The notes under the pieces: model-generated
The model's input: only the letters and a program-made list of their open reading frames with translations
What the model was told of the DNA's origin: nothing
The model's database searches: none
Part shown: piece by piece, positions 1 to 64,000 of the stretch
Layout of the letters: each line of letters opens with the position of its first letter
Numbering within the stretch: position 1 is the first letter of the stretch
Made by a program: the position numbers and the translations under genes
Assembly: GCA_963810935.1 (NCBI GenBank)
Contig: CAWEPK010000008.1
Coordinates: 512,001 to 576,000 of the forward strand
DNA: 64,000 nt
Direction of reading: 5' to 3'
DNA from: an uncultured delta proteobacterium
Lineage (GTDB): Bacteria; Desulfobacterota; Syntrophorhabdia; Syntrophorhabdales; WCHB1-27

Positions 1-138
1 GTGGGCGCAGGGGCTCCTGACGGCCTTTGCATAGAGCTGCCCACGGCTGTGCAGGTCGCCAGCAAACCGGGCTTCGCCCGTCACCTTACTCCTGGCGTCA
101 GGTTTAGGGGTGTTCTGGCCTATCGCCGTCCAGCCCAT
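1..138 (-). CDS. Xanthine dehydrogenase/CoxL-family molybdopterin-binding large subunit, N-terminal part (runs off window edge)
   Basis: Manual translation from ATG at 138: MGWTAIGQNTPKPDARSKVTGEARFAGDLHSRGQLYAKAVRSPCAH. Matches the family N-terminus (D-A-x-x-K-V-T-G-x-A-x-F/Y-x-x-D-L ... RSPxAH). Starts 2 nt after the 2Fe-2S subunit stop. Confidence 0.85.
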   Translation of the reverse strand, partial: MGWTAIGQNTPKPDARSKVTGEARFAGDLHSRGQLYAKAVRSPCAH

Positions 139-139
139 C

Positions 140-613
140 CTACCGCCCTGTCCTCTCACGGTCTGCCGCGTTTTCCACGGCCCGTATAATCTTCTCGTAA
201 CCTGTGCACCGGCAGAGATTACCGGAGATCGCTCTGCGTATCTCGGCCCGAGTCGGCGAGGGGTTCTTTTCGAGGAGCGCCTTCGCCGACATGAGCATAC
301 CGGGTGTGCAGAACCCGCACTGCACAGCGCCCTCCTCTATGAACGCCTGCTGGAGGCGGTCGAGTTCCTTTCCGGCCAGTCCCTCGATTGTTCTGACCTC
401 GCGGCCGTCCACCGATGCGGCGAGAACGAGGCAGGCGTTTACCGGCCGCCCGTCAAGGAGGACCGTACACGCGCCGCATTCACCGATGCCACAGCCTACT
501 TTTGTCCCCGTCAGGCGGAGCCGGTTTCTCAGGAGATCGGCCAGGACTTCGCCCGCCTCCGCGACCGTGCTGCAAGTCTTTCCGTTCAGGACAAAAGTTA
601 TCTTACTTTTCAT
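140..613 (-). CDS. (2Fe-2S)-binding small subunit of a Mo-hydroxylase (CoxS/XdhC-like)
   Basis: GCGIGECGACTV and QCGFCTPG...GNLCRCTGY motifs; 157 aa. Confidence 0.95.
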   Translation of the reverse strand: MKSKITFVLNGKTCSTVAEAGEVLADLLRNRLRLTGTKVGCGIGECGACTVLLDGRPVNACLVLAASVDGREVRTIEGLAGKELDRLQQAFIEEGAVQCGFCTPGMLMSAKALLEKNPSPTRAEIRRAISGNLCRCTGYEKIIRAVENAADRERTGR

Positions 614-657
614 CCTCGACTATCCATCGCTTTACTCCCTAAGACTGCCGGGCCGTG

Positions 658-1987
658 TTATTCCAGGACCTTGCCGCGCGTCTCAGGCAGGAAATGGAGC
701 ACGAACATGCCTCCCACGACGGAACACCCGACCACGATGAACGCGTTCGTAGTTCCCACGGAGGGCCAGAGGAGACTGCCGAAGACCAGCGATACGAGAA
801 GGGCCAGGGTCAGGCGGGCGATCATCGAAGCGCAGCCGAATCCCGTCCCCCGCAGGTCCGTCGGGTAAGACTCCGAGATAAACGTATACAGCGTCGCGAT
901 GACCGGCTCTGCCGTAAGGCCGTAAAGCATGATGGTTATCCGGGCATACCAGTCCAGGTTGAGCACTGTCGTGAAAATCACTATGAATACGGCGGCCGAG
1001 ATGGAGCTGACCATGAGAAATTTCTTACGGCCCATCGACATCGATAAGAAAACTGGAAATTATTATCCCTATGAAGCCCATGAAGGAGAGAATGCCGGCC
1101 GTCAGGAATGCCTTTTGATGCGTGTATCCTTCCTTTACGAGCACCGTGGGCAGCCACATCGTCACTCCGAAACGATGCAGGAAGATCACGATCACCACTA
1201 TCCACAAGCCTATCGTCATCTTCCAGTTGTACCTCAACACCTTGGCGAAGCGGGAGACAATGCTGTCTTTGACGACTGCCTCACTCGCCGAAGTCTGCAG
1301 CGTCCATTCCTCTACCTGTGCCCCCGTCCGCCTGATGAGCCACCTTATTACCGCGTCTGCCTCTTTGAGACGGCCCTTCCGGATAAGGAAAGAAGGCGAC
1401 TCCGGAAGGTAGAATATTACCCAGATCATCAGGAACGCCGGCACTATCATGAGCAGGAAGAGAAGGCGCCAGTTGTTGTAAGGCACGAGAAGGGTGGCCA
1501 CGATCGCGTTCACCGTAGCGCCGATTCCCCAGAAAACATCGAGCAGGTTAAGGGCCTTTCCCCGGACCCGCACGGGCATGAACTCCGCTACCATCGGATA
1601 GATCACGGGTACGGTGGCGCCGAGCCCGAGACCCACGATCAACCTCAGTATCAACAAACAATCGAACGATGGAGACAACGCGGAGACGAGGGAGAATAGG
1701 GAATACGTCAGAACGCAGCAAATGAACACGCGCTTGCGGCCGATGGCGTCCGCCAGGGAGCCTCCCACGACCGCACCGGCGGCCATGCCTATGAAAGTGA
1801 CCGTGCCGAAGAGACCTAGCTGGAGATTGCTCAAATGCCAGTATGGCTTGATCAGCGGCATTACAAATCCCACCAGCATAACATCCCAGGCATCGAACAT
1901 AAATGCCAGACCGGCAATGAAAAAGATCATTCCCTGAGTACGGACACGAAACGGTAAAGCTTGAATTGTCTCATCCGCGTTTCTCAA
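658..1987 (-). CDS. MFS transporter (aromatic acid:H+ symporter / sugar-porter-like), split by a +1 frameshift near 1035
   Basis: ORFs 1025-2113 and 658-1041 join at LIDV|MGRKK (second MFS motif A); GSLADAIGRKR is the first motif A; ESYPTDLRGTG. Probable TTG start at 1987 after a GGGAGAG RBS. Joined length about 442 aa. Confidence 0.85.
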
Positions 1988-2351
1988 GCTCTCTCCCTTC
2001 AATCGATATGTGCGGACCGTGCCGGGCGTCTTCATTCCTTCGTTGATCCGGCTGCAGGCTGGATAACCTGCCAAGTTCCAAAGTAATGCGCCCTCCTTCG
2101 TAGACGATTCCATTGCATCCGGCAGTTCCGTCTATCATATCTCGCAAGGAGGAAGCAGTTTCTATGTTTAGTTCATGCTGTCCGGCAAGTCAAGTACTTT
2201 TTCGAGTTTTTCCTTGCTGGCAACAGCGTCGTGAGGTATCATCAGTAGAACGAATCCTGTCGGATTGACCCGGGCGGTTAACAGATGTGAGCCATGGGGT
2301 CGCTTTCGGGATTATGTACAATCCGGTCAACCGGCCGTGCGGAGCTTGAGC

Positions 2352-5180
2352 ATGAGAAAAGACGAGGTGCGCATGATTGTCAACGGCGCGCCTGTGACCG
2401 CAATCGTTCAACCAAAAATGACCCTGTTGAGATTTCTCAGGGACCACCTAAGGCTGACCGGCACCAAATGTGGGTGCGGTGCCGGGGAGTGCGGCACCTG
2501 CGTTGTGATAGTGAACGGTGAGGCGAAAAAGTCATGCCTCCAGCAGATGAACAGGCTCGAAGGCGCCACCATACAAACTATAGAGGGGCTCTCGGTCGAT
2601 AGCTTGCATCCCCTCCAGCGGGCTTTTATCGACAAGGGTGCTATTCAATGTGGTTTTTGCACCCCTGGCATGATCATGACTGCCAAAGCGCTTCTGGATC
2701 GAGATCCTGTACCGACCAGGGACAACATCATAGAAGCTCTGACCGGCAACTACTGTCGTTGTACCGGCTATTTCGCGATAATCGAGGCCATCGAAGAAGC
2801 GTCAAGGGTCCTCTCGGGCCACGTCTCCCATAATGACCGATCGCCTGTGGGCGCAGGAACCGATATCATCGGCAAAGCCGTGCAGGACAGCTCGGACCTC
2901 CAGAAAGCCAAGGGGCGGCTGGTTTTCAGCGATGATCTCTATTTCGATGAAATGTGTCACGGCGCTCTTCTCTTCGGCGGCGTGCCGCACGCCTTGCTGA
3001 AAAGGGTAAACACTAGTCGGGCCGGACTGATGCCGGGTGTGATCCGGGTGTTGACCGCCGCCGACGTTCCGGGGATAAATAGGTTCGGCATCATCCAAGC
3101 CGATCAGCCGGTTTTTGCCGAAGATAAGATCCGTTTTGTTGGCGATCCCATTGCGCTAGTTATTGCCGAAACGGAAGAGATCGCTCGCGAGGCCGTCCGA
3201 TCAATCACGGTAGACCTTTCAGAGCTTCCCGTTATAGCTTCTCCTGAAGAGGCAATGAAACGGACGGACTTGCCTCCCGTCCATGATAAGGGAAACATCC
3301 TGAAGAAAGTCATCCACGAAAAGGGAAATGCCGCGAATGCCTTCGCCGAAGCCACGCTGATTGTCGAAGAGGATTACGAAACGCCTTTCGTCGAGCATGG
3401 TTATCTCGAGCCGGAGTCCGGCGTGGCCAGGGTAACAGAGGACGGCGGAGTAGATATATGGTGTTCCACCCAGGGCCCCTTTCTCATGAGAGGGCAGATA
3501 GCCCGGTGCTTGAACCTTCCGGAGGATAAGGTAAGAGTGCGGGGGCTTCCGGTCGGAGGCGCCTTTGGAGGAAAGCTCGATATAACCATTCAGATTCTGC
3601 TCGGCCTGGGAGCCCTTCTGACAAAGAGACCTTTCAAGATGACGTTGAATCGACGTGAATCCTTCAGAATAAGCACTAAGAAGCACCCTTTCAAGATGCA
3701 CTATAAGACAGGGGTTTCGGCTGAAGGTAAGTTCCTTGCTTTGGAGGCGAGACTGGTAAGCGACGCAGGTGCCTATGAAGGTTGGAGCACCGATGTTCTT
3801 GAGCAGGCTATCGTTTTTGCAGGCGGTCCTTATATCTGGCCGAACGTGCGTGTCGAAGGCATTACCGCTTACACCAATAACGTTCTCGGGGGGGCTTTTC
3901 GGGGGTTCGGGATGAACCAGGTCCACTTCGCGATAGAAAGCCAGATAGACATAATGGCCGGACGACTCGGTATGGAACCGTTAAAGCTGAGACAGGTCAA
4001 TGCCCTGGAGGAAGGAAAGGAGAATTTTTGCGGGGAGATAGTCCAATCCTGCGTCGCCATCAAGGAAACATTCCTGGAGGCCGAAAAGAGGATCAAGTCG
4101 CTCCGATCCATGCGTATGCCCTCCGATGAAAGAAAAAGGATCGGTGTGGGCATTGCAGGCGCTTACAAGAACATAGGCGGAGGGAGAGGTTTCGTAAATT
4201 CCGGGGGAGCGGCCCTGAAGCTTTTGGAGTCGGGCGGTGTAGAATTAAGAGCTTCCGTCTGCGACATGGGACAGGGGGCGGCATCCGTGCTGGCCCAGAT
4301 TGCGGCGGCCGTTACGGGCATATCGATCGATGCCTTCGCGGTAGTCGTAGCCGATTCCGATTTGGTGCCCCTCGGTGCCATGGCAATCGGACAGCGCCAG
4401 ACAATGATTTCGGGAAACGCCACGCTGGGCGCCGCAAAGGATTTCAGGCAGCGTATCCTTGAGTCTGCTTCCCGGCAAGTCGGGCTCCCCTTGAAGGATC
4501 TGGATATCATCGGGGACCGGGTAGTCAGAAAGAGCGGGGAACCGGCCATATCGCTCGATCAACTGGCCCGCCTCGCCGGAGCCTCAGCCATTGAAGCGAG
4601 CTGCGAATGGACTGCACCGCAAACCTATCCCCTCAGGAATGATCCGAACCCTACGTTCCCTATAGTTAAAGACGGAAAGATAATTACCGACTATGATCCG
4701 GAGGATTACAGAAACTACTTCGCCTATAATTATGCCTGTCAGATAGCCGTCGTCGAGGTGGACGTCGTCACGGGGGCGGTCGAAGTAAAGAAGGTTTTCG
4801 CCTTCCATGATGTGGGCAGGGTCCTCAACCCGCTCAAGGTCAAGGGGCAACTCGAGGGGAGCATAATCATGGGTATCGGTTATGCCCTGTCCGAAGAGTT
4901 CGTCGTGGAACAGGGAATACCCAGGACTAAAACGCTCAGGGACTGTGGCATTCCTGACATTCGAGTCAGGCCCGAGATCGAGATCGTTCTCGTGGAAAAG
5001 CCGGAACCCATCGGTCCTTTTGAGGCTAAGGGCATTTCGGAGATCGCCCTTGTTCCGACCGTCCCTGCAGTTGTTAACGCCATTTCTGATGCAATAGGAG
5101 TAAGAATTAGGTCTTTACCTGTCAGACCTGAAAAGGTACTAGCCGCCCTGGCGAGACTAACAGTAAGTGGCGGTTCTTAA
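2352..5180 (+). CDS. Aldehyde oxidoreductase/xanthine dehydrogenase-family molybdoenzyme with fused N-terminal 2x[2Fe-2S] domain (Mop-like architecture, no FAD domain)
   Basis: CGAGECGTC and QCGFCTPG...YCRCTGY, then EHGYLEPE, GGAFGGK, GAFRGFG and AKGISE. ATG at 2352 follows a GGAG RBS. Confidence 0.92.
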   Translation: MRKDEVRMIVNGAPVTAIVQPKMTLLRFLRDHLRLTGTKCGCGAGECGTCVVIVNGEAKKSCLQQMNRLEGATIQTIEGLSVDSLHPLQRAFIDKGAIQCGFCTPGMIMTAKALLDRDPVPTRDNIIEALTGNYCRCTGYFAIIEAIEEASRVLSGHVSHNDRSPVGAGTDIIGKAVQDSSDLQKAKGRLVFSDDLYFDEMCHGALLFGGVPHALLKRVNTSRAGLMPGVIRVLTAADVPGINRFGIIQADQPVFAEDKIRFVGDPIALVIAETEEIAREAVRSITVDLSELPVIASPEEAMKRTDLPPVHDKGNILKKVIHEKGNAANAFAEATLIVEEDYETPFVEHGYLEPESGVARVTEDGGVDIWCSTQGPFLMRGQIARCLNLPEDKVRVRGLPVGGAFGGKLDITIQILLGLGALLTKRPFKMTLNRRESFRISTKKHPFKMHYKTGVSAEGKFLALEARLVSDAGAYEGWSTDVLEQAIVFAGGPYIWPNVRVEGITAYTNNVLGGAFRGFGMNQVHFAIESQIDIMAGRLGMEPLKLRQVNALEEGKENFCGEIVQSCVAIKETFLEAEKRIKSLRSMRMPSDERKRIGVGIAGAYKNIGGGRGFVNSGGAALKLLESGGVELRASVCDMGQGAASVLAQIAAAVTGISIDAFAVVVADSDLVPLGAMAIGQRQTMISGNATLGAAKDFRQRILESASRQVGLPLKDLDIIGDRVVRKSGEPAISLDQLARLAGASAIEASCEWTAPQTYPLRNDPNPTFPIVKDGKIITDYDPEDYRNYFAYNYACQIAVVEVDVVTGAVEVKKVFAFHDVGRVLNPLKVKGQLEGSIIMGIGYALSEEFVVEQGIPRTKTLRDCGIPDIRVRPEIEIVLVEKPEPIGPFEAKGISEIALVPTVPAVVNAISDAIGVRIRSLPVRPEKVLAALARLTVSGGS

Positions 5181-5199
5181 AGCAGAGGCGAGGAGGGGG

Positions 5200-6447
5200 A
5201 TGATGAGAAGGTTGTTTCTGGTTCTGGCAATAGCAGTTCTGCTGATCTCGGGCATAAGCGGGAGCGGCAACATTTACGCCCAAACGAAGAAGAAACCCAT
5301 AAAGCTGGGTATGGTGGCGGACAAGACGGGAGCGAATGCAGCCTACGGATACTCCCATGAAAAAGTGGTCAGGGCGGCAGTGGCAAAAGTAAATAAAGAA
5401 GGCGGCATCATGGGCCGGCAGGTAGAGCTCTACGTAGAGGACACGGAAAGCAAGCCACCCGTGGGAGCGCTGAAATTCAGAAAACTGGCTGAGACGTACG
5501 ATGTCGATTTTGTCATCGATTCGAATAACTCGGGTGTGGCCGTTGCATGCGCCCCTATAGCAAAAGAGCTGAGGGTGCCTTATTTCCCTTCCGCCTCAGC
5601 CACGGAGTTGTCGGGAGAGAAAGGGAACAGATATCTGTTCCCTGCGTGTACATCCGTACGGGAAGAGGCGAAGGGGGTAGCCAAGTGGGCGGTACGCAAC
5701 CTTGGAAAGAAATGGGTCACGGTAGTAGTCAATTTTGCCTGGGGATGGTCCAATGAGCAGGACTTCAAGAGATTCATCTCGGAGAACGGCGGAACGGTTC
5801 TGGAAACGATCCGGGTACCTGTGGGGGCAAATGACTGGCTGCGCTATCTCTCCGGCAAGATTCCCAAGGGCGCCGAAGCTGTCTATTTTGCCTGCTTCGG
5901 CTCTGATTTCCTCTCTTTCATAAGAGACCTGCATGCCGTCCGTCCCGACATCAAGAAACTTGGCTCCGTCTACTGTTTCTCGGCCCAGGATATAAAGGAG
6001 ATCGGGACCCCGGTCGAAGGGGCATACTGCCTCACGTCATATCCGACAAGACTGGAAGGGCTGAATACTAAGGCGAATAAGGCGTATCGCGAGCTCATAG
6101 GGGTAGACCCGGAAGGTAAGGAGATTGGAACGGGCACGCGGTTCGTTCTTGCTTATAACTGGGCTATGTGGGAATCGGTGTTTGCGCTGAAGGCGGCCAT
6201 GGAGAAGGTCGGATGGAAGGGCAAGGAGGATACCCCGAACGTGATCAAAGCACTCGAGACGATCCAGTTCAAGGAAGGCGTAGAATTTCCGCAGGGTGAC
6301 TTCCGCTTCCGCGCCCAAGATCATCTGTCTCTTGCCGGGCTTTATGTGGAACAGGTCGTGAACGGGGAGTTGAAGGTAGTGGCGAAGATCCCTGTGGCAG
6401 ATGTGGTATATCCGCCTATCGTCGACCGCTCGAGGGAGCAGTTCTAG
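5200..6447 (+). CDS. ABC transporter substrate-binding protein, LivJ/branched-chain amino acid type (PBP1)
   Basis: Signal peptide; IKLGMV...VNKEGGIMGRQVELYVEDTESKP; AGGAGG RBS at 5191-5196 before ATG at 5200. Confidence 0.88.
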   Translation: MMRRLFLVLAIAVLLISGISGSGNIYAQTKKKPIKLGMVADKTGANAAYGYSHEKVVRAAVAKVNKEGGIMGRQVELYVEDTESKPPVGALKFRKLAETYDVDFVIDSNNSGVAVACAPIAKELRVPYFPSASATELSGEKGNRYLFPACTSVREEAKGVAKWAVRNLGKKWVTVVVNFAWGWSNEQDFKRFISENGGTVLETIRVPVGANDWLRYLSGKIPKGAEAVYFACFGSDFLSFIRDLHAVRPDIKKLGSVYCFSAQDIKEIGTPVEGAYCLTSYPTRLEGLNTKANKAYRELIGVDPEGKEIGTGTRFVLAYNWAMWESVFALKAAMEKVGWKGKEDTPNVIKALETIQFKEGVEFPQGDFRFRAQDHLSLAGLYVEQVVNGELKVVAKIPVADVVYPPIVDRSREQF

Positions 6448-6480
6448 CCGCTTACCTCTTCAGTATCTTATTGCAGTCCT

Positions 6481-6523
6481 GGGCAGATAGTCCCATCATC
6501 CTGTAAATCGAGCCTATCTGCCC
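6481..6523 (+). terminator. Possible hairpin/terminator after the SBP gene
   Basis: 10-bp inverted repeat GGGCAGATAG...CTATCTGCCC followed by TTT; loop is unusually long. Confidence 0.35.
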
Positions 6524-6810
6524 TTTACACTAGGTCACTTATACCATTTGTAGTCTTCACTATTTTCGGCTTTAAGTAAATTGAGGAAGGAGCCGGCGGG
6601 CAGGAAGCAGTGAAGAATCAAAAAGTGGACTTCAGGAAGAACGGCTTTCTCCGCTCCTCCTCACCAAACGGTGCAGATTACAGCCTGGGCCTCCCATTAT
6701 TACCGCCCTCGCGATTAGTACCGGCATTCGTACGTGGCCGGCGTGGCGCTGTTTTTCTCATAAACGGCTGATCGCCGGGGAGAAGAAATCGTTTTCCTCT
6801 ACAGGCCTTA

Positions 6811-6819
6811 TGCTATAAT
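6811..6819 (+). promoter_or_regulatory. Extended -10 promoter element (TGnTATAAT)
   Basis: TGCTATAAT 32 nt upstream of the 6852 ATG. Confidence 0.5.
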
Positions 6820-6851
6820 CGAGAAAAACATATTCATTTAGCGGGGACCCC

Positions 6852-8873
6852 ATGAGAGCGCTGGTAAGCTGTCTTTTGTTCGCATTTTCCCTATCATTAG
6901 TCTTCTTCGGTCCATCTTCATTCGCAGCTTCACCGGAGAACATGGCAAAGCCGGGAGAGCTGATCGTGGAGCCCCCGACCCTCATCAATCTCGGGTTCGA
7001 ATGGTACCTGGAGGGGGATAATAACCGGGATTCCGAGGTTGAGGTCCAATATCGCAAGAAGGGGGAAGCTGCCTGGAAAAGGGCATTACCCCTTCTCCGT
7101 CTCTCGCCTAACGAAAGAACCGTCTGGTGGTCCGTCGATTATTCACCGCGCAACATGTTTGCCGGGAGTGTATTCGATCTGGAGCCGGACACCGAGTACG
7201 AGTGCATATTCATTATGTCGGATCCGGATGGCGTTATAGGCGAAAAGCGAAGAACGGTAACGGTGCGTACTCGCCCGGAACCCAAGCCTTACCAGGCCGG
7301 CCGGACCTTTCACCTGTATCCTCCCGGTTACAAGGGCGATAAGAAGACGCCCAACTGTGAAAGCCTGTGGACCTGCTACTATACGGGAGGGGGCGGAGGT
7401 GACTGGAGCGAGGCGTTTGCCGCCAGGGTGCAGCCGGGCGACACGATCCTCGTCCATGCGGGCCTTTATTCGGTAAGACCTTCTCCTTATCCCGGCCTCT
7501 CCCCCTTCGACGGCACGTACTATCTGACCGTCAGCGGCACTCCGGGAAAGCCCATAGCTATAAAGGCGGCAGGGGACGGTGAGGTTATATTCGACGGAGC
7601 GGGCAAATTCAACCTATTTAATGTGGAGGCGGCCGACTACAATTACTTCGAGGGCCTTACGATCCGCAACACCGATGTCGCCTTCCTTGCGGGCCACAAG
7701 AGGGTGACGGGATCGAGCGGCCTGACGGTCAAGCGGTGCCGCTTCGAGAACATCGGCATAGGCGTCTGGACCAGTTACTCGGGGTCGAAGAACTTCTATG
7801 TAGCGGATAACGTAATGATTGGAAGGGGGGACCCGAACAGGCTCGTCGGCTATACAGGCACGCCCTGGGAGAAGCTCCCCGGCTACCCTCCTCCCCTTAT
7901 TTCTTACTTCGGTGTCAAGGTTTACGGCTCGGGTCATGTCATTGCCCACAACTACGTGGCTAATTTCTTCGATGGCCTGTGCCATGATACGTACGGCATG
8001 CCGGACGGCTATCCGAACGTACCTAGGGACAAGATGCCCGTTTCCATCGACTTCTATAACAACGATATTACAAACGTGCACGACAACTGCATTGAGGCGG
8101 ACGGAGCCATGCACAACATCCGCGTCATGCGCAACCGCTGCGTCAATATAGGTATGGAACCCTTGAGCGGCCAGCCGATCTTCGGCGGACCGGCCTATTT
8201 CATCCGCAATATAGTCTATCATGCGCCGGGCGGCAGCCAAAACGGGCCGGTACCGAAGGAAGGCGGCGCCTTCAAGAACCAGTATTCGGAGCCGGAAGGC
8301 CTAGTCATCCTGCACAATACGCTTCTCACGGAAGTCGCCCTTACCGTCGCCCCGATGCCTCCCGCCTCTACGAAGCAGGGCGGATGGCTCAACACGCACT
8401 TTTCGAACAACTTCGTCCTTGGGGAGGGCGTTTATCCGCAAATATTTCAAGTCCGCACATACACAAATTACACGACGTCCGACTATAACGGATTCAGCCC
8501 GAACCAAGGGAGCACCTACGCCTTCAGTTGGGTCTCTCCGCCGTTCGATATGCCCTACTCCACGCATGAGGATCCCCAATGGGTGGTGCGTAACTTCAAG
8601 ACCCTTCCTGAATACTGCCGCGTCACAGGAAAGGACTGTCACAGCAAGTTGGTGGGCTGGGATATATTTGCCGACCTCGCCCCGCCCGACCGGGAAGACC
8701 TTCAAAAGATTTATAACCCGGGCGACCTCCACTTCCAGTTGAAGCCTGCCTCCCGTGCCGTAGACGCGGGCTGTCTGCTGCCGAACGTGAACGATGACTT
8801 CACCGGCCTTGCCCCCGACCTCGGGGCGCTCGAGATAGGCCGCCCGGCCCCTGTCTACGGACCGAGGCCCTGA
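6852..8873 (+). CDS. Secreted right-handed parallel beta-helix (pectin-lyase-like) protein with N-terminal Fn3-like domain; function unknown
   Basis: Signal peptide; FDLEPDTEYEC (Fn3-like); VQPGDTILVHAGLY, GTPGKPIAIKAAGDGEVIFDG, Asn ladders (IAHNYV, FYNNDI, MRNRC) and C-terminal AVDAG...APDLGALE. Confidence 0.75.
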   Translation: MRALVSCLLFAFSLSLVFFGPSSFAASPENMAKPGELIVEPPTLINLGFEWYLEGDNNRDSEVEVQYRKKGEAAWKRALPLLRLSPNERTVWWSVDYSPRNMFAGSVFDLEPDTEYECIFIMSDPDGVIGEKRRTVTVRTRPEPKPYQAGRTFHLYPPGYKGDKKTPNCESLWTCYYTGGGGGDWSEAFAARVQPGDTILVHAGLYSVRPSPYPGLSPFDGTYYLTVSGTPGKPIAIKAAGDGEVIFDGAGKFNLFNVEAADYNYFEGLTIRNTDVAFLAGHKRVTGSSGLTVKRCRFENIGIGVWTSYSGSKNFYVADNVMIGRGDPNRLVGYTGTPWEKLPGYPPPLISYFGVKVYGSGHVIAHNYVANFFDGLCHDTYGMPDGYPNVPRDKMPVSIDFYNNDITNVHDNCIEADGAMHNIRVMRNRCVNIGMEPLSGQPIFGGPAYFIRNIVYHAPGGSQNGPVPKEGGAFKNQYSEPEGLVILHNTLLTEVALTVAPMPPASTKQGGWLNTHFSNNFVLGEGVYPQIFQVRTYTNYTTSDYNGFSPNQGSTYAFSWVSPPFDMPYSTHEDPQWVVRNFKTLPEYCRVTGKDCHSKLVGWDIFADLAPPDREDLQKIYNPGDLHFQLKPASRAVDAGCLLPNVNDDFTGLAPDLGALEIGRPAPVYGPRP

Positions 8874-9064
8874 GAGGTGACTTCGACCGTCGTCCCCCCG
8901 TGCTCGCCCTCTTCAGCTTACATGGCCAGCGTAGAGACGCCATGACCCCGACAGGTCCATCCCACCTGTCAGATCCTGACTTCGAGGGTTGCCGTTTCAA
9001 GTGCAGTATGAGCAGCTACTGCTTGAAAATGAGGAAGGAGGCCACGGGCACGAAGCAATTTGGA

Positions 9065-9409
9065 TTATGGGCATGAACCCTTGAAGGGCGTTCCAATGTT
9101 CATGGCCGGCGGGTTAGCCGTGTTGCTGCCGGTCAGGATTAGTATCCCTGCCGCAACTGCCGCTCCTGCCACAGCGGCTTTCGTAGCGGTGCCTGCGTGT
9201 ATCCCTTTCGTGACTACTTCCCCGAAACTGGCCCCCACAGCCCCTACCCCTGCAACCGAAGACTTGCACTCCGGGCCGAGAGCGGACGAACCGCCCTCCC
9301 CGTCTGTGGGGTTCCGGCCGAATGTGGGCGTGGTAAGAAGGCACGCGAGGAGGAGGAGCAGCGCCGCTTGCGCGCATAGCATAAGTTTCGTGCGCGCGAT
9401 CCGTTGCAT
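9065..9409 (-). CDS. Small exported/membrane hypothetical protein, Gly/Ala-rich
   Basis: N-terminal hydrophobic signal-like stretch and second hydrophobic segment AAVAGAAVAAGILILT; 114 aa. Confidence 0.5.
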   Translation of the reverse strand: MQRIARTKLMLCAQAALLLLLACLLTTPTFGRNPTDGEGGSSALGPECKSSVAGVGAVGASFGEVVTKGIHAGTATKAAVAGAAVAAGILILTGSNTANPPAMNIGTPFKGSCP

Positions 9410-9826
9410 GGCTTTCTTTTGAATGTAATGTCGTGCATTGATCTGTCAATGGGGGGGTAAGACGAGAAATCGTAAGACCAAACGTATGTTGGGACAGATG
9501 GTTGTAACGCGGCAGTATTAAGAGTAGCGCCGATCGTGATCGCACAAGTTTTACGGGCAACCGGGAGGCACGGTAACAGCCTTGGATATGAGGAGTATAA
9601 AAAGCTTACATTTAAGGAGATGATCACTGAGGTGAAAGTGCGAAATGGCACGCGTGGAGCAGCCATATTTCTGGTAACGGGGATACCTTTCCCGGCCTGG
9701 ATTTCAACCTGATAAGCACGGAAAGAATCGTTATTCCTCAGGATCTAAGGTCCCTAAATCGGTGTCCCGAAAGCTGCCAAAAAGAGAAGGGTAAGATAGC
9801 CTATCATAAGCAGGATCGGAAGGCGC

Positions 9827-11047
9827 TCAAAGTCTGCCTGTCCCAAAAAAAGCCGATGCAGCTTCCACCACCGCTTGTGCGAACCTGGCGTCTTCTAAAT
9901 TGGCATCCACCTCGACGATCTCTATTTCCTTCCTTAGCTTCTTTCTTAATGTCTTGCAGAAAACAGCGTCTCCTTCCGGGTCATAGGTCGGGCCGCCCGG
10001 CTTGTCTACCGAGGACCAGCCGCGCATAGGCACGAGCACCCGGACAGGCCCTTTCGACCTATTCAATTTGAGGGCGAACGCCTCCGCGATCCGCCTCAAT
10101 TCCTCAGGGCTTGCGCGCAGCCATACCCGGAGCTTGTCCAGCTCGTATCGCGGCCGTCCGTACAACATGCGGCGGGAGCGGGACGGCGTTACATGGTTCA
10201 CGCTGCACGTCGACACGATTTGGGGGATGCCGCGGGCCCCCGCCGACTCCAGCCTCCCGGGCCCGGCGTCCCGTGCGAAGCCGTAGAGGTTCTCGCCCAC
10301 GCCTCCCGTCGCCAGGTCTATCACGCCCCGGAACATCCCCGACGCAATCATCTCCTCCATGGCGCGGTCGCCGGCGCCGTTGGCATGGAACCCGACGACC
10401 TCGCAGCCCGCCTTCTCCAGGGCGGACCGGACGAAGCTCGCGCACCTTTCACAGGGGCTCATCGTCGTCATGGCTAAGGCATTGCCTGCACCGGCCCAGG
10501 TATCGGCAACGCGCCGGCACGGCATGGCGCGCACGGCGTACGCCGCCCTTTCGAGGACGCTGCGCACGGGGTTGGAAAGACCTGCTATCTCGACTACGGA
10601 GTTGAACAGTATAATATCGCTCGTTTTAGGGAAAAAGCCGGAAAGTCCGCGCATGGCTGCGACGGACGAGACCATAAGCTTCGGGAAGCCGAACGGAAGG
10701 GCCTGCATCACCGCCGCAATCATAGATGTCCCGGTATAGCCGCCTATGCCGGTGATACCTTCGATCTTCCTTTCAGCCATCAGCCTTGATGCGATGCGCG
10801 AAGCTCCGACGATCATCGTCTCCATGTTTGAGGCCATGTTTCCGGAGCCGTTCAACGCTTTAAGGCTGCGTCCGCCGGCCCGCGCCACCTCGCTTGCTGT
10901 GATGTCCGCCTTGAAAACCGGCTTTCCGCAGCGCGTGGACAGGTCCATCGACAGAGACTCCGAGCCGAGGGCCTTCAGTTCCCCGTGCAGGTAGAGCGCT
11001 TCGGCGCCCTTCGTATCCATCGTGGCGAGGAGCAGGACAGACTTCAT
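9827..11047 (-). CDS. UPF0261 / Tm-1-like ATP-binding domain protein (copy 1)
   Basis: LLATMDTKGAE, ALPFGFPKLMVSS, FHANGAGDRAMEE, VIDLAT and GPGRLESA motifs; ATG at 11047 overlaps the upstream TGA (ATGA). Confidence 0.9.
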   Translation of the reverse strand: MKSVLLLATMDTKGAEALYLHGELKALGSESLSMDLSTRCGKPVFKADITASEVARAGGRSLKALNGSGNMASNMETMIVGASRIASRLMAERKIEGITGIGGYTGTSMIAAVMQALPFGFPKLMVSSVAAMRGLSGFFPKTSDIILFNSVVEIAGLSNPVRSVLERAAYAVRAMPCRRVADTWAGAGNALAMTTMSPCERCASFVRSALEKAGCEVVGFHANGAGDRAMEEMIASGMFRGVIDLATGGVGENLYGFARDAGPGRLESAGARGIPQIVSTCSVNHVTPSRSRRMLYGRPRYELDKLRVWLRASPEELRRIAEAFALKLNRSKGPVRVLVPMRGWSSVDKPGGPTYDPEGDAVFCKTLRKKLRKEIEIVEVDANLEDARFAQAVVEAASAFFGTGRL

Positions 11048-11668
11048 ATTTGTACGTACTTCCATGAGACGGATGCCTTCCGTATCTTCCCTATGGGGAG
11101 GTCGGCGAAGTGGCCCCTGTCACGTAGATACTCGACGTTCGGCCTCCCGTCATCCGTGAAGGAAGGCAGCATGGCGTCGTCCTCTCCGTTGAACGGGACC
11201 GGGGTCACGCGCACCTTACGGCAGTAAGCGTTGTCGTAAGTGGGGGTCGCCTTGACCCATCGGCCGTCTATGTACAGGTCGGCCAGGCCGTGATACGCGA
11301 ATACGTTGCTCCCTCTCTTCAGAACAAGCTCCGGGGGCGTCAGGTGCGCGCGTATCTCCGCGAACCTGAGCCTCGCGGGTATGCCCGCGCAGCGCGCCAG
11401 AGCGGTCAGCAGGACCGCCTTCTGGACGCAGTAGCCTTCTCCGGCTGCAAGCACGCGGCTTGCCTTGAAGTGGGAATCGGTGGGCCTCTGCGCATAGACG
11501 TTATACCTGATCCCGTCCCTCACGAACAAGAAGAGGCGGACGGCCTTTTCCTTCGCGCTGCTGAGGCCGGTCGTCAGGCTCATCGGTCCTCCGGCAGACG
11601 TCCGGGTGGCCGCAATCGATAAAAAAGGTCGGCCGCAGGTAACGCTCTCTGCCTGTAAGTCTGCTCAA
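11044..11668 (-). CDS. Transglutaminase-like (Cys-His) domain protein, split by a +1 frameshift near 11585
   Basis: YLRPTFFIDCGHPDV (frame of ORF 11501-11713) joins to FVRDGIRY...GYCVQKAVLLTALARCAGIPARL...YHG...WVKATP; TTG at 11668 overlaps the upstream TGA. Confidence 0.82.
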
Positions 11669-12033
11669 TCCTCCACCAGCGTAAGGGCGTTCGGGGCGCA
11701 CCACTGCACGCACTGCGGGTTAGGCGGCTCTCCGCAGAAGTCGCACTTGAGCGGGATGCCCGTGTCGGGTTCCTTATAGACCGATTTCGACGGGCACGAG
11801 GCCCGGCAAATGACGCAGCCGTCCACCTCGACGCCCTCCAGCATGCGGACGCCTTCCGAATTACAGGCGGCCTCCGTGTACGGGCCCGCGATGACGGGCA
11901 GGCAGAACTCCTCGCCCACGAATACCCTGATGCGCGACCGCCACGGGTTGACGGCCCCCGTGTGGGCCAGCGAACAGGCGATCTCGCACTGCTTGCAGCC
12001 GGTGCATACCTTATGGTCTATCTTTATCTTCAT
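11665..12033 (-). CDS. Poly-[4Fe-4S] ferredoxin-like subunit, BamC-like
   Basis: CTGCKQCEIAC, NPWRSRIRV, AGPYTEAAC, CVICRASCPS, EPDTGIPLKCDFC and CVQWC. The CRASCPS...EPDxGxPLKCD pattern is what I recall for BamC of class II benzoyl-CoA reductase (to be verified by alignment). Confidence 0.85.
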   Translation of the reverse strand: MKIKIDHKVCTGCKQCEIACSLAHTGAVNPWRSRIRVFVGEEFCLPVIAGPYTEAACNSEGVRMLEGVEVDGCVICRASCPSKSVYKEPDTGIPLKCDFCGEPPNPQCVQWCAPNALTLVED

Positions 12034-13847
12034 TCCGGGTCCGATCCTTCTTTGTCCAGCCCGATTTTATGGAGCTTCTCTTTGGTGGGCGCGCCTTTTT
12101 CGTCCCATTCCCTCAACCGGTAGTATTCGACGAGCAGCTTATCAAGCTCCACGACCCGGTTCTTCACGCGGGGCTCTTTGAGTATCCTCGGCGGCAGGGA
12201 GTCATCCTCGCCCGTGAGGCCTGCCCTCATATTGAAAAGGCGCTCGAGATTCCAAATCTTCTCTCCTAGCCTGTTGACCCCGTCCTGCGTGTATGCGGTG
12301 CCGGTCACGTACGTCAGCCACTCGGCGAGCTTCTCGCCCCAGAGCGGGCCATGGTAGACGATCCAGCAGAGTATCCCCGAATCGGCGGCCGCTATATAAT
12401 CCTGGTCCTTCTTCGTAAACTCTACAAAGCGGGCGGGGTCTTTCCGTCCCTCGTAGAACGGCATGGTCGATTTCGTGTGCGCGCCTCCCGTATTGGAGGT
12501 GGCGTACTGCAAGCCGAGCGCGTCGAACGCCTGCGGGTGCCAGGCCGGTATGCCCATGCCCTTAACGCCCATGAATAACTCCGGGTGGCCGTATCGCCCG
12601 GCAAAAGCCAGCCCGCCTTCCGCCATGAGGTCGCCGATCCCCTCCCTGTGGGCTATCTGCTTGAGCAGTTGGAACATGTTCGTGCTTCCGAATTCGAGCG
12701 GGTAGCCGAGGTCTTTTTCGGGCAGGTGGCCCTCCTCGAAAAGCTCCATGGCGCAGGAGACCATCGCCCCCGTCGTGATCGTATCCATGCCGAGCTCGTT
12801 GCACAGGTAATTGGCCCTGCAGATGTCCTCCATCTGCCCGAGACCGCAGTTCGCCCCCATAAGGGCCATCGTCTCATGCTCCGGCCCTTTTGCCGTCAAC
12901 GGGTATTCCGGGTCCTTGATGCGGCTCCTTTTCCCGCATGAGAAGGGGCAGGAGAAGCAGGCCTCGTCGCGCACCCGGATCAGGTCCCTGATCACCTCGG
13001 GGTCCTCATACTTCACGAAATCTTCGGAGTATCCCGATTTGAAATTGAACGCCGCCTGGCTCTTGCTTGCGTTCGCCCGGCCGGGCAGCGACCAGGTGCC
13101 GTATCTCCTACGCTTGTAGAATTCGCCGTTCTCGCGGGCTTCCTTGTAAAACTCCATGACCGCCTTCCGGAAGCCCTCCACGTCGGCGATGTTGACCGGT
13201 CCGGTCCCCAGGGCGGCCACCGCTTTGAGGTTCTTCGACCCCATGACCGCCCCCAGGCCCGAGCGTCCGGCGGCCCGCCCGCCGTCCGACATGATGCACG
13301 CGAACCTCACCATGTTCTCGCCGGCCGGGCCTATGTCGGCTACGCCCATGCTGTTGAGCGCCCAGTTATCGAAGCCGTATCTCTTTCTCATGTCTTCCCG
13401 GATCGTCTTTTCCGTATCCGCGGAGAGTTTGCCCCACAGGTGACCGGCCGGCAATATCTCCACCCGCTCGTTATTGATCGTCACGTAAACGGGCTCGGGC
13501 GACCTGCCCTCGAAGATAAGGAGGTCGTAGCCGGAATATTTCAGGTTCGATCCGAAATAGCCGCCGCAGCACGGACTCGACACGCAGTTGCTTAAGGGCG
13601 ACTTGGCGGAGACGATAAAGCGGCTTGCCGCCGGGGCCCCGCTTCCTGTCAGGGGGCCGGTGGAAAAGATAAGCTTGTTCGCCGGGCTTAAGGCGTCGAT
13701 CGCGGGGTCCACCTCATCGAAGAGTATCCTGCCGCACATGCCTCTGCCGCCGATGTAGTCGCTCATCAGGTAGGCCGGCAGCTCTTCTGTGCGGACTGTT
13801 GCCGCGGACAGGTCGATCCTCAGTATCTTCCCGTGCCACCCGAACAT
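12030..13847 (-). CDS. aor: Tungsten-containing aldehyde:ferredoxin oxidoreductase (AOR) family enzyme
   Basis: GKILRIDLS, IGGRG, KSPL, IGPAGEN, AAGRSGLGAVMGSKNLKA, CFSCPFSC, GPEHE, NELGMD, GGAH, DSGILC and ERLFNMRAG; 605 aa. Confidence 0.93.
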   Translation of the reverse strand: MFGWHGKILRIDLSAATVRTEELPAYLMSDYIGGRGMCGRILFDEVDPAIDALSPANKLIFSTGPLTGSGAPAASRFIVSAKSPLSNCVSSPCCGGYFGSNLKYSGYDLLIFEGRSPEPVYVTINNERVEILPAGHLWGKLSADTEKTIREDMRKRYGFDNWALNSMGVADIGPAGENMVRFACIMSDGGRAAGRSGLGAVMGSKNLKAVAALGTGPVNIADVEGFRKAVMEFYKEARENGEFYKRRRYGTWSLPGRANASKSQAAFNFKSGYSEDFVKYEDPEVIRDLIRVRDEACFSCPFSCGKRSRIKDPEYPLTAKGPEHETMALMGANCGLGQMEDICRANYLCNELGMDTITTGAMVSCAMELFEEGHLPEKDLGYPLEFGSTNMFQLLKQIAHREGIGDLMAEGGLAFAGRYGHPELFMGVKGMGIPAWHPQAFDALGLQYATSNTGGAHTKSTMPFYEGRKDPARFVEFTKKDQDYIAAADSGILCWIVYHGPLWGEKLAEWLTYVTGTAYTQDGVNRLGEKIWNLERLFNMRAGLTGEDDSLPPRILKEPRVKNRVVELDKLLVEYYRLREWDEKGAPTKEKLHKIGLDKEGSDPE

Positions 13848-13848
13848 A

Positions 13849-14298
13849 TCAACCCCCGCCTGGACGGCCTGAATGCGTCTCTGCGTCCCGGAACGGACCG
13901 AGCGCCCTCACCGACTCCGTCATGCCGTTGACGATGCCCGCGAAGCGCAGCCCTTCCGATGCCGACACCCAGTCGAGCCGCACCCTCTCATCCTCTACCC
14001 CGAACTGCTCGAGCACCCTTTTCAGGAGCGCCATCCTGACGGCCGTCTTGTAGTTCCCTTCCAGGTAGTGGCATTCTCCCGGATGGCACCCGAGCACGAG
14101 CACCCCGTCGGCCCCGGCCTGAAGGGCTTCGAGGACAAAGGAAGGCTCGACCCTCCCGCTGCACATTACGCGGACGATCCTGATGTTCGGGGCGTACTGG
14201 GTCCTGGACGTGCCCGCCAGGTCGGCCCCTGCGTAGGAGCACCAGTTACAACTGAAAACGAGTATCTTCGGCTCGAACTGCTTCACCTGCTGCCTCAC
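13849..14298 (-). CDS. mvhD: MvhD/FlpD-type [2Fe-2S] subunit (BamF-like, all-Cys)
   Basis: FSCNWCSYAGADLAG, RVMCSGRV, GCHPGECHY and WVSASEG. GTG at 14298 overlaps the hdrA TGA. Confidence 0.92.
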   Translation of the reverse strand: MRQQVKQFEPKILVFSCNWCSYAGADLAGTSRTQYAPNIRIVRVMCSGRVEPSFVLEALQAGADGVLVLGCHPGECHYLEGNYKTAVRMALLKRVLEQFGVEDERVRLDWVSASEGLRFAGIVNGMTESVRALGPFRDAETHSGRPGGG

Positions 14299-17200
14299 GC
14301 GTCGAAGGCGGCGTGGATCTCCGCCAGGATCTGTTCCGTGGTGAAATGTTTTCCCTTCATTGCTCCGCCGGGACAGGCGGCCACGCAGACGCCGCACCCC
14401 TTGCAGAGCGCCTGGTTGACGTAGGAAACGCCTTTTTCTTCATCCTTCCGCACGGCGTCGTAGGGACACACCGCCTCGCAAACGCGGCACCCGCTGCAGC
14501 GCGATTCGTCCACCTGCGCCACGGCGGCCTGTCCCTCTATGCTCCCGCGCGTCAATACGGCAAGCGATCTCGATGCGGCGGCCTCGGCCTGGGCGATGCT
14601 CTCGTCGATGAATTTGGGACTGTGAGCGGCGCCGCACATGAAGATGCCGTCCGTCGAGAAATCGACGGGGCGCAGCTTCATGTGGGCCTCAAGGAAAAAG
14701 CCGTCCTCGTTCAGCGGGACCTTGAGCATCTGCGAGAGCGCCCGGTTTGCATCCGGCGCGACGGTGGCCGCGGCCAGGCAGACGAGGCCCGCGTCGAGCT
14801 GTATCTTACGGCCGAGGACAGGCTCGGTCACTGTCACCCTCAGGAAAGACTTCCCCTCCTCTTCCACGGCCGCGATATCAGGAGGGTCCTCCGGCTGGTA
14901 GCGGATAAAGACCACCCCTTCGTCCGAGGCCTTCCTGTAATAATCCTCCTTGAACCCGTACGTCCTCATGTCACGGTAGAGGACGTAGATGTCCATGTCG
15001 GGTCTCAGTCCCTTCAGCTTCAGCGCATCCTTTACGGAGTGCGAGCAGCAGACGCGGCTGCAATAGGGCCTTTCGTCATTTCTCGACCCGACGCACTGGA
15101 TAAAAACGGCCGCTTCGGTCTCCTTCACGCGGCCGGCGTCTTTCTCGATCATCTCATCGAGCTCCAGGAGCGTGACGACCCTCGGGTCCCGGCCGTACAG
15201 GTATTCGCCGGGTCTATGCTCCCCCGCGCCCGATGCCACTATGGTAACGCCGTGCTCTACCTGCCTCGGCGTATCGCTCCCCGCCACGCCGATCTTCGAC
15301 GAGAAGTTGCCCACGTAGCCCGAATGCTCCAGCAGCTCCGCGCCCGTAACGACCTCGATCATCTCCGTTGCGCGGACCTCCGAGACGAGGCGGTCCACCA
15401 GCGCGGCCACGTTGCCCCCCTCCAGCGTCTCGGGTATCCTCGCCGCCAATCCTCCCAGCTCGTCATTCTTTTCGATCAGGTGGACCTTGATGCCCTGGCG
15501 CGCCAGGGCCAGGCCCGCGGTCATACCGGCGACCCCGCCGCCGACAACCAGCGCCGCCTTCGTCACGCCGTATTCCGCCCGGTAAAGAGGCTGGAGTAGC
15601 AGGGCCCTTGCGGCGGCCATCCTGACGAGGTCCTTCGCCTTGCCAGTCGCGACCGCCTTGTCGCCCATATGGACGAAGGAGCAGTGCTCCCGGATATTGG
15701 CGAACTGGAAAAGGAAGGGGTTGAGACCGGCCTCTCTCAACGTGTCCTGAAAGACCGGCTCGTGGGTCCTGGGCGTGCATGCGGCCACTACGACCCTGTT
15801 GAGTCCCTCTTTCTTTATGGCCTCCACGATGTGCCTTACCGAATCGACCGAGCACGCGAAAGTCTCCTCAACGGCGCACGCTACGCCGGGAAGGTCCTTC
15901 GCGTATTCCACGACTTGCGGGACGCTCACGACCTTCGCGATATTTGTCCCGCAGTCGCATACGAATATGCCTATCCGCGGCTGCTCGCCGCCTACCTCGC
16001 GCTCCGCCGGGTAGACCTTTTCCGCGACCATTGTATGCCGCGCCTCGAAAAGGAGCCTGCGAGGCGAGAGACGCGGCCCCGCTCGCCATGGTGACGGTGT
16101 CCGGGATATCCATCGGGGCGTGGAAAACGCCGCAGGAAAAGATCCCCTTTCTCGATGTCTCCATGGGTGAAAAGTCGGGACTGCGGCAGAAGCCGTGGTC
16201 GTTCAGCTCTATTGCCAGGTTGCCGGCCAGGTCGCGGTTGCCTGCAGAAGGCGCCAGGCCTACGGAAAGGACAACGAGGTCGAACTCCTCATCCCTGACC
16301 CCGCTGCCGTTGACGCGGTACCTGAGCACTACGTTGCCGCTTTCGGCCCCCTCCCCCTTGATAGACGCCTTGGCCCATATGTAGCGCACGCCGGCCATCG
16401 CTTTGGCACGTTCGTAGAAGCGCTCGAAACCCTTGCCGTAGGCGCGGACATCGTTATGGAGGATAACGGCCTCCATCTCCGGATGGTGCTCTTTCGACAG
16501 TATGAGCTGCTTCGTGGCGTACATGCAGCATACGGCGGAGCAGTACGTACAACTCGAGCTTTCGTCACGTGAGCCGACGCACTGTATCCAGGCAATCCTG
16601 TGCGGAACACGGCCGTCGGACGGGCGGCGCAGCTCTCCCCCGTTGGGGCCCGATGCGCTGATCATCCGCTCAAACTCCAGGCTGGTTACGACATTCGGGA
16701 GCCGGTGGTACGCGTACCGGCTCTCCGCCGTGGGATCGAACGTATCGTATCCCGGCGCGAGGACCAGGCACCCGACACGTGCGGTCGTCCTTTTGGGCTG
16801 CATCCTGAAGTCTATGGCCTTGCCCTTACACGTCGGCACGCAGATCTGGCATATCTTCCTTTTCAGGAAAAGGCAATTCCCCGCGTCTATAACGGACACT
16901 GCCGGAACGGCCTGCGGGAAATGCACGTGGATGCACTTCTTTCTCGCCAGTTTTTCGTTGTACGTGTCCGGGACGTAGACGGGGCAGTATTCGGCGCAGG
17001 TGCCGCAGCCCGTGCATTTCTCCTCGTCCACGTAACGCGGCTCCTCGACAAGGCGGACCTCGAAATTCCCCGCCTCTCCCTCTACCCCTTCCACGCGGGT
17101 ATTGGTAAGGATCGTGATATTGGGGTTGGTCGCGCACTCGATAAACTTGGGGGAGAGGATGCACATGGAGCAGTCGTTGGTCGGGAAGGTCTTGTCGAGC

Positions 17201-17364
17201 TGTGACATCTTGCCCCCGATGGCGGGGGACTTATCGACAAGGTAGACCCTGAACCCGGAAGCTGCGGCGTCGAGGGCGGCCTGGATGCCGCCGACGCCCG
17301 CGCCCACGACCATCATCGCCCCGACCTTATCGGAGCGCCCGGGACTTTCAGGCACCGGACTCAT
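14295..17364 (-). CDS. hdrA: Double-module HdrA-family flavoprotein (BamE-like, about 1020 aa), split by a +1 frameshift near 16058
   Basis: Module 1: VVGAGVGG, DKTFPTNDCSMC, inserted ferredoxin, QCVGSRD, CSAVCCMY. Module 2: CDCGTNI, AACTPRTHE, NIREHCS, VVGGGVAG, QCVGSRN, CSRVCC, then C-terminal 2x[4Fe-4S]. Removing one G in CAGGCTC restores SQLLFEARHTMVAEK. Confidence 0.92.
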
Positions 17365-18530
17365 ATCACCTCGCCCACGATCTCCGAGATATCCCTGACC
17401 TCCAGCACGTCCCCCCTTTTCATCGTAAGGACGCTGTCCTTTAAGTTCAGGATGCAGTAAGGGCAGGCCGTAACGATGACTTCGGCTCCCAGGCTTATTG
17501 CCTGCTCGACGAGCGTATCGGAAAAGCGCTCTCCCTTTTTCGTCTCCATCCATATCCTCGCGCCGCCGCCGCCGCAGCACAGGCTGTTCTCCCTGGCATT
17601 CACCTCATCGATCAGCGTGAGGCCGGGAATGGCGGAAAGGACTTTGCGCGGCTCGTCGTAGACGCCGTTGTGGCGCCCCAGGTAGCAGGGATCGTGGTAG
17701 ACGACCCTCTTCGGAAAGGGCCTTTCGAATAAAAGGCGTCCTGCGTCGACCAGACCGGCCAGGTACTGGACGATGTGGACCACTTTGAAATCCGCGCCAA
17801 GCCGGGGATATTCGTTTTTGAACGTCTCGTAGCAGTGGGGCGAGCTGACGATAATCTCGCCGATCCCCGACGCGCGGAACGCCTTTATGTTGGCCGCCGC
17901 GAGGCTGTCGAAAAGCGCGTAGTTCCCCGCCTTCCGCACGCTCTCGCCGCAGCAGTTCTCATCGCTGCCGAGGAGCGCGAAGGCCGCGCCGGTCTGCTTC
18001 AGTATCCCGGCCGTCCGTCGGGCCAGATTCATCATCTTTGTGTCGAAGGCGGGCACGCAGCATGAGAAATAGGCCGTTGTCGCCCCGCCGCCGGGGGCAG
18101 GCAAGTCGAGGCCCGCCGCCCAGTCGGCCCGTTCCTGCCTCGCGCCGCCCCAGGGGTTTCCCGCGCTCTTCAGGCTCGCCATCGCGCTCCTGAGGCTCGC
18201 AGGGACCGCCCTGGCGACGCTCTCCACCGTGATATTGCGGACTGCGCGTATGACGTCCGTTATTGCGACGCCGCGCGGGCAGCGGCTCACGCACGCGTTG
18301 CAGGTTGAGCAGAGCCACCAGTCTTCCTCGCCGGGCTCCACCAGCCCGAACTTAGACTCCGTGATCTTCCTGTGGGGCGTGAAGGTCCGCACGTCGTTCC
18401 AGGGACAGCTCGCCGTGCAGAGGCCGCACTGGAAGCAGTTGCGGAACGCCTCCCCGCCGGCCTCCCTGATCATCTCTATCGCTTCTTTGAAGGGCGCCGT
18501 CGCTTCCGCTGCGGGTTTTTCCCTGCTCAT
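17361..18530 (-). CDS. HdrC/HdrB-type fused Fe-S oxidoreductase with two CCG domains (HdrD/BamD-like)
   Basis: CFQCGLCTASCP, CSTCNACVSRCP, ENCCGES, SSPHCY, YHDPCYLGRHN, LCCGGGG and TACPYC; 389 aa. Confidence 0.9.
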   Translation of the reverse strand: MSREKPAAEATAPFKEAIEMIREAGGEAFRNCFQCGLCTASCPWNDVRTFTPHRKITESKFGLVEPGEEDWWLCSTCNACVSRCPRGVAITDVIRAVRNITVESVARAVPASLRSAMASLKSAGNPWGGARQERADWAAGLDLPAPGGGATTAYFSCCVPAFDTKMMNLARRTAGILKQTGAAFALLGSDENCCGESVRKAGNYALFDSLAAANIKAFRASGIGEIIVSSPHCYETFKNEYPRLGADFKVVHIVQYLAGLVDAGRLLFERPFPKRVVYHDPCYLGRHNGVYDEPRKVLSAIPGLTLIDEVNARENSLCCGGGGARIWMETKKGERFSDTLVEQAISLGAEVIVTACPYCILNLKDSVLTMKRGDVLEVRDISEIVGEVI

Positions 18531-19794
18531 TGGGCTTCCCGTCCGATCCCGCCCCCGCCCGCCATCACCTTGCAGAGCTTACCGCATATGGAATCCGCGA
18601 GCGCCGCGTCGTCCATCGAGCACCCCATCTCGATAATCTCTATTCCGTCCCGTACCTTCAGGTAGCGCTTGAGGCCGTCGATGAAAACCGCGTCCGTCTC
18701 CGGCTCGTAAAGCGGGCCGCCCTCAACGCTCAGGGAAGAAAAACCCTTCAACGGGATGTAGACGAACGTGGGGCCTTTAGCCATGTTCAGCTTTTCGGCG
18801 AACACGCGCGCGATCTCTTCCATCTCGCGCCCTGTCGTCCGGGCCTGGACGCGCATCTCGTCCTGCACGTACAGCTTGCGCTTTTCTATCTCTTTCTCTC
18901 TCCAGAGGGGATCGCTCAGTCTGCGCGTGTAAGGCCCGCAGCTCAGCGCGTCGAACCCGCACGGCGTGAGTATTACGGGAATCCCCCTGCCGACTCCACG
19001 TCGAGCCTGTCGAGGCCCGCCGCGCGGTTGCCCCCCAGCATGGCCTCCGACAGGCCGGCCGGCACGAGGTCTATGACTGCGTCGAAAGCGCCGTCGCCTA
19101 TCATCTCTTCCATGATCCGGTCGCCCACTCCCTGCGCATGGAACGGGATCAATTCGAAGTCCTGCGAGGCGCATTGCGTGCGTACCATTCGGGCGCAGGC
19201 CTCCGAGAAGGCAAACTCGCTTATCGCCACCTGCTTTTTCGGATCGCCCCCGGAGAGCCGTTCCACGCCGGCCACACCGGCGATCATGCCTGCGAACCTG
19301 GCGAGCAGGTCCTTCACGAACCTGTTCAGGCCGTTGATGTCGAGGCATGAATGGAAGATCGCCATGTCCTTATATGCGAAGTAGCGGGCCGCGTAGGCGG
19401 GCATGGCGGCGGAGCTGGAGAGGATGAGCTTGGGAAAGCCGAAAGGCAGGGTCCTCATTACGGAGGAGATAAAAAGCGTATTGGTCGCCCCGCCGAAGCC
19501 GGCAATCGCGTCTATAGCCTTCTCTTTATAAAGCTTCCCGGCGATCTCGATACAGCCCGCCATCATCGGCCCGGTGATCGTCGCCGTGCCTTTGCTGGTG
19601 GATATCTCGTGAAAATCGGCGCCGCCCGAGCGGGCGACCTCGACGCACGTATAGTCGGCCCCCTCCCGGCTGTGCGCCCGCATCGCTATGTCGAGGAGGA
19701 TGACCTTGCAGCCGAGGGCTTCCAGCCGCCCTTTCAGGTAAAAGGCCTCTTCCCCCCTTGTATCGAGGGCCGTCAGCAACAGGACTGCGGACAT
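18527..19794 (-). CDS. UPF0261 / Tm-1-like ATP-binding domain protein (copy 2), split by a 1-nt deletion near 18990
   Basis: MSAVLLLTALDTRGEE, TLPFGFPKLILSS, FHAQGVGDRIMEE and AAGLDRL, continuing in the next frame as GIPVILTPCGFD...IPLKGFS. Confidence 0.85.
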
Positions 19795-19831
19795 GCGCTT
19801 CCCTCTTCGTCTTGCGGGTATCGTCCGGTCT

Positions 19832-20496
19832 CTATAACCCCGGCCCCGAGTCAGCCCCTTGATCAGATAGGGCATCTCGACCCTCCTGGTAGGGGCGAGT
19901 ATCCTGCTCTGATAGTCCGTCACGTATTTCGATTTGAGGGTCCGGGTAAGGCCCCGGTACTCGTCGGTGGCAGCCACTTTCGCGATAGCCTCTATCGTCT
20001 GGCTCGTCCCTTCCACGAGGATGAACGGACCGGAGCCTATCGCCACCTTCCACACGTTCGTCACCCTTATCCCCAACTTTTCCATCCTGGGGACGAACTC
20101 GTTGTCCAGAAAGGTCCTGTAGCCCTTTTCCATGCCCGGGAGGATATTGAAATACTGGTTGAATTTCCAGACGCCGACCTGTACCTCGTATCGCTTGGCG
20201 TCGGCTGTCCCGTACGAGCTGTACAGCCTGCTCGCATAATTCCTGATAAGGGGTGAAAGCCCTTCCATAAGCTCGCTATACCCTTTTGACGTTACCGCCT
20301 TCTGGACCACGCCGGGGTCGTTCGTCGTCGATACGGCGACAATGCGGGGACCGGCGCCGACCACGACGTAGAATGCTCCGATTATCCGCAGCCCCGTTTT
20401 TTCCATGGTCGGTATGTATTTGCCAAGGATGAAGTCTTCGTATTCCTTCTCCTTGTTCTCGACCACGTCCCAGTACGTTGCAAAAAGTATAGCCAT
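19832..20496 (-). CDS. Hypothetical protein with two tandem NIPSNAP/dimeric alpha-beta-barrel-like repeats; 3' end uncertain (reads in frame into the UPF0261 gene)
   Basis: Two similar ~100-aa units: YWDVVENKEKEYEDFILGKYIPTMEKTGLRIIGAFYVVVGAGP and YFNILPGMEKGYRTFLDNEFVPRMEKLGIRVTNVWKVAIGSGP. GGAGGG RBS before ATG at 20496. Confidence 0.65.
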
Positions 20497-20536
20497 CGGG
20501 TCCCTCCCTCTTTAGAAGATCCGCATATCCATGGGC

Positions 20537-21580
20537 CTACCTTCGGAAGAGCTGCAGCATAAGGTCGATCACGTATTGCTCGTCCTTTGCCGCCTCTTTT
20601 TTCGTATATTTCGCCCCCCTCGCCTGTACCCAGAAAATGTTCTCGGGAAAGGCAAAGCGCTTGTCGACTACCCATTCCATATCCTGCGGAGCACCGAAAT
20701 GCTCTTCGACTTGCTTGGCGACCCTCACGATCTCGAGTATCTCGGCGTCGTCTATGCACGGCGCCTGCCGGTGTTCCGGCGGCACGTCGCAGAAGACCGT
20801 CCCCTTCTCGCCGTAAACGACCATCTTCGTCTTCTGTCCTATGCTGCGGGACTCGACCGCCATCTCCTTCTTGTGCACGACGAATGAATCGGGCGTTATC
20901 TCCCCGCTGACCACGCTCTCGCCCAACCCGAAATTGCCCTCGACGATTGCCCGGTCCAGGTCCCCGACATTCGGCAGGACGGTCAGTATGACGCCCGCGG
21001 ACTTCGCCTCTATCATCATGATGACGGCGATGCCGATAGGCGCCCAGGAGACGGGCATCTTGTTGTTAAGCCGAAAGGCTATAGCCCTGGTCGTAAACGC
21101 GCTCCCCCATACCTTCTTTACGTGCTCGATGACCGCGTCCGTTCCCTGCACGTTGAGATAGCTCTCCATCTGACCGGGCATACTGACGGCCCCACTGGAA
21201 CGGACGGCGCAGGCCACGTCAGGCATCGCGACTTGTTCCTCCAGCCGCCTGTAATACATGTCGATCGACCGGCCGAGGTCGGGCGGCATGGACGCGCCTT
21301 CGATTACCTCGCGTATCCGCCCGCTTACCTCGATCAGCCGGTCAACGTCCCGGTCCATGTCTACTCCGCCGGCCAGCCTATCATCGACTATGCGGCCCAC
21401 CTCCCGGCCGAGGCCGGTGGCGTCCATGAAGTGCTCGTACGCCTTCACCGAAAGCGCAAACCCGTGCGGTACCCGCAGGCCCAGCTTTTTCATCTCGCCC
21501 AGGTTTGCGCACTTCTTGCCTACCAGGTCGTTGTATTCTTTCGAGAGCTCGTCCAGCCAGTAGATTTCCTTTGCTTCCAT
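20537..21580 (-). CDS. Stand-alone PEP-synthase ATP-grasp domain (PPDK_N), phenylphosphate synthase beta-subunit (PpsB)-like
   Basis: VGKKCANLGEM, VPHGFAL, AVRSSG, GQMESYLNV, GNFGLGESVVSG, PQDMEW and VQAR; 347 aa with no phospho-His or pyruvate domain. Confidence 0.88.
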   Translation of the reverse strand: MEAKEIYWLDELSKEYNDLVGKKCANLGEMKKLGLRVPHGFALSVKAYEHFMDATGLGREVGRIVDDRLAGGVDMDRDVDRLIEVSGRIREVIEGASMPPDLGRSIDMYYRRLEEQVAMPDVACAVRSSGAVSMPGQMESYLNVQGTDAVIEHVKKVWGSAFTTRAIAFRLNNKMPVSWAPIGIAVIMMIEAKSAGVILTVLPNVGDLDRAIVEGNFGLGESVVSGEITPDSFVVHKKEMAVESRSIGQKTKMVVYGEKGTVFCDVPPEHRQAPCIDDAEILEIVRVAKQVEEHFGAPQDMEWVVDKRFAFPENIFWVQARGAKYTKKEAAKDEQYVIDLMLQLFRR

Positions 21581-21602
21581 GGCCCCTCTCCGCGTTGCGC
21601 CT

Positions 21603-23288
21603 TTATTTGTTGAGGATGAAGACCGTCCCCATGTTAGCGTCCACCCGCACCTTCATGCCGTCTTTAAGGAGCTTCGTGCCCTCGAACACGTTCATCACGA
21701 CCGGGATGCCGTATTCCCTGCCGACGATGGCCGCGTGTGAGAGACTGGCGCCGCGGTCGACGACCACGCCGCCCAGGAGCGAGAAGACCGGCGTCCAGCT
21801 CGGCGACGTGGTCGGCGCCACAAGGATGTCGCCCTTTTCTATCTTCGACAGCTCGCTCTCGCTCCAGATAACCTTAACCGTGCCTTCGTAAACCCCGGGG
21901 GCCCCGCAGACGCCGTACAGGTCGGCCTTCAGCTCCGGCCGTGCAACCGGCATCGTGCCGACGACCACTTTAAGGGCAATCGGGTCGAGGGATTCGACGA
22001 GTCCCTTCATCGCCTCTTCAATCGAGAAGCCCTCCTTCATGATCATGGGTACATTGCCGCGCTCGCACCAACCCTGCCAGTCTGCCTTCCTGCGGTCCAC
22101 GATGTTCCGCAGGTTGAACATGGCCGGGTTGATCCCCGCCCTCCTTACCTCATCGGGGATGAGGAAGAAGATGTCTTCCGCACTGTCGATTGCCTTCTCC
22201 TTTGCGAACCGTTTCCCGACGCCCAGCGCGCTGCGTCTAAGGATTGCATGGGTATAGAGGTCGAGGTAATGGTTATGCTCCTCGCTGAACCACGCGCTGT
22301 TCTGGGCAAGGGTGAGGATCATCTTGAACCAGCTACGCTGCTCGGGCGCAACCTTTTCGAGCACCTCTTTTTCCATGGCCAGCCTTTCGGCCTCGTGCGC
22401 TTTCCTTTCCTCGTCCAGGTTGTAGTCGATCCCTTTATCGAGGCCCATCTTGATTACGTTGAAGGCGGGCGTGGGGTCCTCCAGCCAGGTCGGCACGTTG
22501 ATCTCCGCCATCCTCTCCATCCTCCACCCGGCTTCATTCTCCATGAAATAGTCGAACGACTTGAGGAACGCCGGCCCGTTCGGGGCGCCTTCGAGCGCGC
22601 TCCTCATTTTAGTCGCAGGGTTGGCAGTGAAGATATCCTTGAGCGCCAGCGACTCCGCCTGTTTGGCAAGATCGAAGAGCCCTTTGTCCACCTGGAAGCT
22701 TTTGTTATCGAAACCGCTCGTCAGCTTGTGGAACTGCGGGCTGGTATCGTCGAAGCCAAGGAGCTGCCGCGTCATCTGCTCAAACAGGACGAAGGCGGTG
22801 TAGACGCCGTACATCATGTACATATGGATTTCCCACATCCGCCGGCAGGTATCGATGGCCTGCTCGAAGTTGTCGAGGATCTCGATGTTCGTGGCCTTGT
22901 CCATATCGAGCGCCTTGACCTTATCGTACCGGCCGACCATCTCATTAACGAAACCGCGCCACATACCCTGGAAATCCTCGATGAACGGCCTGATGGCGGT
23001 CCTGAACCGCTCCTCCCTTTCGGCCCTCTCCTTCGGGTCCTTCACGATCAGCAACGCCAGGTAACCTGCCCCGTCCTTGAACCGCCAGTCCCATCCCTTC
23101 ACTGTCGGCAGCGAAAGCTTCTCCGCCCCGTACTGCATCCCGTGCCTGCAGAAGTTGACCCAGAACCAGCCGAACATCGGCGTCCAAGGCGGCACTGAGT
23201 GCGTCGCATCCTGGAACCAGCACGGTGATATGTCGAAATCCGTAGCTTCGTCGAACTCGAGACCCGGAACACAATCGTACATCTTCAT
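21603..23288 (-). CDS. PEP-utilizing mobile phospho-His domain protein with helical substrate-binding region, phenylphosphate synthase alpha-subunit (PpsA)-like
   Basis: WFQDATHS N-terminus; C-terminal GDILVAPTTSPSWTPVF...VVVDRGASLSHAAIVGREYGIP with the phospho-acceptor His; 561 aa. Confidence 0.88.
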   Translation of the reverse strand: MKMYDCVPGLEFDEATDFDISPCWFQDATHSVPPWTPMFGWFWVNFCRHGMQYGAEKLSLPTVKGWDWRFKDGAGYLALLIVKDPKERAEREERFRTAIRPFIEDFQGMWRGFVNEMVGRYDKVKALDMDKATNIEILDNFEQAIDTCRRMWEIHMYMMYGVYTAFVLFEQMTRQLLGFDDTSPQFHKLTSGFDNKSFQVDKGLFDLAKQAESLALKDIFTANPATKMRSALEGAPNGPAFLKSFDYFMENEAGWRMERMAEINVPTWLEDPTPAFNVIKMGLDKGIDYNLDEERKAHEAERLAMEKEVLEKVAPEQRSWFKMILTLAQNSAWFSEEHNHYLDLYTHAILRRSALGVGKRFAKEKAIDSAEDIFFLIPDEVRRAGINPAMFNLRNIVDRRKADWQGWCERGNVPMIMKEGFSIEEAMKGLVESLDPIALKVVVGTMPVARPELKADLYGVCGAPGVYEGTVKVIWSESELSKIEKGDILVAPTTSPSWTPVFSLLGGVVVDRGASLSHAAIVGREYGIPVVMNVFEGTKLLKDGMKVRVDANMGTVFILNK

Positions 23289-23328
23289 AATTGCCCCCCC
23301 TGTTTAGGTTTTACCCCCTTAACCACCC

Positions 23329-24081
23329 CTAGTGCATTGCCCTACCGCCATTGACCAGTATGGTCTGGCCCGTTATAAAGTCCGCTGCATCCGACGACAG
23401 GAATACCGTGACCCCCACGATATCCTCCGGCATACCGACTCGTCTGAGAGGGGTTTTTGAGACGTCGTACTTCGTCACGTCGGCGATGGTCCTGCTGGCC
23501 TCGGTGTCCGTGAAACCGGGGGCCACCGCGTTGACGGTGACGTTGTCCGGCCCCAGCTCGGCGGCGAGCGCCCGCGTCAGGCCCAGGACGCCGCCTTTCG
23601 ACGCTACATAGTGAACGAAGCCGTTCGAGCCCGTGAAACATGTTTCCGACGATATGTTTACGATCTTGCCTTTTCCCTGCGCCTTCATATAGGGGTAGAC
23701 GGCCTTCGTGCAGAGCCACGGCCCCTTGACGTTGATGGCCATCATACGGTCCCATTCCTCGACCGTTATCGCCGTGAAGGCCTTGCGCTCGACCCCGAAG
23801 TAATAACCGGCGTTATTGACGAGCACGTCGATCCTGCCGAACTTCTCCACGGTCGCCTGGGCCATACCCTTCAGGCCCTCCGCGTCGGTTACGTCGGCCC
23901 GGAACCAGATGCACTCGCTGCCTTTCGCCGATATCTCTTCCGCCGTCTTTCTGACACCCTCCACGTCTATGTCGCTGAGTGCCAGCCTCGCTCCCTCTTC
24001 GGCGAAGGCCATCGCGAACGCCCTGCCCAGGCCCTTCGCTCCGCCCGTGATAACAGCAACCTTTCCCTCCAAGAGTTTCAT
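23329..24081 (-). CDS. Short-chain dehydrogenase/reductase (SDR)
   Basis: TGGAKGLG, NNAG, NISS, YVASK and TGQTILVNGG; acidic residue after beta-2 (LSDID) suggests NAD preference. Confidence 0.95.
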   Translation of the reverse strand: MKLLEGKVAVITGGAKGLGRAFAMAFAEEGARLALSDIDVEGVRKTAEEISAKGSECIWFRADVTDAEGLKGMAQATVEKFGRIDVLVNNAGYYFGVERKAFTAITVEEWDRMMAINVKGPWLCTKAVYPYMKAQGKGKIVNISSETCFTGSNGFVHYVASKGGVLGLTRALAAELGPDNVTVNAVAPGFTDTEASRTIADVTKYDVSKTPLRRVGMPEDIVGVTVFLSSDAADFITGQTILVNGGRAMH

Positions 24082-24118
24082 GGCTCCCGCTCCTTATCCT
24101 GAACAACGGGCCGGGGAA

Positions 24119-24982
24119 TCAGGCGACCTTCACCAGAAAATCCCCCCGGTCCAAGCCTGTCTGCCTGGCCAGGGGACGGCACTTGATTTTCAGCATGTAA
24201 ATCGCCTTCTTCCCCTGCGCCTCGCCCATCAGCGATTCATAGCTCCCGGTACCCTTGACGACGAGCAGGTCGCTCTCCAGGAAAGCCTGCTGCGCCCTCG
24301 TCTCTCCCTGTCCGGGCACGAAGACCTTGTCCGTCGTAACTACCTCGTCGACCGTATCTTCGAGGCCGAAGAAAGCGGCATCCTCGACGGTGGCGTCCTC
24401 GAAAAAGACGGGCTCCTTCACCACGAGCGTCACTCTCACGCCCATCTCCTTCATCATCCCGATGAGGAGCGAGTCGAAACCGATCTCGCCGGCGTTGTCC
24501 GTCACGTAAAAAACGCTTTGCGCCTCCCGGACCGCCTCGTACGGGTCTCCCACGACAACCGGGGGTGCGAGTCTCTCCTCGATGATGCCCGCCGCATCCG
24601 CGAAGGTGAAAGTCTCCGAGGGCCGGCCGATGGGCGCAATGTTGGCGGCCGCCGCGAGAAAACAGGCCCTTTCGAGCCTCTCCTTTGTCGTTTCTCCGTT
24701 CTTTATATACGCGCCTGCCGCATCGAGTAACTCCATCGCGCGGGCATCGGCGCCCTTCTTGAACTCATTCCAGAAATCGGGTGCCGGAGTCACGAATTCG
24801 TAGACAAGGGCAACTGCCCGGTTGCACAGACAGGCGAGGTTCGACGTGTCCGTTATCTCCTCCGAGACGAAGTCGATGACCTTCCGGAACAACCGGGGAC
24901 TGTCCCGGTCCCCGCTCCCAGCGGCGGCCCTTCCGTAAACCCAGCCAAGCAGGCAAACGCCGCATTCAAGCTCGGGCTTCAT
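24119..24982 (-). CDS. DUF89/ARMT1-like metal-dependent (damage-control) phosphatase
   Basis: N-terminal ECGVC, AAAANI, YVTDNAGEIGFD, EDAT, KGTGSYES and LKIKC. Confidence 0.8.
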   Translation of the reverse strand: MKPELECGVCLLGWVYGRAAAGSGDRDSPRLFRKVIDFVSEEITDTSNLACLCNRAVALVYEFVTPAPDFWNEFKKGADARAMELLDAAGAYIKNGETTKERLERACFLAAAANIAPIGRPSETFTFADAAGIIEERLAPPVVVGDPYEAVREAQSVFYVTDNAGEIGFDSLLIGMMKEMGVRVTLVVKEPVFFEDATVEDAAFFGLEDTVDEVVTTDKVFVPGQGETRAQQAFLESDLLVVKGTGSYESLMGEAQGKKAIYMLKIKCRPLARQTGLDRGDFLVKVA

Positions 24983-25007
24983 ATGCCTCCCGCTTTCCTG
25001 AAGTTCA

Positions 25008-26693
25008 TTACCAGCCGCGCTCTTCCCAGGGCCTGTACTTCAGGTCGAAATCCTTCGCGATGAGCTTGTAGCAATTGTAGCTGCTGCCCCGCCCTATGCC
25101 GTGCGCCGGGTGGCACGCCATGCCGGCCATGTAGTAGTTCCTGATAGGCATGCGCTGCCCCGAAAGCTCCGGCATCGGCCTGTTTCTCCCGGAACATTCG
25201 TAATGCGCGTCGAGACCGCCCCACCCGCCCTGCGGCATGCACGGGTTCCTGTTAACCACGTCGTCGGGGGTGGCTATCCAGCCGCCGATAAAGTTCTCTT
25301 TGGTCACGTTTGGGGCGTACTTGCCCCATTCGGCGACCATCCTGACCTCTATCTCCCTCTTCATCCTCAGCCAATCGCGCTCGCTGAAGTTCCTCCAGGG
25401 ACACGTAAATTCTTCAACGAGGGCCGCGAACCTGCCTTCAGGCGCGCGCGTCCTGTCCCACTGGACGTCCGGGGCGACGAGAAGGTAGAGCTTGTCGGCT
25501 ATGCCCTTGGCCCAGCGCTCCTGCTGGTAACGGCCGCTCAGGAAATATTCGGGGTCCGCCTCGCCGAAATAGAGCCTCGGGACGAGCCCCAGCTCCGGGT
25601 TCTGCGGGTATTTGGGCGGCTCCATCAGGGCAATGTTGCCCCAGAAAAGTTGTGTCCTTTCATAGCCCTTGTCGTCGTAAAGCGATTCCGGTCTTTCCTT
25701 CAGCCTCTGCCCCTTTGCCCAGACGTCGGCGGGCCAGTTGTCCCTGCCCGCAACGTCCATCGTCAGCTCGGTATTCAGGTCGCTCACGACCAGGTCGGCC
25801 AGGATCTTATTCCCGTCGGCCAACTCGACCCCGTAGGCCTTGTTGTTATCGACAAGCACCCTCTTCACTTCATTAAGGACGAAGAACTCGCCGCCATATT
25901 GCTGGAAGGCCCTGAGCAACGCATGGGTGATGCTATGGGTGCCGCCCGTCACTATGGCGGCCGCGTCCATCGACAGGATCAGGCCCAGCGCATGGATGTG
26001 CCAGTAAGGGCCCGGCCTGTCCTGCGGGAAGAAGCCCGTGGACGTCTGGATCGCCCTCATATAGAACGTCTGCATCTCCGGGCTTTTGAATAACGTCGTA
26101 GCGATATGGCCGACCGTCCCGAACGCGATATCCGGGTCGAGTCCGTCTTTCGGGTCGTCGGCAAGGGCCTCCAGCGGGTCGGGACCGTCCGGCCATTCGG
26201 CCGGCCCGGTGAAGCGGTACTTGTGCCAGGCCGACCGCCACCTGGTCTTGTACCTCCTGATTATCTCCTCGACGGTGTTGGCGTCGTCCTTGTTGATCTT
26301 GGCCACTTCCTTGATTGTGTAATCGGCGGCCGCCTCGGAGAATTCCGCCCTGCCGCTTATGGGGTCGACAACCGGGAAGATGGTCTTGCCGAGGATATAG
26401 TTGCCGTCCGGATATATCCATGCCTCGTTGTTCTCCGGGAAGAGGTAAACGAGGCCGTAGTCTCTCAAGTTGAAGTCCTGGTATGCCGGGTTCGTGTAGA
26501 ACCGCGTGAAGTGGGCGCACACATTCTGGATGAAGCCGGGCAGCGGAAGCTCCTCACCGCATGCGCCGCCGCCCATCTCGTGCCACCGCTCGAACATGGC
26601 CGTCTTGAGCCCCGCCCTCTGAAGGTAGCAGGCGATGATCGTAGCGTGGTGGCCGCCCCCGACTATGACGGCATCGTATTTCTTATCTGGCAT
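25008..26693 (-). CDS. Phytoene-dehydrogenase-family (COG1233) FAD-dependent oxidoreductase, subunit B
   Basis: YDAVIVGGGHHA..., ERWHEMGGG, GGTHSITHAL, APEG, TPDD and RMPIRNYYMAGMACHPAHGI. Confidence 0.88.
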   Translation of the reverse strand: MPDKKYDAVIVGGGHHATIIACYLQRAGLKTAMFERWHEMGGGACGEELPLPGFIQNVCAHFTRFYTNPAYQDFNLRDYGLVYLFPENNEAWIYPDGNYILGKTIFPVVDPISGRAEFSEAAADYTIKEVAKINKDDANTVEEIIRRYKTRWRSAWHKYRFTGPAEWPDGPDPLEALADDPKDGLDPDIAFGTVGHIATTLFKSPEMQTFYMRAIQTSTGFFPQDRPGPYWHIHALGLILSMDAAAIVTGGTHSITHALLRAFQQYGGEFFVLNEVKRVLVDNNKAYGVELADGNKILADLVVSDLNTELTMDVAGRDNWPADVWAKGQRLKERPESLYDDKGYERTQLFWGNIALMEPPKYPQNPELGLVPRLYFGEADPEYFLSGRYQQERWAKGIADKLYLLVAPDVQWDRTRAPEGRFAALVEEFTCPWRNFSERDWLRMKREIEVRMVAEWGKYAPNVTKENFIGGWIATPDDVVNRNPCMPQGGWGGLDAHYECSGRNRPMPELSGQRMPIRNYYMAGMACHPAHGIGRGSSYNCYKLIAKDFDLKYRPWEERGW

Positions 26694-26724
26694 ATCGAAC
26701 CTCCTTGGGATCGTTCTTCATTCA

Positions 26725-27135
26725 TCACCTGCTCGGGATAGGCCGCGGGCCCTGGCTCGGTATGGGCTGCGGTCCCGCTTTCGCGGCCGAGGGGGCCGTC
26801 ACAGGAGGGGCCTGGGGTTGCAGGCCGCCCGCGGAAGCCTCTTCAAGCGGCGGGTAGACCGGAGATTTTGAAAAAAGGAACTTTATTCCACGCATGATCA
26901 GGACCGGGTTTTTAAGGACCGTCCAGACCATATGCCTGAGGTCGCCTGGATCCACGAAGGCCCTGACCGTCCAATGGACGGGGTGTTGGATCTCCATGAC
27001 CATCAGCATGCGCATCGGCTCGGCCGCACCGTTTGCGGGCGGCTCCAGCGTCGAAGGCACCATCCCGGTAGTCTCAATCGCGGCTATCCGTCCGCGAAGC
27101 AGCGTCCTGCCCAACCCTGTAGATCGTATGAACAT
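26725..27135 (-). CDS. Small hypothetical protein between the two COG1233 genes
   Basis: 136-aa ORF with AGGAGG RBS, filling the gap between the two flavoprotein genes on the same strand; Pro/Ala-rich tail. Confidence 0.7.
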   Translation of the reverse strand: MFIRSTGLGRTLLRGRIAAIETTGMVPSTLEPPANGAAEPMRMLMVMEIQHPVHWTVRAFVDPGDLRHMVWTVLKNPVLIMRGIKFLFSKSPVYPPLEEASAGGLQPQAPPVTAPSAAKAGPQPIPSQGPRPIPSR

Positions 27136-27153
27136 CCCGCCCTCCTGACAGTT

Positions 27154-28794
27154 TCAGAATAGTCCCAGGTCCCTGGCTTCTTTCACGCCCCTCGGCTCGG
27201 GCCACCACTTCTCTATGCCCAGGTCGTCCGCTATCCTTTCTGCCGCGTTGAAGCCGGGGCCGTACGTAATCATGCCGCCCGAGTGCGTGCATGCGCCCGC
27301 GAGATACAGCTTCCTGATCGGCGAATCGTGCTGGCTGCAATATTCGTTGGGCCTGAAGTAGCCCATCTGCAGCGGGAGATAGGCGCCCTGCTTGAAGCAG
27401 CCGTTCTTCATGTCCGGGAACTTGTTTTCCGTGTCGAGGGGCGTCCCGATGTAGTCCCACAATATGCTGTCGGAATTCATGTTCGGCGCGTATCTTTCGA
27501 GCATCTTCTTGCATTGCTCCGCGTAAGGCCGTCTCATTTTGTTCCACGCGAGAGCGCCGCCGTCCTTCAGCCTGTACGGCGCGCATTCCATGCTGATGAG
27601 GCCGACGTGCTTCACGACGCTTTCGGGCCGGCGGTGGACCCGGATGGGGTCGTGGATCGAAGGGAAGCAGCAGTTGAACCCGCCGTCGTGCAGCTCGCCC
27701 CGCTTCGACGCCTCGAAGTGGTCGATCAGGTCCTGCTCGCTTTCGTACCCGATCACGTAAATGAGGGATTCGGCCAGCTCGGGGTCGTTCTCTATGGCCT
27801 TGAACCGCGGCGCTTCGGTCAGGGCGAGATGGCACGTGAAGAAGCTCATCTCCGAGTATCGCCACTGGTCGAGCCTGGTGATAAGCTCCTGCTCCAGGTG
27901 TTGTTTGCCCACGTAATCATAGAACGTCTGGTGCGGGTTGAGTGCGCTGCAGACGAACTTGTTCGCCCTGATGACGGTGCCGTCGTCCAGCTCAACCCCC
28001 TTCGCCTCCCCGTTCTCGATGATGATCCTCTTTATGACGCAGCCGCTAATCACCCTGCTGCCGTTTTCCGATATATATTTTCCGAGGAGATGGGCCACGT
28101 GGTGAGACCCCATATGGCACAGGCGGAAGTGCCAGCCGCGGTTCATCATCAGGGGCACGAGGTATCCGAGGCCCTCCAGGTCGTAGTCAAGTCCCCACAT
28201 AGTGGCAAGATAAAGGAAGAGCGCGCGGACCCTGTCGTTCTCGAACCAGGCGTCGATGATCTGCCGGGGGGTGTATCCGGTCAGCTCGTCGTCCCATTTC
28301 GTCGCCGGGTGCCTTTCAAGCTTTGCGGCCTGCTCCAGACTCGGCAGCGGGTTCACATAGCTCGCCGGGGCAAGGAAGACATCCATCGCGTCGTCCGACC
28401 ATTTTACGAAGTTCCTGAAAGATTCCGCGTCGTTCGCGGAGAACTTGGCGATCGACTTCGCGGACCTCTCCGTGTCCCTGTAGAGGGCGAGATGGGTCCC
28501 GTCCTGAAAGGGCATCACCACCTGGACGTTGGGATAGATCCATTGCAGGTCGTACTTTGTCTCAAGCTCGAAGTCCCGCATCGGAGGGGCATATTCGACC
28601 ATCATGTGGTAGATCGCGTGGCTGTCCACGAGCATACCGGGAAGGAGCAGGTTCTCCGTCGCCAGGCCTCCCCCGATCTCGTACCGTCGCTCCAGGACCG
28701 CCACCTTCAGTCCCGCCTTGGCGAGATAGCCGGCGGTAGTCAGCCCGTTCGGACCCGCACCGATCACGATACCGTCAAACTCCAGTTCCCTCAT
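27154..28794 (-). CDS. Phytoene-dehydrogenase-family (COG1233) FAD-dependent oxidoreductase, subunit A
   Basis: IVIGAGPNGL, ERRYEIGGG, TPLD, FRP and SPIRKLYLAGACTHSGGMI; AAGGAGG RBS; first gene of the operon. Confidence 0.9.
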   Translation of the reverse strand: MRELEFDGIVIGAGPNGLTTAGYLAKAGLKVAVLERRYEIGGGLATENLLLPGMLVDSHAIYHMMVEYAPPMRDFELETKYDLQWIYPNVQVVMPFQDGTHLALYRDTERSAKSIAKFSANDAESFRNFVKWSDDAMDVFLAPASYVNPLPSLEQAAKLERHPATKWDDELTGYTPRQIIDAWFENDRVRALFLYLATMWGLDYDLEGLGYLVPLMMNRGWHFRLCHMGSHHVAHLLGKYISENGSRVISGCVIKRIIIENGEAKGVELDDGTVIRANKFVCSALNPHQTFYDYVGKQHLEQELITRLDQWRYSEMSFFTCHLALTEAPRFKAIENDPELAESLIYVIGYESEQDLIDHFEASKRGELHDGGFNCCFPSIHDPIRVHRRPESVVKHVGLISMECAPYRLKDGGALAWNKMRRPYAEQCKKMLERYAPNMNSDSILWDYIGTPLDTENKFPDMKNGCFKQGAYLPLQMGYFRPNEYCSQHDSPIRKLYLAGACTHSGGMITYGPGFNAAERIADDLGIEKWWPEPRGVKEARDLGLF

Positions 28795-28865
28795 GTCGCC
28801 TCCTTCCCCCTTGTAATGCTTCGGCTAAAAAGACGTAACCAGTGAAAACTTCGCAAATGAATTAA

Positions 28866-28913
28866 ATTATGTCGGGTTGGATGTTGACATATCAATACAA
28901 TTTAATTTATACT
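28866..28913. promoter_or_regulatory. Back-to-back sigma70-like promoters for the catabolic operon (-) and lysR (+)
   Basis: Plus strand: TTGACA(28884-89)-N18-TATACT(28908-13). Minus strand: TTGATA(28895-90)-N18-CATAAT(28871-66). AT-rich intergenic region. Confidence 0.55.
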
Positions 28914-28979
28914 CGTGTTAGAATCGTTATGTTTTCTGTAAAGTTTCTTTACAGCATTCGAGGTGGATAAGATTCTCGA

Positions 28980-29933
28980 ATGAACATAAATCTGAACCAA
29001 CTCAAGGCTTTTTACCTCGTTGCAAAGAACGGAACCTTCTCCAAAGCTGCCGATGAATTGTTCGTTACCGAGCCTGCGGTTTTCGTCCAGGTGCGCACGC
29101 TTGAGCGGTGCCTCGGGCTGAAGCTCCTCGATAAATTCGGAAAGGACCTGCGGCTTACGGAGATCGGGAGGCTGCTTTACGGGTACGCCGGCAGGATTTT
29201 CAGCATAGTCGATGAGGCCGAAACGGCGATAAAGGACATCGGGGCGCTCAATAAGGGGGAGCTGAGGGTTGGGACCACAAGCACCCTTGCCGAATATCTG
29301 CTGCCCCTCATACTCCCCGCTTTCAGCGCAAGCCACACGAAGGTCCAGGTGTACCTCGAAGAGACGAACTCCGGCCAACTGGTGAAAGGCGTCCTTGCGC
29401 ACCAGTATGAAATGGCTATCGTGGCAAGGGTAGCCTACCCCGACACTATCGAATACACGACGCTGAGCAGAGATGAAATCCTTCTCGTCGCCTCGCCGGA
29501 CGACAGCCTCGCACAGAAGCAGCGGTGCTCGCTCAAGGAGCTGAACGGTTACCCGATGATATGCCGCGACGTGAAATCTGCGACGAGGCAAGCGGTATGG
29601 AAAGAGTTCGTGAAGAGAGACATCAAGCCCTCCGCTGTCATAGAGGCAGCCAATACGGAGTTGATCAAGAGGCTCGTGGCGAGCGGCAGGGGCGTCTCTC
29701 TCCTTTCGGAGGTATGCGTCAAGAAAGAGATAGAGCGCGGCGAGCTGGCCGCCATACCCATTGCTGAAGGGCCTTTCTTCCTCGATATCGACGCGATCTA
29801 TCTGAGGGGCAGGACGTTATCGCCCGCGGCGGCTTCCTTCCTCAGCTTTCTCCTTAAAACAGGCACATCGGAAAACCTGAACCACTTCGTGGGGGTTATG
29901 AAGGGTAGGAAACCCCTGGTCGCTTTATCCTGA
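28980..29933 (+). CDS. LysR-family transcriptional regulator
   Basis: NLNQLKAF...TFSKAADELFVTEPAV...LRLTEIG HTH and GELRVG substrate-binding domain; divergent from the operon. Confidence 0.95.
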   Translation: MNINLNQLKAFYLVAKNGTFSKAADELFVTEPAVFVQVRTLERCLGLKLLDKFGKDLRLTEIGRLLYGYAGRIFSIVDEAETAIKDIGALNKGELRVGTTSTLAEYLLPLILPAFSASHTKVQVYLEETNSGQLVKGVLAHQYEMAIVARVAYPDTIEYTTLSRDEILLVASPDDSLAQKQRCSLKELNGYPMICRDVKSATRQAVWKEFVKRDIKPSAVIEAANTELIKRLVASGRGVSLLSEVCVKKEIERGELAAIPIAEGPFFLDIDAIYLRGRTLSPAAASFLSFLLKTGTSENLNHFVGVMKGRKPLVALS

Positions 29934-29952
29934 CGAACACAAATCCCTTAGA

Positions 29953-31102
29953 TTATTGAGACATCTCCCACCTGCTTTCCATCAGATGGCGGAGGTGTTC
30001 CGACGCCAGAAGACCGAATTTCGGGTCGTTGACCGAGAGGTCGACGCTTATCAATTGGTCGGCCCTTACGAACCTCTTCAATTGCCTCTCGAAAACCTCC
30101 ATAATGGCCGGGTCATAGAACGACCTGCCCTCGTCGCCAGGCAAGGACCACCCCTTCAGTGGGATGAGAAAGAGCATATGCTCCGGCTTCGCCTCCATGA
30201 CGATCTGCCCTATCCATCGGGCGGCCCGGACCACTTCCTCCGCTGTCGCCTTGAAAGCCCATCTGAAATCATGCCTGAAAAGGTTCCTCTTCCTGAAGCG
30301 CGCGGGCGCTACGCCTGCCTTCGGCATACATGCCACTGCATCGAGCGCGCCCGGCGCGAGCACCGCCGGGATGTCATTCGACAGATAAGAGCGCAGCCTC
30401 TCCCGGTCGATCTTGCCGTAGTCCCCTCCTGCCACGAAGTCGATCACGTCGTGCAGCGTAAGGTCGAGGACGCCCGCAAAGAGGTCCGTCGTCCTCATCA
30501 GCTCGGCCATGGCCATTGTGCTCTCGCCCGCCGCATGGAAGGGGACGAGGTTGAAGTTCTTCTCCCGCCAGAAGGCCTTTACCTCTTTCGTGTAGACGTC
30601 CGTCAGCCCTATCGCAGTGATGGCGACGGACGTGCGGCCCACTCGCGGCAGGACGCCGTCCATAGCCGTGAGCGCCTTCGCCGCGTTCGACAGGACCGCC
30701 TTCGACAGGCTCGTTCAGGGAGCCGAAATCACACGGCGACTGTATGTACGTTATATCTTTGTGGTTCCTGAAGGCGGGGAGGCTGTTTGCGATCATGGTC
30801 GATACGATCACCTTCGGCATCATGAGGGGCAACCGTTCCATGACCCCGGCAGCCATGAAAAGCATCGTGCCGCCGCCCACGGCGATGGCGCCCGCCTGAG
30901 CCTCCCTCTTCATGACCTCGTTCAGCTCTTCAACGGCCGTGTTCCTCGCGGCCGCTATGGAAGCGTCCCTGGACTCGGACATTACCCGCGAGGAGGCGTC
31001 GATCTTAGTAGGGGTGTGACCCAATCGCCTGATTTCGTCGCAAAGAAAATCAAGCTCTTCGCCCTTCGTATTCCACGTCCCGAGGACCACGTAAGACGAC
31101 AT
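29953..31102 (-). CDS. UPF0261 / Tm-1-like ATP-binding domain protein (copy 3, divergent), split by a +1 frameshift near 30710
   Basis: VVLGTWNTKGEE and LPLMMPKVIVSTM, then LSKAVLSNAAKAL...FHAAGE...VLDLTLHDV...APGALD...IPLKGWS. Confidence 0.82.
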
Positions 31103-31248
31103 GATAAACAATATTAACAAATTTCGAAAAGAAAGTAACATAAATTACAAACACCTATGTATTTATTTTAATTCTATCCAGGTTTAACAATCGTCCAGAA
31201 GGACTACACTGGCCGTGCATAAAGAAATACCAGGCCCATTTCACGGAG

Positions 31249-31509
31249 CTAATTTTCCTTGGAGTCGCGCCTTGCTCCCGGGCTCAGCCAGTAGAAGCTG
31301 GAGACGTCGCCGGTGTTGCTGCCCAGGGCACTGAGATAACCGGTATAGATAGCATATGCACTGGAACCAGGGTCAAGACTGATGATTCCCGAGAGGCCGT
31401 ACGCACCCGTGGGCGTACCACTTGGACCGCCTGTTATTACGTTCCATATGGCCACCTGGAGGGCTACCTGTTGATTCCATGTGGTGGCTCCGGCGCCATT
31501 CCCTGTCAA
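31249..31509 (-). pseudogene. Fragment resembling the internal/C-proximal part of a PEP-CTERM-type surface protein
   Basis: QQVALQVAIWNVI...YLSALGSNTGDVSSFYWLSPG, Gly/Ser/Thr-rich; no signal peptide or sorting signal. Confidence 0.45.
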
Positions 31510-31702
31510 TTTATGGCAAATCAGATAGCAACGCTAACTTGCCCGGCCGGCGCTTGTCCGCCCATCTCTGGTTCATGCTCTTTGCCTTTTCTTTACCGTT
31601 ATGTTAAAATTTCCGCATAGATGCCTGGAAAGTGCAAGATTCAAATCTCTATCTTTCCGCCATCTTATGCACCTCGCTCTGTAAGCGCGTTGATTTTAAG
31701 GT

Positions 31703-31797
31703 GGCCGGGCCCTGCGCAACGTGAAGGTTACAAACCCCGTCAGGTCCGGAAGGAAGCAGCGGTAGTAGCTTCTCCGTGTGCCGCAGGTCGCCTGGCC
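31703..31797 (+). ncRNA. ffs: Signal recognition particle RNA (4.5S, small bacterial type)
   Basis: Conserved helix-8 core TCAGGTCCGGAAGGAAGCAGC; terminal pairing GGCCGGG/CCTGGCC; usual position upstream of dnaX. Confidence 0.93.
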
Positions 31798-31892
31798 TTT
31801 ATATTTAGATAGGGACCATCCGGCGCCGGAAAGGAAGGCGGCGACCGGTGTGGCGGCTGAGGGTATGCATGCCCGTCGCACTGTCTTAATCC

Positions 31893-33536
31893 ATGAAAGA
31901 TAAAGAAGACTATAAAGTAATCGCGCGGGAATGGAGGCCGAAGAAGTTCGAGGACGTGGTCGGGCAGCCGCATATCGTCACGACCCTCAGGAACTCCATC
32001 AGGCGCGACCGCGTAGCGCACGCGTACCTTTTCGCAGGCCCCAGGGGCGTCGGCAAGACGACTATCGCCAGGATACTCGCAAAGGCGGTCAACTGCGCGC
32101 AAGGCGTAAAGGAAGAGCCGTGCGATGAATGCGAGACCTGCAAGGCTATAAACAACAGCGGCTTCGTTGACGTCATCGAGATCGACGCCGCCTCCAACAG
32201 GGGCATAGACGAGATAAGGGAGCTCCGGGAGACGGTGCGCTACCTGCCTATGGCGGGCAGGCGCAAGGTCTACATCATCGACGAGGCGCACATGCTGACC
32301 GACCCCGCGTTCAACGCGCTCCTGAAGACCCTGGAGGAGCCGCCGGGCCACAATATCTTCATCCTCGCAACGACCGAATCCCACAAGATACCTTACACTA
32401 TCGTATCCAGGTGCCAGCGCTTCGATTTCAGGAGAATATCGGAATCGGCGATCATGGAGCAATTGCGCCGGATCTGCCTCTCGAAAGAGATCGAGTGCGA
32501 CGAGAGGGCCCTTAACTACATTGTCCGTGAGGCGGACGGGGGGCTGCGCGACGCGGAGTCGATACTCGACCAGGTAATCTCGTACAGCACAGCGCACATC
32601 GCCGAGAAAGACGTGATCGACGTGATCGGGGTGGTCCGCAGGGATGTCGCCTATGAGATGGTGAAGAGCATCGTCGAGAAGGACCCAAAGGAGGGCCTCT
32701 CCCTCATCGCCCGCACCCTCGAAGAAGGGAACGACGCCTACCAGGTCTACAAGGCGCTTCTCTCTTTCCTGCGCGACCTGCTCATGATAAAGCTCTGGCA
32801 AGGCAGGCCCTCTTTCGTCTTTATGGACGACGAGGAGTATAAAAGGGCGACAGACCTTTTGAAGACGGTCGAGTATTACGAGATACAGAACATGGTACAC
32901 CACATGCTCAAGACGGAGGACCTTATCCGGGGCGTCTTCCCCAGGGCGTCATTGGAGGTCCTCTACGTGAACCTCTACAACCTGTCGCAGCTTCGGGACG
33001 TAGAGGCAATGATAGATGCGGGCGAGCGTAAAGGAGCCCGAAGCCAAGAACCGGCTGACGCGCCACGGGCGAGCCGGCCCCCCGAGCCGCAGAAACCCGA
33101 GCAGCCGGCGGCAGCCCACAAGCCGTTTACGCCGCCGCCTGTCCGGACTGCTCCCGCAGTTGACGCCGGAGCACCCACCGAGCCCTCTTTCAGGCAGGCA
33201 TCCGATTCCAGGCAGGCGGACCCCGCGGACTCGCCCGATTCTTCAGGGCAGGCCGACAACTTCGTCTCTTACCTCAGAGAAAAAAGCAAGATGCTTTTCG
33301 CAATGCTCGCCTCATCGGAGATGACGGCCGTAGATGAAAAGCTGCAAGTCGCTATAAACAAACAGACAGCACTGCTGGCGAGTGACGCCGGAATCGCCGG
33401 TGAGCTGAAAAAACATGCGTCGGCCTTCTTCGGCAAAGATATGACCGTCCGCTTCGTCGACGGCGGCGAGGCAAAGACCGATACTATAGATGACTATATG
33501 CGGGAAGCCGAGACCGTGTTTAACTCGCAGGAATAA
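31893..33536 (+). CDS. dnaX: DNA polymerase III subunit gamma/tau
   Basis: AREWRPKKFEDVVGQ, GPRGVGKTT, zinc Cys cluster, EIDAASNRG, IIDEAHML and SRCQRF. Confidence 0.97.
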   Translation: MKDKEDYKVIAREWRPKKFEDVVGQPHIVTTLRNSIRRDRVAHAYLFAGPRGVGKTTIARILAKAVNCAQGVKEEPCDECETCKAINNSGFVDVIEIDAASNRGIDEIRELRETVRYLPMAGRRKVYIIDEAHMLTDPAFNALLKTLEEPPGHNIFILATTESHKIPYTIVSRCQRFDFRRISESAIMEQLRRICLSKEIECDERALNYIVREADGGLRDAESILDQVISYSTAHIAEKDVIDVIGVVRRDVAYEMVKSIVEKDPKEGLSLIARTLEEGNDAYQVYKALLSFLRDLLMIKLWQGRPSFVFMDDEEYKRATDLLKTVEYYEIQNMVHHMLKTEDLIRGVFPRASLEVLYVNLYNLSQLRDVEAMIDAGERKGARSQEPADAPRASRPPEPQKPEQPAAAHKPFTPPPVRTAPAVDAGAPTEPSFRQASDSRQADPADSPDSSGQADNFVSYLREKSKMLFAMLASSEMTAVDEKLQVAINKQTALLASDAGIAGELKKHASAFFGKDMTVRFVDGGEAKTDTIDDYMREAETVFNSQE

Positions 33537-33557
33537 TCGGCTTCATAAAAGGAGGCA

Positions 33558-33875
33558 ATGATGTCAAAGGGTTTCGGGCAGATCCTCAATCAGGCAAAAA
33601 AGATGCAGGAGCAGTTCCAGAAGCTTCAGGAAGAGATGGAGACGAAAGTCGTCGAGGGGCAGTCGGGCGGCGGTATGGTCACTTGCGTGGTAAACGGAAA
33701 ACAGGACCTCGTCTCCCTCAAGATCTCCGACGAGATATGGGAGGAGCACGACAAGGAGATGCTGGAAGACCTGGTCGTGGCCGCCATCAACGAGGGCCTG
33801 GGGAAGTCCAAGGACATGTGGAAGGAAGAGCTGTCGAAGATAACAGGCGGCATGCAGCTTCCCTTCGGTATGTAA
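33558..33875 (+). CDS. ybaB: YbaB/EbfC nucleoid-associated protein
   Basis: QAKKMQ, GQSGGGMV and EMLEDLVVAAIN; dnaX-ybaB-recR synteny. Confidence 0.95.
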   Translation: MMSKGFGQILNQAKKMQEQFQKLQEEMETKVVEGQSGGGMVTCVVNGKQDLVSLKISDEIWEEHDKEMLEDLVVAAINEGLGKSKDMWKEELSKITGGMQLPFGM

Positions 33876-33878
33876 TAA

Positions 33879-34491
33879 ATGTATTATCCGGAACCCATCG
33901 AGCGACTCATAGAGAACCTGACGAGACTACCCGGCATCGGAAGGAAGAGCGCGACGCGCCTTGCCTTTTTCCTCCTCAACTCCAAGACCGAATACGTGGG
34001 CGAGCTGAGCAAAAGCATCATGGAGGTGAAGGAAAGGATCAAGTTGTGCAGCACCTGCTTCAATATCACCGACCTGGACCCGTGCCGCATATGCAGGGAT
34101 GAGAAGCGCGCACGCGATACCCTTTGCGTAGTCGAGGAGCCTTCCCACCTGATGGTGATAGAATCTGCGTTCCCCGGCATCTACCGTTACCACATACTCC
34201 ACGGCGTCATAAACCCGATAGACGGTATAGGCCCCGAAGAGATCAGGATACCGGAGATGCGTGAGCGCATAGCCAGAGAGAACATACGGGAGTCTGATTA
34301 TCGCAACGAACCCTACGATAGAGGGCAACACAACCGCCCATTACATCGTGGAAATGACTAAATCGTTCAACCTTAAGGTAAGCCGCATCGCCTCCGGCAT
34401 CCCCATAGGCGGCGACATAGTCTATATCGACCCGCTCACCATAAAGAGCGCCATCGACAACAGGAGGAGCCTGAAAGAGGACCGGTCATAA
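33879..34491 (+). CDS. recR: Recombination mediator RecR, split by a +1 frameshift near 34293
   Basis: LPGIGRKSATRLA, CSTC...CRIC and YHILHG, then in the shifted frame IIATNPTIEG...SRIASGIPIGGDI; stop TAA at 34489-34491. Confidence 0.93.
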
Positions 34492-34522
34492 AAAAGCGCC
34501 GGTCAGCTAAATAACGTATCTT

Positions 34523-35179
34523 ATGGATATCATCAAATACGCGTTCGACATCATTGTCCACCTGGATAAGCACCTCGGTCTCGTGATCCAGCAGTACGGC
34601 GTCCATACGCACATACTTTTGTGCCTGGTCCTTTTCTGCGAGACGGGGCTTGTCGCCACGCCCTTCCTCCCCGGCGATTCCCTTCTGTTTGCAGCGGGCG
34701 CTTTCGCCGGTCTCGGGTCGCTCGACATCGGCTGGCTTGTTGCCTCGCTGCCGATAGCAGCCATGCTGGGCGACTCATCGAATTACTGGATCGGGCGCAA
34801 GGCAGGGCCGAAGGTCTTTTCCAGTGAAAGCTCGCGCCTGCTCAACAGGCGGCACCTCGACAGAACGCACGAGTTTTACGTGAGGTACGGCGGGAAAACG
34901 GTTATCATCGCACGGTTCGTGCCCATAATCAGGACATTTGCCCCGTTCGTGGCAGGCGTAGGCGCGATGTCGTACGGCCGGTTCCTTGTCTTCAGTATTG
35001 CCGGCAATATCGGCTGGGTGCTCATCTTCACCCTGGCCGGCTACTTCTTCGGCAATATCGCCCTGGTCAGGCAGAATTTCACGCTGGTGATCCTGGCGAT
35101 CATCATCATATCCGTGCTGCCGGGCGTGATGGGCTACATGCGCGAACGGCGCAAGCTAACTGCCGGGACAGAATCTTAA
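34523..35179 (+). CDS. dedA: DedA family membrane protein
   Basis: FCETGLVATPFLPGDSLLF and ARFVPIIRTFAPFVAG. Confidence 0.95.
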   Translation: MDIIKYAFDIIVHLDKHLGLVIQQYGVHTHILLCLVLFCETGLVATPFLPGDSLLFAAGAFAGLGSLDIGWLVASLPIAAMLGDSSNYWIGRKAGPKVFSSESSRLLNRRHLDRTHEFYVRYGGKTVIIARFVPIIRTFAPFVAGVGAMSYGRFLVFSIAGNIGWVLIFTLAGYFFGNIALVRQNFTLVILAIIIISVLPGVMGYMRERRKLTAGTES

Positions 35180-35209
35180 CTCCATAAAAACCGACAAACG
35201 AAAGTTCCT

Positions 35210-35638
35210 TTAGTGTCCCGGGTGGCCGCCCGGGCTTCCGGGTGCGCCGTCATGGCCGTCAGGCCCTCCCGGTGCGCCGTGTCCACCGGGCGCCCCGTGC
35301 TCAAAAACCTCGTGTCCCGGCGCCCCGTGCTCGAAATGCTCGTGGGCGCCGAACTGCTCCTCATGGGGCTGGTTCCAGTACCCGCCGTAAAAACCCGGAT
35401 AGTAGAACTCCGGATATTCTTCGTACTCATCGTAGGGATAGTAATCGTTGTAAGGGTAACCGGAGCCGGCGTACGGCTGAAAATATGGATCGTACGGATA
35501 TGGGTCGCGCCCGAGGGGATATTCGTTGTAGGGATACGTATACGGAGAATATTGATACTGGGCTGATGCCGGAGCTGCGTATGCCACGATGCACAGGATG
35601 ATTGCGGCTGCCGGCAGGAACAGCAAAAGCCTCTTCAT
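35210..35638 (-). CDS. Secreted low-complexity protein with a Tyr/Pro-rich middle and a His/Gly-rich repeat tail
   Basis: AAGGAGG RBS; signal peptide MKRLLLFLPAAAIIL...ASA; YPY repeats; HGAPG repeats. Confidence 0.7.
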   Translation of the reverse strand: MKRLLLFLPAAAIILCIVAYAAPASAQYQYSPYTYPYNEYPLGRDPYPYDPYFQPYAGSGYPYNDYYPYDEYEEYPEFYYPGFYGGYWNQPHEEQFGAHEHFEHGAPGHEVFEHGAPGGHGAPGGPDGHDGAPGSPGGHPGH

Positions 35639-35766
35639 GAGGGCCTCCTTCGTTGCGGCCCGGCCGCCTTTTCGGAGCAGACAAAGCCGCGAAGTGATAA
35701 CAAAACATAGTGCGGCTCCCCCAAAAGGGCAACGGGGCGGCGAGATAGCGGGCTGCGGAACCATAA

Positions 35767-35796
35767 TTGACAAATAGCGCTCCCGCGGGGCACAAT
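35767..35796 (+). promoter_or_regulatory. Sigma70-like promoter of the GT2 gene
   Basis: TTGACA-N18-CACAAT, followed by a GGAGG RBS and TTG at 35818. Confidence 0.45.
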
Positions 35797-35817
35797 CTTG
35801 GACCGGAGGCAAAAATA

Positions 35818-36819
35818 TTGGACGTTGCGGTCTCGGTCGTCCTGCCTGTCTATAACGCGTTGCGCGCCTCTCCGCGCTACCTGCCGGAGGCCATAGAGAG
35901 CGTGCTCGGCCAGAGTATGCGCGACTTCGAGCTTGTCGTAGTCGATGACGGCTCGGACGAAGATTACGGGCCGGTCAGGGCGCGATATACGGACAACCGC
36001 ATAGTCTGGCTGCGCCTTGAAAAAAACGGGGGGCAGGCGGCGGCCCGCAACGTCGGTGTCGATCGGGCAAGGGGCAAAGTGGTCGCCTTCATCGACCAGG
36101 ATGACCGGTTTTACCCGGAGCGCCTGGAGCGCGGTGTGGAGGCGTACAAAGATTGCATAATGACATACTCCGACATCGACGAGATCGACGCGGACGGCTC
36201 TATAATGACGCCGAGGGCGCTCGCCGCCCACCAGCCCGGAAGACACCCCATAAAATCGCTGCCCGACCTGCTGGCGTGGGATTCCCTCGTCCTCCCCGGC
36301 ACATGCCTTCTGGCCAGGGAGACGTTCCTCGCAACCGGCGGCTTCGACCCGCAGCTCTCGGGTTACGAGGACGATGATTTTTTTGTCCGCGTCTTCCGGA
36401 TGGGGCCTGTTCGCTTCATCGAAACGCCGCTGCTACAGTACCGCATATACCCGGAGAGCTACAGGTCGAGCAGCCGGGTTGACGCGAGCCGGCGCAACTA
36501 CTTCCGCAAGCTCGTAAGCGCCTTCCGCGACGGCGACCCACCCGGCCGTTACTGGGTGCGCGACAGGATTGCGCCCAGGTTTTCCGGCCTCTGGCTGACC
36601 CGCATCCGCTATGCCCTGCGTGCATCCGACGCCGAAACCTACCGGATGGCCGTGCGCGAGCTGGCCGAGACATCCGCTTACGGCCCGCCCCGTCTGCGGG
36701 CAGGCGGCGCAATCCTTGGCCGTATCCCCTACCCCGCCGCCCGCGTGGTATACAAACTCCCTCGATTCAGCTATCTGGCGCGCGTCATCTTCGGTATGCG
36801 CCGCAGGCCTAAACGATAA
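35818..36819 (+). CDS. Glycosyltransferase family 2
   Basis: VSVVLPVYN, VVDDGS, ARNVG, FIDQDD (DxD) and GGFD...EDDDF. Confidence 0.92.
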   Translation: MDVAVSVVLPVYNALRASPRYLPEAIESVLGQSMRDFELVVVDDGSDEDYGPVRARYTDNRIVWLRLEKNGGQAAARNVGVDRARGKVVAFIDQDDRFYPERLERGVEAYKDCIMTYSDIDEIDADGSIMTPRALAAHQPGRHPIKSLPDLLAWDSLVLPGTCLLARETFLATGGFDPQLSGYEDDDFFVRVFRMGPVRFIETPLLQYRIYPESYRSSSRVDASRRNYFRKLVSAFRDGDPPGRYWVRDRIAPRFSGLWLTRIRYALRASDAETYRMAVRELAETSAYGPPRLRAGGAILGRIPYPAARVVYKLPRFSYLARVIFGMRRRPKR

Positions 36820-36840
36820 AAGGCTTCGAGGCCCCTTTTG

Positions 36841-36849
36841 TGCTATAAT
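36841..36849 (+). promoter_or_regulatory. Extended -10 element upstream of hypA
   Basis: TGCTATAAT, directly after an AAAAGG...CCTTTT hairpin that ends the GT2 gene. Confidence 0.5.
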
Positions 36850-36887
36850 TATCAAGCAAAAACGCGGATAGACGGTCTCAAAGACAT

Positions 36888-37220
36888 ATGCACGAGCTTG
36901 CAATTACCCAGAACATTATAGACATCGCTGTAAGTCAGGCGCAGGACAGGAAGATAACAGGCATCAACCTGGTAATCGGCGAGCTTTCGAGCGTCGTAGA
37001 GGATTCGATACGCTTCTGCTTCGATGTGATATCGAAGGAGACCCCGGCGGAGGGCGCCACGATCGCCATTGTCAGGGTCCGGGCGGTGCTGCGTTGCGTA
37101 TCCTGTGGACATGAGTTCGGGATGGACACGGCGGGTGTTTGCCCCGCCTGCGGCAAGCGCGGCGGGGAAATAGCCGCCGGCAAGGAATTCTACATGGAAA
37201 GCATAGAGGTGGAGGACTAA
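36888..37220 (+). CDS. hypA: Hydrogenase nickel metallochaperone HypA
   Basis: MHE N-terminus, CVSC and CPAC zinc motifs, GKE. Confidence 0.96.
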   Translation: MHELAITQNIIDIAVSQAQDRKITGINLVIGELSSVVEDSIRFCFDVISKETPAEGATIAIVRVRAVLRCVSCGHEFGMDTAGVCPACGKRGGEIAAGKEFYMESIEVED

Positions 37221-37225
37221 AGAGA

Positions 37226-37864
37226 ATGAAGATCAAGGTAGTGAAGAACATCCTGGACGCCAACGAGCAGATGGCAGCGGAGAACAAGGCCGTTTTCAAG
37301 AAGAAAGGCTTAACCGTGCTTAACGTCATGGCGTCGCCGGGTGCGGGCAAAACAAGCCTTATACTGAGGACCATCGAAGAGCTGGGCAGGCCGCTCGCAG
37401 TCATCGAGGGCGACATAGCCTCCACCATCGACGCAGAGAAGGTGAGTGAAAAGAAGGTGCCTGTCGTCCAGATCAATACGGACGGGGGCTGCCATCTGGA
37501 CGCGGCCATGATAAAGACATCCCTCGAGAAGCTGAAGCTGGACGGCGTGAAATACCTCTTCATCGAGAACGTGGGCAACCTCGTCTGTCCGTCCGAGTTC
37601 GTCCTCGGCGAAGACAAAAGGGTGCTCGTCGCGTCGGTGCCCGAGGGCGACGACAAGCCGTTCAAGTACCCCGGCATGTTCGCGACAGTCCAGGCCATCG
37701 TCCTCAACAAGATGGACATTCTCCCTTACATCGACTTCAGCGTCGCCCGCTTTCTGGAAGGCGTGCGTGCAGTCAACCCGAAGGCCCCTGTCTTTCAGGT
37801 CTCGTGCAAGACGAAGGAGGGGCTGTCCGATTGGATAGGCTGGCTGAAAAAGATCCGGTCCTGA
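37226..37864 (+). CDS. hypB: Hydrogenase nickel incorporation GTPase HypB (no His-rich N-terminus)
   Basis: SPGAGKT, IEGD, GCHLDA, ENVGNLVCP, EGDDKPFKYP and NKMD. Confidence 0.96.
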   Translation: MKIKVVKNILDANEQMAAENKAVFKKKGLTVLNVMASPGAGKTSLILRTIEELGRPLAVIEGDIASTIDAEKVSEKKVPVVQINTDGGCHLDAAMIKTSLEKLKLDGVKYLFIENVGNLVCPSEFVLGEDKRVLVASVPEGDDKPFKYPGMFATVQAIVLNKMDILPYIDFSVARFLEGVRAVNPKAPVFQVSCKTKEGLSDWIGWLKKIRS

Positions 37865-40143
37865 AGCATGTCACGGTACAGGGCGTAGTACAGGGCGTCG
37901 GCTTCCGCCCCTTCATCTACAGGCTCGCCCGCGAGCACAACCTTTCGGGCTGGGTCGCCAACACGAGCAGCGCAGTAGAGATCGAAATTGAAGGGCGCGG
38001 AGCTGACGTCGAGACGTTCATCTCCCGCATCGCGAGCAATGCACCGCCCAGGGCGCGCATAGAGACGGTGCGTGCTTCCGATTCATCAGCGCCCCGTGGC
38101 CTCAAAGGTTTCGAGATACGCGAGAGCCGCACAGACGCAGGCTATCAGCTCATATCGCCCGATATCGCCACCTGCCCCGACTGCTTGGCCGAATTGCTCG
38201 ACCCAGGCGACAGGCGGTACCGCTATCCCTTCACAAACTGCACCAATTGCGGCCCCCGCTTCACCATCATCACCGACATACCCTACGACAGGCCGAACAC
38301 CACCATGGCGCCCTTTCAGATGTGCGAGCTCTGCAGGCGCGAGTACGACGACCCACTCGACCGCCGGTTCCACGCACAGCCTAACGCCTGCCCGGTCTGC
38401 GGGCCGAAGGTATGGCTCACCGATGCGATGGGCCGGAAGGCGCCTTGCGACGGTGATGACGCCATCCGTGAAGCTGCGCGCCTCCTGCGTGGAGGGGCCG
38501 TAGTTGCAATCAAAGGCCTCGGCGGTTTTCAGCTTGCCTGCGACGCGACCGACGCCGCGGCGGTGACCGCGCTGCGGACAAGAAAGAGAAGGCCCGATAA
38601 GCCCTTTGCCGTCATGTTCCGGGACGTTGAAGAAGCGCACCGCCATTGTGCGGTCACCGATGCCGAATCGCGCCTCCTTTGCGCACCGGAAGCCCCCATC
38701 GTGCTCCTTGCCTGGCGGCCGGAATCGAATATCTGCGCACCCATCGCACCCGGAAACCTGTACCTGGGCGCGATGCTGCCCTGCACGCCGATCCACCACC
38801 TTCTGGTCCGCGACTTCGGCGGCCCCCTCGTAATGACGAGCGGCAACCTCTCGGAAGAGCCTATCGCAAAGGACAACGACGAGGCGCTGCGCCGCCTCGG
38901 AGGGCTGACCGATTATTTTCTGTTCCACAACAGGGACATACATTCGCGATACGACGACAGCGTCTGCCTGGCAAACCGTGAAACGCCCGAATCGATCAGG
39001 CGGGCGCGCAGCTATGCCCCCTACCCTGTCAAGCTTCCTTTCGCAACAAGGCCCATCCTTGCAGTCGGCGCGCAGGAGAAAAATACCTTCTGCCTGACAA
39101 GGGACGAGTTCGCCTTCGTCAGCCAGCATATAGGCGACTTGGAAAACGTGGAAACTCTCGACCACTTCACCGAGACCGTCGAGCTATACAAGAGGCTCTT
39201 TCGCATCGAGCCTGAGGTGCTTGCCTGCGACCTGCACCCCAACTACCTTTCGACCCGTTACGCGCGCGCACTCGTTGGCGCATTGCCGCTCTTCGGCGTC
39301 CAGCACCACCATGCGCACATCGCCTCCTGCATGGCGGAGCACGGACTCGTTGGCCCGGTCATCGGCGTCGCATTCGACGGCTCCGGCTTCGGCACAGACG
39401 GCACTGTCTGGGGCGGCGAATTCCTCATCGCCCGATACGACGGCTTCGAGCGGGCCGCATGCTTAGAACCCATGCCGCTGCCGGGTGGAGAGGTCTCGAT
39501 AAGAAGGCCCTATCGCCTCGCCTTCGCCTACCTGCACGCCCTCGGCCTGGACACGGCCGGTCTGCCCACGATTGAGGCCATAGCAGAAGAAGAGCGGGCG
39601 ATCATTACTACGCAAATCGTCCGGCACGTCAACACGCCGCTGACATCCTCCGCAGGCCGCCTGTTCGATGCTGCATCGGCCCTCCTGAACGTGGTGCGGA
39701 CCGTCAGCTTTGAGGGACAGGCAGCCATCGGCCTTGAAATGGCAGCCACGGGCGCAGCCGCCGGGCCCGGCACGCCTTACCCCTTCTCCATCGAGGAAAC
39801 GGAAGGCCCTTCCCTCGTAAGGCTGGCCGACCTTTTCGCCGGCATATGCAATGATGCCCGTTCAGGCGTCCATGTCCCGGAGATTGCCTTCCGCTTCCAC
39901 CTCACGGTGGCCCGCATGATAAGCGAGGCAGCAGCCGGCATCGCGTCGAGGACAGGCATCAAGACCGTCGTGCTCTCCGGCGGCTGCTTCCAGAACAGAC
40001 TCCTTACGGACCTTGCCGCGGACCTCCTGAAAGATGCAGGCCTCAATTGCCTCACCCACAGGCAAGTCCCCTGCAACGACGGCGCCATCAGCCTGGGCCA
40101 GGCAGCAATCGCCCACGCGAGGATGGTTATCAACAACCGCTAA
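37831..40143 (+). CDS. hypF: Carbamoyltransferase HypF
   Basis: GVVQGVGFRPF acylphosphatase domain, zinc fingers, KGLGGF, QHHHAH and PCNDGAISLGQ; probable TTG start after AAGGAGG. Confidence 0.96.
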   Translation: MDRLAEKDPVLKHVTVQGVVQGVGFRPFIYRLAREHNLSGWVANTSSAVEIEIEGRGADVETFISRIASNAPPRARIETVRASDSSAPRGLKGFEIRESRTDAGYQLISPDIATCPDCLAELLDPGDRRYRYPFTNCTNCGPRFTIITDIPYDRPNTTMAPFQMCELCRREYDDPLDRRFHAQPNACPVCGPKVWLTDAMGRKAPCDGDDAIREAARLLRGGAVVAIKGLGGFQLACDATDAAAVTALRTRKRRPDKPFAVMFRDVEEAHRHCAVTDAESRLLCAPEAPIVLLAWRPESNICAPIAPGNLYLGAMLPCTPIHHLLVRDFGGPLVMTSGNLSEEPIAKDNDEALRRLGGLTDYFLFHNRDIHSRYDDSVCLANRETPESIRRARSYAPYPVKLPFATRPILAVGAQEKNTFCLTRDEFAFVSQHIGDLENVETLDHFTETVELYKRLFRIEPEVLACDLHPNYLSTRYARALVGALPLFGVQHHHAHIASCMAEHGLVGPVIGVAFDGSGFGTDGTVWGGEFLIARYDGFERAACLEPMPLPGGEVSIRRPYRLAFAYLHALGLDTAGLPTIEAIAEEERAIITTQIVRHVNTPLTSSAGRLFDAASALLNVVRTVSFEGQAAIGLEMAATGAAAGPGTPYPFSIEETEGPSLVRLADLFAGICNDARSGVHVPEIAFRFHLTVARMISEAAAGIASRTGIKTVVLSGGCFQNRLLTDLAADLLKDAGLNCLTHRQVPCNDGAISLGQAAIAHARMVINNR

Positions 40144-40171
40144 TATCCTCGGCCGTATCCATCCTCGGATC

Positions 40172-40200
40172 TTGTATGGTCCCCCGATCTGTCGTATACT
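40172..40200 (+). promoter_or_regulatory. Internal sigma70-like promoter ahead of hypC
   Basis: TTGTAT-N17-TATACT ending 8 nt before the hypC ATG; no SD sequence. Confidence 0.45.
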
Positions 40201-40208
40201 AAATTTCC

Positions 40209-40436
40209 ATGTGTCTAGCGGTACCTGCTCTCATCACCAGGATCGACGGCGCCATGGCCGATGCCGAGCTTGCCGGCAACATGACCCGCGTCAACGTACT
40301 CTTCACCCCTGAAGTCAAAGTGGGTGACTACGTCATCATGCACGCCGGGTACGCGATAAGCGTAATGGACAGCGCCGAGGCGGAGGAGACGTTCCGGCTG
40401 CTTGAAGAGATGGCGGGCTTCGATGCTGACGGGTAA
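40209..40436 (+). CDS. hypC: Hydrogenase assembly chaperone HypC
   Basis: MCLAVP and GDYVIMHAGYA. Confidence 0.96.
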   Translation: MCLAVPALITRIDGAMADAELAGNMTRVNVLFTPEVKVGDYVIMHAGYAISVMDSAEAEETFRLLEEMAGFDADG

Positions 40437-41502
40437 TACCTTCCGCGATCCGGCGGTCGTAGAGAAGCTGAAAGACCGCATCCGGGCCGCGTCGCAGAAA
40501 TCCATCAAGGTGATGGAGTTCTGCGGCACCCACACCCACGCCATACACCGGTACGGCATCAGGCAGATGCTGCCGCCCACCGTAGAGATGTTTTCCGGCC
40601 CCGGCTGCCCCGTCTGCGTCACGGACAATACCGATATAGACCACGCCATCGCCCTTTCGAAGCTCCCCGGAGTCATCGTAGCCACATTCGGCGACCTTCT
40701 GAAAGTGCCCGGCAGCGCAGGCAGCCTCCTAACGAGCAAAGCGGAAGGGGCGGCGGTTATGATGGTCTATTCGCCGCTCGACGCCCTCGTCCTTGCAGCC
40801 GACAACCCGGCCTGCCGCGTCGTCTTCCTCGGCATCGGGTTTGAGACAACGGCCCCGGCCGTCGCGGCCTCCATCGCCGAGGCAAGCGAGAGGGGGCTAT
40901 CCAACTATTCCGTTCTATCAATGCACAAAGTGACGCCACCCGCAATGAGGGCGATCCTCGACGCGAAGGAGATAGCCCTCGACGCGATCCTTTGCCCCGG
41001 CCACGTCAGCACGGTGACCGGAGCAGACGCCTGGCGGTTCGTGTCTGAAGATTACCACATACCTGCCGTAGTGGCCGGCTTCGAGCCGGTGGACATCATG
41101 CTGGCCGTCTCTCAGATCGTGCACCAGTGCGAATCAGGCAACGCCCGTGTGACCAACGCCTACCCGCGCAGCGTGACCGATTCAGGCAACGGGCCGGCCC
41201 GCGAGATGATGGACAAGGTTTTCGAGACTGCTCCCGCAAGATGGCGGGGCCTCGGCGAGATCCCGGCAAGCGGGCTTTCCGTGCGCGCAGCTTATGCAGC
41301 CCACGACGCGCGCCGCCTCTTCGACGTGGAAGTCCCGGAAAGCCGGGCACCCGTTGGGTGCAGTTGCGGCGAAATCATCAGGGGCATCATGCGGCCCGAC
41401 GCATGCCCGCTTTTCAGGACCGTCTGCACGCCGTCCCACCCTGTCGGGCCATGCATGGTCTCGTCAGAAGGGAGTTGCTCCGCCTACTACCTCTATGGAT
41501 AA
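40423..41502 (+). CDS. hypD: Hydrogenase formation protein HypD
   Basis: MEFCGTHT, GPGCPVC, GFETT, PGHVS and GPCMVSSEGSC. Confidence 0.96.
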   Translation: MLTGNTFRDPAVVEKLKDRIRAASQKSIKVMEFCGTHTHAIHRYGIRQMLPPTVEMFSGPGCPVCVTDNTDIDHAIALSKLPGVIVATFGDLLKVPGSAGSLLTSKAEGAAVMMVYSPLDALVLAADNPACRVVFLGIGFETTAPAVAASIAEASERGLSNYSVLSMHKVTPPAMRAILDAKEIALDAILCPGHVSTVTGADAWRFVSEDYHIPAVVAGFEPVDIMLAVSQIVHQCESGNARVTNAYPRSVTDSGNGPAREMMDKVFETAPARWRGLGEIPASGLSVRAAYAAHDARRLFDVEVPESRAPVGCSCGEIIRGIMRPDACPLFRTVCTPSHPVGPCMVSSEGSCSAYYLYG

Positions 41503-42520
41503 AGAAATGGATGAAAAGCTGATATTACTCGGTCACGGCAGCGGAGGAGGCTTGAGCCACGATCTTATCGACGGACTTTTCGTCCGCCACTTCGGCAACC
41601 CCATCCTTCTTCCCCTGGAAGACGCATCGGTCTTCGACCTGCCTCCCGGCAAGACGGCCTTCACGACGGACAGCTACGTAGTCAAGCCCATCTTTTTCCC
41701 TGGCGGGGACATCGGCCGGCTGGCCGTCTGCGGCACTGTTAACGATCTCTCCATGCGCGGGGCCAGGCCGCTCTACTTGAGCACGGGCTTCATAATCGAG
41801 GAAGGCTTCAGCCGCGCCGATCTTGAGCGGATCGTCATCTCCATGAGCGAGGCGGCGCGAGAAGCGGGGGTCTCCATCGTCTGTGGAGATACGAAGGTCG
41901 TAGAGAGGCGGGCAGCCGACGGCGTCTTCATCAATACTGCGGGCGTCGGCCTGATACCCGCAGGCGTGAGCATCTCCGTGCAAAACGCCAGGCCGGGCGA
42001 TGTCGTAATCGTGAGCGGCACGATCGGCGACCACGGCGTCACTGTCCTTTCACAGAGGCAGGGTCTCCATTTCACGACCCCTGTCAAAAGCGACGTAGCC
42101 CCGCTGAACGGTCTTGCGCAGGCCATGCTCGAAGTCGCCCCGGCGGCCGTGCATGCCATGAGAGACCCTACAAGGGGCGGCATAGCGACTACGCTGAAAG
42201 AGATTGCCTCCGGCTCCTCGGTCGGGATAGAGATAGTAGAGGACAGCATCCCCGTGTCGGAGGCGGTCGGCGCAGCATGCGAGATGCTGGGCCTCGATTA
42301 CCTGTACTTGGCGAACGAGGGGAAGCTCGTCGCCGTCGTAGCCGAAGACCGGGCAGACCACATCCTATCGGCGATGAAAGCCAATATTTACGGCCGCAAC
42401 GCGGCCGTTATCGGACGCGTGACTGCGGACCACCCCGGCATGGTCAGCGTCAAGAATGCATTTGGCGCAAAGCGCATCGTCGAGATGCTCGCAAGCGACC
42501 AATTCCCGCGGATCTGCTGA
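41495..42520 (+). CDS. hypE: Hydrogenase carbamoyl dehydratase HypE
   Basis: HGSGG, TTDSYVV, GTVNDL, GDTKVV, RDPTRGG, ANEG and C-terminal PRIC. Confidence 0.96.
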   Translation: MDKEMDEKLILLGHGSGGGLSHDLIDGLFVRHFGNPILLPLEDASVFDLPPGKTAFTTDSYVVKPIFFPGGDIGRLAVCGTVNDLSMRGARPLYLSTGFIIEEGFSRADLERIVISMSEAAREAGVSIVCGDTKVVERRAADGVFINTAGVGLIPAGVSISVQNARPGDVVIVSGTIGDHGVTVLSQRQGLHFTTPVKSDVAPLNGLAQAMLEVAPAAVHAMRDPTRGGIATTLKEIASGSSVGIEIVEDSIPVSEAVGAACEMLGLDYLYLANEGKLVAVVAEDRADHILSAMKANIYGRNAAVIGRVTADHPGMVSVKNAFGAKRIVEMLASDQFPRIC

Positions 42521-42547
42521 CAGAAGCCTTTGTCGATCATTTTTTGC

Positions 42548-42599
42548 TTGACAACATCGTCTACAACAGATACAATCGTAACACACTGTAATTACAGTG
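42548..42599 (+). promoter_or_regulatory. Near-consensus sigma70 promoter with a 16-bp perfect palindrome (operator) at the start site
   Basis: TTGACA(42548-53)-N17-TACAAT(42571-76); CACTGTAATTACAGTG at 42584-42599. Confidence 0.7.
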
Positions 42600-42809
42600 C
42601 TTGCACGGTTTTTCACCCACAGCATAGCACGACCCCACAAAACTCATATCAAAGGAAATAGAGAAAAAGGTAACCACTGAGGAAGGGCGCGCAAGCTCCA
42701 CCCCGCGCTGCCCGCCTCTCCGAAAGACCGGCCGTGCGGGGAGACGGCCTTGTGACACAGCCGGATACATAAACATTACGGGAACGAAGGTAAAGGCTAG
42801 GAGGCAAAC

Positions 42810-43517
42810 ATGAAGTGGCTGAAGGTCTTTGCGATACCCGCCAGTCTTCTGCTGATATTGCTCGGCATAGCTTTACCTGCGAACGCGGAGCTTTACCTGT
42901 ATATGACCACAAGTCCGACCCTTCCGAGTTCTTATGTCGGCACTGGAAGCGACACCGTGTCCTTTTCGGGACCGATCGGCAACTGGACTACGAATTTCAC
43001 AACCGGCATCAAGCTCACCAGCCAGGGCCCGGCCAACATCGATCTCAATTCCGTTAACCTGACTTCAGTAGGCGCAGGCACTCTCTACATCTATCTGGTG
43101 GGAACCGACCTTTGGGCCTACGAGCAGAAGTGCTTGTTCACGGCCAGCGTGACAACGATGGGCAGCGTCACTTTCGCCGGTTACTATAACGCAAACAATT
43201 CCAGCACCCCGTCCGCCGGGGGATGGACCCAGGCCGTCAGCTTGCCCGCTGTCGGCTCATACGCCTCGAACCCGGCCGGTGTTCCTTCCTCCTTCGCCCA
43301 AGATACAACGTTCCCACAAAACTTGGCGCAGAACACCACTTACTCGTTCATGGAAACCGCCGTAATATCTCACACGTCCGGAAATCAGGTAACGAGCTTC
43401 AATGAAGAGGTGTCGGCAGGCACACATATGCCGATACCGGGCGGTGTCTGGCTCCTCGGCGGGGCGCTTATGGGGTTGATAGGCATAAAAAGGCGGATGA
43501 CGGGAAAAAAGGGCTGA
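42810..43517 (+). CDS. Exosortase-target surface protein (VPLPA-CTERM/PEP-CTERM-type sorting signal)
   Basis: Signal peptide ending ANA; Ser/Thr/Gly-rich body; C-terminal MPIPGGVWLLGGALMGLIGIKRR; AGGAGG RBS. Confidence 0.85.
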   Translation: MKWLKVFAIPASLLLILLGIALPANAELYLYMTTSPTLPSSYVGTGSDTVSFSGPIGNWTTNFTTGIKLTSQGPANIDLNSVNLTSVGAGTLYIYLVGTDLWAYEQKCLFTASVTTMGSVTFAGYYNANNSSTPSAGGWTQAVSLPAVGSYASNPAGVPSSFAQDTTFPQNLAQNTTYSFMETAVISHTSGNQVTSFNEEVSAGTHMPIPGGVWLLGGALMGLIGIKRRMTGKKG

Positions 43518-43540
43518 GCCTCCGTCCTTGCCATATAGCA

Positions 43541-43570
43541 AAAAGGGCGAGGCATCTGCCTCGCCCTTTT
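43541..43570. terminator. Bidirectional rho-independent terminator
   Basis: AAAAGGGCGAGGCA-TC-TGCCTCGCCCTTTT between convergent genes. Confidence 0.9.
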
Positions 43571-43588
43571 AATTTCCCTTATCGCGCT

Positions 43589-44914
43589 TTACGTCCCCAT
43601 CTCCCACGAGGAGAGGTACTTCTTTTGTTCCCGGGTCAGCTTGTCTATCAGCACGCCCCTGGTCGCCAGCTTCAGCAGCGCCACCTTCTTGTCTATCTCT
43701 AACGGCACGCCGTAAACCTTCTTCTCAAGCTCTTTTCCCTTCTTCCACACATATTCGGCCACGAGCGACTGGTTGGCGAAGCTCATGTCCATGACCTCCG
43801 AGGGGTGACCCTCGGCTGCGGCGAGGTTGATAAGCCGACCTTCGCCCAAAAGATATATCTTCTTCCCGTTCTTGAGCGCGTATTCGTCAAGGAAGGGCCG
43901 CAGCCGCCTTTTCGATTTCTTCATAGACTCAAGCGCCTCGATATCAACCTCGACGTTGAAGTGGCCCGAGTTGCATAATATCGCCCCGTCCTTCATGCGC
44001 TCGAAATGCTCTTTCCGCAGCACGCGGACATCGCCCGTGACCGTGATGAAAATATCGCCCGTCCTGGCCGCCTGCCCCATCTCCATAACCTCGAAGCCGT
44101 CCATGACCGCTTCCAGGGCGCGCAATGGGTCAACCTCAGTCACTATGACGTGGGCGCCCAGGCCTTTGGCCCGCATCGCCACGCCCCTGCCGCACCAGCC
44201 GTATCCGGCGATGACGAAGCGGGAGCCTGCAACGAGCATGTTGGTGGCGCGGAGAATGCCGTCCATCGTGCTCTGCCCCGTGCCGTACCGGTTGTCGAAC
44301 ATATGCTTGGTGGATGCGTCGTTCACGGCGATAATGGGGAACCTGAGCACCCCTTCCCGCTCCATGCTCTTCAGGCGGATGACGCCCGTGGTAGTCTCCT
44401 CGGAGCTGCCTATCACGGCATCCATCAGCTTCTTTTTGCGGGCCGGCGCAAGGCGCATTACCCAGTCTTTGACTTTCGGGTGGAGCCCATCGTACCGCTT
44501 GAGAGCGATCATGTGCAGCGCCCCGACAAGGTCTGCCCCGTCGTCCATCGTCAGGTTGGGCTCGAATGCGAGCGCCTTCACGATGTGCGCGTAGTAACGG
44601 TTCTCGTCCTCTCCCTTGACTGCGAAGACGGAAACGCCAGTATGCTTCACCATGCTCGCCGCTACGTCGTCCTGAGTGGAAAGCGGGTTGGAAGCGCAAA
44701 CGAGCACCTCGGCGCCCCCGGCTTTGAGCGTTGCGGCCAGGTTGGCCGTCTCTGTAGTTACGTGCAGACAGCAGGAGATGCGCGCGCCTTTCAGGGGACG
44801 CTCTTTCTTGAACCTCTCCCTTATCATCCTGAGCACCGGCATCCGCCGCTCGGCCCATTCGACCTTGTACCGCCCGGCATCAGCGGTTTTGATGTCTTTA
44901 ACGTCGTAATCCAT
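43589..44914 (-). CDS. ahcY: Adenosylhomocysteinase
   Basis: CLHVTTETA, SNPLSTQD, DDGADL, EETTTG, FDNRYGTGQS, GYGWCGRG and GHPSEVMDMSF. Confidence 0.97.
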   Translation of the reverse strand: MDYDVKDIKTADAGRYKVEWAERRMPVLRMIRERFKKERPLKGARISCCLHVTTETANLAATLKAGGAEVLVCASNPLSTQDDVAASMVKHTGVSVFAVKGEDENRYYAHIVKALAFEPNLTMDDGADLVGALHMIALKRYDGLHPKVKDWVMRLAPARKKKLMDAVIGSSEETTTGVIRLKSMEREGVLRFPIIAVNDASTKHMFDNRYGTGQSTMDGILRATNMLVAGSRFVIAGYGWCGRGVAMRAKGLGAHVIVTEVDPLRALEAVMDGFEVMEMGQAARTGDIFITVTGDVRVLRKEHFERMKDGAILCNSGHFNVEVDIEALESMKKSKRRLRPFLDEYALKNGKKIYLLGEGRLINLAAAEGHPSEVMDMSFANQSLVAEYVWKKGKELEKKVYGVPLEIDKKVALLKLATRGVLIDKLTREQKKYLSSWEMGT

Positions 44915-44939
44915 TTATCCTCCAGTCGATCATGTAGTT

Positions 44940-45028
44940 GTGAGGGGGGAGGCTCCATGCGGCCGGGGCACCCGCCCGACGTAAGGAGGGAAGGGTCGCC
45001 TGGAGGGGGCGCTGAACAGCCCCCTCAC
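44940..45028. repeat. 89-bp nested inverted-repeat element (REP/MITE-like or structured RNA) between metK and ahcY
   Basis: Terminal inverted repeats GTGAGGGGG/CCCCCTCAC; inner stems CTCCA/TGGAG and GCGGCC/GGTCGC. Confidence 0.55.
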
Positions 45029-45062
45029 GTCGTATTCCGTTTCGCCCCCGGTTAGCCTAAGG

Positions 45063-46226
45063 TCACGCACCGGCCTGTTTCTTGATCGCTTCCACCATGT
45101 CGAGCTTCTCCCAGGTGAAATCGGGATCGTTCCTGCCGAAGTGGCCGCAGCAGGCCGTTTTCTTAAATATGGGCCGCAGTAAGTCGAGCCTCTCGATGAT
45201 CTTCCTCGGCCTCAAGTCAAAGATCTCCGTGATTATCTTGGCGATGCGGTCTGGGCTTATCTTGGCGGTCCCCTGCGAATCGACGTTGACCGAGACGGGC
45301 TCCGCAACCCCGATAGTGTAAGCAAGCTGCACTTCCAGGCGGTCGGCAAGGCCGGCGGCAACTACGTTCTTGGCTATGTAACGCGCCATGTACGATGCGC
45401 TCCTGTCCACCTTCGACGGGTCCTTGCCGGAGAAGGCGCCGCCGCCGTGACTGCCCACGCCGCCGTACGTATCTACGATGATCTTCCGGCCCGTCACACC
45501 GCAGTCACCCTTCGGACCGCCGACGACGAACCTTCCGGTGGAATTGACGTATATCTTTGTGTTCTTGTCCATAAGCTCGGCAGGCACCACCTTATTGATG
45601 ACCTCGGCGATCACGCCATCGCGCACCATGGCCTGCGTCACGTCGGGGTTATGCTGCGCGGCGATGACCACTGAGTCGACCCGCACCGGCGCCCTGTCCA
45701 CGTACTCTATGGTCACCTGGCTCTTTCCGTCGGGCCGGAGGAACGAAAGCGAGCCGTCCTTCCTTGCCTCTGCAAGCCTCTGGACGAGCCTATGGGCATA
45801 CATGATGGTCATCGGCATATATTCCGACGTTTCATTGCAGGCAAAGCCGAACATCAGCCCTTGGTCGCCCGCACCCTGCTCGTGTTCTCCCGTCTCGTTG
45901 ACCCCCATGGCGATGTCGGGCGACTGCTCGTCTATCGCCGTCAGGACGGAGCAGGTCTCCCAGTCGAACCCCATGGCCGAGTTGTTATAACCGATGCCCT
46001 TGATCGTCTCCCTGACGATATCGGGGATATGAACATAAGTGCTTGTCGTGATTTCGCCACCCACAAAGGCAAGACCCGTAGTGACAAGCGTCTCGCAGGC
46101 GACCCTCGCCCTCTTGTCCTTGGCAATGATTGCGTCCAGCACGGCATCGGAGATCTGATCCGCGACCTTATCCGGGTGCCCCTCGGCAACCGATTCTGAA
46201 GTGAAAAGAAATCTGGACATGCTCAT
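45063..46226 (-). CDS. metK: S-adenosylmethionine synthetase
   Basis: [38 protein letters not shown] and GGGAFSGKD. Confidence 0.98.
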
Positions 46227-46255
46227 ATGGGACTACCTCCTAGTAAATTGTGTGT

Positions 46256-48025
46256 CTACGCAAAATCCTCGGGAAATAGGGCCGACATCTCTTTTCTCAG
46301 CAACTGCTCGCTTTCTTTCGCCGACTCTTTGGAAAATATCTCTTTCACCAGGTCCCTGCAGTAGGTGTGACCCAGCCCCCTTACGATCTTTTTGACCCTC
46401 GGGATGGAGTAAGCGTTCATCGACAGCTCGTCCATGTCGAGACCGAGGAGTATGGGTACGTATAACGGCTCGCCCGCCATCTCGCCGCACAGGCAGACCT
46501 CGATCTTGCCGGCGTGCGCGTCATCGACCGTCTTCTTGATCATGCGCAGCACGGCCGGATGAAGCGGCTCGTACAGATACGAGACGTACTCGTTGATCCT
46601 GTCTATGGCAAGCGTGTACTGGATCAGGTCGTTCGTCCCGATGCTGAAGAAATCGACCTCCTTGGCCAGCAGGTCCGTAATCATGGTCGCCGAAGGCACC
46701 TCGATCATGATGCCTATCTTGATCCCCTCGTCGAACGGGACCTTCTCATCCTTCAGCTCCGCCATGCATTCGCGCAGGACCGCCTTCGCCTTCTTCACCT
46801 CGTCCATGCCCGAAACCATGGGGAACATGATGCGAAGCGGCCCGTAGGCGCTCGCCCTCAGCAAACCCCGGAGCTGCGCCTTGAATATCTCGACTTCCTT
46901 GATGCACAGGCGTATGGCCCGGAGGCCCATGGCAGGGTTGATCTCTTTCGGCACCTCGATCTTGGAGGCAAACTTATCGCCGCCTAAGTCCAGTGTGCGG
47001 ATAGTTGTATATGAGACCTTCCTGTTTTCGGCAAGCTTCCTGTATATGTGGTAGTGGTCCATCTCGGTCGGGAGCGTCTTGCGCGACAGGTAAATATACT
47101 CTGTCCGGTAAAGCCCGACTCCCTCCGCCCCGTACCGCTCGACGATATCCATCTCGGCCAGAAGCTCTATATTGGCGCCGACCCTTATCCTGAAGCCGTC
47201 CTTCGTTTCCGACTTCAGCTTGGCTATGCGCAGGTACTCCTTCCTCTGGGCGTTGCGGTGTACCTGCCTCACCAGGTAGTCCTTCTGCACTTCGGCCGAC
47301 GGGTTCAGGATAACGACGCCGTGGTCGCCGTCAATGATGATCGTGTCGTTGCTCCTCGCAAGCGACGTGACCTTGCCGAGGCCGACTACGGCCGGTATCT
47401 CCAGGGCCCTTGCCACGATCGACGTATGGGAGGTGCGGCCCCCCACATCAGTGACGAACCCCGACACCTTGTGCAGGTCGAGCTGGATCGTGTCCGCCGG
47501 AGAGAGGTCGGGGGCTACTATAATAACCTTCCCCCGCATGCCCTTGGCGTCCACGCCGGAGACCTTGCCCTTCACCATCATCCGCAGGAGCCTCTGATAG
47601 ATATGGTTAAGGTCCTGCCCCCTCTCGCGCAGGTATGGGTCCTCCACCTTCTCAAAACTGGAGAGGAACCTGGAAACGACCATTTCGAGCGCCCACTCCG
47701 CGTTGACGTGCCGCTTCCTTATGATATCGACCACGTCTCCCGTGAAATAGGCGTCCTGCAGCATAAGCATGTGGGCGTCGATAATAAACGCGTGCTTGCG
47801 CACCTCGTCATCGGGGATGGAATCCTTGACGCGGGAGAGGTCTTCGATCGCGCCTTTCACGGCGCCCCTGAACTTGCTCAACTCTTTCTCGACCTGCTCT
47901 TCCCTTATCTGGTGCTTGGCGACATGTACCTTGCCCCGCTCCAGCAGGTACACCCTGCCTATAGCGATGCCGGACGACACAGCCGTGCCGTTAAGCTCTG
48001 TTTGAGGCAATTTATTGTTGTTCAT
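46256..48025 (-). CDS. ptsI: PTS enzyme I (PEP-protein phosphotransferase)
   Basis: GGRTSHTSI, GVGLYRTE, RTLDLGGDK, EINPAMGLRAIR and SIGTNDLIQY. Confidence 0.96.
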   Translation of the reverse strand: MNNNKLPQTELNGTAVSSGIAIGRVYLLERGKVHVAKHQIREEQVEKELSKFRGAVKGAIEDLSRVKDSIPDDEVRKHAFIIDAHMLMLQDAYFTGDVVDIIRKRHVNAEWALEMVVSRFLSSFEKVEDPYLRERGQDLNHIYQRLLRMMVKGKVSGVDAKGMRGKVIIVAPDLSPADTIQLDLHKVSGFVTDVGGRTSHTSIVARALEIPAVVGLGKVTSLARSNDTIIIDGDHGVVILNPSAEVQKDYLVRQVHRNAQRKEYLRIAKLKSETKDGFRIRVGANIELLAEMDIVERYGAEGVGLYRTEYIYLSRKTLPTEMDHYHIYRKLAENRKVSYTTIRTLDLGGDKFASKIEVPKEINPAMGLRAIRLCIKEVEIFKAQLRGLLRASAYGPLRIMFPMVSGMDEVKKAKAVLRECMAELKDEKVPFDEGIKIGIMIEVPSATMITDLLAKEVDFFSIGTNDLIQYTLAIDRINEYVSYLYEPLHPAVLRMIKKTVDDAHAGKIEVCLCGEMAGEPLYVPILLGLDMDELSMNAYSIPRVKKIVRGLGHTYCRDLVKEIFSKESAKESEQLLRKEMSALFPEDFA

Positions 48026-48285
48026 GTCTCACCGAAGCCGTCCTCGATCAGCCGCCGCAAGTCGTCGAAAGCATCCTGCTCGTCGGTACCGTCGACCATG
48101 ACAGTAAGCTTTGTCCCGAGAGGACAAGCGAGCATCAGCAACCCCATGATGCTCTTTCCGTTCACCTTCTGGCCGTCCTTCTCAACCCAGACGTTCGATT
48201 GGTAGGATGACGCCTTTTTAACGAACTGGGCCGCGGCGCGCGCGTGCAGGCCGAGCCTGTTTCTTATCGTGAAAATCCCTTCCAT
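48022..48285 (-). CDS. ptsH: Phosphocarrier HPr
   Basis: GLHARAA (His15) and KSIMGL (Ser46). Confidence 0.95.
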   Translation of the reverse strand: MEGIFTIRNRLGLHARAAAQFVKKASSYQSNVWVEKDGQKVNGKSIMGLLMLACPLGTKLTVMVDGTDEQDAFDDLRRLIEDGFGET

Positions 48286-48290
48286 CAGCG

Positions 48291-48701
48291 CTATTCTGCC
48301 TTCCTTATGTTCAACACGTCGGTTGCGAGGTATATGTTCTTCTTGCCGTAGCTCGCTATAAAACCGGCCAGCTCGGGGAGGCCCTTGCCCTGGCGGTAAG
48401 TCACGAGCTTGATGAGCATCGGGAGGTTCGTGCCCGTCACTACCTCCACCTTGCCTGCTTCCAGAAAGGAGAGGCTGATGTTGGAGGGCGTGCCGCCGAA
48501 CATATCCGTCAGTATGACGGCGCCCTGGCCGGCATCGACGCTCTTCAGGGCGTCGGTGAGCTTCTTCTTTATCTTGTCGACGTCTTCGTCAGGGAAGATA
48601 TCGACGTACTGGAACTGTTCCTGCTTCCCGACTATCAACTCGGTGGCGGCGACCATCTCTCGGGCAAGGTTGAAATGAGCCACAACAACAATACCAATCA
48701 T
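48291..48701 (-). CDS. PTS EIIA component, mannose/fructose type
   Basis: IVVVAH, TDMFGGTPSN and GTNLPML. Confidence 0.92.
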   Translation of the reverse strand: MIGIVVVAHFNLAREMVAATELIVGKQEQFQYVDIFPDEDVDKIKKKLTDALKSVDAGQGAVILTDMFGGTPSNISLSFLEAGKVEVVTGTNLPMLIKLVTYRQGKGLPELAGFIASYGKKNIYLATDVLNIRKAE

Positions 48702-49552
48702 CGCCCCTCCTTGTCGATGTCCCGGTGCAGCACCGTCACATTATAACCCATGATACGCAGGTGCCCCTCCAGCTCGTTCGCGATCGCCGGCGAGCGGTGC
48801 CTGCCCCCCGTGCATCCGATGCAGATAGTGAGGTAGCTCTTGCCCTCACGCTCGTAAAGCGGGATCAGGCTGACGAAGAAATCAAGCAGCATCGGGAAAA
48901 ACCGGTCGTACGTCTCGTTCGACTTCACGTAGTCCGCAACGTCGCCGGCAAGCCCGGTCTTCTCCTTCAGCCCCGCTACGAAAAACGGGTTCGGGAGGAA
49001 GCGGACGTCCTGCACGAGATCGGCTTCCAGCGGTATCCCATAGCCGAACCCGAAGGAGACCAGGTTTATCTTCATCCTCTTCTCGCCGCCGCCGTACGTG
49101 CTGATGACGAAATTCCGCAGGCCGTTCGTCGTGAAGAGCGATGTGTCGATAACCTTGTCGGATATCTCCTTGATCCAGTTCATCTCCACCCGTTCGCTGC
49201 TGAGCGCCTCCCTGATGCTCGATGCGTCGTAAAACGGGTGGCTCCTCCGCGTCTCCTTAAACCGCCGCAGCAGCATCTCGTCGGTGCAGTCCAGGAATAT
49301 CAGCTCGACGTCGTACTTCTCCTTGACCTTGCTCAGCACCAGTTTACCTTCCTCGAAGAATTCCCTTTCCCGTATATCGATCACGAAAGCTGACTTGGAC
49401 AGCTTCGATTCCGGGCTCGTCGAAAGCTCCAGGAAGTTTCGCAGCAGCACCAGCGGGAAATTATCTACGCAGAAATATCCCGCGTCTTCGAGCGCCTTAA
49501 GAAACGTAGTCTTCCCCGACCCTGAAATGCCGCTGAGGATGACCGTCTTCAT
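48698..49552 (-). CDS. rapZ: RNase adapter RapZ/YvcJ
   Basis: SGISGSGKT, CVDNFP, RFKETRR, DVRFLPNP and GCTGGRHRS. Confidence 0.95.
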   Translation of the reverse strand: MKTVILSGISGSGKTTFLKALEDAGYFCVDNFPLVLLRNFLELSTSPESKLSKSAFVIDIREREFFEEGKLVLSKVKEKYDVELIFLDCTDEMLLRRFKETRRSHPFYDASSIREALSSERVEMNWIKEISDKVIDTSLFTTNGLRNFVISTYGGGEKRMKINLVSFGFGYGIPLEADLVQDVRFLPNPFFVAGLKEKTGLAGDVADYVKSNETYDRFFPMLLDFFVSLIPLYEREGKSYLTICIGCTGGRHRSPAIANELEGHLRIMGYNVTVLHRDIDKEGR

Positions 49553-50490
49553 TCTTCACCCTCTTTCCGCGCAGACCGCAATACCCGCTTCTCCAGGTCG
49601 CGCGCTGTATCTATCCCATCCGTCTTGAGCACGTGGTTCCTGCACGCCAGCTCTATTACCGCCGATACGTTCCGCCCGGGACTTATGGGGATACGTATGA
49701 GCGGCAGGTCCAGGCCCAGAAGGCGGTACTTTTCATTGCCCAGGCCGACCCTCTCGTAGTCCGCGCTGTTATCCCAGTCCACAAGCTCTACTACCAGCTC
49801 TATCCTCTTGCTCGGCCTGACTGCCGCCACGCCGAAAAGCTGCCGTATGTCCACTATGCCGATGCCCCTTACCTCCAGGAGATTCCTGAGCATCTCCGGA
49901 GATCCTCCCACAAGGTCCAGGGCTCCTATCTTCTTTACCTCAACTACGTCGTCGCTCACGAGGCGAAAGCCGCGCATGACCAGGTCAAGGGCGTTCTCGC
50001 TCTTGCCTATGCCGCTCCTGCCGATAATGAGCGCCCCAACGCCCACGATCTCCATCAGCACGCCGTGGACGATGTCCGAAGGTGCGAGCATCTCCTCCAA
50101 GCCGCGCGCGAGCCGCTCGATGAAAACGGCCGTCACGAGCCTGCTCCGGAGCAGCGGTATTTTCCTCTCTCCGGTTTCCCTGAGCAGGCACTCGGGCACT
50201 TTCAAACCGCGCGTGACGACGAAGCACGCGACGTCCCGGCTGCACAGGTCGTGCACGATCCTCTCGCTCTCACCACCCGGAAGGCCCCTGAGGTAGGATA
50301 TCTCGGTGTAGCCGAGAATCTGCACCCTGTGCGGGTGAAGGTAGACCATGTAGCCGGCTATAACGAGGCCCAGTTTCTGGATCCTCGGGTTGTATATCTT
50401 TTTTGAGAGCCCTTCCGCGCCCGCGATGATATCGAGCTCCAGGCCGTAGGTCCTATCTTCGAGGATCTGTCGAACCGTTATGCCCTTCAT
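49549..50490 (-). CDS. hprK: HPr kinase/phosphorylase
   Basis: VHGVL, GRSGIGKSE, LVSDD, LEVRGIGI and PGRN. Confidence 0.95.
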   Translation of the reverse strand: MKGITVRQILEDRTYGLELDIIAGAEGLSKKIYNPRIQKLGLVIAGYMVYLHPHRVQILGYTEISYLRGLPGGESERIVHDLCSRDVACFVVTRGLKVPECLLRETGERKIPLLRSRLVTAVFIERLARGLEEMLAPSDIVHGVLMEIVGVGALIIGRSGIGKSENALDLVMRGFRLVSDDVVEVKKIGALDLVGGSPEMLRNLLEVRGIGIVDIRQLFGVAAVRPSKRIELVVELVDWDNSADYERVGLGNEKYRLLGLDLPLIRIPISPGRNVSAVIELACRNHVLKTDGIDTARDLEKRVLRSARKEGEE

Positions 50491-50954
50491 CCACCGAACT
50501 TTTTGTCCTCTTCGACGATATCGCCGTACAGGTCCCCGTCCCCGCCTTGCTCGATCAGGCGTTTTCTAAATGACGGGTCTCTCAGCACACGCGATATCCG
50601 GGACAGCATCTGGATGTGAAGCCCGGCAGAGTCCTCCGGCGCCAAAAGCAGAAACACGATGTGAACGGGCTGCCCGTCCACCGCGTCGAAGTTTATGCCC
50701 GTCTTAGACCTGCCGAAGGCGCACAACAGGTGCGTCAGGCCTTTCATCTTCCCGTGCGGTATGGCGACACCGTCGCCAATGCCCGTGCTGCCTAGCTTTT
50801 CGCGCTCCAGGATGACGCCGACCGCCTCGTCCACACTCTCTATGAGGCCTGTTTCCTTCATGGCCGTCGTCAGCTCTTTAAGCACTTCTTCCTTCGTCGA
50901 TCCCTTGAGGTCTGCAATTACGCAAGATTCCCTCAGGGCATCACCCATCTTCAT
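50487..50954 (-). CDS. ptsN: PTS EIIA-Ntr
   Basis: EREKLGSTGIGDGVAIPHG. Confidence 0.93.
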   Translation of the reverse strand: MKMGDALRESCVIADLKGSTKEEVLKELTTAMKETGLIESVDEAVGVILEREKLGSTGIGDGVAIPHGKMKGLTHLLCAFGRSKTGINFDAVDGQPVHIVFLLLAPEDSAGLHIQMLSRISRVLRDPSFRKRLIEQGGDGDLYGDIVEEDKKFGG

Positions 50955-51475
50955 AGGGCCCTTCCCCTCGTTTCGATAAGGCTGAAATTGCCGTCTTTCC
51001 GTTTGTACAACACGCAGACGTTGCCCCTCTCGATCTCCCGGAATATGATGAAACCGTCGCCGGAGGCGGCCAGCTGCATCTTCGCCTCTTCGGGGTCCAT
51101 CGGCTTGGCGTCAATGGTCCGCTGCATGATGACCTGCGGGCCTCTCTCTTCCCTCTCGCCTTCCGGATACTTCGGCTTGCCCTCACGGTACTGCTTCACC
51201 TTGTCCCGGTACCGCGACAGCCGCGTCTCCAGCTTGTCGAGTATGCTGTCGACGGCCGCGTGCATGTCGTCCTTCACGTCGTGCGCGTTTATGACCACGC
51301 CGTTGAGGGTAAACATCACGTCCACCCTCTGCCTGTACTTGCGCTCGAGGGAAAGGACCACGTGGAGGTCAAGCGAGCTTTCGACGAACTTTTGCAGCCT
51401 TGAAAGCTTCTCTTCCACGTACTTTTTCAGGTCGTCATCCGGTGCGACCCGCCTGAAGGCGATAGTGATATCCAT
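50951..51475 (-). CDS. hpf: Ribosome hibernation promoting factor (long HPF)
   Basis: RaiA-like N-terminal domain plus C-terminal KPMDPEEAKMQL...YKRKDGNFSLIE; lies after rpoN. Confidence 0.93.
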   Translation of the reverse strand: MDITIAFRRVAPDDDLKKYVEEKLSRLQKFVESSLDLHVVLSLERKYRQRVDVMFTLNGVVINAHDVKDDMHAAVDSILDKLETRLSRYRDKVKQYREGKPKYPEGEREERGPQVIMQRTIDAKPMDPEEAKMQLAASGDGFIIFREIERGNVCVLYKRKDGNFSLIETRGRAL

Positions 51476-51593
51476 GTTACCCCCAGAACATACTAATTAC
51501 GAACCGGCGGCAAGCCTGGTTCGCTAAAAGCAGTTGCCCCGGCGCCTCGCTCTTCGCTCTACGAACAAAAGCGGCCGTCCGGCGCCCCATTTA

Positions 51594-52956
51594 TCAATCA
51601 AGCCTCCGCCGCTCGCGCGAAGACTGGATATGCAGCACTTCCCTGTACTTGGCGACCGTCCTCCTGGCTAGCTTCGCGCCGAACTTCTCTTTGAGAAGGA
51701 CCACGATCTCCTCATCCTTCAGCGGGTTGCGCCTGTCTTCCTTTTCGATGATCTCGGAGATGCAGTCCATCACTGCGTTGGCGGACTGCGCGTCCCCGTT
51801 CTCGCTGCCGATGCCCGTCGTGAAGAAGAACTTCATCTCGAAAACGCCGCACGGCGTGCCCATATACTTGTTGCTCGTTATCCTGCTCACTGTCGATTCG
51901 TGTACGCCCACGTAGTTCGCAACATCTTTCAATATTAGAGGCTTCAGGCAGCGCACCCCCTTATCGAAAAACTCCTTCTGAAAATCGACGATGCTCTTCG
52001 CGACGAGGTAGAGTGTCCTCTGTCTTTGCTGCAGGCTCTTCATGAACCATTCCGCCTGCTTGATCTTCTTCCTGATGTACTCCTTGGCGTCTCCGTTCAC
52101 CCTGTCCTTTACGAAGAGATCGACGTAGTACCTGTTCATCTTTAGGTCCGGAACGTCCTCGTCGTTCAGAAAAACTTCGAAGCCGTCCTCCCCTTTGACG
52201 ACGTGGACGTCGGGGACGACGTAGATCGGCTGGTCGCTTTCGAAATTGCGGCCCGGCTTCGGGTCGAAGCTCTTGATCTTCTCGAAGATCGTCCTGATCG
52301 CATCTATCGAATAGCCGGTCCTCTTAGCAATCTCCTTAAGGTCCGACCTCCTGAAGAGGTCGAAGTGGTTGTTGACCACGTCCTCGAAAATCACGTCCTT
52401 CTCGCCGGTCTCCGCGTACTGGATGAGCAGGCATTCCCTCAGGTCGCGCGCCCCTACCCCTGCCGGGTCCAGCTTCTGGACCTTCTTGAGCGCCCCTTCC
52501 AGGGCGGCTACGGGGATTGCGGACATCTGCGATATCTCTTCGAGCGTGGTCGAGAGATAGCCGTTGTCGTCTATGTTCTCAATGATCCATTCGGCGCAGA
52601 TCCTCTCGTCGGAGGAAAAATCGGATACCCCCGACTGCCAGCGCAGGTAGTCGCGCAGGCCCGCCGCTTTCTTCACGATGTTCTCGTAATCGGGGTAGTC
52701 CTTGTCGTCGCGCGGGGTAAACTCCTCGGACGGCGAGTACCTTTCGAGCCATTCCAGGACGTCTTCCTTCTTCGGCGTCTCCTTTTCCTCCGCCGGCTCT
52801 TCCTGCATCTCCAGGACGGGGTTCTCTTTAATCTCCTGCTCTATGGCCTCTATAAGCTCAAGCTGCGAGAGGCTGGAGCAGCTTGATGGCCTGCTGCAAC
52901 TGGGGTGTCAGCACCAATTGCTGCGCGAGCTTTTGGGTCTGCTTAAGTTCCAGCAT
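51594..52956 (-). CDS. rpoN: RNA polymerase sigma-54 factor, split by a +1 frameshift near 52872
   Basis: MLELKQTQKLAQQLVLTPQLQQAIKLLQ|LSQLEL...ENPVLE, HESTVSR and the RpoN box ARRTVAKYRE. Confidence 0.95.
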
Positions 52957-53710
52957 TAATGTAAAACTCCTCGCCTAGATAAACCTCTCGGGCAAGCTTG
53001 CTTTTGGCTATCTCGAACGGGTCGCCCTCTATCAGTATCCTCCCGTCGTTTATTATGTATGCCCTGTCGCAAATGGGCAGAGAATCGCGCACGTTGTGGT
53101 CGGAGATAAGAATGCCTATGCCCCTCTTCTTCAATCCCAGGACGATCTTCTTCAGGTCGGAGATCGATATGGGGTCGATGCCGGAGAACGGCTCGTCGAG
53201 GAGCATGAACTTGGGGGCTATCATCATGGCCCTGGCTATCTCGAGCCTCCTGCGCTCGCCGCCCGAAAGCAGGTCTGCGCTGTTGTCCGCAAGGTGCGCC
53301 AGCCTGAACGAATCCAGCACCTCCTGGATCTTATGCCCCATAACGCTCCTGTCCGTCTCATGGAACTCCATGATGGACCTGAGGTTGTCCCTGACGCTCA
53401 TTTTCTTGAAGATGGACGGCTCCTGGGGCAGGTAGGTAATCCCTTTCCGGGCACGCAGGAACATGGGAAGGTCCGTCAGGTTGTCGTCATCCAGCTTGAT
53501 CTCCCCCGCATCCGGCCGTATGAAGCCGATAATCATGTAAAAACTGGTCGTCTTGCCTGCTCCGTTGGGCCCGAACAGGCCGACTACCTCTCCGGTGTCC
53601 ACGTAAACAGCCACATCGTCCACTACCTTCCGCGAATCGTACGTCTTCGAAAGGTGCTGCGCACTTAGCACAGACGCCGGTTTTACCGGTCCCGTCATTC
53701 TTCCTTCCAT
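52943..53710 (-). CDS. lptB: LPS export ABC transporter ATPase
   Basis: GPNGAGKTT, YLPQEPSIF, LSGGERRRLEIAR, LDEPFSGIDP and DHNVR. Confidence 0.96.
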   Translation of the reverse strand: MEGRMTGPVKPASVLSAQHLSKTYDSRKVVDDVAVYVDTGEVVGLFGPNGAGKTTSFYMIIGFIRPDAGEIKLDDDNLTDLPMFLRARKGITYLPQEPSIFKKMSVRDNLRSIMEFHETDRSVMGHKIQEVLDSFRLAHLADNSADLLSGGERRRLEIARAMMIAPKFMLLDEPFSGIDPISISDLKKIVLGLKKRGIGILISDHNVRDSLPICDRAYIINDGRILIEGDPFEIAKSKLAREVYLGEEFYINAGT

Positions 53711-53711
53711 T

Positions 53712-54629
53712 TTATCGAGCCCGCGGCTCCAGCTTCATTTTCGGCTCTTCCACCGAGAATTTGTCGCCGGCCATGTCATAAATTATCGTGTCCCCTTGCA
53801 TGTCTACCTTGTCCCTGATAATCCGCGGGTGGTCCGTCAATATTACCTTATCTTCCTTAAAATAATATACTGCCCGCTGACTTTTAGCAATAGTCCCCTT
53901 AGATAGGATCTTTACGCTGCCGGCGGCGTCGATCTTCTCCATTTCGTCCTGGTTGGAGAGCACTTGCACCCTGTCGCAATACATGTCCATCTTCTCGCCT
54001 TTGACCACCACGTCGCCTTCGAAGATGTACGTATTGTCTTTTAACAGGTACACGAACTTATTGGCGGTGAAGGTGTACTTGCCCTTCTCCTCCTGTATGT
54101 TCCCGCTGACGTCCTTCTCGACGGTGATGACCTGGTCTTTCGTGTCCGCCCTCAGACCTATACCCTTCATCGTGAACTTCTTGCCCTGGAGGTCCACGGG
54201 CGCCGTTGTATACGCGAGCGACTTCTGGAAATCGAACTCCATGGACGGGCTTTTGATGATGTACTCGCCCTTGTAGAAGACCTCCACACCCTGGACGCTT
54301 CCGACCTCTTTGACCGTATCCATCGTCCCCTTTACGCCCGTAAAGGTTACAATAGTGTCGGGCTTGGGCTTGTAGGTCCCCTTTATGCCCTCCATCTCGA
54401 CTATCGGCTTATCGATATACTTTCTCATGATGTCGGCCCGTATCTCCCAGTCGATGATGCCCTTTTTCTCCCCGGAGTACTTGATGTCCTTGAAAACGAT
54501 GACCTGCTTGCCCTCCTGTTTTACGTTGGAGGTGGCCCTCTCCGGCTTTTGCAGGAAGAAATAACCCGCGAGGATGATGATGCCTACGATAAAAGCGACT
54601 GCTATATAGACGATTTTGTTGCGGTTCAT
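53712..54629 (-). CDS. Fused LptC-LptA beta-jellyroll LPS transport protein
   Basis: N-terminal TM helix, LptC-like domain (WEIRAD...APVDLQG...KGIGLRAD...DVSG), then LptA-like domain (FEGDVVVK...CDRV...AAGSVKI...AVYY...LTDHPRI...GDTIIYD). Only gene between kdsD and lptB. Confidence 0.8.
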   Translation of the reverse strand: MNRNKIVYIAVAFIVGIIILAGYFFLQKPERATSNVKQEGKQVIVFKDIKYSGEKKGIIDWEIRADIMRKYIDKPIVEMEGIKGTYKPKPDTIVTFTGVKGTMDTVKEVGSVQGVEVFYKGEYIIKSPSMEFDFQKSLAYTTAPVDLQGKKFTMKGIGLRADTKDQVITVEKDVSGNIQEEKGKYTFTANKFVYLLKDNTYIFEGDVVVKGEKMDMYCDRVQVLSNQDEMEKIDAAGSVKILSKGTIAKSQRAVYYFKEDKVILTDHPRIIRDKVDMQGDTIIYDMAGDKFSVEEPKMKLEPRAR

Positions 54630-54656
54630 GTTGCGGGTCCTATAAGCCGCATGGAC

Positions 54657-55621
54657 TTATACGATCTTCGCTTTCAGCAGGTCGTGGATATGGAGCACGC
54701 CGATCGGGTGCTTGTGCTCGTCCTTTTCGAAGACAAAGAGGGACGTAATCGAGTATTCCTCCATTTCTTTGAGGGCGCGTGCCGCAAGAGCGTCCTTACC
54801 GATGCCCTTTGGGTCCTTGGTCATCACGTCCACGGCCCGCAAGGAGAGCATATTTTCGTATTTCTCGAAGGCCCTCCGGAGGTCGCCGTCGGTGATTATA
54901 CCCGTCAGCTCGTCCTGACTGTTGAAAACGCCCGTCATGCCCAGCCTTTTCGACGTAACTTCCATGATCGCCTGCCGCATCGGCGCTTCCTCGTAAACGT
55001 GGGGCAACGCCTGCCCCGTATGCATCACGTCCTCCGCCTTGAGGATAAGGCTCCTGCCGATGCTGCCGCCCGGGTGGAGGAGCGCCAGGTCGTCCACCGT
55101 AAAGTTCCTCTCCTTCATTAAAGCTACGGCCAGCGCGTCACCCAGGGCAAGGGTCGTAGTGGTGCTCGACGTAGGGATGAGGTTGTACGGGCATGCCTCT
55201 TCGACCCGCACGTCCAGCACGACGTCCCCATGGCGAGCTATAGTGGATTCCCTGTTGCCCGTGACTACGATGCTCACCATGCCCATACGCTTTATCCACG
55301 GCAGGATCTTGATTACCTCCTCGGTCTCTCCGCTGTTGGAGATAATGAAGAATATGTCTTCTTTACGGACTATGCCCAGGTCGCCGTGGACCGAATCCGC
55401 CGGGTGGAGGTATATCGACGGCATGCCGATGCTGGAGAACGTGGCGGCTATTTTCTTGGCTACGAGGCCCGATTTGCCTATACCGGAGAAGACGACCCTG
55501 CCTTTCGTCGCGCAGACGGCGTCCACGGCCCGGTCGAAGTCTTCGTTGAGCGTCTCCATCACCTGGAGGATCGCGCGGGCTTCCTTCTCCAGGACCTCTC
55601 TGCCTATGGCAACGTGCCTGC

Positions 55622-55625
<4 letters not shown>
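54657..55625 (-). CDS. kdsD: Arabinose-5-phosphate isomerase (KpsF/GutQ, SIS+CBS)
   Basis: GIGKSG, HGDLG, SNSGET, EACPYNLIPTSST, HPGG and CBS pair. Confidence 0.95.
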
Positions 55626-59260
<3,635 letters not shown>

Positions 59261-59264
<4 letters not shown>

Positions 59265-60550
59265 ATGCGCCCCTGCTCGATGCGCACGTGGATGCTCTGG
59301 CCGCTGATGAAGTCCTGCTTGTCCAGCTCGGCCTTCGCGTCCAAAAGGTCGCCTTCGGCGGCCTCGTGCGTAAGCATCACGATAGGCACATACTCGTTCT
59401 CTCCCCGGCCTTTCTGCGTAACGGCCGCTATGCTTATCCGGTGGTCGGCCAGTATCCCCGATACACGGGAGAGGACGCCCGGCTTGTCCTCCGTCTTCAG
59501 CCTGACATAGAATGAGGAGACCGATTCCCTGCTCTTTTTAACCCTTCTGCCGTTTTCCGCGAGCCGCGCGGCCGCCCTGCGGCACCCCGCGGCCTTCCTG
59601 ACGGCCATATCCACGATGTCGCTCACAACCGCGCTTGCAGTCGGGTCGGCGCCCGCGCCCTTGCCGTAATAGAGGTTCGGACCGACCCTGTCGCCCACAA
59701 TATAGACCGCGTTATAGACGTCACCCACGCTGCTCATCAGGTGGCCGGCGGGCAGCATGGCAGGCACAGCCCGCGCCTCTATAACCCCGTCCTCTTCGCT
59801 CGCGACAGCCAGGAGCTTTATCTTATAGCCCAGCTCTTCTGCGAAGGCGATGTCTATCGGCTCTATCTGCGAGATCCCGCCCATGCCTATGTCCGCCATT
59901 GAAAGGGGATACCCGAAGGCCAGGCGGGCCAGTATGCAGAGCTTGTGGGCCGCGTCGATGCCCTCCACGTCGAAGGTGGGGTCCGCCTCCGCGAACCCGG
60001 CGGCCTGCGCCTCCGCCAGCGCTTCTGCGAAAGGCAACCCCTCGGCGCTCATCCGCGTGAGGATGTAATTGCTCGTCCCGTTCAGGATGCCGAGGATGTA
60101 GCCGATCCTGTTGCCTACCAGGCCGTCCCGTATCGCCCTTATGACAGGTATGCCGCCGCAGACGGACGCCTCGAACCCTAACTCACAGCCGCACTCGGCC
60201 GCAGAAAGGAATATTTCGTTCCCTTTTTCAGCAAGGAGGGCCTTGTTTGCGGTAACGACCCACTTGCCCGTGCCGAATGCAGACGTGATGAAGGCCCCTG
60301 CGACGCCGGTGCCGCCTATCAGCTCTACGATGATGTCTATCGATGGGTCGCCGATCAGCTCCTCGGCGGTCCTGAAGAACCCCGGCCCTTCAGCGCCCGC
60401 GCCGTCGCGCCTGGCGGCGTCGATCTCCGCAGCGCCCGCCACGACTATATCGAGACCGGTCCTCTGCGCTATGAGCGAGCGGTGTTCTTTAAGGAGGCGA
60501 TATGTGCCGCGGCCTACAGTGCCGAGACCTATGATGCCGACCCGGATCAT
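59261..60550 (-). CDS. hom: Homoserine dehydrogenase with C-terminal ACT domain
   Basis: [39 protein letters not shown] and EDKPGVL. Confidence 0.96.
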
Positions 60551-61728
60551 CTTTTCCTTACTGAGAGCGCGCCCTTGATGCCCTTCACCGCCTGCTTTAT
60601 CCTGTGCTCGTTCTCTATGAGCGCGAACCTTACATATCCTTCGCCGTACTCACCGAACCCCCTGCCGGGCGACGTTGCTACCTTGGCCTCTGCAAGGAGC
60701 ATCTTCGAGAATTCGACGGAACCCATCGACTCGAACTGCGGGGGGATCTTAGCCCAGACGAACATCGTGGCCTTCGGCGGCTCGACGTGCCACCCGCACC
60801 GGTTGAGGCCATGGCAGAGGGCGTCCCTCCTTTTCCGGTATTCTTCGCTGATTTCGTGCACGCAGGAGTTCTCCCCGTTCAGGGCGATGATCGAGGCGAT
60901 CTGTATGGGCTGGAAGACGCCGTAGTCGAAATAGCTCTTGAGCCTGGTAAGGGCTGCGATCATCTGCTTGTTGCCGACCGCGAAACCCACCCTCCAGCCG
61001 GGCATCGAATAGCTTTTCGAAAGGGTGAAAAGCTCCACGCCCACGTCTTTGGCCCCTTTTACCTGGAGCAGGCTGGGGGCCGTGTAGCCGTCGAAGACGA
61101 GGTCCGCATAAGCGAGGTCGTGCGTCACCATCAGATTGTGCTCTTTGGCAAAAGCGACGATACGCTTGAAGAAAGCAAGATCGACTACCTCGGTGGTCGG
61201 GTTATTCGGAAAGCTGAGTATGAGCATCTTCGGCTGGGGCCAGGTGGTCTTGACCGCTATGGCCAGCCGCTCGATAAACCCGTCCAGGGGCAGAAGCGGT
61301 ATAGTCCGGAGGTCCCCGCCCGCTATCACGACCGAGTATGTATGTATGGGGTATGTGGGGTCCGGCACGAAGACTACGTCCCCCGTGTTGACGGTCGCCA
61401 GCACGAGGTGACCGATCCCCTCCTTGGCGCCCATCGTGACGATGGCCTCCGTCTCCGGGTCTATCGAAACCTTGTACCTCCGCCGGTACCAGTCGGAGAT
61501 CGCATTGCGCAGCTTGGGTATCCCCCGCGTCACTGAATAGCGGTGGTTCTTGGGGTTGGATGCGGCCTCGACCATCTTGGCGACTATGTGCTTCGGCGTC
61601 GCCATGTCGGGGTTGCCCATGCCTAAGTCTATGATGTCCTCTCCCTTGTGCCTGGCCTCGATGAGTAAATCCCTTACAATGTTAAACGTATACGGGGGCA
61701 GGCGGGAGATGCGGTTAAATTCGTCCAT
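60547..61728 (-). CDS. alaC: Class I/II PLP aminotransferase, AlaC-like
   Basis: [42 protein letters not shown] and KSYFDYG. Confidence 0.85.
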
Positions 61729-61859
61729 TGGATGAGAAATTAACATACATGACCACCTTAATCAACACATACCTTGTGGGTATGTATGAGCGGCTGACTC
61801 CTGTGCTGCAAACGGTTGAGGGCCACGTGCGGTTGCATACACCGCAACTAATAATTCCC

Positions 61860-61889
61860 TTGACAATCTCTTACTCCACCGGCTATGTT
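61860..61889 (+). promoter_or_regulatory. Possible sigma70 promoter for the TRAP permease genes
   Basis: TTGACA-N18-TATGTT about 30 nt upstream of the ATG. Confidence 0.4.
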
Positions 61890-61921
61890 GAATGGGCAAG
61901 CCAAACTTATGGGGGTAAGTT

Positions 61922-62407
61922 ATGGGGAATGGGTTAGTCAGCTTCATTTACCGTCTTAGCAGATTCATGCAGGTCATAGCCGGCATCGCGCTGGTGTTCA
62001 TGATGAGCCTCACCACGTGCGACGTCATCCTGCGCATATTCTCACGACCGATTATCGGCACTTACGAGATGGTTGCCTTTACCGGTGGGGTGGTAATAGG
62101 CTTCTCGCTACCGATTACGTCTTTCGTGAGAGGGCAGATCTTCGTAGATTTCTTCTACCAGAAATTCCCTAAGTTCTGGCAAAACGTTCTCAACGTGGCA
62201 ACACGCCTCATATCTATGGTTCTCTTCCTCTTTATCGGCGCGAACCTTATGATACTGGCCTCCGACATGGTAAAATCCGGCGAGGTATCCTTGACCCTGC
62301 AACTTCCGTTTTACCCGATTGCATACGGGATAGGCATCTCCTGCTTCGTACAGTGTCTGGTGCTGATAGGGGACCTGATAAAGATCGCAGGAGGCCAATA
62401 TGAATGA
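61922..62407 (+). CDS. TRAP transporter small permease DctQ
   Basis: Four TM helices; DVILR...PIIGTYE...GQIFVDF. Confidence 0.9.
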   Translation: MGNGLVSFIYRLSRFMQVIAGIALVFMMSLTTCDVILRIFSRPIIGTYEMVAFTGGVVIGFSLPITSFVRGQIFVDFFYQKFPKFWQNVLNVATRLISMVLFLFIGANLMILASDMVKSGEVSLTLQLPFYPIAYGIGISCFVQCLVLIGDLIKIAGGQYE

Positions 62408-63704
62408 AATAGCCGTAGGACTAATAGACCTTGGGCTCCTGCTGATCCTCTTCCTGACGGGCATCGAGCTAGGCTTCGCCATGGCCATCATGGGGTTCAT
62501 AGGCTTCGCATACCTCGTTTCCGTGCCGGCGGCGTTCAACCTGCTTGCCAAGGACACTTTCGACACCTTCGCGAGCTACGGGTTCACGGTCATCCCACTT
62601 TTCATCTTCATGGGGCAGATCGCCTTCAATGCAGGCATAGCGAAGAAGCTCTTCGACTCGGCCCATAAATTCCTGGGCCACATACCCGGCGGGCTCGCCA
62701 TAGCGACCGTGGCCGGGGCGACTATCTTCAAGGCCATCTGCGGCTCTTCACCAGCGACGGCCGCAACGTTTGCGTCGGTCGCCGTCCCGGAAATGGACCG
62801 CTTCGGCTACGCCCGGAAGCTCTCGACAGGCATCGTCGCCACCGTCGGCACACTGGGCATCCTTATACCGCCTTCCGTCACGCTGATCGTTTTCGGCGTC
62901 ATCACGGAGCAGTCGATCGGCAGGCTTTTCATGGCGGGCCTCATCCCCGGCCTTCTGATCGCCCTGTTCTTTATCTTTATCATCGTCGGCTGGGCGAAAA
63001 TGAACCCTGCCATAGCACCGAGGAGCCCTAAGTTTCCCTGGAACGAGCGCATCAAGTCCCTGCCCGCAGTCATGTGGCCGGTAATCATTTTTCTCGTCGT
63101 CATAGGCGGGCTCCTGAAAGGCTTCTTTACACCCACCGAGGCAGGCAGTGTAGGCACTGCGGCGGTGCTCGTCTTCGCACTTGCCCAGCGGAGCCTGGGC
63201 TGGAAGAACTTCATAAAGGCGGTCGATGAATCGCTGCGCACCGCGTGCATGGTGATCATCCTCATCGCCGGCTCGGCCATTCTGGGCCATTTCATCGCAG
63301 TGACCAATATCCCGTCGCTGGCCGCGGACTGGATCGCCGGCCTGCCGCTCCACCGCTACATCGTGATGATTATCATCGCGGTCTTCTATCTCCTCGGCGG
63401 TTCCTTTATCGACGACCTTGCCTTCATGATACTCGCGACGCCGATCTTTTACCCGGCCATCATCAAGCTGGGCTTCGACCCTATGTGGTTCGGCATTATG
63501 ATAGCGATCACCGTCATGGTGGGCGTCGTGATACCACCCGTTGCGATCAACGTCTTCGTGGTGAAGAACATAACGAAAACGCCGTTCAGCGTGATTTACG
63601 GAGGGGTCTATCCTTTCCTTCTGTCTCTGGCGTTCATGGGCATACTGCTCTTCATATTCCCGTCGATTGCGACGTGGCTGCCGAACCTGCTGTACCAAAA
63701 GTAA
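62400..63704 (+). CDS. TRAP transporter large permease DctM
   Basis: IPLFIFMG, GSSPAT, GTLGILIPPS, FTPTEAG and PPVAINVFV. Confidence 0.93.
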   Translation: MNEIAVGLIDLGLLLILFLTGIELGFAMAIMGFIGFAYLVSVPAAFNLLAKDTFDTFASYGFTVIPLFIFMGQIAFNAGIAKKLFDSAHKFLGHIPGGLAIATVAGATIFKAICGSSPATAATFASVAVPEMDRFGYARKLSTGIVATVGTLGILIPPSVTLIVFGVITEQSIGRLFMAGLIPGLLIALFFIFIIVGWAKMNPAIAPRSPKFPWNERIKSLPAVMWPVIIFLVVIGGLLKGFFTPTEAGSVGTAAVLVFALAQRSLGWKNFIKAVDESLRTACMVIILIAGSAILGHFIAVTNIPSLAADWIAGLPLHRYIVMIIIAVFYLLGGSFIDDLAFMILATPIFYPAIIKLGFDPMWFGIMIAITVMVGVVIPPVAINVFVVKNITKTPFSVIYGGVYPFLLSLAFMGILLFIFPSIATWLPNLLYQK

Positions 63705-63724
63705 GGGTATTATAAAGGAAAAAT

Positions 63725-63769
63725 AACCGGTCCGGGACAAGGCTGCAAAGCCTGCGTCCGGGACCGGTT
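63725..63769. terminator. Long hairpin between convergent genes
   Basis: AACCGGTCC...GGAC-A-AGGCT-GCAA-AGCCT-GC-GTCC...GGACCGGTT. Confidence 0.6.
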
Positions 63770-63783
63770 TGTTACTGGAGGCG

Positions 63784-64000
63784 TTATTGCAGCGAGACGT
63801 AGAACGTCGTGTTCCCCCTCTTGACGAGGATGAGGACTGTCGCCCCCTTCCCCGCTTTCGATACCGATGCCCTGTATTCGTCAAGCTTCCTTATCGGGCG
63901 GCGGTTCACTTCCTTGATGATATCGCCCGGCTCTATGCCCGCCTCGTCCGCAGCACTGCCCTTGGCAACGTCGAGGACGATCACGCCCGTCTTCTCAACA
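63784..64000 (-). CDS. DegP/DegQ (HtrA) serine protease, C-terminal PDZ domain only (partial)
   Basis: GVIVLDVAKGSAADEAGIEPGDIIKEVNRRPI...LVKRGNTTFYV. Confidence 0.8.
   Translation of the reverse strand, partial: VEKTGVIVLDVAKGSAADEAGIEPGDIIKEVNRRPIRKLDEYRASVSKAGKGATVLILVKRGNTTFYVSLQ

Follow-up and report, generated by a model that had tools for sequence, protein, structure and literature searches.

In an uncultured member of the Desulfobacterota, we find a 16-gene operon that may encode an oxygen-independent conversion of p-cresol to 4-hydroxybenzoate via the alcohol and the aldehyde, with an aryl-phosphate intermediate. Judged from sequence, we put the chances of this reading at about even. 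p-Cresol occurs widely as a pollutant and arises from tyrosine fermentation in digesters and sediments. The operon lies in a stretch of 64,000 nucleotides (the window), part of a genome, G000, that is 93% complete. The features of the locus, from the regulator side onward, are as follows.

29953..31102, minus strand: UPF0261-c, convergent with the LysR gene, frameshifted near 30690, NTK motif (annotation)
28980..29933, plus strand: divergent LysR regulator (sequence annotation)
28866..28913, no strand assigned: predicted back-to-back sigma70-like promoter sites (pattern only; consensus matches 10/12 and 11/12)
27154..28794, minus strand: subunit A of the COG1233 flavoprotein, 546 aa, with a covalent-flavin motif that includes His59 (CrtO/CrtI-like models, below cut-off)
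26725..27135, minus strand: small conserved protein of no known family (no Pfam match)
25008..26693, minus strand: subunit B of the COG1233 flavoprotein, 561 aa, with Cys59 as the residue for flavin attachment (structure model and alignment)
24119..24982, minus strand: DUF89/ARMT1-like phosphatase (PF01937, E 4e-34)
23329..24081, minus strand: short-chain dehydrogenase (SDR) of alcohol dehydrogenase type (Pfam adh_short)
21603..23288, minus strand: dikinase substrate-binding/His-swivel subunit, PpsA/CreH/HpeH-like, His518 in SLSH (PF00391; single copy in G000)
20537..21580, minus strand: dikinase ATP-grasp subunit, PpsB/CreI/HpeI-like (PF01326, E 4e-82; PDB matches)
19795..20496, minus strand: tandem small alpha+beta protein, NIPSNAP-like as a lead only (no stop; in frame into UPF0261-b)
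18527..19794, minus strand: UPF0261-b (MarK/Tm-1 family), frameshifted near 18994, DTR motif (annotation, comparison with relatives)
17361..18530, minus strand: HdrBC/BamD-like Fe-S/CCG subunit (PF02754, Fer4)
14295..17364, minus strand: HdrA/BamE-like double flavoprotein with a frameshift near 16057 (each half matches the HdrA2 model)
13849..14280, minus strand: MvhD/FlxD-like 2Fe-2S subunit (PF02662, E 1e-54)
12030..13847, minus strand: aldehyde:ferredoxin oxidoreductase of the tungsten AOR family (AFOR_N, AFOR_C)
11665..12033, minus strand: BamC-like ferredoxin subunit (Fer4; 47% to BamC-like paralogs)
11044..11583, minus strand: transglutaminase-like protein (PF01841)
9827..11047, minus strand: UPF0261-a, MarK-like (9MPY, E 1.5e-53 with alignment)

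The 16 minus-strand genes, separated by gaps of -4 to 81 bp, and the divergent LysR gene stand at the positions and in the order given by the sequence-only reading. Its account of HdrA and UPF0261-b needs correction: comparison with three relatives revealed one extra base near 16057 in the former and one missing base near 18994 in the latter. In relatives these genes are single ORFs (HdrA, 1010-1031 aa in 6 of 8; UPF0261-b, 410-445 aa in most), as is UPF0261-c (383-388 aa in four). Because 9 of 96 position bins in the tested genes of G000 are split across two frames, the frameshifts are likely assembly indels. The NIPSNAP-like gene lacks a stop codon of its own and reads through into UPF0261-b, and UPF0261-c had been overlooked in a list of two UPF0261 genes. 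Among the sigma70-like sites in 19.6 kb, the two best face away from each other in the 185-bp gap before the LysR gene; the total of six sites compares with a chance expectation of 5.3, so that their position alone carries information. Several relatives, including Syntrophorhabdus aromaticivorans UI, also have a divergent LysR gene (47-69% identity), and the transglutaminase-like gene comes after a ferredoxin gene at four loci (L013, L017, L040, and L068).

Subunits A and B of the flavoprotein are adjacent, distant COG1233 paralogs (24% identity) with a CrtI-like fold, the arrangement of CtmAB-type enzymes; the model of B (pLDDT 90.8) has the carotenoid desaturase fold (TM 0.73 to 4REP). At the flavin-attachment position, all 52 A-type rows have His and 48 of the 51 B-type rows have Cys, and the His of the motif G-F-x-x-N/S-T/L-H-A, carried by both subunits in CtmAB-type enzymes, is found here only in A. 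By analogy, B may still act like CtmAB via a cysteinyl-flavin, and it is likely the catalytic or specificity subunit. B-type proteins occur alone in one family (f34), together with ETF genes and an Fe-S oxidoreductase, the usual sink for high-potential electrons. The small protein encoded between A and B has an MxxxSTGLGxT start and a hydrophobic C-terminal helix. An Atlas search assigned it to unnamed clusters only, and its 47 homologs in the fetched loci follow subunit A in the gene maps. It may be an accessory or anchor of the flavoprotein.

The dikinase has the two-component architecture of the Pps/Cre/Hpe/Acv enzymes, with separate ATP-grasp and His-swivel subunits and the catalytic His. 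The sequence-only reading had named grouping with canonical PpsAB, defined here by UbiD/Ppc gene neighbors, as grounds for giving up its proposal. No such grouping emerged: kinase A forms its own clade, only 21-26% identical to nine UbiD-linked kinases, which share 40-96% identity among themselves and are set apart by a long, fully supported branch. G000 does carry six UbiD-family genes, one about 12.5 kb past the operon end, in an assembly that is not fully complete. Phenol pps/ppc clusters, too, are flanked by NIPSNAP-like and UPF0261 genes, two loci (L045 and L047) have a COG1233 pair in the midst of phenol-cluster genes, and both clusters are adjacent in UI. These observations would fit an ordinary phenylphosphate synthase of the phenol type whose partner is a UbiD carboxylase from another locus, the redox genes being unrelated passengers. 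However, the UbiD proteins of G000 share no more than 32% identity with Ppc-type subunits, neither a Ppc-type carboxylase nor a PpcG-like gene was found in this genome, a UbiD gene is near only one of 44 related kinases, and UI keeps both systems. We regard this explanation as largely refuted by the sequence comparisons and give it very little credence.

The operon belongs to one conserved functional module, in line with the expected synteny in other genomes. Around 44 distinct genes for kinase A with 56% identity or more, a span of 12 kb was considered. In it, SDR genes occur in 43 cases, COG1233 in 39, UbiD in one, and biotin carboxylase in none, whereas 22 distant kinases (30% or less identity) have COG1233 nearby once and UbiD nine times; these neighbor counts, like the slot counts below, include non-independent kin. 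Of the 44, 37 had been chosen by kinase similarity alone; COG1233 was present in 32 of these, and four of the five misses were about 1 kb or less from the end of a contig. Records from Desulfobacteraceae and Dehalococcoidales show the genes in a reshuffled order. Every slot proposed in the sequence-only reading is filled, although not by the same family throughout. The phosphatase is DUF89 at 25 loci and an HD-domain hydrolase at 9 of the 19 others, never both, with neither type found at 10 of 44. Similarly, the aldehyde slot holds a W-AOR at 16 loci or a Mo-type aldehyde oxidoreductase at seven, never both, and is empty at 21 of the 44 loci retrieved, many of which are truncated. Glycyl-radical enzymes and the module are not mutually exclusive (3 of 21 module genomes versus 4 of 20 others).

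The window's HdrA flavoprotein (frameshifted in the assembly), MvhD, and CCG subunit together have the composition of a bifurcating HdrA module. This part is not among the core elements: Hdr/MvhD genes are near only 8 of 44 kinases, with no ortholog in UI. The operon AOR scores 453-467 bits to solved AORs versus 202 to BamB, which rules it out as BamB; the true BamB, encoded elsewhere in G000, reaches 1115 bits to 4Z3W. The BamD-like subunit is 48% identical to the BamD next to BamB on contig C12. In UI, the best long matches to the operon AOR and HdrA reach 36% and 51% identity, respectively, and neither is an ortholog.

S. aromaticivorans UI provides a cultured case, since this strain degrades p-cresol (PMC3916484). 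Its module resembles that of the window (A 82%, B 82%, SDR 71%, kinase 61% identity), contains the only COG1233 pair of the genome, and neighbors a UbiD-linked phenol cluster. The low kinase identity counts against equating the two modules, as does the presence in UI of an additional kinase-A gene and of an ABM gene, which are missing in G000. The UI genome yielded no PFL-like (glycyl-radical) enzyme, no PCMH-type enzyme (of its four FAD_binding_4 genes, one of which encodes 303 aa, the three others were scanned and are GlcD/LctD-like), and no ethylbenzene dehydrogenase-type enzyme (best type II DMSO-reductase score 95 bits versus a cut-off of 985). By exclusion of these three known types of oxygen-free methyl-activating enzymes, the module supplies candidate genes for p-cresol attack in UI; other enzyme types are possible. 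No glycyl-radical enzyme was found in G000, where the FAD_binding_4 genes were scanned in part. UI-type DNA occurs in 14 runs recorded as RNA, which were chosen using the same stretch and may contain DNA. In the four runs compared with the locus, the contigs begin at L042:9963-10011, where the first gene opens (ATG 10001), and coverage climbs from 0-50 in the flanking DNA to 83-1278 in the module. This gives a weak, indirect sign of co-transcription in relatives of UI, contig depth being a poor measure of expression.

Through UI, the substrate, earlier held to be unreadable from sequence, can be narrowed further, and p-cresol is the compound pointed to by inference. The same chemistry might instead serve m- or o-cresol, xylenol, methylcatechol, creosol, ethylphenol, or a hydroxy-methylpyridine, which we consider a lesser but serious possibility. 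A nearly constant subunit A (80-90%) is paired with B subunits at about 88, 80, 70, and 57% and with different kinase clades, two genomes (G009 and G030) carry two modules each, and four loci (L064, L065, L104, and L166) have a COG1233 pair next to genes for biotin carboxylase, the setting that an ethylphenol/hydroxyacetophenone route would call for; moreover, the host of the window is uncultured. On the other hand, the B subunits of UI and the window fall in the same 21-row clade with support of 100 (FastTree), and biotin carboxylase is absent near the 44 kinases. The PaaK-type ligase of the module also matches the ligase of a UbiD-linked phenol cluster (82% identity, L094), with an 87% ortholog in G000 outside the operon. 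At another locus (L062), a 4-hydroxybenzoyl-CoA reductase-like gene, which scores 885 bits against a cut-off of 995, adjoins the module.

From the observed gene content we infer the following route for p-cresol. The COG1233 pair, with covalent flavins, would hydroxylate the methyl group with water, by analogy to the action of CtmAB on limonene, and the SDR would oxidize the benzyl alcohol to the aldehyde. The Pps-like dikinase would phosphorylate the ring hydroxyl, the aldehyde would be oxidized by the W-AOR or by a Mo-type enzyme elsewhere, and DUF89 or the HD hydrolase would remove the phosphate. A PaaK-type ligase would then form 4-hydroxybenzoyl-CoA, which would enter the class II benzoyl-CoA route. 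Low-potential electrons from the AOR and high-potential electrons from the first step are probably confurcated in G000 by the BamDE-like Hdr module. Potentials of +80 and -570 mV have a mean of -245 mV, close to that of H+/H2 at 1 Pa; on such potentials the first step requires about +67 kJ/mol against H2 at 1 Pa, which weighs against the route in view of how few of the kinases have nearby the Hdr module that could cover this cost. We slightly favor phosphorylation after hydroxylation, at the alcohol or the aldehyde, because the free phenol then stays available for the first step and the first two steps are pulled. The opposite order, protection first as in the Cre pathway, lacks direct support, since PCMH chemistry requires a free p-hydroxyl group according to excerpts of PMC13416013, and HpeHI and MarK phosphorylate 4-hydroxybenzaldehyde according to excerpts of PMC12167813 and PMC12624787.

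The flavoprotein pair could also be a side-chain desaturase like steroid delta24-desaturase, or could run reductively, with benzyl alcohol reduced to the methyl compound as an electron sink, so that hydroxybenzaldehydes would be disproportionated to acid plus cresol; we consider this rather improbable. In its favor, the fold is that of carotenoid desaturases, one of the two characterized COG1233 heterodimers is a desaturase (PMC11061730), and the reductive direction would be downhill in a syntroph on the above potentials and would offer the HdrA-type module a high-potential acceptor. Against it, hydratase or beta-oxidation genes are not regular neighbors in gene maps of the close kinase clade, UI consumes p-cresol with no other activating candidate found, and an SDR, an aldehyde oxidoreductase, and an acid-CoA ligase most simply form an oxidative series.

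UPF0261 proves to be the family of the aromatic kinase MarK, a link that is new here. UPF0261-a has the UPF0261 N and C domains, and the DTK lysine of the ATP site is retained along with the phenol-binding His219 (FHAN), whereas the acetovanillone pocket G195/H304/H348, which binds the ketone in MarK, is replaced by S, an E/Y region, and V (residue roles from PMC12624787). The three MarK-family genes at the locus probably encode extra aryl kinases or sensors. The NIPSNAP-like protein had no Pfam match, PF07978 occurs in only 11-17% of members of look-alike clusters, and homologs also adjoin UbiD-linked phenol kinases.

If the oxidative p-cresol route is correct, COG1233 flavoproteins extend from allylic to benzylic hydroxylation, phenolic dikinases gain an anaerobic role beyond carboxylation, and marker genes for alkylphenol degradation become available. 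It would also contradict the expectation, in excerpts of PMC12583861, that limonene dehydrogenase, which requires a positive-potential acceptor, may fail in methanogenic or sulfate-reducing systems, an expectation that in turn weighs against the route. It is tempting, though distinctly tentative, to speculate on a third oxygen-free attack on the cresol methyl group, suited to hosts in which high-potential acceptors are nearly absent. In it, a COG1233 hydroxylase flavinylated at His and Cys would become feasible through aryl phosphorylation at the expense of ATP and, in part of the hosts, through confurcation of the HdrA type coupled to the oxidation of the aldehyde. The kinase-flavoprotein-SDR-phosphatase chassis would have diversified for different alkylphenols in Desulfobacterota and Chloroflexota, which would explain p-cresol removal in methanogenic digesters.

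Among known systems, the Cre pathway of Corynebacterium glutamicum (CreHI, CreJEF, CreG, CreC, CreD) has the same logical slots as the operon. Beyond the kinase, it comprises a P450 methyl hydroxylase, alcohol and aldehyde oxidation, and a phosphatase. CreHI starts 4-cresol catabolism according to excerpts of PMC12167813. The Cre pathway is aerobic and P450 dependent, whereas no P450 occurs among the operon proteins and the operon type, in strict anaerobes, uses COG1233, a W- or Mo-aldehyde oxidoreductase, DUF89 or HD, and Hdr or ETF. The proposed alcohol, aldehyde, and acid intermediates match the PCMH route (PchCF/PcmIJ); however, neither the VAO/PCMH fold nor the glycyl-radical hydroxybenzylsuccinate synthase HbsABC is related to the operon enzymes. 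PpsAB+Ppc systems (Thauera, Desulfatiglans, Syntrophorhabdus) share the dikinase architecture with a Ser-preceded catalytic His, the NIPSNAP-like and UPF0261 companions, and a closely related CoA ligase, but the operon kinase differs in clade and length (561 versus 612-626 aa) and has no Ppc partner. According to excerpts of PMC12167813 and PMC12624787, HpeHI/AcvAB and MarK phosphorylate the ring hydroxyl of carbonyl-substituted phenols in hydroxyacetophenone catabolism and feed a biotin carboxylase in aerobes; no biotin carboxylase lies close to kinases of the operon clade. The BamD-, BamE-, MvhD-, and BamC-like subunits are 43-53% identical to the genome's own Bam copy (BamBCDEF/Hdr-Flx), FlxABC-like genes are inserted in several relatives, and an AOR-type protein stands in place of the tungsten subunit BamB of class II benzoyl-CoA reductase. 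As far as excerpts of PMC4109377 and PMC11061730 describe them, CtmAB of Castellaniella defragrans and the delta24-desaturase of Sterolibacterium denitrificans are, like the operon pair, COG1233 heterodimers with about 24-27% identity between subunits, and their published N-terminal covalent-flavin motif is kept. They carry His in both subunits and act on allylic positions in denitrifiers, whereas the operon pair has Cys in B, a small third gene between A and B, a linked kinase, and low-potential anaerobes as hosts.

We show here that the 16-gene operon of the window belongs to a real, conserved pathway module, built from a Pps-like kinase, COG1233 flavoproteins, an SDR and a phosphatase, with or without an aldehyde oxidoreductase. 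The sequence-only reading had placed all 16 genes on the minus strand from 28794 to 9827, divergent from a LysR gene; this was confirmed, and neighboring genes are -4 to 81 bp apart. Of the sigma70-like sites in the 19.6 kb scanned, the best two stand back to back within the 185-bp gap preceding LysR; the total of such sites over the 19.6 kb was at chance level, and the terminator scan gave 13 hits versus 16.5 expected. By sequence comparison, the tungsten-family enzyme of the operon is of AOR type, and the true BamB of this genome is encoded elsewhere, on contig C12, with BamCDEF-like neighbors. The nearest named records come from Syntrophorhabdales/Syntrophorhabdaceae, with subunit A 89-90% identical.

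Several reading frames in the window are disturbed. With three relatives as reference, HdrA carries one base too many near 16057 and the second UPF0261 gene (UPF0261-b) lacks one base near 18994. The NIPSNAP-like gene has no stop, and its frame continues into UPF0261-b (18973-20496). Between the two genes, the spacer is about 43 bases shorter than in a second genome (G003); this run-through may be a gene fusion private to the genome or a mistake of the assembly. The sequence-only reading had lacked one further gene:
29953-31102, minus strand: UPF0261-c, a third UPF0261 gene, also frameshifted.
HdrA is a single ORF of 1010-1031 amino acids in 6 of 8 orthologs. Of 96 bins taken from tested genes of the window's genome, 9 are split over frames. 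Assembly indels are thus the likely cause of the frameshifts, real pseudogenes being less likely.

Between 140 and 8873, the window encodes a small subunit of the xanthine oxidase family and, also on the minus strand, an MFS protein. Next come a fused Mo-hydroxylase of 971 amino acids, a binding protein of the ABC type, and a secreted protein of 673 amino acids without a Pfam match. About 3 kb to the left of where the window begins there is a UbiD gene. In relatives, no link between the genes of 140-8873 and the operon was seen.

Kinase A, the His-swivel subunit, is present in single copy in the window's genome, and matches of at least 61% were found in 20 of 40 relatives; outside the order, a 400-genome phylum sample, scored on the top three candidates per genome, yielded 16 genomes with matches of at least 59%. 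Neighbors within 12 kb were counted by frameshift-tolerant tblastn on the best fetched loci, for a close set (44 distinct kinase genes with 56% identity or more) and a distant set of 22 (at most 30%); the genomes are kin, so that the counts are descriptive. An SDR (at least 45% identity) accompanied 43 of the 44 close kinases, a COG1233 gene 39, a NIPSNAP-like gene 35, UPF0261 21, a PaaK-type ligase 14, HdrA 8, UbiD one and biotin carboxylase none, and the distant kinases had COG1233 nearby in 1 of 22 cases and UbiD in 9. Seven close kinases had been reached through subunit A; among the remaining 37, COG1233 was present at 32, and the five without it comprise four near contig ends and an orphan copy in the cultured Syntrophorhabdus aromaticivorans UI. 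The kinase, SDR and COG1233 genes recur together as a conserved gene set.

For two slots of the module, unrelated families serve as alternatives, and none of these 44 loci has both: the phosphatase is DUF89 in 25, an HD hydrolase in nine and neither in 10, and the aldehyde-oxidizing enzyme is a W-AOR in 16, a Mo-type aldehyde oxidoreductase in seven and neither in 21. Both phosphatases do occur at one locus whose kinase is of another class (L067). Records from Desulfobacteraceae and Dehalococcoidales show a reshuffled gene order; the order reads B-SDR-HdrD-HdrA-AOR-Fd-kinase in a genome of another family (G177), and in one family (f34) a single B-type gene occurs with ETF and an Fe-S oxidoreductase. 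In a second module type (L034, L060, L099), subunit A is the same (82-89%) but B is only 55-58% identical, and the accompanying genes encode a flavoprotein of the geranylgeranyl reductase family and an SDR. Mutual exclusion between the module and glycyl-radical enzymes was sought and gave no contrast; a plasmid search with subunit B returned distant matches alone (best 15 rows, 23-26% identical), and the best 120 rows of each homolog search held no characterized close relative.

In an 85-row kinase tree (quick IQ-TREE, SH-aLRT only, long-branch warnings, clades labeled by gene neighborhood), kinase A falls within a 30-row clade (SH-aLRT 99), set apart by a long branch from UbiD/PpcG-linked kinases, to which it is 21-26% identical. 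The trees were built without the characterized references Thauera PpsA, CreH, HpeH, AcvA, CtmAB and RPH, so that canonical PpsAB is defined here by its UbiD/PpcG neighbors; judged by sequence, the kinase is a two-component phenolic dikinase outside that group. Its nearer tree neighbors include kinases adjacent to biotin carboxylases (the Hpe/Acv arrangement), with support of only 94. None of the six UbiDs of the window's genome exceeds 32% identity to Ppc-type subunits. Ordinary phenol carboxylation as the role of the operon was tested and fails, and we regard it as highly improbable.

Other kinase groups were also found. Relatives of the window's genome carry anaerobic Hpe/Acv-like clusters of biotin carboxylase, UPF0261 and dikinase (L098, L105-L107, L111, L112); thiolase and ChsH2-like genes are present in most of them. 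An amidohydrolase accompanies a further clade (L089-L093, 26-28% identity), often joined by old yellow enzyme and by a CoA ligase, with neither UbiD nor COG1233 nearby. A clade of about 615 amino acids (L076, L077, L081) lacks UbiD in the fetched flanks, and two of its three loci adjoin class I benzoyl-CoA reductase-like (BadF, HGD-D) genes.

UPF0261 is no longer a family without function, since MarK of Novosphingobium, a member of it, is reported to be an aromatic kinase whose substrates are ketones and aldehydes of the phenolic kind (PMC12624787). The ATP lysine and phenol-binding His of MarK are kept in UPF0261-a of the window, whereas its ketone pocket is not. UPF0261 and NIPSNAP-like genes were also found with phenol clusters, which makes them general companions of such kinases. 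In UI, the orphan second kinase-A gene (L120, G041:C3 110039-111718; 57%) adjoins a UPF0261 gene and LysR, with neither kinase B nor flavoproteins beside it.

We give an even chance to the reading that the operon oxidizes p-cresol's methyl group to alcohol, aldehyde and acid by way of an aryl-phosphate intermediate. The COG1233 pair would form the alcohol, the SDR the aldehyde and the AOR the acid; the dikinase would provide the aryl phosphate and DUF89 would remove it. The model of subunit B (pLDDT 90.8) has a carotenoid-desaturase fold. At the covalent-flavin site (His59 and Cys59 in the window's A and B), known as a motif from CtmAB and delta24-desaturase (PMC11061730), all 52 A-type rows have His, and 48 of the 51 B-type rows have Cys; the pair resembles CtmAB, itself COG1233 (PMC4109377), but CtmAB has His in both subunits. 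Within the module, A is nearly constant (80-90% identity) while B varies (55 to 90%) and can stand alone with ETF, and B is therefore probably the catalytic subunit. Complex prediction of A with the small protein scored 0.01, which speaks neither for nor against a complex. The spread of B subunits, together with modules beside biotin carboxylases, would also fit another alkylphenol or a hydroxy-heterocycle as substrate, which we consider possible at lower probability.

Elsewhere, COG1233 genes and a Pps-like kinase lie beside two-subunit biotin-carboxylase genes (L064, L065, L104, L166; also L101, L102, L151), usually with SDR and UPF0261 as well, a candidate anaerobic ethylphenol/hydroxyacetophenone route in which COG1233 would replace the PCMH-type hydroxylase. 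Two loci (L169, G000:C1:104500-111500, and L172) carry an FAD-binding/CCG Fe-S/FAD-binding trio with IclR, similar in described architecture alone to the benzene-induced flavoprotein of culture BzS1 (PMC13416013). The trio of the window's genome was rejected as a PCMH by sequence: compared via its ortholog in another genome (G009) with the solved chains of VAO/PCMH and lactate dehydrogenase, it reached at most 67 bits, in the N-terminal half only.

The main objection to p-cresol oxidation is energetic. With potentials of the three steps taken as +80, -200 and -570 mV, steps 1-3 versus H2 at 1 Pa come to +67, +13 and -59 kJ/mol. On the same values, steps 1 and 3 combined average -245 mV, so that in the window's genome their HdrA-type confurcation could pay for methyl hydroxylation. 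Limonene dehydrogenase is expected not to work in methanogenic systems (PMC12583861), and for the PCMH of Geobacter reversed electron flow has been proposed as a solution (PMC4122944). No ortholog of the window's AOR or HdrA was found in UI and HdrA is near few close kinases (8/44), so the Hdr part would be one solution rather than core; the combination of kinase, COG1233, SDR, AOR, phosphatase and Hdr that had been proposed thus stands for its conserved gene slots and not for Hdr as a core part. Easier thermodynamics and the delta24-desaturase precedent speak for a flavoprotein pair that desaturates or runs in the reductive direction, which we nevertheless hold unlikely. A still smaller share is left to readings other than p-cresol oxidation and the alternatives named here.

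For p-cresol oxidation, we lean very slightly toward phosphorylation after hydroxylation. The reverse order, which the sequence-only reading had adopted after the aerobic Cre pathway, is nearly as credible: CtmAB needs no phenol, phosphorylating first would trap a substrate that can diffuse, and at one locus (L047) flavoprotein genes adjoin a phenol-type kinase. However, a quinone-methide route is reported to require a free p-OH (PMC13416013), HpeHI and MarK to phosphorylate 4-hydroxybenzaldehyde (PMC12167813, PMC12624787), and the tightest linkage of the kinase is with the SDR. The two kinase-A genes in UI suggest that both orders may occur.

UI, which degrades p-cresol (PMC3916484), carries its module (NZ_KI867150.1, about 2,592,000-2,611,000) next to its phenol pps/ppc cluster, in the order A-small-B-DUF89-kinaseA2-SDR-ABM-kinaseA-NIP-PaaK ligase-kinaseB-Mo aldehyde oxidoreductase-DUF89-unknown-UPF0261, and this holds the only COG1233 pair of the genome. 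Hbs is excluded in UI, as no PFL-like glycyl-radical enzyme was found in its genome. The best score for an ethylbenzene-dehydrogenase-type enzyme was 95 bits versus a cut-off of 985, and its four FAD_binding_4 genes are three encoding GlcD/LctD-like proteins and one 303-amino-acid frame (the scan covered the first three). The module ligase is 82% identical to that of a phenol cluster linked to UbiD, a cluster expected to yield 4-hydroxybenzoate, and an ortholog at 87% is encoded elsewhere in the window's genome; D. anilini is reported to have a 4-hydroxybenzoate ligase inside its phenol cluster (PMC6114531), and a 4-hydroxybenzoyl-CoA reductase-like gene adjoins one module (L062). The PaaK-type ligase as a sign of a C2 side chain was dropped, because the isophthalate ligase of UI is also PaaK-type, UI reportedly does not grow on phenylacetate (PMC9516798), and the module ligase matches the phenol-cluster ligase.

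UI-type DNA occurs in at least 21 runs among the matches listed; they come from bioreactors, digesters and sludge, and 14 are recorded as RNA. In four runs of four studies, contigs start at L042:9963-10011 of the UI-type locus, that is, at the first gene (ATG 10001), depth is 0-50 in the upstream flank and 83-1278 in the first genes, and in three of them a single contig covers B to kinase and beyond; contig depth is a poor expression measure, coverage is expected in runs that were selected by the very stretch, and contigs do not equal transcripts, and the pattern is a weak hint of operon expression, for UI-like strains only.

Our literature search, which did not extend to the 2015 UI genome analysis, returned no description of the gene set; an earlier mention is possible, and that analysis may already comment on the module genes. 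Passages on D. anilini (PMC7500099, PMC6114531) and on the genome of D. gibsoniae (PMC4148979) give pps/ppc, aniline or Hbs routes only, and those of two other papers (PMC7411048, PMC10579272) contain nothing specific on the gene set. The module is thus apparently undescribed, and its presence in cultured UI makes the pathway directly testable. It works like the Cre pathway but without a P450, and is therefore not a member of it.

Follow-up and report, generated by a model that had tools for sequence, protein, structure and literature searches.

Our analysis revealed that the window, which is the whole 64,000-nt stretch of DNA analysed here, carries a block of five genes (11665-18530, all on the minus strand) in which, judged by sequence comparison, the BamC/D/E wiring of class II benzoyl-CoA reductase (BCRII) is joined to another W-enzyme; across loci Flx, Mvh hydrogenase or nothing is swapped in at the third port. 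BCRII is a giant enzyme that strict anaerobes use on benzene rings. In our favoured reading, to which we give a probability of about 0.5, the block encodes a complex like the core of BCRII run backwards, which would confurcate aldehyde oxidation with ETF electrons. A literature search found no description of such a complex. The five genes are:

17361..18530, minus strand: HdrC/HdrB fusion, 389 aa, BamD-type (Pfam CCG and Fer4)
14295..17364, minus strand: fused double HdrA, about 1022 aa, BamE-type (NCBIfam HdrA matches in both halves)
13849..14286, minus strand: MvhD adaptor, 145 aa, GTG start, all-Cys (Pfam FlpD, 185 bits)
12030..13847, minus strand: W-subunit (WOR catalytic), 605 aa (AFOR_N/AFOR_C)
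11665..12033, minus strand: small Fe-S subunit, 122 aa, BamC-type three-cluster ferredoxin

The sequence-only reading had described five tightly packed genes at these positions, including a 389-aa HdrC/B fusion and an all-Cys MvhD, with the motifs CRASCPS..EPDTGIPLKCD, GPEHE and GGAH and no NuoE/F-like gene in the operon. All of this was observed directly, and the junctions, in order from HdrC/B, are −4, +8, +1 and −4 bases. Its double HdrA of about 1020 aa also holds, but a frameshift had been overlooked, as one extra base near 16056 splits the gene into two ORFs in the window. This base is absent from 3/3 DNA runs aligned to the window, which indicates that HdrA is intact and the frameshift is an assembly error; as the source sample may be among them, these runs serve to correct the assembly, not as independent support. 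The arrangement recurs in 86 distinct loci (121 clade proteins; 50 loci of at least 12 kb, here called long loci), and is therefore not due to chance.

The W-subunit scored 467 bits to AOR 9mqx versus 202 bits to BamB, and its predicted model (pTM 0.90) gave a TM of 0.90 to AORs versus 0.78 to BamB. In the tree it belongs to a clade of 23 rows (100% SH-aLRT) nested among AOR-like rows. Its separation from BamB thus stands, and the alternative set beforehand, a position inside the BamB clade, did not occur. Like AOR sensu stricto and clade-87 WORs (P. furiosus 1AOR, A. mobile WOR1 9MQX, A. aromaticum 8C0Z, C. autoethanogenum 9G7J), the clade has the fold (TM 0.88-0.90), the pterin and [4Fe-4S] ligands (Cys297/300/304/494 in the W-subunit) and Thr243, Glu311, Glu313 and His448. 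Thr243, Glu313 and His448 (Thr251, Glu325 and His457 here), which are core residues of aldehyde oxidisers (PMC12096430), were retained in 121, 121 and 120 of the 121 clade proteins. Unlike those enzymes, however, the clade has His for Tyr312 (121/121; His324 here), Trp for Tyr427 (121/121; Trp436) and Thr for Tyr452 (118/121; Thr461). In the sequence alignment it also has invariant Arg246, Arg257, Lys306, Arg307 and Lys320 where AOR has hydrophobic or neutral residues. The three Tyr replacements indicate a derived clade and not the "classical AOR-type" enzyme proposed earlier; the W-subunit represents a distinct, conserved WOR clade with a remodelled second shell. At the column of BamB Cys322 the clade has Ala (102), Thr (18) or Leu (1), with no Cys ligand, and the Zn-site residues of BamB are absent.

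The small subunit gave 110.6 bits (E 5e-31) to BamC 4z3w versus 58.7 bits to AorA 8c0z, and in the tree it grouped with BamC (100/100), separate from the four-cluster subunits. It has 12 cluster Cys and one more. Its assignment as BamC-type is supported by these results, and the opposite outcome set beforehand, no closer kinship to BamC than to AorA, did not occur; its predicted role is a low-potential wire. In the HdrC/B fusion, His232, Trp327 and Tyr358 match BamD His230, Trp325 and Tyr356 with the same spacing of 95 and 31 residues, and S-P-H-C replaces C-x-x-C, by which the distal cluster is disrupted as in BamD. These BamD markers recurred across loci in the matched motifs (Trp 48/48, Tyr 47/49, Ser 46/46), and the genome's own BamD shares a 99% SH-aLRT group with the fusion, which is probably the high-potential, ETF-docking port. 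HdrA Cys65-Cys68 and Lys285 match BamE Cys59-Cys62 and Lys280, and these bifurcation markers are invariant (Cys-x-x-Cys in 49/49 matched motifs, Lys in 53/53). The relation of both proteins to BamD and BamE is thus upheld by the marker residues. MvhD is 76-85% identical to the MvhD of Mvh-type or minimal loci and 59-66% to the FlxD of Flx-type loci, and is of the hydrogenase-linked subtype. Its second motif position is Cys in 43/43 matched motifs.

The BCRII of Geobacter metallireducens, Bam[(BC)2DEFGHI]2 (PDB 4Z3W), resembles the block in its three-cluster BamC-type wire, its HdrBC fusion with a blocked heterodisulfide site (BamD-type), its fused double HdrA with the bifurcation Lys and Cys pair, its MvhD-type adaptor and the W-enzyme at the low-potential end; ETF/EMO genes lie near in many loci. 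It differs in that BamB is replaced here by a W-subunit without the Cys ligand, and that BamGHI, a HydBC-like input module, is absent from the 50 long loci, where Flx or Mvh hydrogenase is found. Moreover, BamF has Sec and an extension of >100 residues, whereas MvhD here is a short protein with Cys only, and the gene context, like the slot replacement, speaks for oxidation and not for reduction of the ring.

The BamC-type gene follows the W-gene in 82/83 loci. The module before the W-gene, scored in 78 loci, is Flx in 36, Mvh hydrogenase in 13, MvhD only in 5 and none in 21; FlxABC-like or MvhGA genes are present in 49 and MvhD is kept, with or without them, in 54. HdrA abuts the W-gene without MvhD in 21, many of which have ETF and EMO. 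The window is a reduced form, a point missed by the sequence-only reading, as relatives carry Flx/Mvh genes between MvhD and the W-gene. NuoE/NuoF-like genes were found in 0/50 long loci, while EMO was found in 18/50 and ETF/EMO in 17-18/50. The three-cluster small subunit tracks the Hdr genes across loci, and 0/7 four-cluster loci had Hdr genes in the stretches examined. AORs have a four-cluster small subunit and WorABC or WorN in place of the Hdr module, and both the WorABC (Bfu) module and the four-cluster WorS of Class IV WOR (WorABCSL) are absent here. The 49 loci with Flx or Mvh genes resemble Flx-Hdr/Mvh-Hdr complexes in having HdrA, HdrBC and MvhD, but their HdrB site is BamD-like rather than of the heterodisulfide type, and the W-enzyme is wired in the place of free ferredoxin.

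The block is part of a phenol-kinase catabolic cluster, which narrows its function and had also been missed. The surrounding genes are:

9827..11065, minus strand: UPF0261/MarK-type aromatic kinase homologue, 412 aa (187 bits to MarK 9MPY)
11044..11583, minus strand: transglutaminase-like protein (Pfam Transglut_core), real start further upstream
18527..19791, minus strand: second UPF0261/MarK-type gene (Pfam UPF0261, UPF0261_C)
19790..20496, minus strand: protein of ~220 aa with an internal repeat, conserved beside kinase genes (no NCBIfam match)
20537..21580, minus strand: PpsB/HpeI-like ATP-grasp subunit of a two-component dikinase (Pfam PPDK_N), sole genome copy
21603..23288, minus strand: PpsA/HpeH-like swivel subunit (Pfam PEP-utilizers; phospho-His518 by motif)
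23329..24081, minus strand: short-chain dehydrogenase (SDR), candidate alcohol dehydrogenase (Pfam adh_short)
24119..24982, minus strand: ARMT1/DUF89 phosphatase, candidate aryl-phosphate phosphatase (Pfam ARMT1-like_dom)
25008..28794, minus strand: phytoene-dehydrogenase-like flavoprotein pair, CtmAB-like, 561 and 546 aa around a 136-aa ORF
28980..29933, plus strand: divergent LysR-type regulator (51% to the LysR-like gene of a relative, L032)

The first kinase homologue keeps the D-T-K motif and the His219 equivalent but not Gly195 and His304. Assembly indels at 18993 and 19827-19849 (3/3 DNA runs) leave the second one both split and fused in the window, and an indel at 11577, also an assembly error (2 DNA runs), accounts for the upstream start of the transglutaminase-like gene, a gene that most close relatives have after the small-subunit gene. 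By architecture and phospho-His the two subunits are a putative two-component phenol dikinase; the nearest structures of the swivel subunit are RPH, and its Atlas neighbours include a "putative phenylphosphate synthase subunit A". Phenol-kinase homologues occur in 37/50 long loci, and 16/17 clade-carrying relatives hold a PpsA orthologue. The SDR was above cut-off only in broad SDR subfamilies. The flavoproteins share 24% identity, match NCBIfam CrtO/crtI_fam near or below cut-off, and resemble CtmA/CtmB in size and pairing (PMC4109377). No P450 was found among the scanned cluster ORFs, which include this COG1233-type pair, and no phenylphosphate carboxylase was found in the genome, whose five UbiD proteins scanned were below the PpcA/B cut-offs. 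A sixth UbiD protein, outside that scan, adjoins a UbiA-like gene. Kinase, phosphatase, dehydrogenases and CoA ligase are likewise clustered in the Cre (Corynebacterium glutamicum, 4-cresol), Hpe/Acv, MarK and PpsAB-Ppc systems, but the present cluster has no P450 or carboxylase, and has the CtmAB-like flavoprotein, ETF and the W-enzyme-Hdr block. The Cre-type pathway uses a P450 methyl hydroxylase.

Slot replacement was observed directly in 12 genomes that share the upper cluster and lack a clade member (best match <=43%). Six carry a MOP-like Mo aldehyde oxidoreductase in the cluster (592 bits to 1SIJ), though the contig that bears it in G033 has only PpsB, ARMT1 and MarK fragments of that cluster, and in G013 it lies ~4.5 kb from the cluster. 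In the other six the enzyme is a stand-alone WOR whose canonical site is complete (five checked by motif). Aldehyde oxidation is the reaction common to MOP-like Mo enzymes and canonical AORs. ETF and EMO remain in two MOP-type clusters without Hdr (L242, L243), which suggests that the flavoprotein itself makes reduced ETF.

We propose that the block serves the third oxidation step in oxygen-free side-chain oxidation of a phenolic compound; gene content, motifs, clade, co-occurrence and slot replacement are read from the sequences, and complex formation, direction and substrate are what we infer here. A PpsAB-type or MarK-type kinase would phosphorylate the phenolic OH, the CtmAB-like flavoprotein would oxidise the alkyl (probably methyl) side chain and reduce ETF, and the SDR would produce the aldehyde. 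The W-subunit would turn this phosphorylated (anionic) aldehyde, most likely an aromatic one, into the acid, which the phosphatase would free for CoA ligation. Low-potential electrons would pass from W through the BamC-type wire to HdrA, and high-potential ones from reduced ETF to the BamD-type subunit. The HdrA flavin would merge both streams, and MvhD would relay the electrons from there to NAD+ (with Flx) or to protons (with Mvh hydrogenase). MvhGA has been lost from the operon in this genome, where a paralogous hydrogenase or Flx would serve in trans.

When the potentials are supplied by hand, the merged reaction comes out near equilibrium (-29 to +26 kJ per 4 e-), against a cost of +38 to +60 kJ for H2 made from ETF electrons alone. 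BamD docks ETF, and BCRII moves W-site electrons to ETF in vitro (bioRxiv 10.64898/2026.04.10.717634). The confurcating reading draws on this docking and electron transfer, on this energetic contrast, on the ETF and EMO kept in MOP-type clusters, on Thr243/Glu313/His448 together with the lack of Cys where BamB has its ligand, on the Mo or canonical W aldehyde enzymes in the slot of clade-less genomes, on the phenol-kinase context without a phenylphosphate carboxylase found, and on the invariant Arg/Lys set. Several observations speak against it. The Tyr427 to Trp change also occurs in WOR4, an enzyme without aldehyde activity (PMC12096430). Replacement is not exclusive, as clade and alternative WOR occur together in five loci (L041, L045, L105, L152, L153) and three fragments, and this genome and G021 have a 64-65% MOP orthologue elsewhere. 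The HdrA-W junction without MvhD removes the mid-potential port unless it is shared in trans, and EMO gives ETF another exit. The alternative WORs do not have the Arg/Lys set, which indicates that this set is not necessarily needed for a phosphate tag. In G008 and G034, two close genomes that have the upper cluster, no clade member and no close MOP orthologue were found.

It is possible, but rather unlikely, that the complex works forward as BCRII does, with HdrA bifurcating H2 (Mvh) or NADH (Flx), ETF as high-potential acceptor, and very low-potential electrons sent to the W site for a reduction new to the family, such as phosphate-activated phenolic oxygen removal, aryl phosphate ring reduction or acid-to-aldehyde reduction. 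All BamC, BamD and BamE hallmarks are retained, three active-site Tyr are replaced including the one whose change accompanies loss of aldehyde activity in WOR4, a canonical WOR stands beside the clade in some loci as if for different steps, ETF/EMO are present in many long loci, and thermodynamics permit both directions. Flx and Mvh are also donor modules in their characterised complexes. However, the BamB Cys ligand and Zn-site residues are lacking, two unrelated kinds of aldehyde oxidoreductase occupy the slot, neither alternative enzyme was found in six clade-carrying relatives (G003, G004, G024, G030, G032, G039), and a driven reduction could hardly spare the donor port that 21/78 operons lack.

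An aldehyde oxidoreductase without energy coupling is unlikely. Electrons would run from W through BamC, HdrA, BamD and ETF to menaquinone, or leave by soluble ferredoxin to a separate Flx-Hdr/Mvh-Hdr complex. The loci without MvhD, many with ETF and EMO, the uncoupled W-to-ETF flow of BCRII in vitro (bioRxiv 10.64898/2026.04.10.717634) and the stand-alone enzymes able to fill the slot agree with this, and the organism may respire, as suggested by dsrA and a futalosine-type UbiD-like gene in its genome. Yet the bifurcation markers are invariant, MvhD is kept in most loci, and the three-cluster subunit tracks the Hdr genes. Still more doubtful is that a BCRII chassis fed by H2/NADH drives C-O cleavage or dearomatisation of a phosphate-activated phenol at the W site, which would make it a second W reductase beyond the ferredoxin redox window and a counterpart of aryl-phosphate deoxygenation. 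An ordinary BCRII paralogue, despite the BamC-, BamD- and BamE-type partners, is highly improbable and largely refuted by the missing Cys322, the score to BamB (202 bits versus 1115 for the genome's real BamB), a modest rejection of joining BamB in the AU test (p = 0.039) and a canonical bamBCDEFGH locus elsewhere in the genome.

The swapped W-enzyme and third port suggest that the chassis is a reusable platform, which departs from the 2026 WOR classification, where Hdr-like subunits are unique to BCR (PMC13328260). The complex may offer a smaller model for Hdr-type bifurcation, whose coupled form could not be measured in BCRII (bioRxiv 10.64898/2026.04.10.717634). If run backwards as in the favoured reading, it would give syntrophs and sulfate reducers a soluble lift of ETF electrons to H2/NADH, in which pairing with aldehyde oxidation replaces membrane-driven reverse electron transport. 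The cluster suggests that peat and sediments harbour an anaerobic route, not described before, for alkylphenol or lignin-type monomers. As to tungsten as the metal, the genome has a TupA-like gene next to a permease gene; its score over part of the sequence is 224 bits, below the cut-off of 400.

Our analysis confirmed the positions of the five minus-strand genes that the sequence-only reading had reported (HdrC/B fusion, double HdrA, MvhD, W-subunit and small subunit), and their successive junctions are −4, +8, +1 and −4 bases. HdrA is split into two ORFs in the window, and the single base at 16056 was absent from all three DNA sequencing runs that cover the region, which ruled out that HdrA is a pseudogene. 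The breaking indels of the neighbouring UPF0261 gene (3/3 DNA runs) and of a transglutaminase-like gene (2/3) were also uncorroborated. The DNA runs may include the source sample and were used for correcting the assembly only; the small-share runs X5–X8 were excluded as habitat evidence. An RNA run, X7, gave short pieces over only 9 of 30 bins and was uninformative on expression. Named relatives with 79–85% identity were mostly Syntrophorhabdales MAGs, to which the host is thus probably akin.

Against A. mobile WOR1 the W-subunit scored 467 bits and against P. furiosus AOR 453; its score against BamB was only 202 bits. As yardsticks, the real BamB of this genome scored 1115 bits to BamB, and the canonical Hdr-linked AOR of stretch L174 scored 709 bits to WOR1. 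The predicted model of the W-subunit (pTM 0.90) resembled AORs (TM 0.88–0.90) more than BamB (0.78). In a 79-row tree, which left out the PDB reference sequences, the window protein and 22 relatives formed one group on a long stem among AOR-like rows (100% SH-aLRT), and constraining the W-subunit with BamB was modestly rejected (p-AU 0.039, 29 rows).

Residues of this clade were counted in 121 proteins, namely the query and the 120 best of 5222 matches, the second-shell residues being those named in the accessible text of PMC12096430. Equivalents of Thr243 and Glu313 were found in 121/121 and of His448 in 120/121, while three tyrosines were replaced: Tyr312 by His (121/121), Tyr427 by Trp (121/121) and Tyr452 by Thr (118/121). 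The column of BamB Cys322 is occupied by Ala, Thr or Leu. Arg246, Arg257, Lys306, Arg307 and Lys320 were invariant among the 121; the same columns hold Leu, Ile, Arg/Gly, small or acidic residues in AOR-like rows, and the AOR cavity is termed hydrophobic, with no residue list, in the portion of PMC12727526 available. According to the same accessible text of PMC12096430, Tyr-to-Trp in WOR4 goes with absent aldehyde activity, yet an altered shell does not prevent aldehyde oxidation by GAPOR and WOR5. An invariant Cys94 is unlikely to be a W ligand because it aligns one residue past the Mg-binding Asn93 of PfAOR. The nearest outgroups of the clade are on stretches L180 (G307) and L222 (G093). The former shares Arg246, Trp252 and Arg257 with the clade and has no adjoining small subunit; the latter (51–55% identity) is frameshifted and has a COG1233 gene on one side and a BamC-type gene on the other.

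The other subunits were compared with the class II benzoyl-CoA reductase (BCRII). The small subunit scored 110.6 bits to BamC vs 58.7 to AorA, and grouped with BamC at 100/100, separate from seven subunits with 16–17 Cys. The available part of a BCRII cryo-EM preprint (10.64898/2026.04.10.717634) gives Lys280 and Cys59-Cys62 as BamE markers, His230/Trp325/Tyr356 and a Cys-to-Ser change at the distal cluster as BamD markers, and ETF as the partner of BamD. HdrA of the window has Lys285 and Cys65-Cys68 at the BamE positions, and its HdrC/B fusion has His232/Trp327/Tyr358 at identical spacing with S-P-H-C at the distal cluster. Both sets of markers are near-invariant throughout the clade. The BamD of this genome and 11 of the 13 HdrC/B rows of the clade shared one 99% group; the clade HdrA formed its own 100% group, whose position relative to BamE was not resolved. 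MvhD is of the hydrogenase-linked subtype, and the genome carries paralogous Mvh and Flx loci away from the operon. A search of five genomes whose operons are reduced yielded neither a relocated Mvh of the clade (only paralogues of 66–67%) nor a relocated FlxB (40% or less). HypF- and HypE-like hydrogenase maturation genes lie at 37804–42520 of the window, 19 kb from the operon.

A canonical bamB-C-D-fdhD-E-F-G-H locus is also present in this genome (L065:570–11580, contig C12), whose BamE has an in-frame TGA, probably selenocysteine, at the second Cys of a Cys-x-x-Cys pair. A second, frameshifted bamBC (L066) adjoins moeA. Among contigs C1, C8, C10 and C12, bamH-like sequence occurs on three at 99.8–100% and bamG-like on two; dsrA matches with identical scores were found on two contigs. 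Such repeats are possibly duplications or bin redundancy (7% contamination).

We collapsed 103 loci of the clade to 86 distinct ones, which are kin rather than independent. A BamC-type gene followed the W-gene in 82 of the 83 loci with sufficient flank. Just upstream of the W-gene (n=78) were FlxA-like genes (36), HdrA (21), a hydrogenase protease (13, the MvhDGA operon type), MvhD (5) or SDR (3). The 50 loci of at least 12 kb contained HdrA (47), COG1233 flavoprotein (32), SDR (25), EMO-like (18), ETF (17), ARMT1 (11) and PaaK-like genes (10), and 37 had a phenol-kinase homologue (PpsA/B 29, MarK-type 23); NuoE/F and BamB were found in none of the 50. The clade was found in 17/41 relatives. 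Among 401 genomes of the phylum, in each of which three candidates were scored, it was found in five, own included.

The phenol kinase MarK belongs to UPF0261 (PMC12624787, as far as its available text goes), and the window copy retains D-T-K and His219 but not Gly195 and His304. The split dikinase, the sole such pair in the genome, has the architecture of HpeHI/CreHI/PpsAB in the accessible parts of PMC12167813 and PMC9618137. No Ppc carboxylase was found in the genome (93% complete), and canonical phenol carboxylation was therefore rejected for it. Loci L033 and L075 keep MarK-type genes and have no intact PpsAB, and the distant subgroup for the most part has PpsAB without MarK-type genes. 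This suggests that phosphorylation counts for more than which kinase performs it. The flavoprotein pair resembles CtmAB, to which the accessible text of PMC4109377 assigns oxidation of the limonene methyl group, in family, size and pairing, a likeness drawn without alignment. PDB and Atlas searches with the flavoprotein, the SDR and the PpsA-like protein named no substrate. A third UPF0261-like gene, in two frames, lies past LysR at 29953–31141, outside the read-checked region, with a 60% orthologue in relatives L036 and L037. On the opposite strand, 2265–8873 encodes a fused 2Fe-2S/Mo protein of the xanthine-oxidase family (971 aa), a branched-chain-type binding protein and a probably secreted 673-aa protein with no Pfam match, which were not found as full genes in related clusters.

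We then traced this upper cluster (dikinase, MarK-type kinases, flavoprotein pair, SDR and ARMT1 phosphatase) into genomes without the clade and fetched 38 stretches. In G013, G019, G033, G278, G388 and G233 it came with a fused 2Fe-2S/Mo protein, 64–100% identical to the G019 copy; its nearest solved structure was Desulfovibrio aldehyde oxidoreductase (592 bits; HBCR 333), and its NCBIfam score of 811 bits was below the 1100 cut-off. In G223, G194, G378, G119, G326 and G272 it came with a stand-alone WOR, of which five full-length ones retain Thr/Glu/Tyr/His/Tyr and have no small subunit near them. None of these 12 genomes (completeness 78–100%) had a clade member. Against exclusive replacement, both WORs are present in five loci, and a Mo orthologue occurs elsewhere in this genome and in G021. 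In G008, G034, G037, G290, G397 and G401 the cluster had no clear occupant of this place in the stretches examined. The Mo orthologue of this genome is a MOP-like Mo aldehyde oxidoreductase (L197:8798–11443, contig C7), 64% identical to the cluster-linked G019 copy; next to it lie genes for a UbiD protein, an SDR and a TRAP transporter.

The simplest account is that a phosphate-tagged phenolic compound would have its side chain oxidised, with the W-enzyme as the putative aldehyde oxidase of this route, and that the Hdr chassis would combine low-potential electrons from the W-enzyme with electrons from ETF, yielding NADH or H2. The merged reaction was near equilibrium with potentials supplied by hand, so thermodynamics does not fix its direction; forward, reductive operation is considered unlikely, and uncoupled operation somewhat more doubtful.

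Our literature search, in which most subscription papers and some supplements were outside the scope, found no description of this operon, and the available portions of two papers on benzene activation (PMC13101534, PMC13416013) do not describe the cluster. BamD/E are termed unique to BCR, in clades 62–63, in the accessible text of PMC13328260. HdrA was found in 19 of 24 other stretches around three-cluster small subunits, several of which have a canonical AOR site. The combination of a three-cluster subunit, a non-BamB WOR and Hdr genes thus extends beyond the clade. It points to an undescribed group of BCRII-like complexes, of which the window is one distinctive representative.

In stretches L168 and L179 (G058, G135), the gene of a WOR that is not BamB and whose site is degenerate (PTYLA, lacking the Glu313 motif) precedes BamC-type, HdrA, MvhD, HdrC-like and NuoE/NuoF-like genes. 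With its BamGH-like input this is a nearly complete BCRII chassis that carries yet another W-subunit. In L167, L177 and L178 (G210, G180, G078), one HdrA lies between two different pairs of WOR and BamC-type genes, both W-subunits being strongly diverged. Altered sites (LDYET, PPFDPR, GAYHL) also occur in WORs linked to BamC-type genes on L157–L159, L161 and L164; Hdr genes were found on only some of these stretches.
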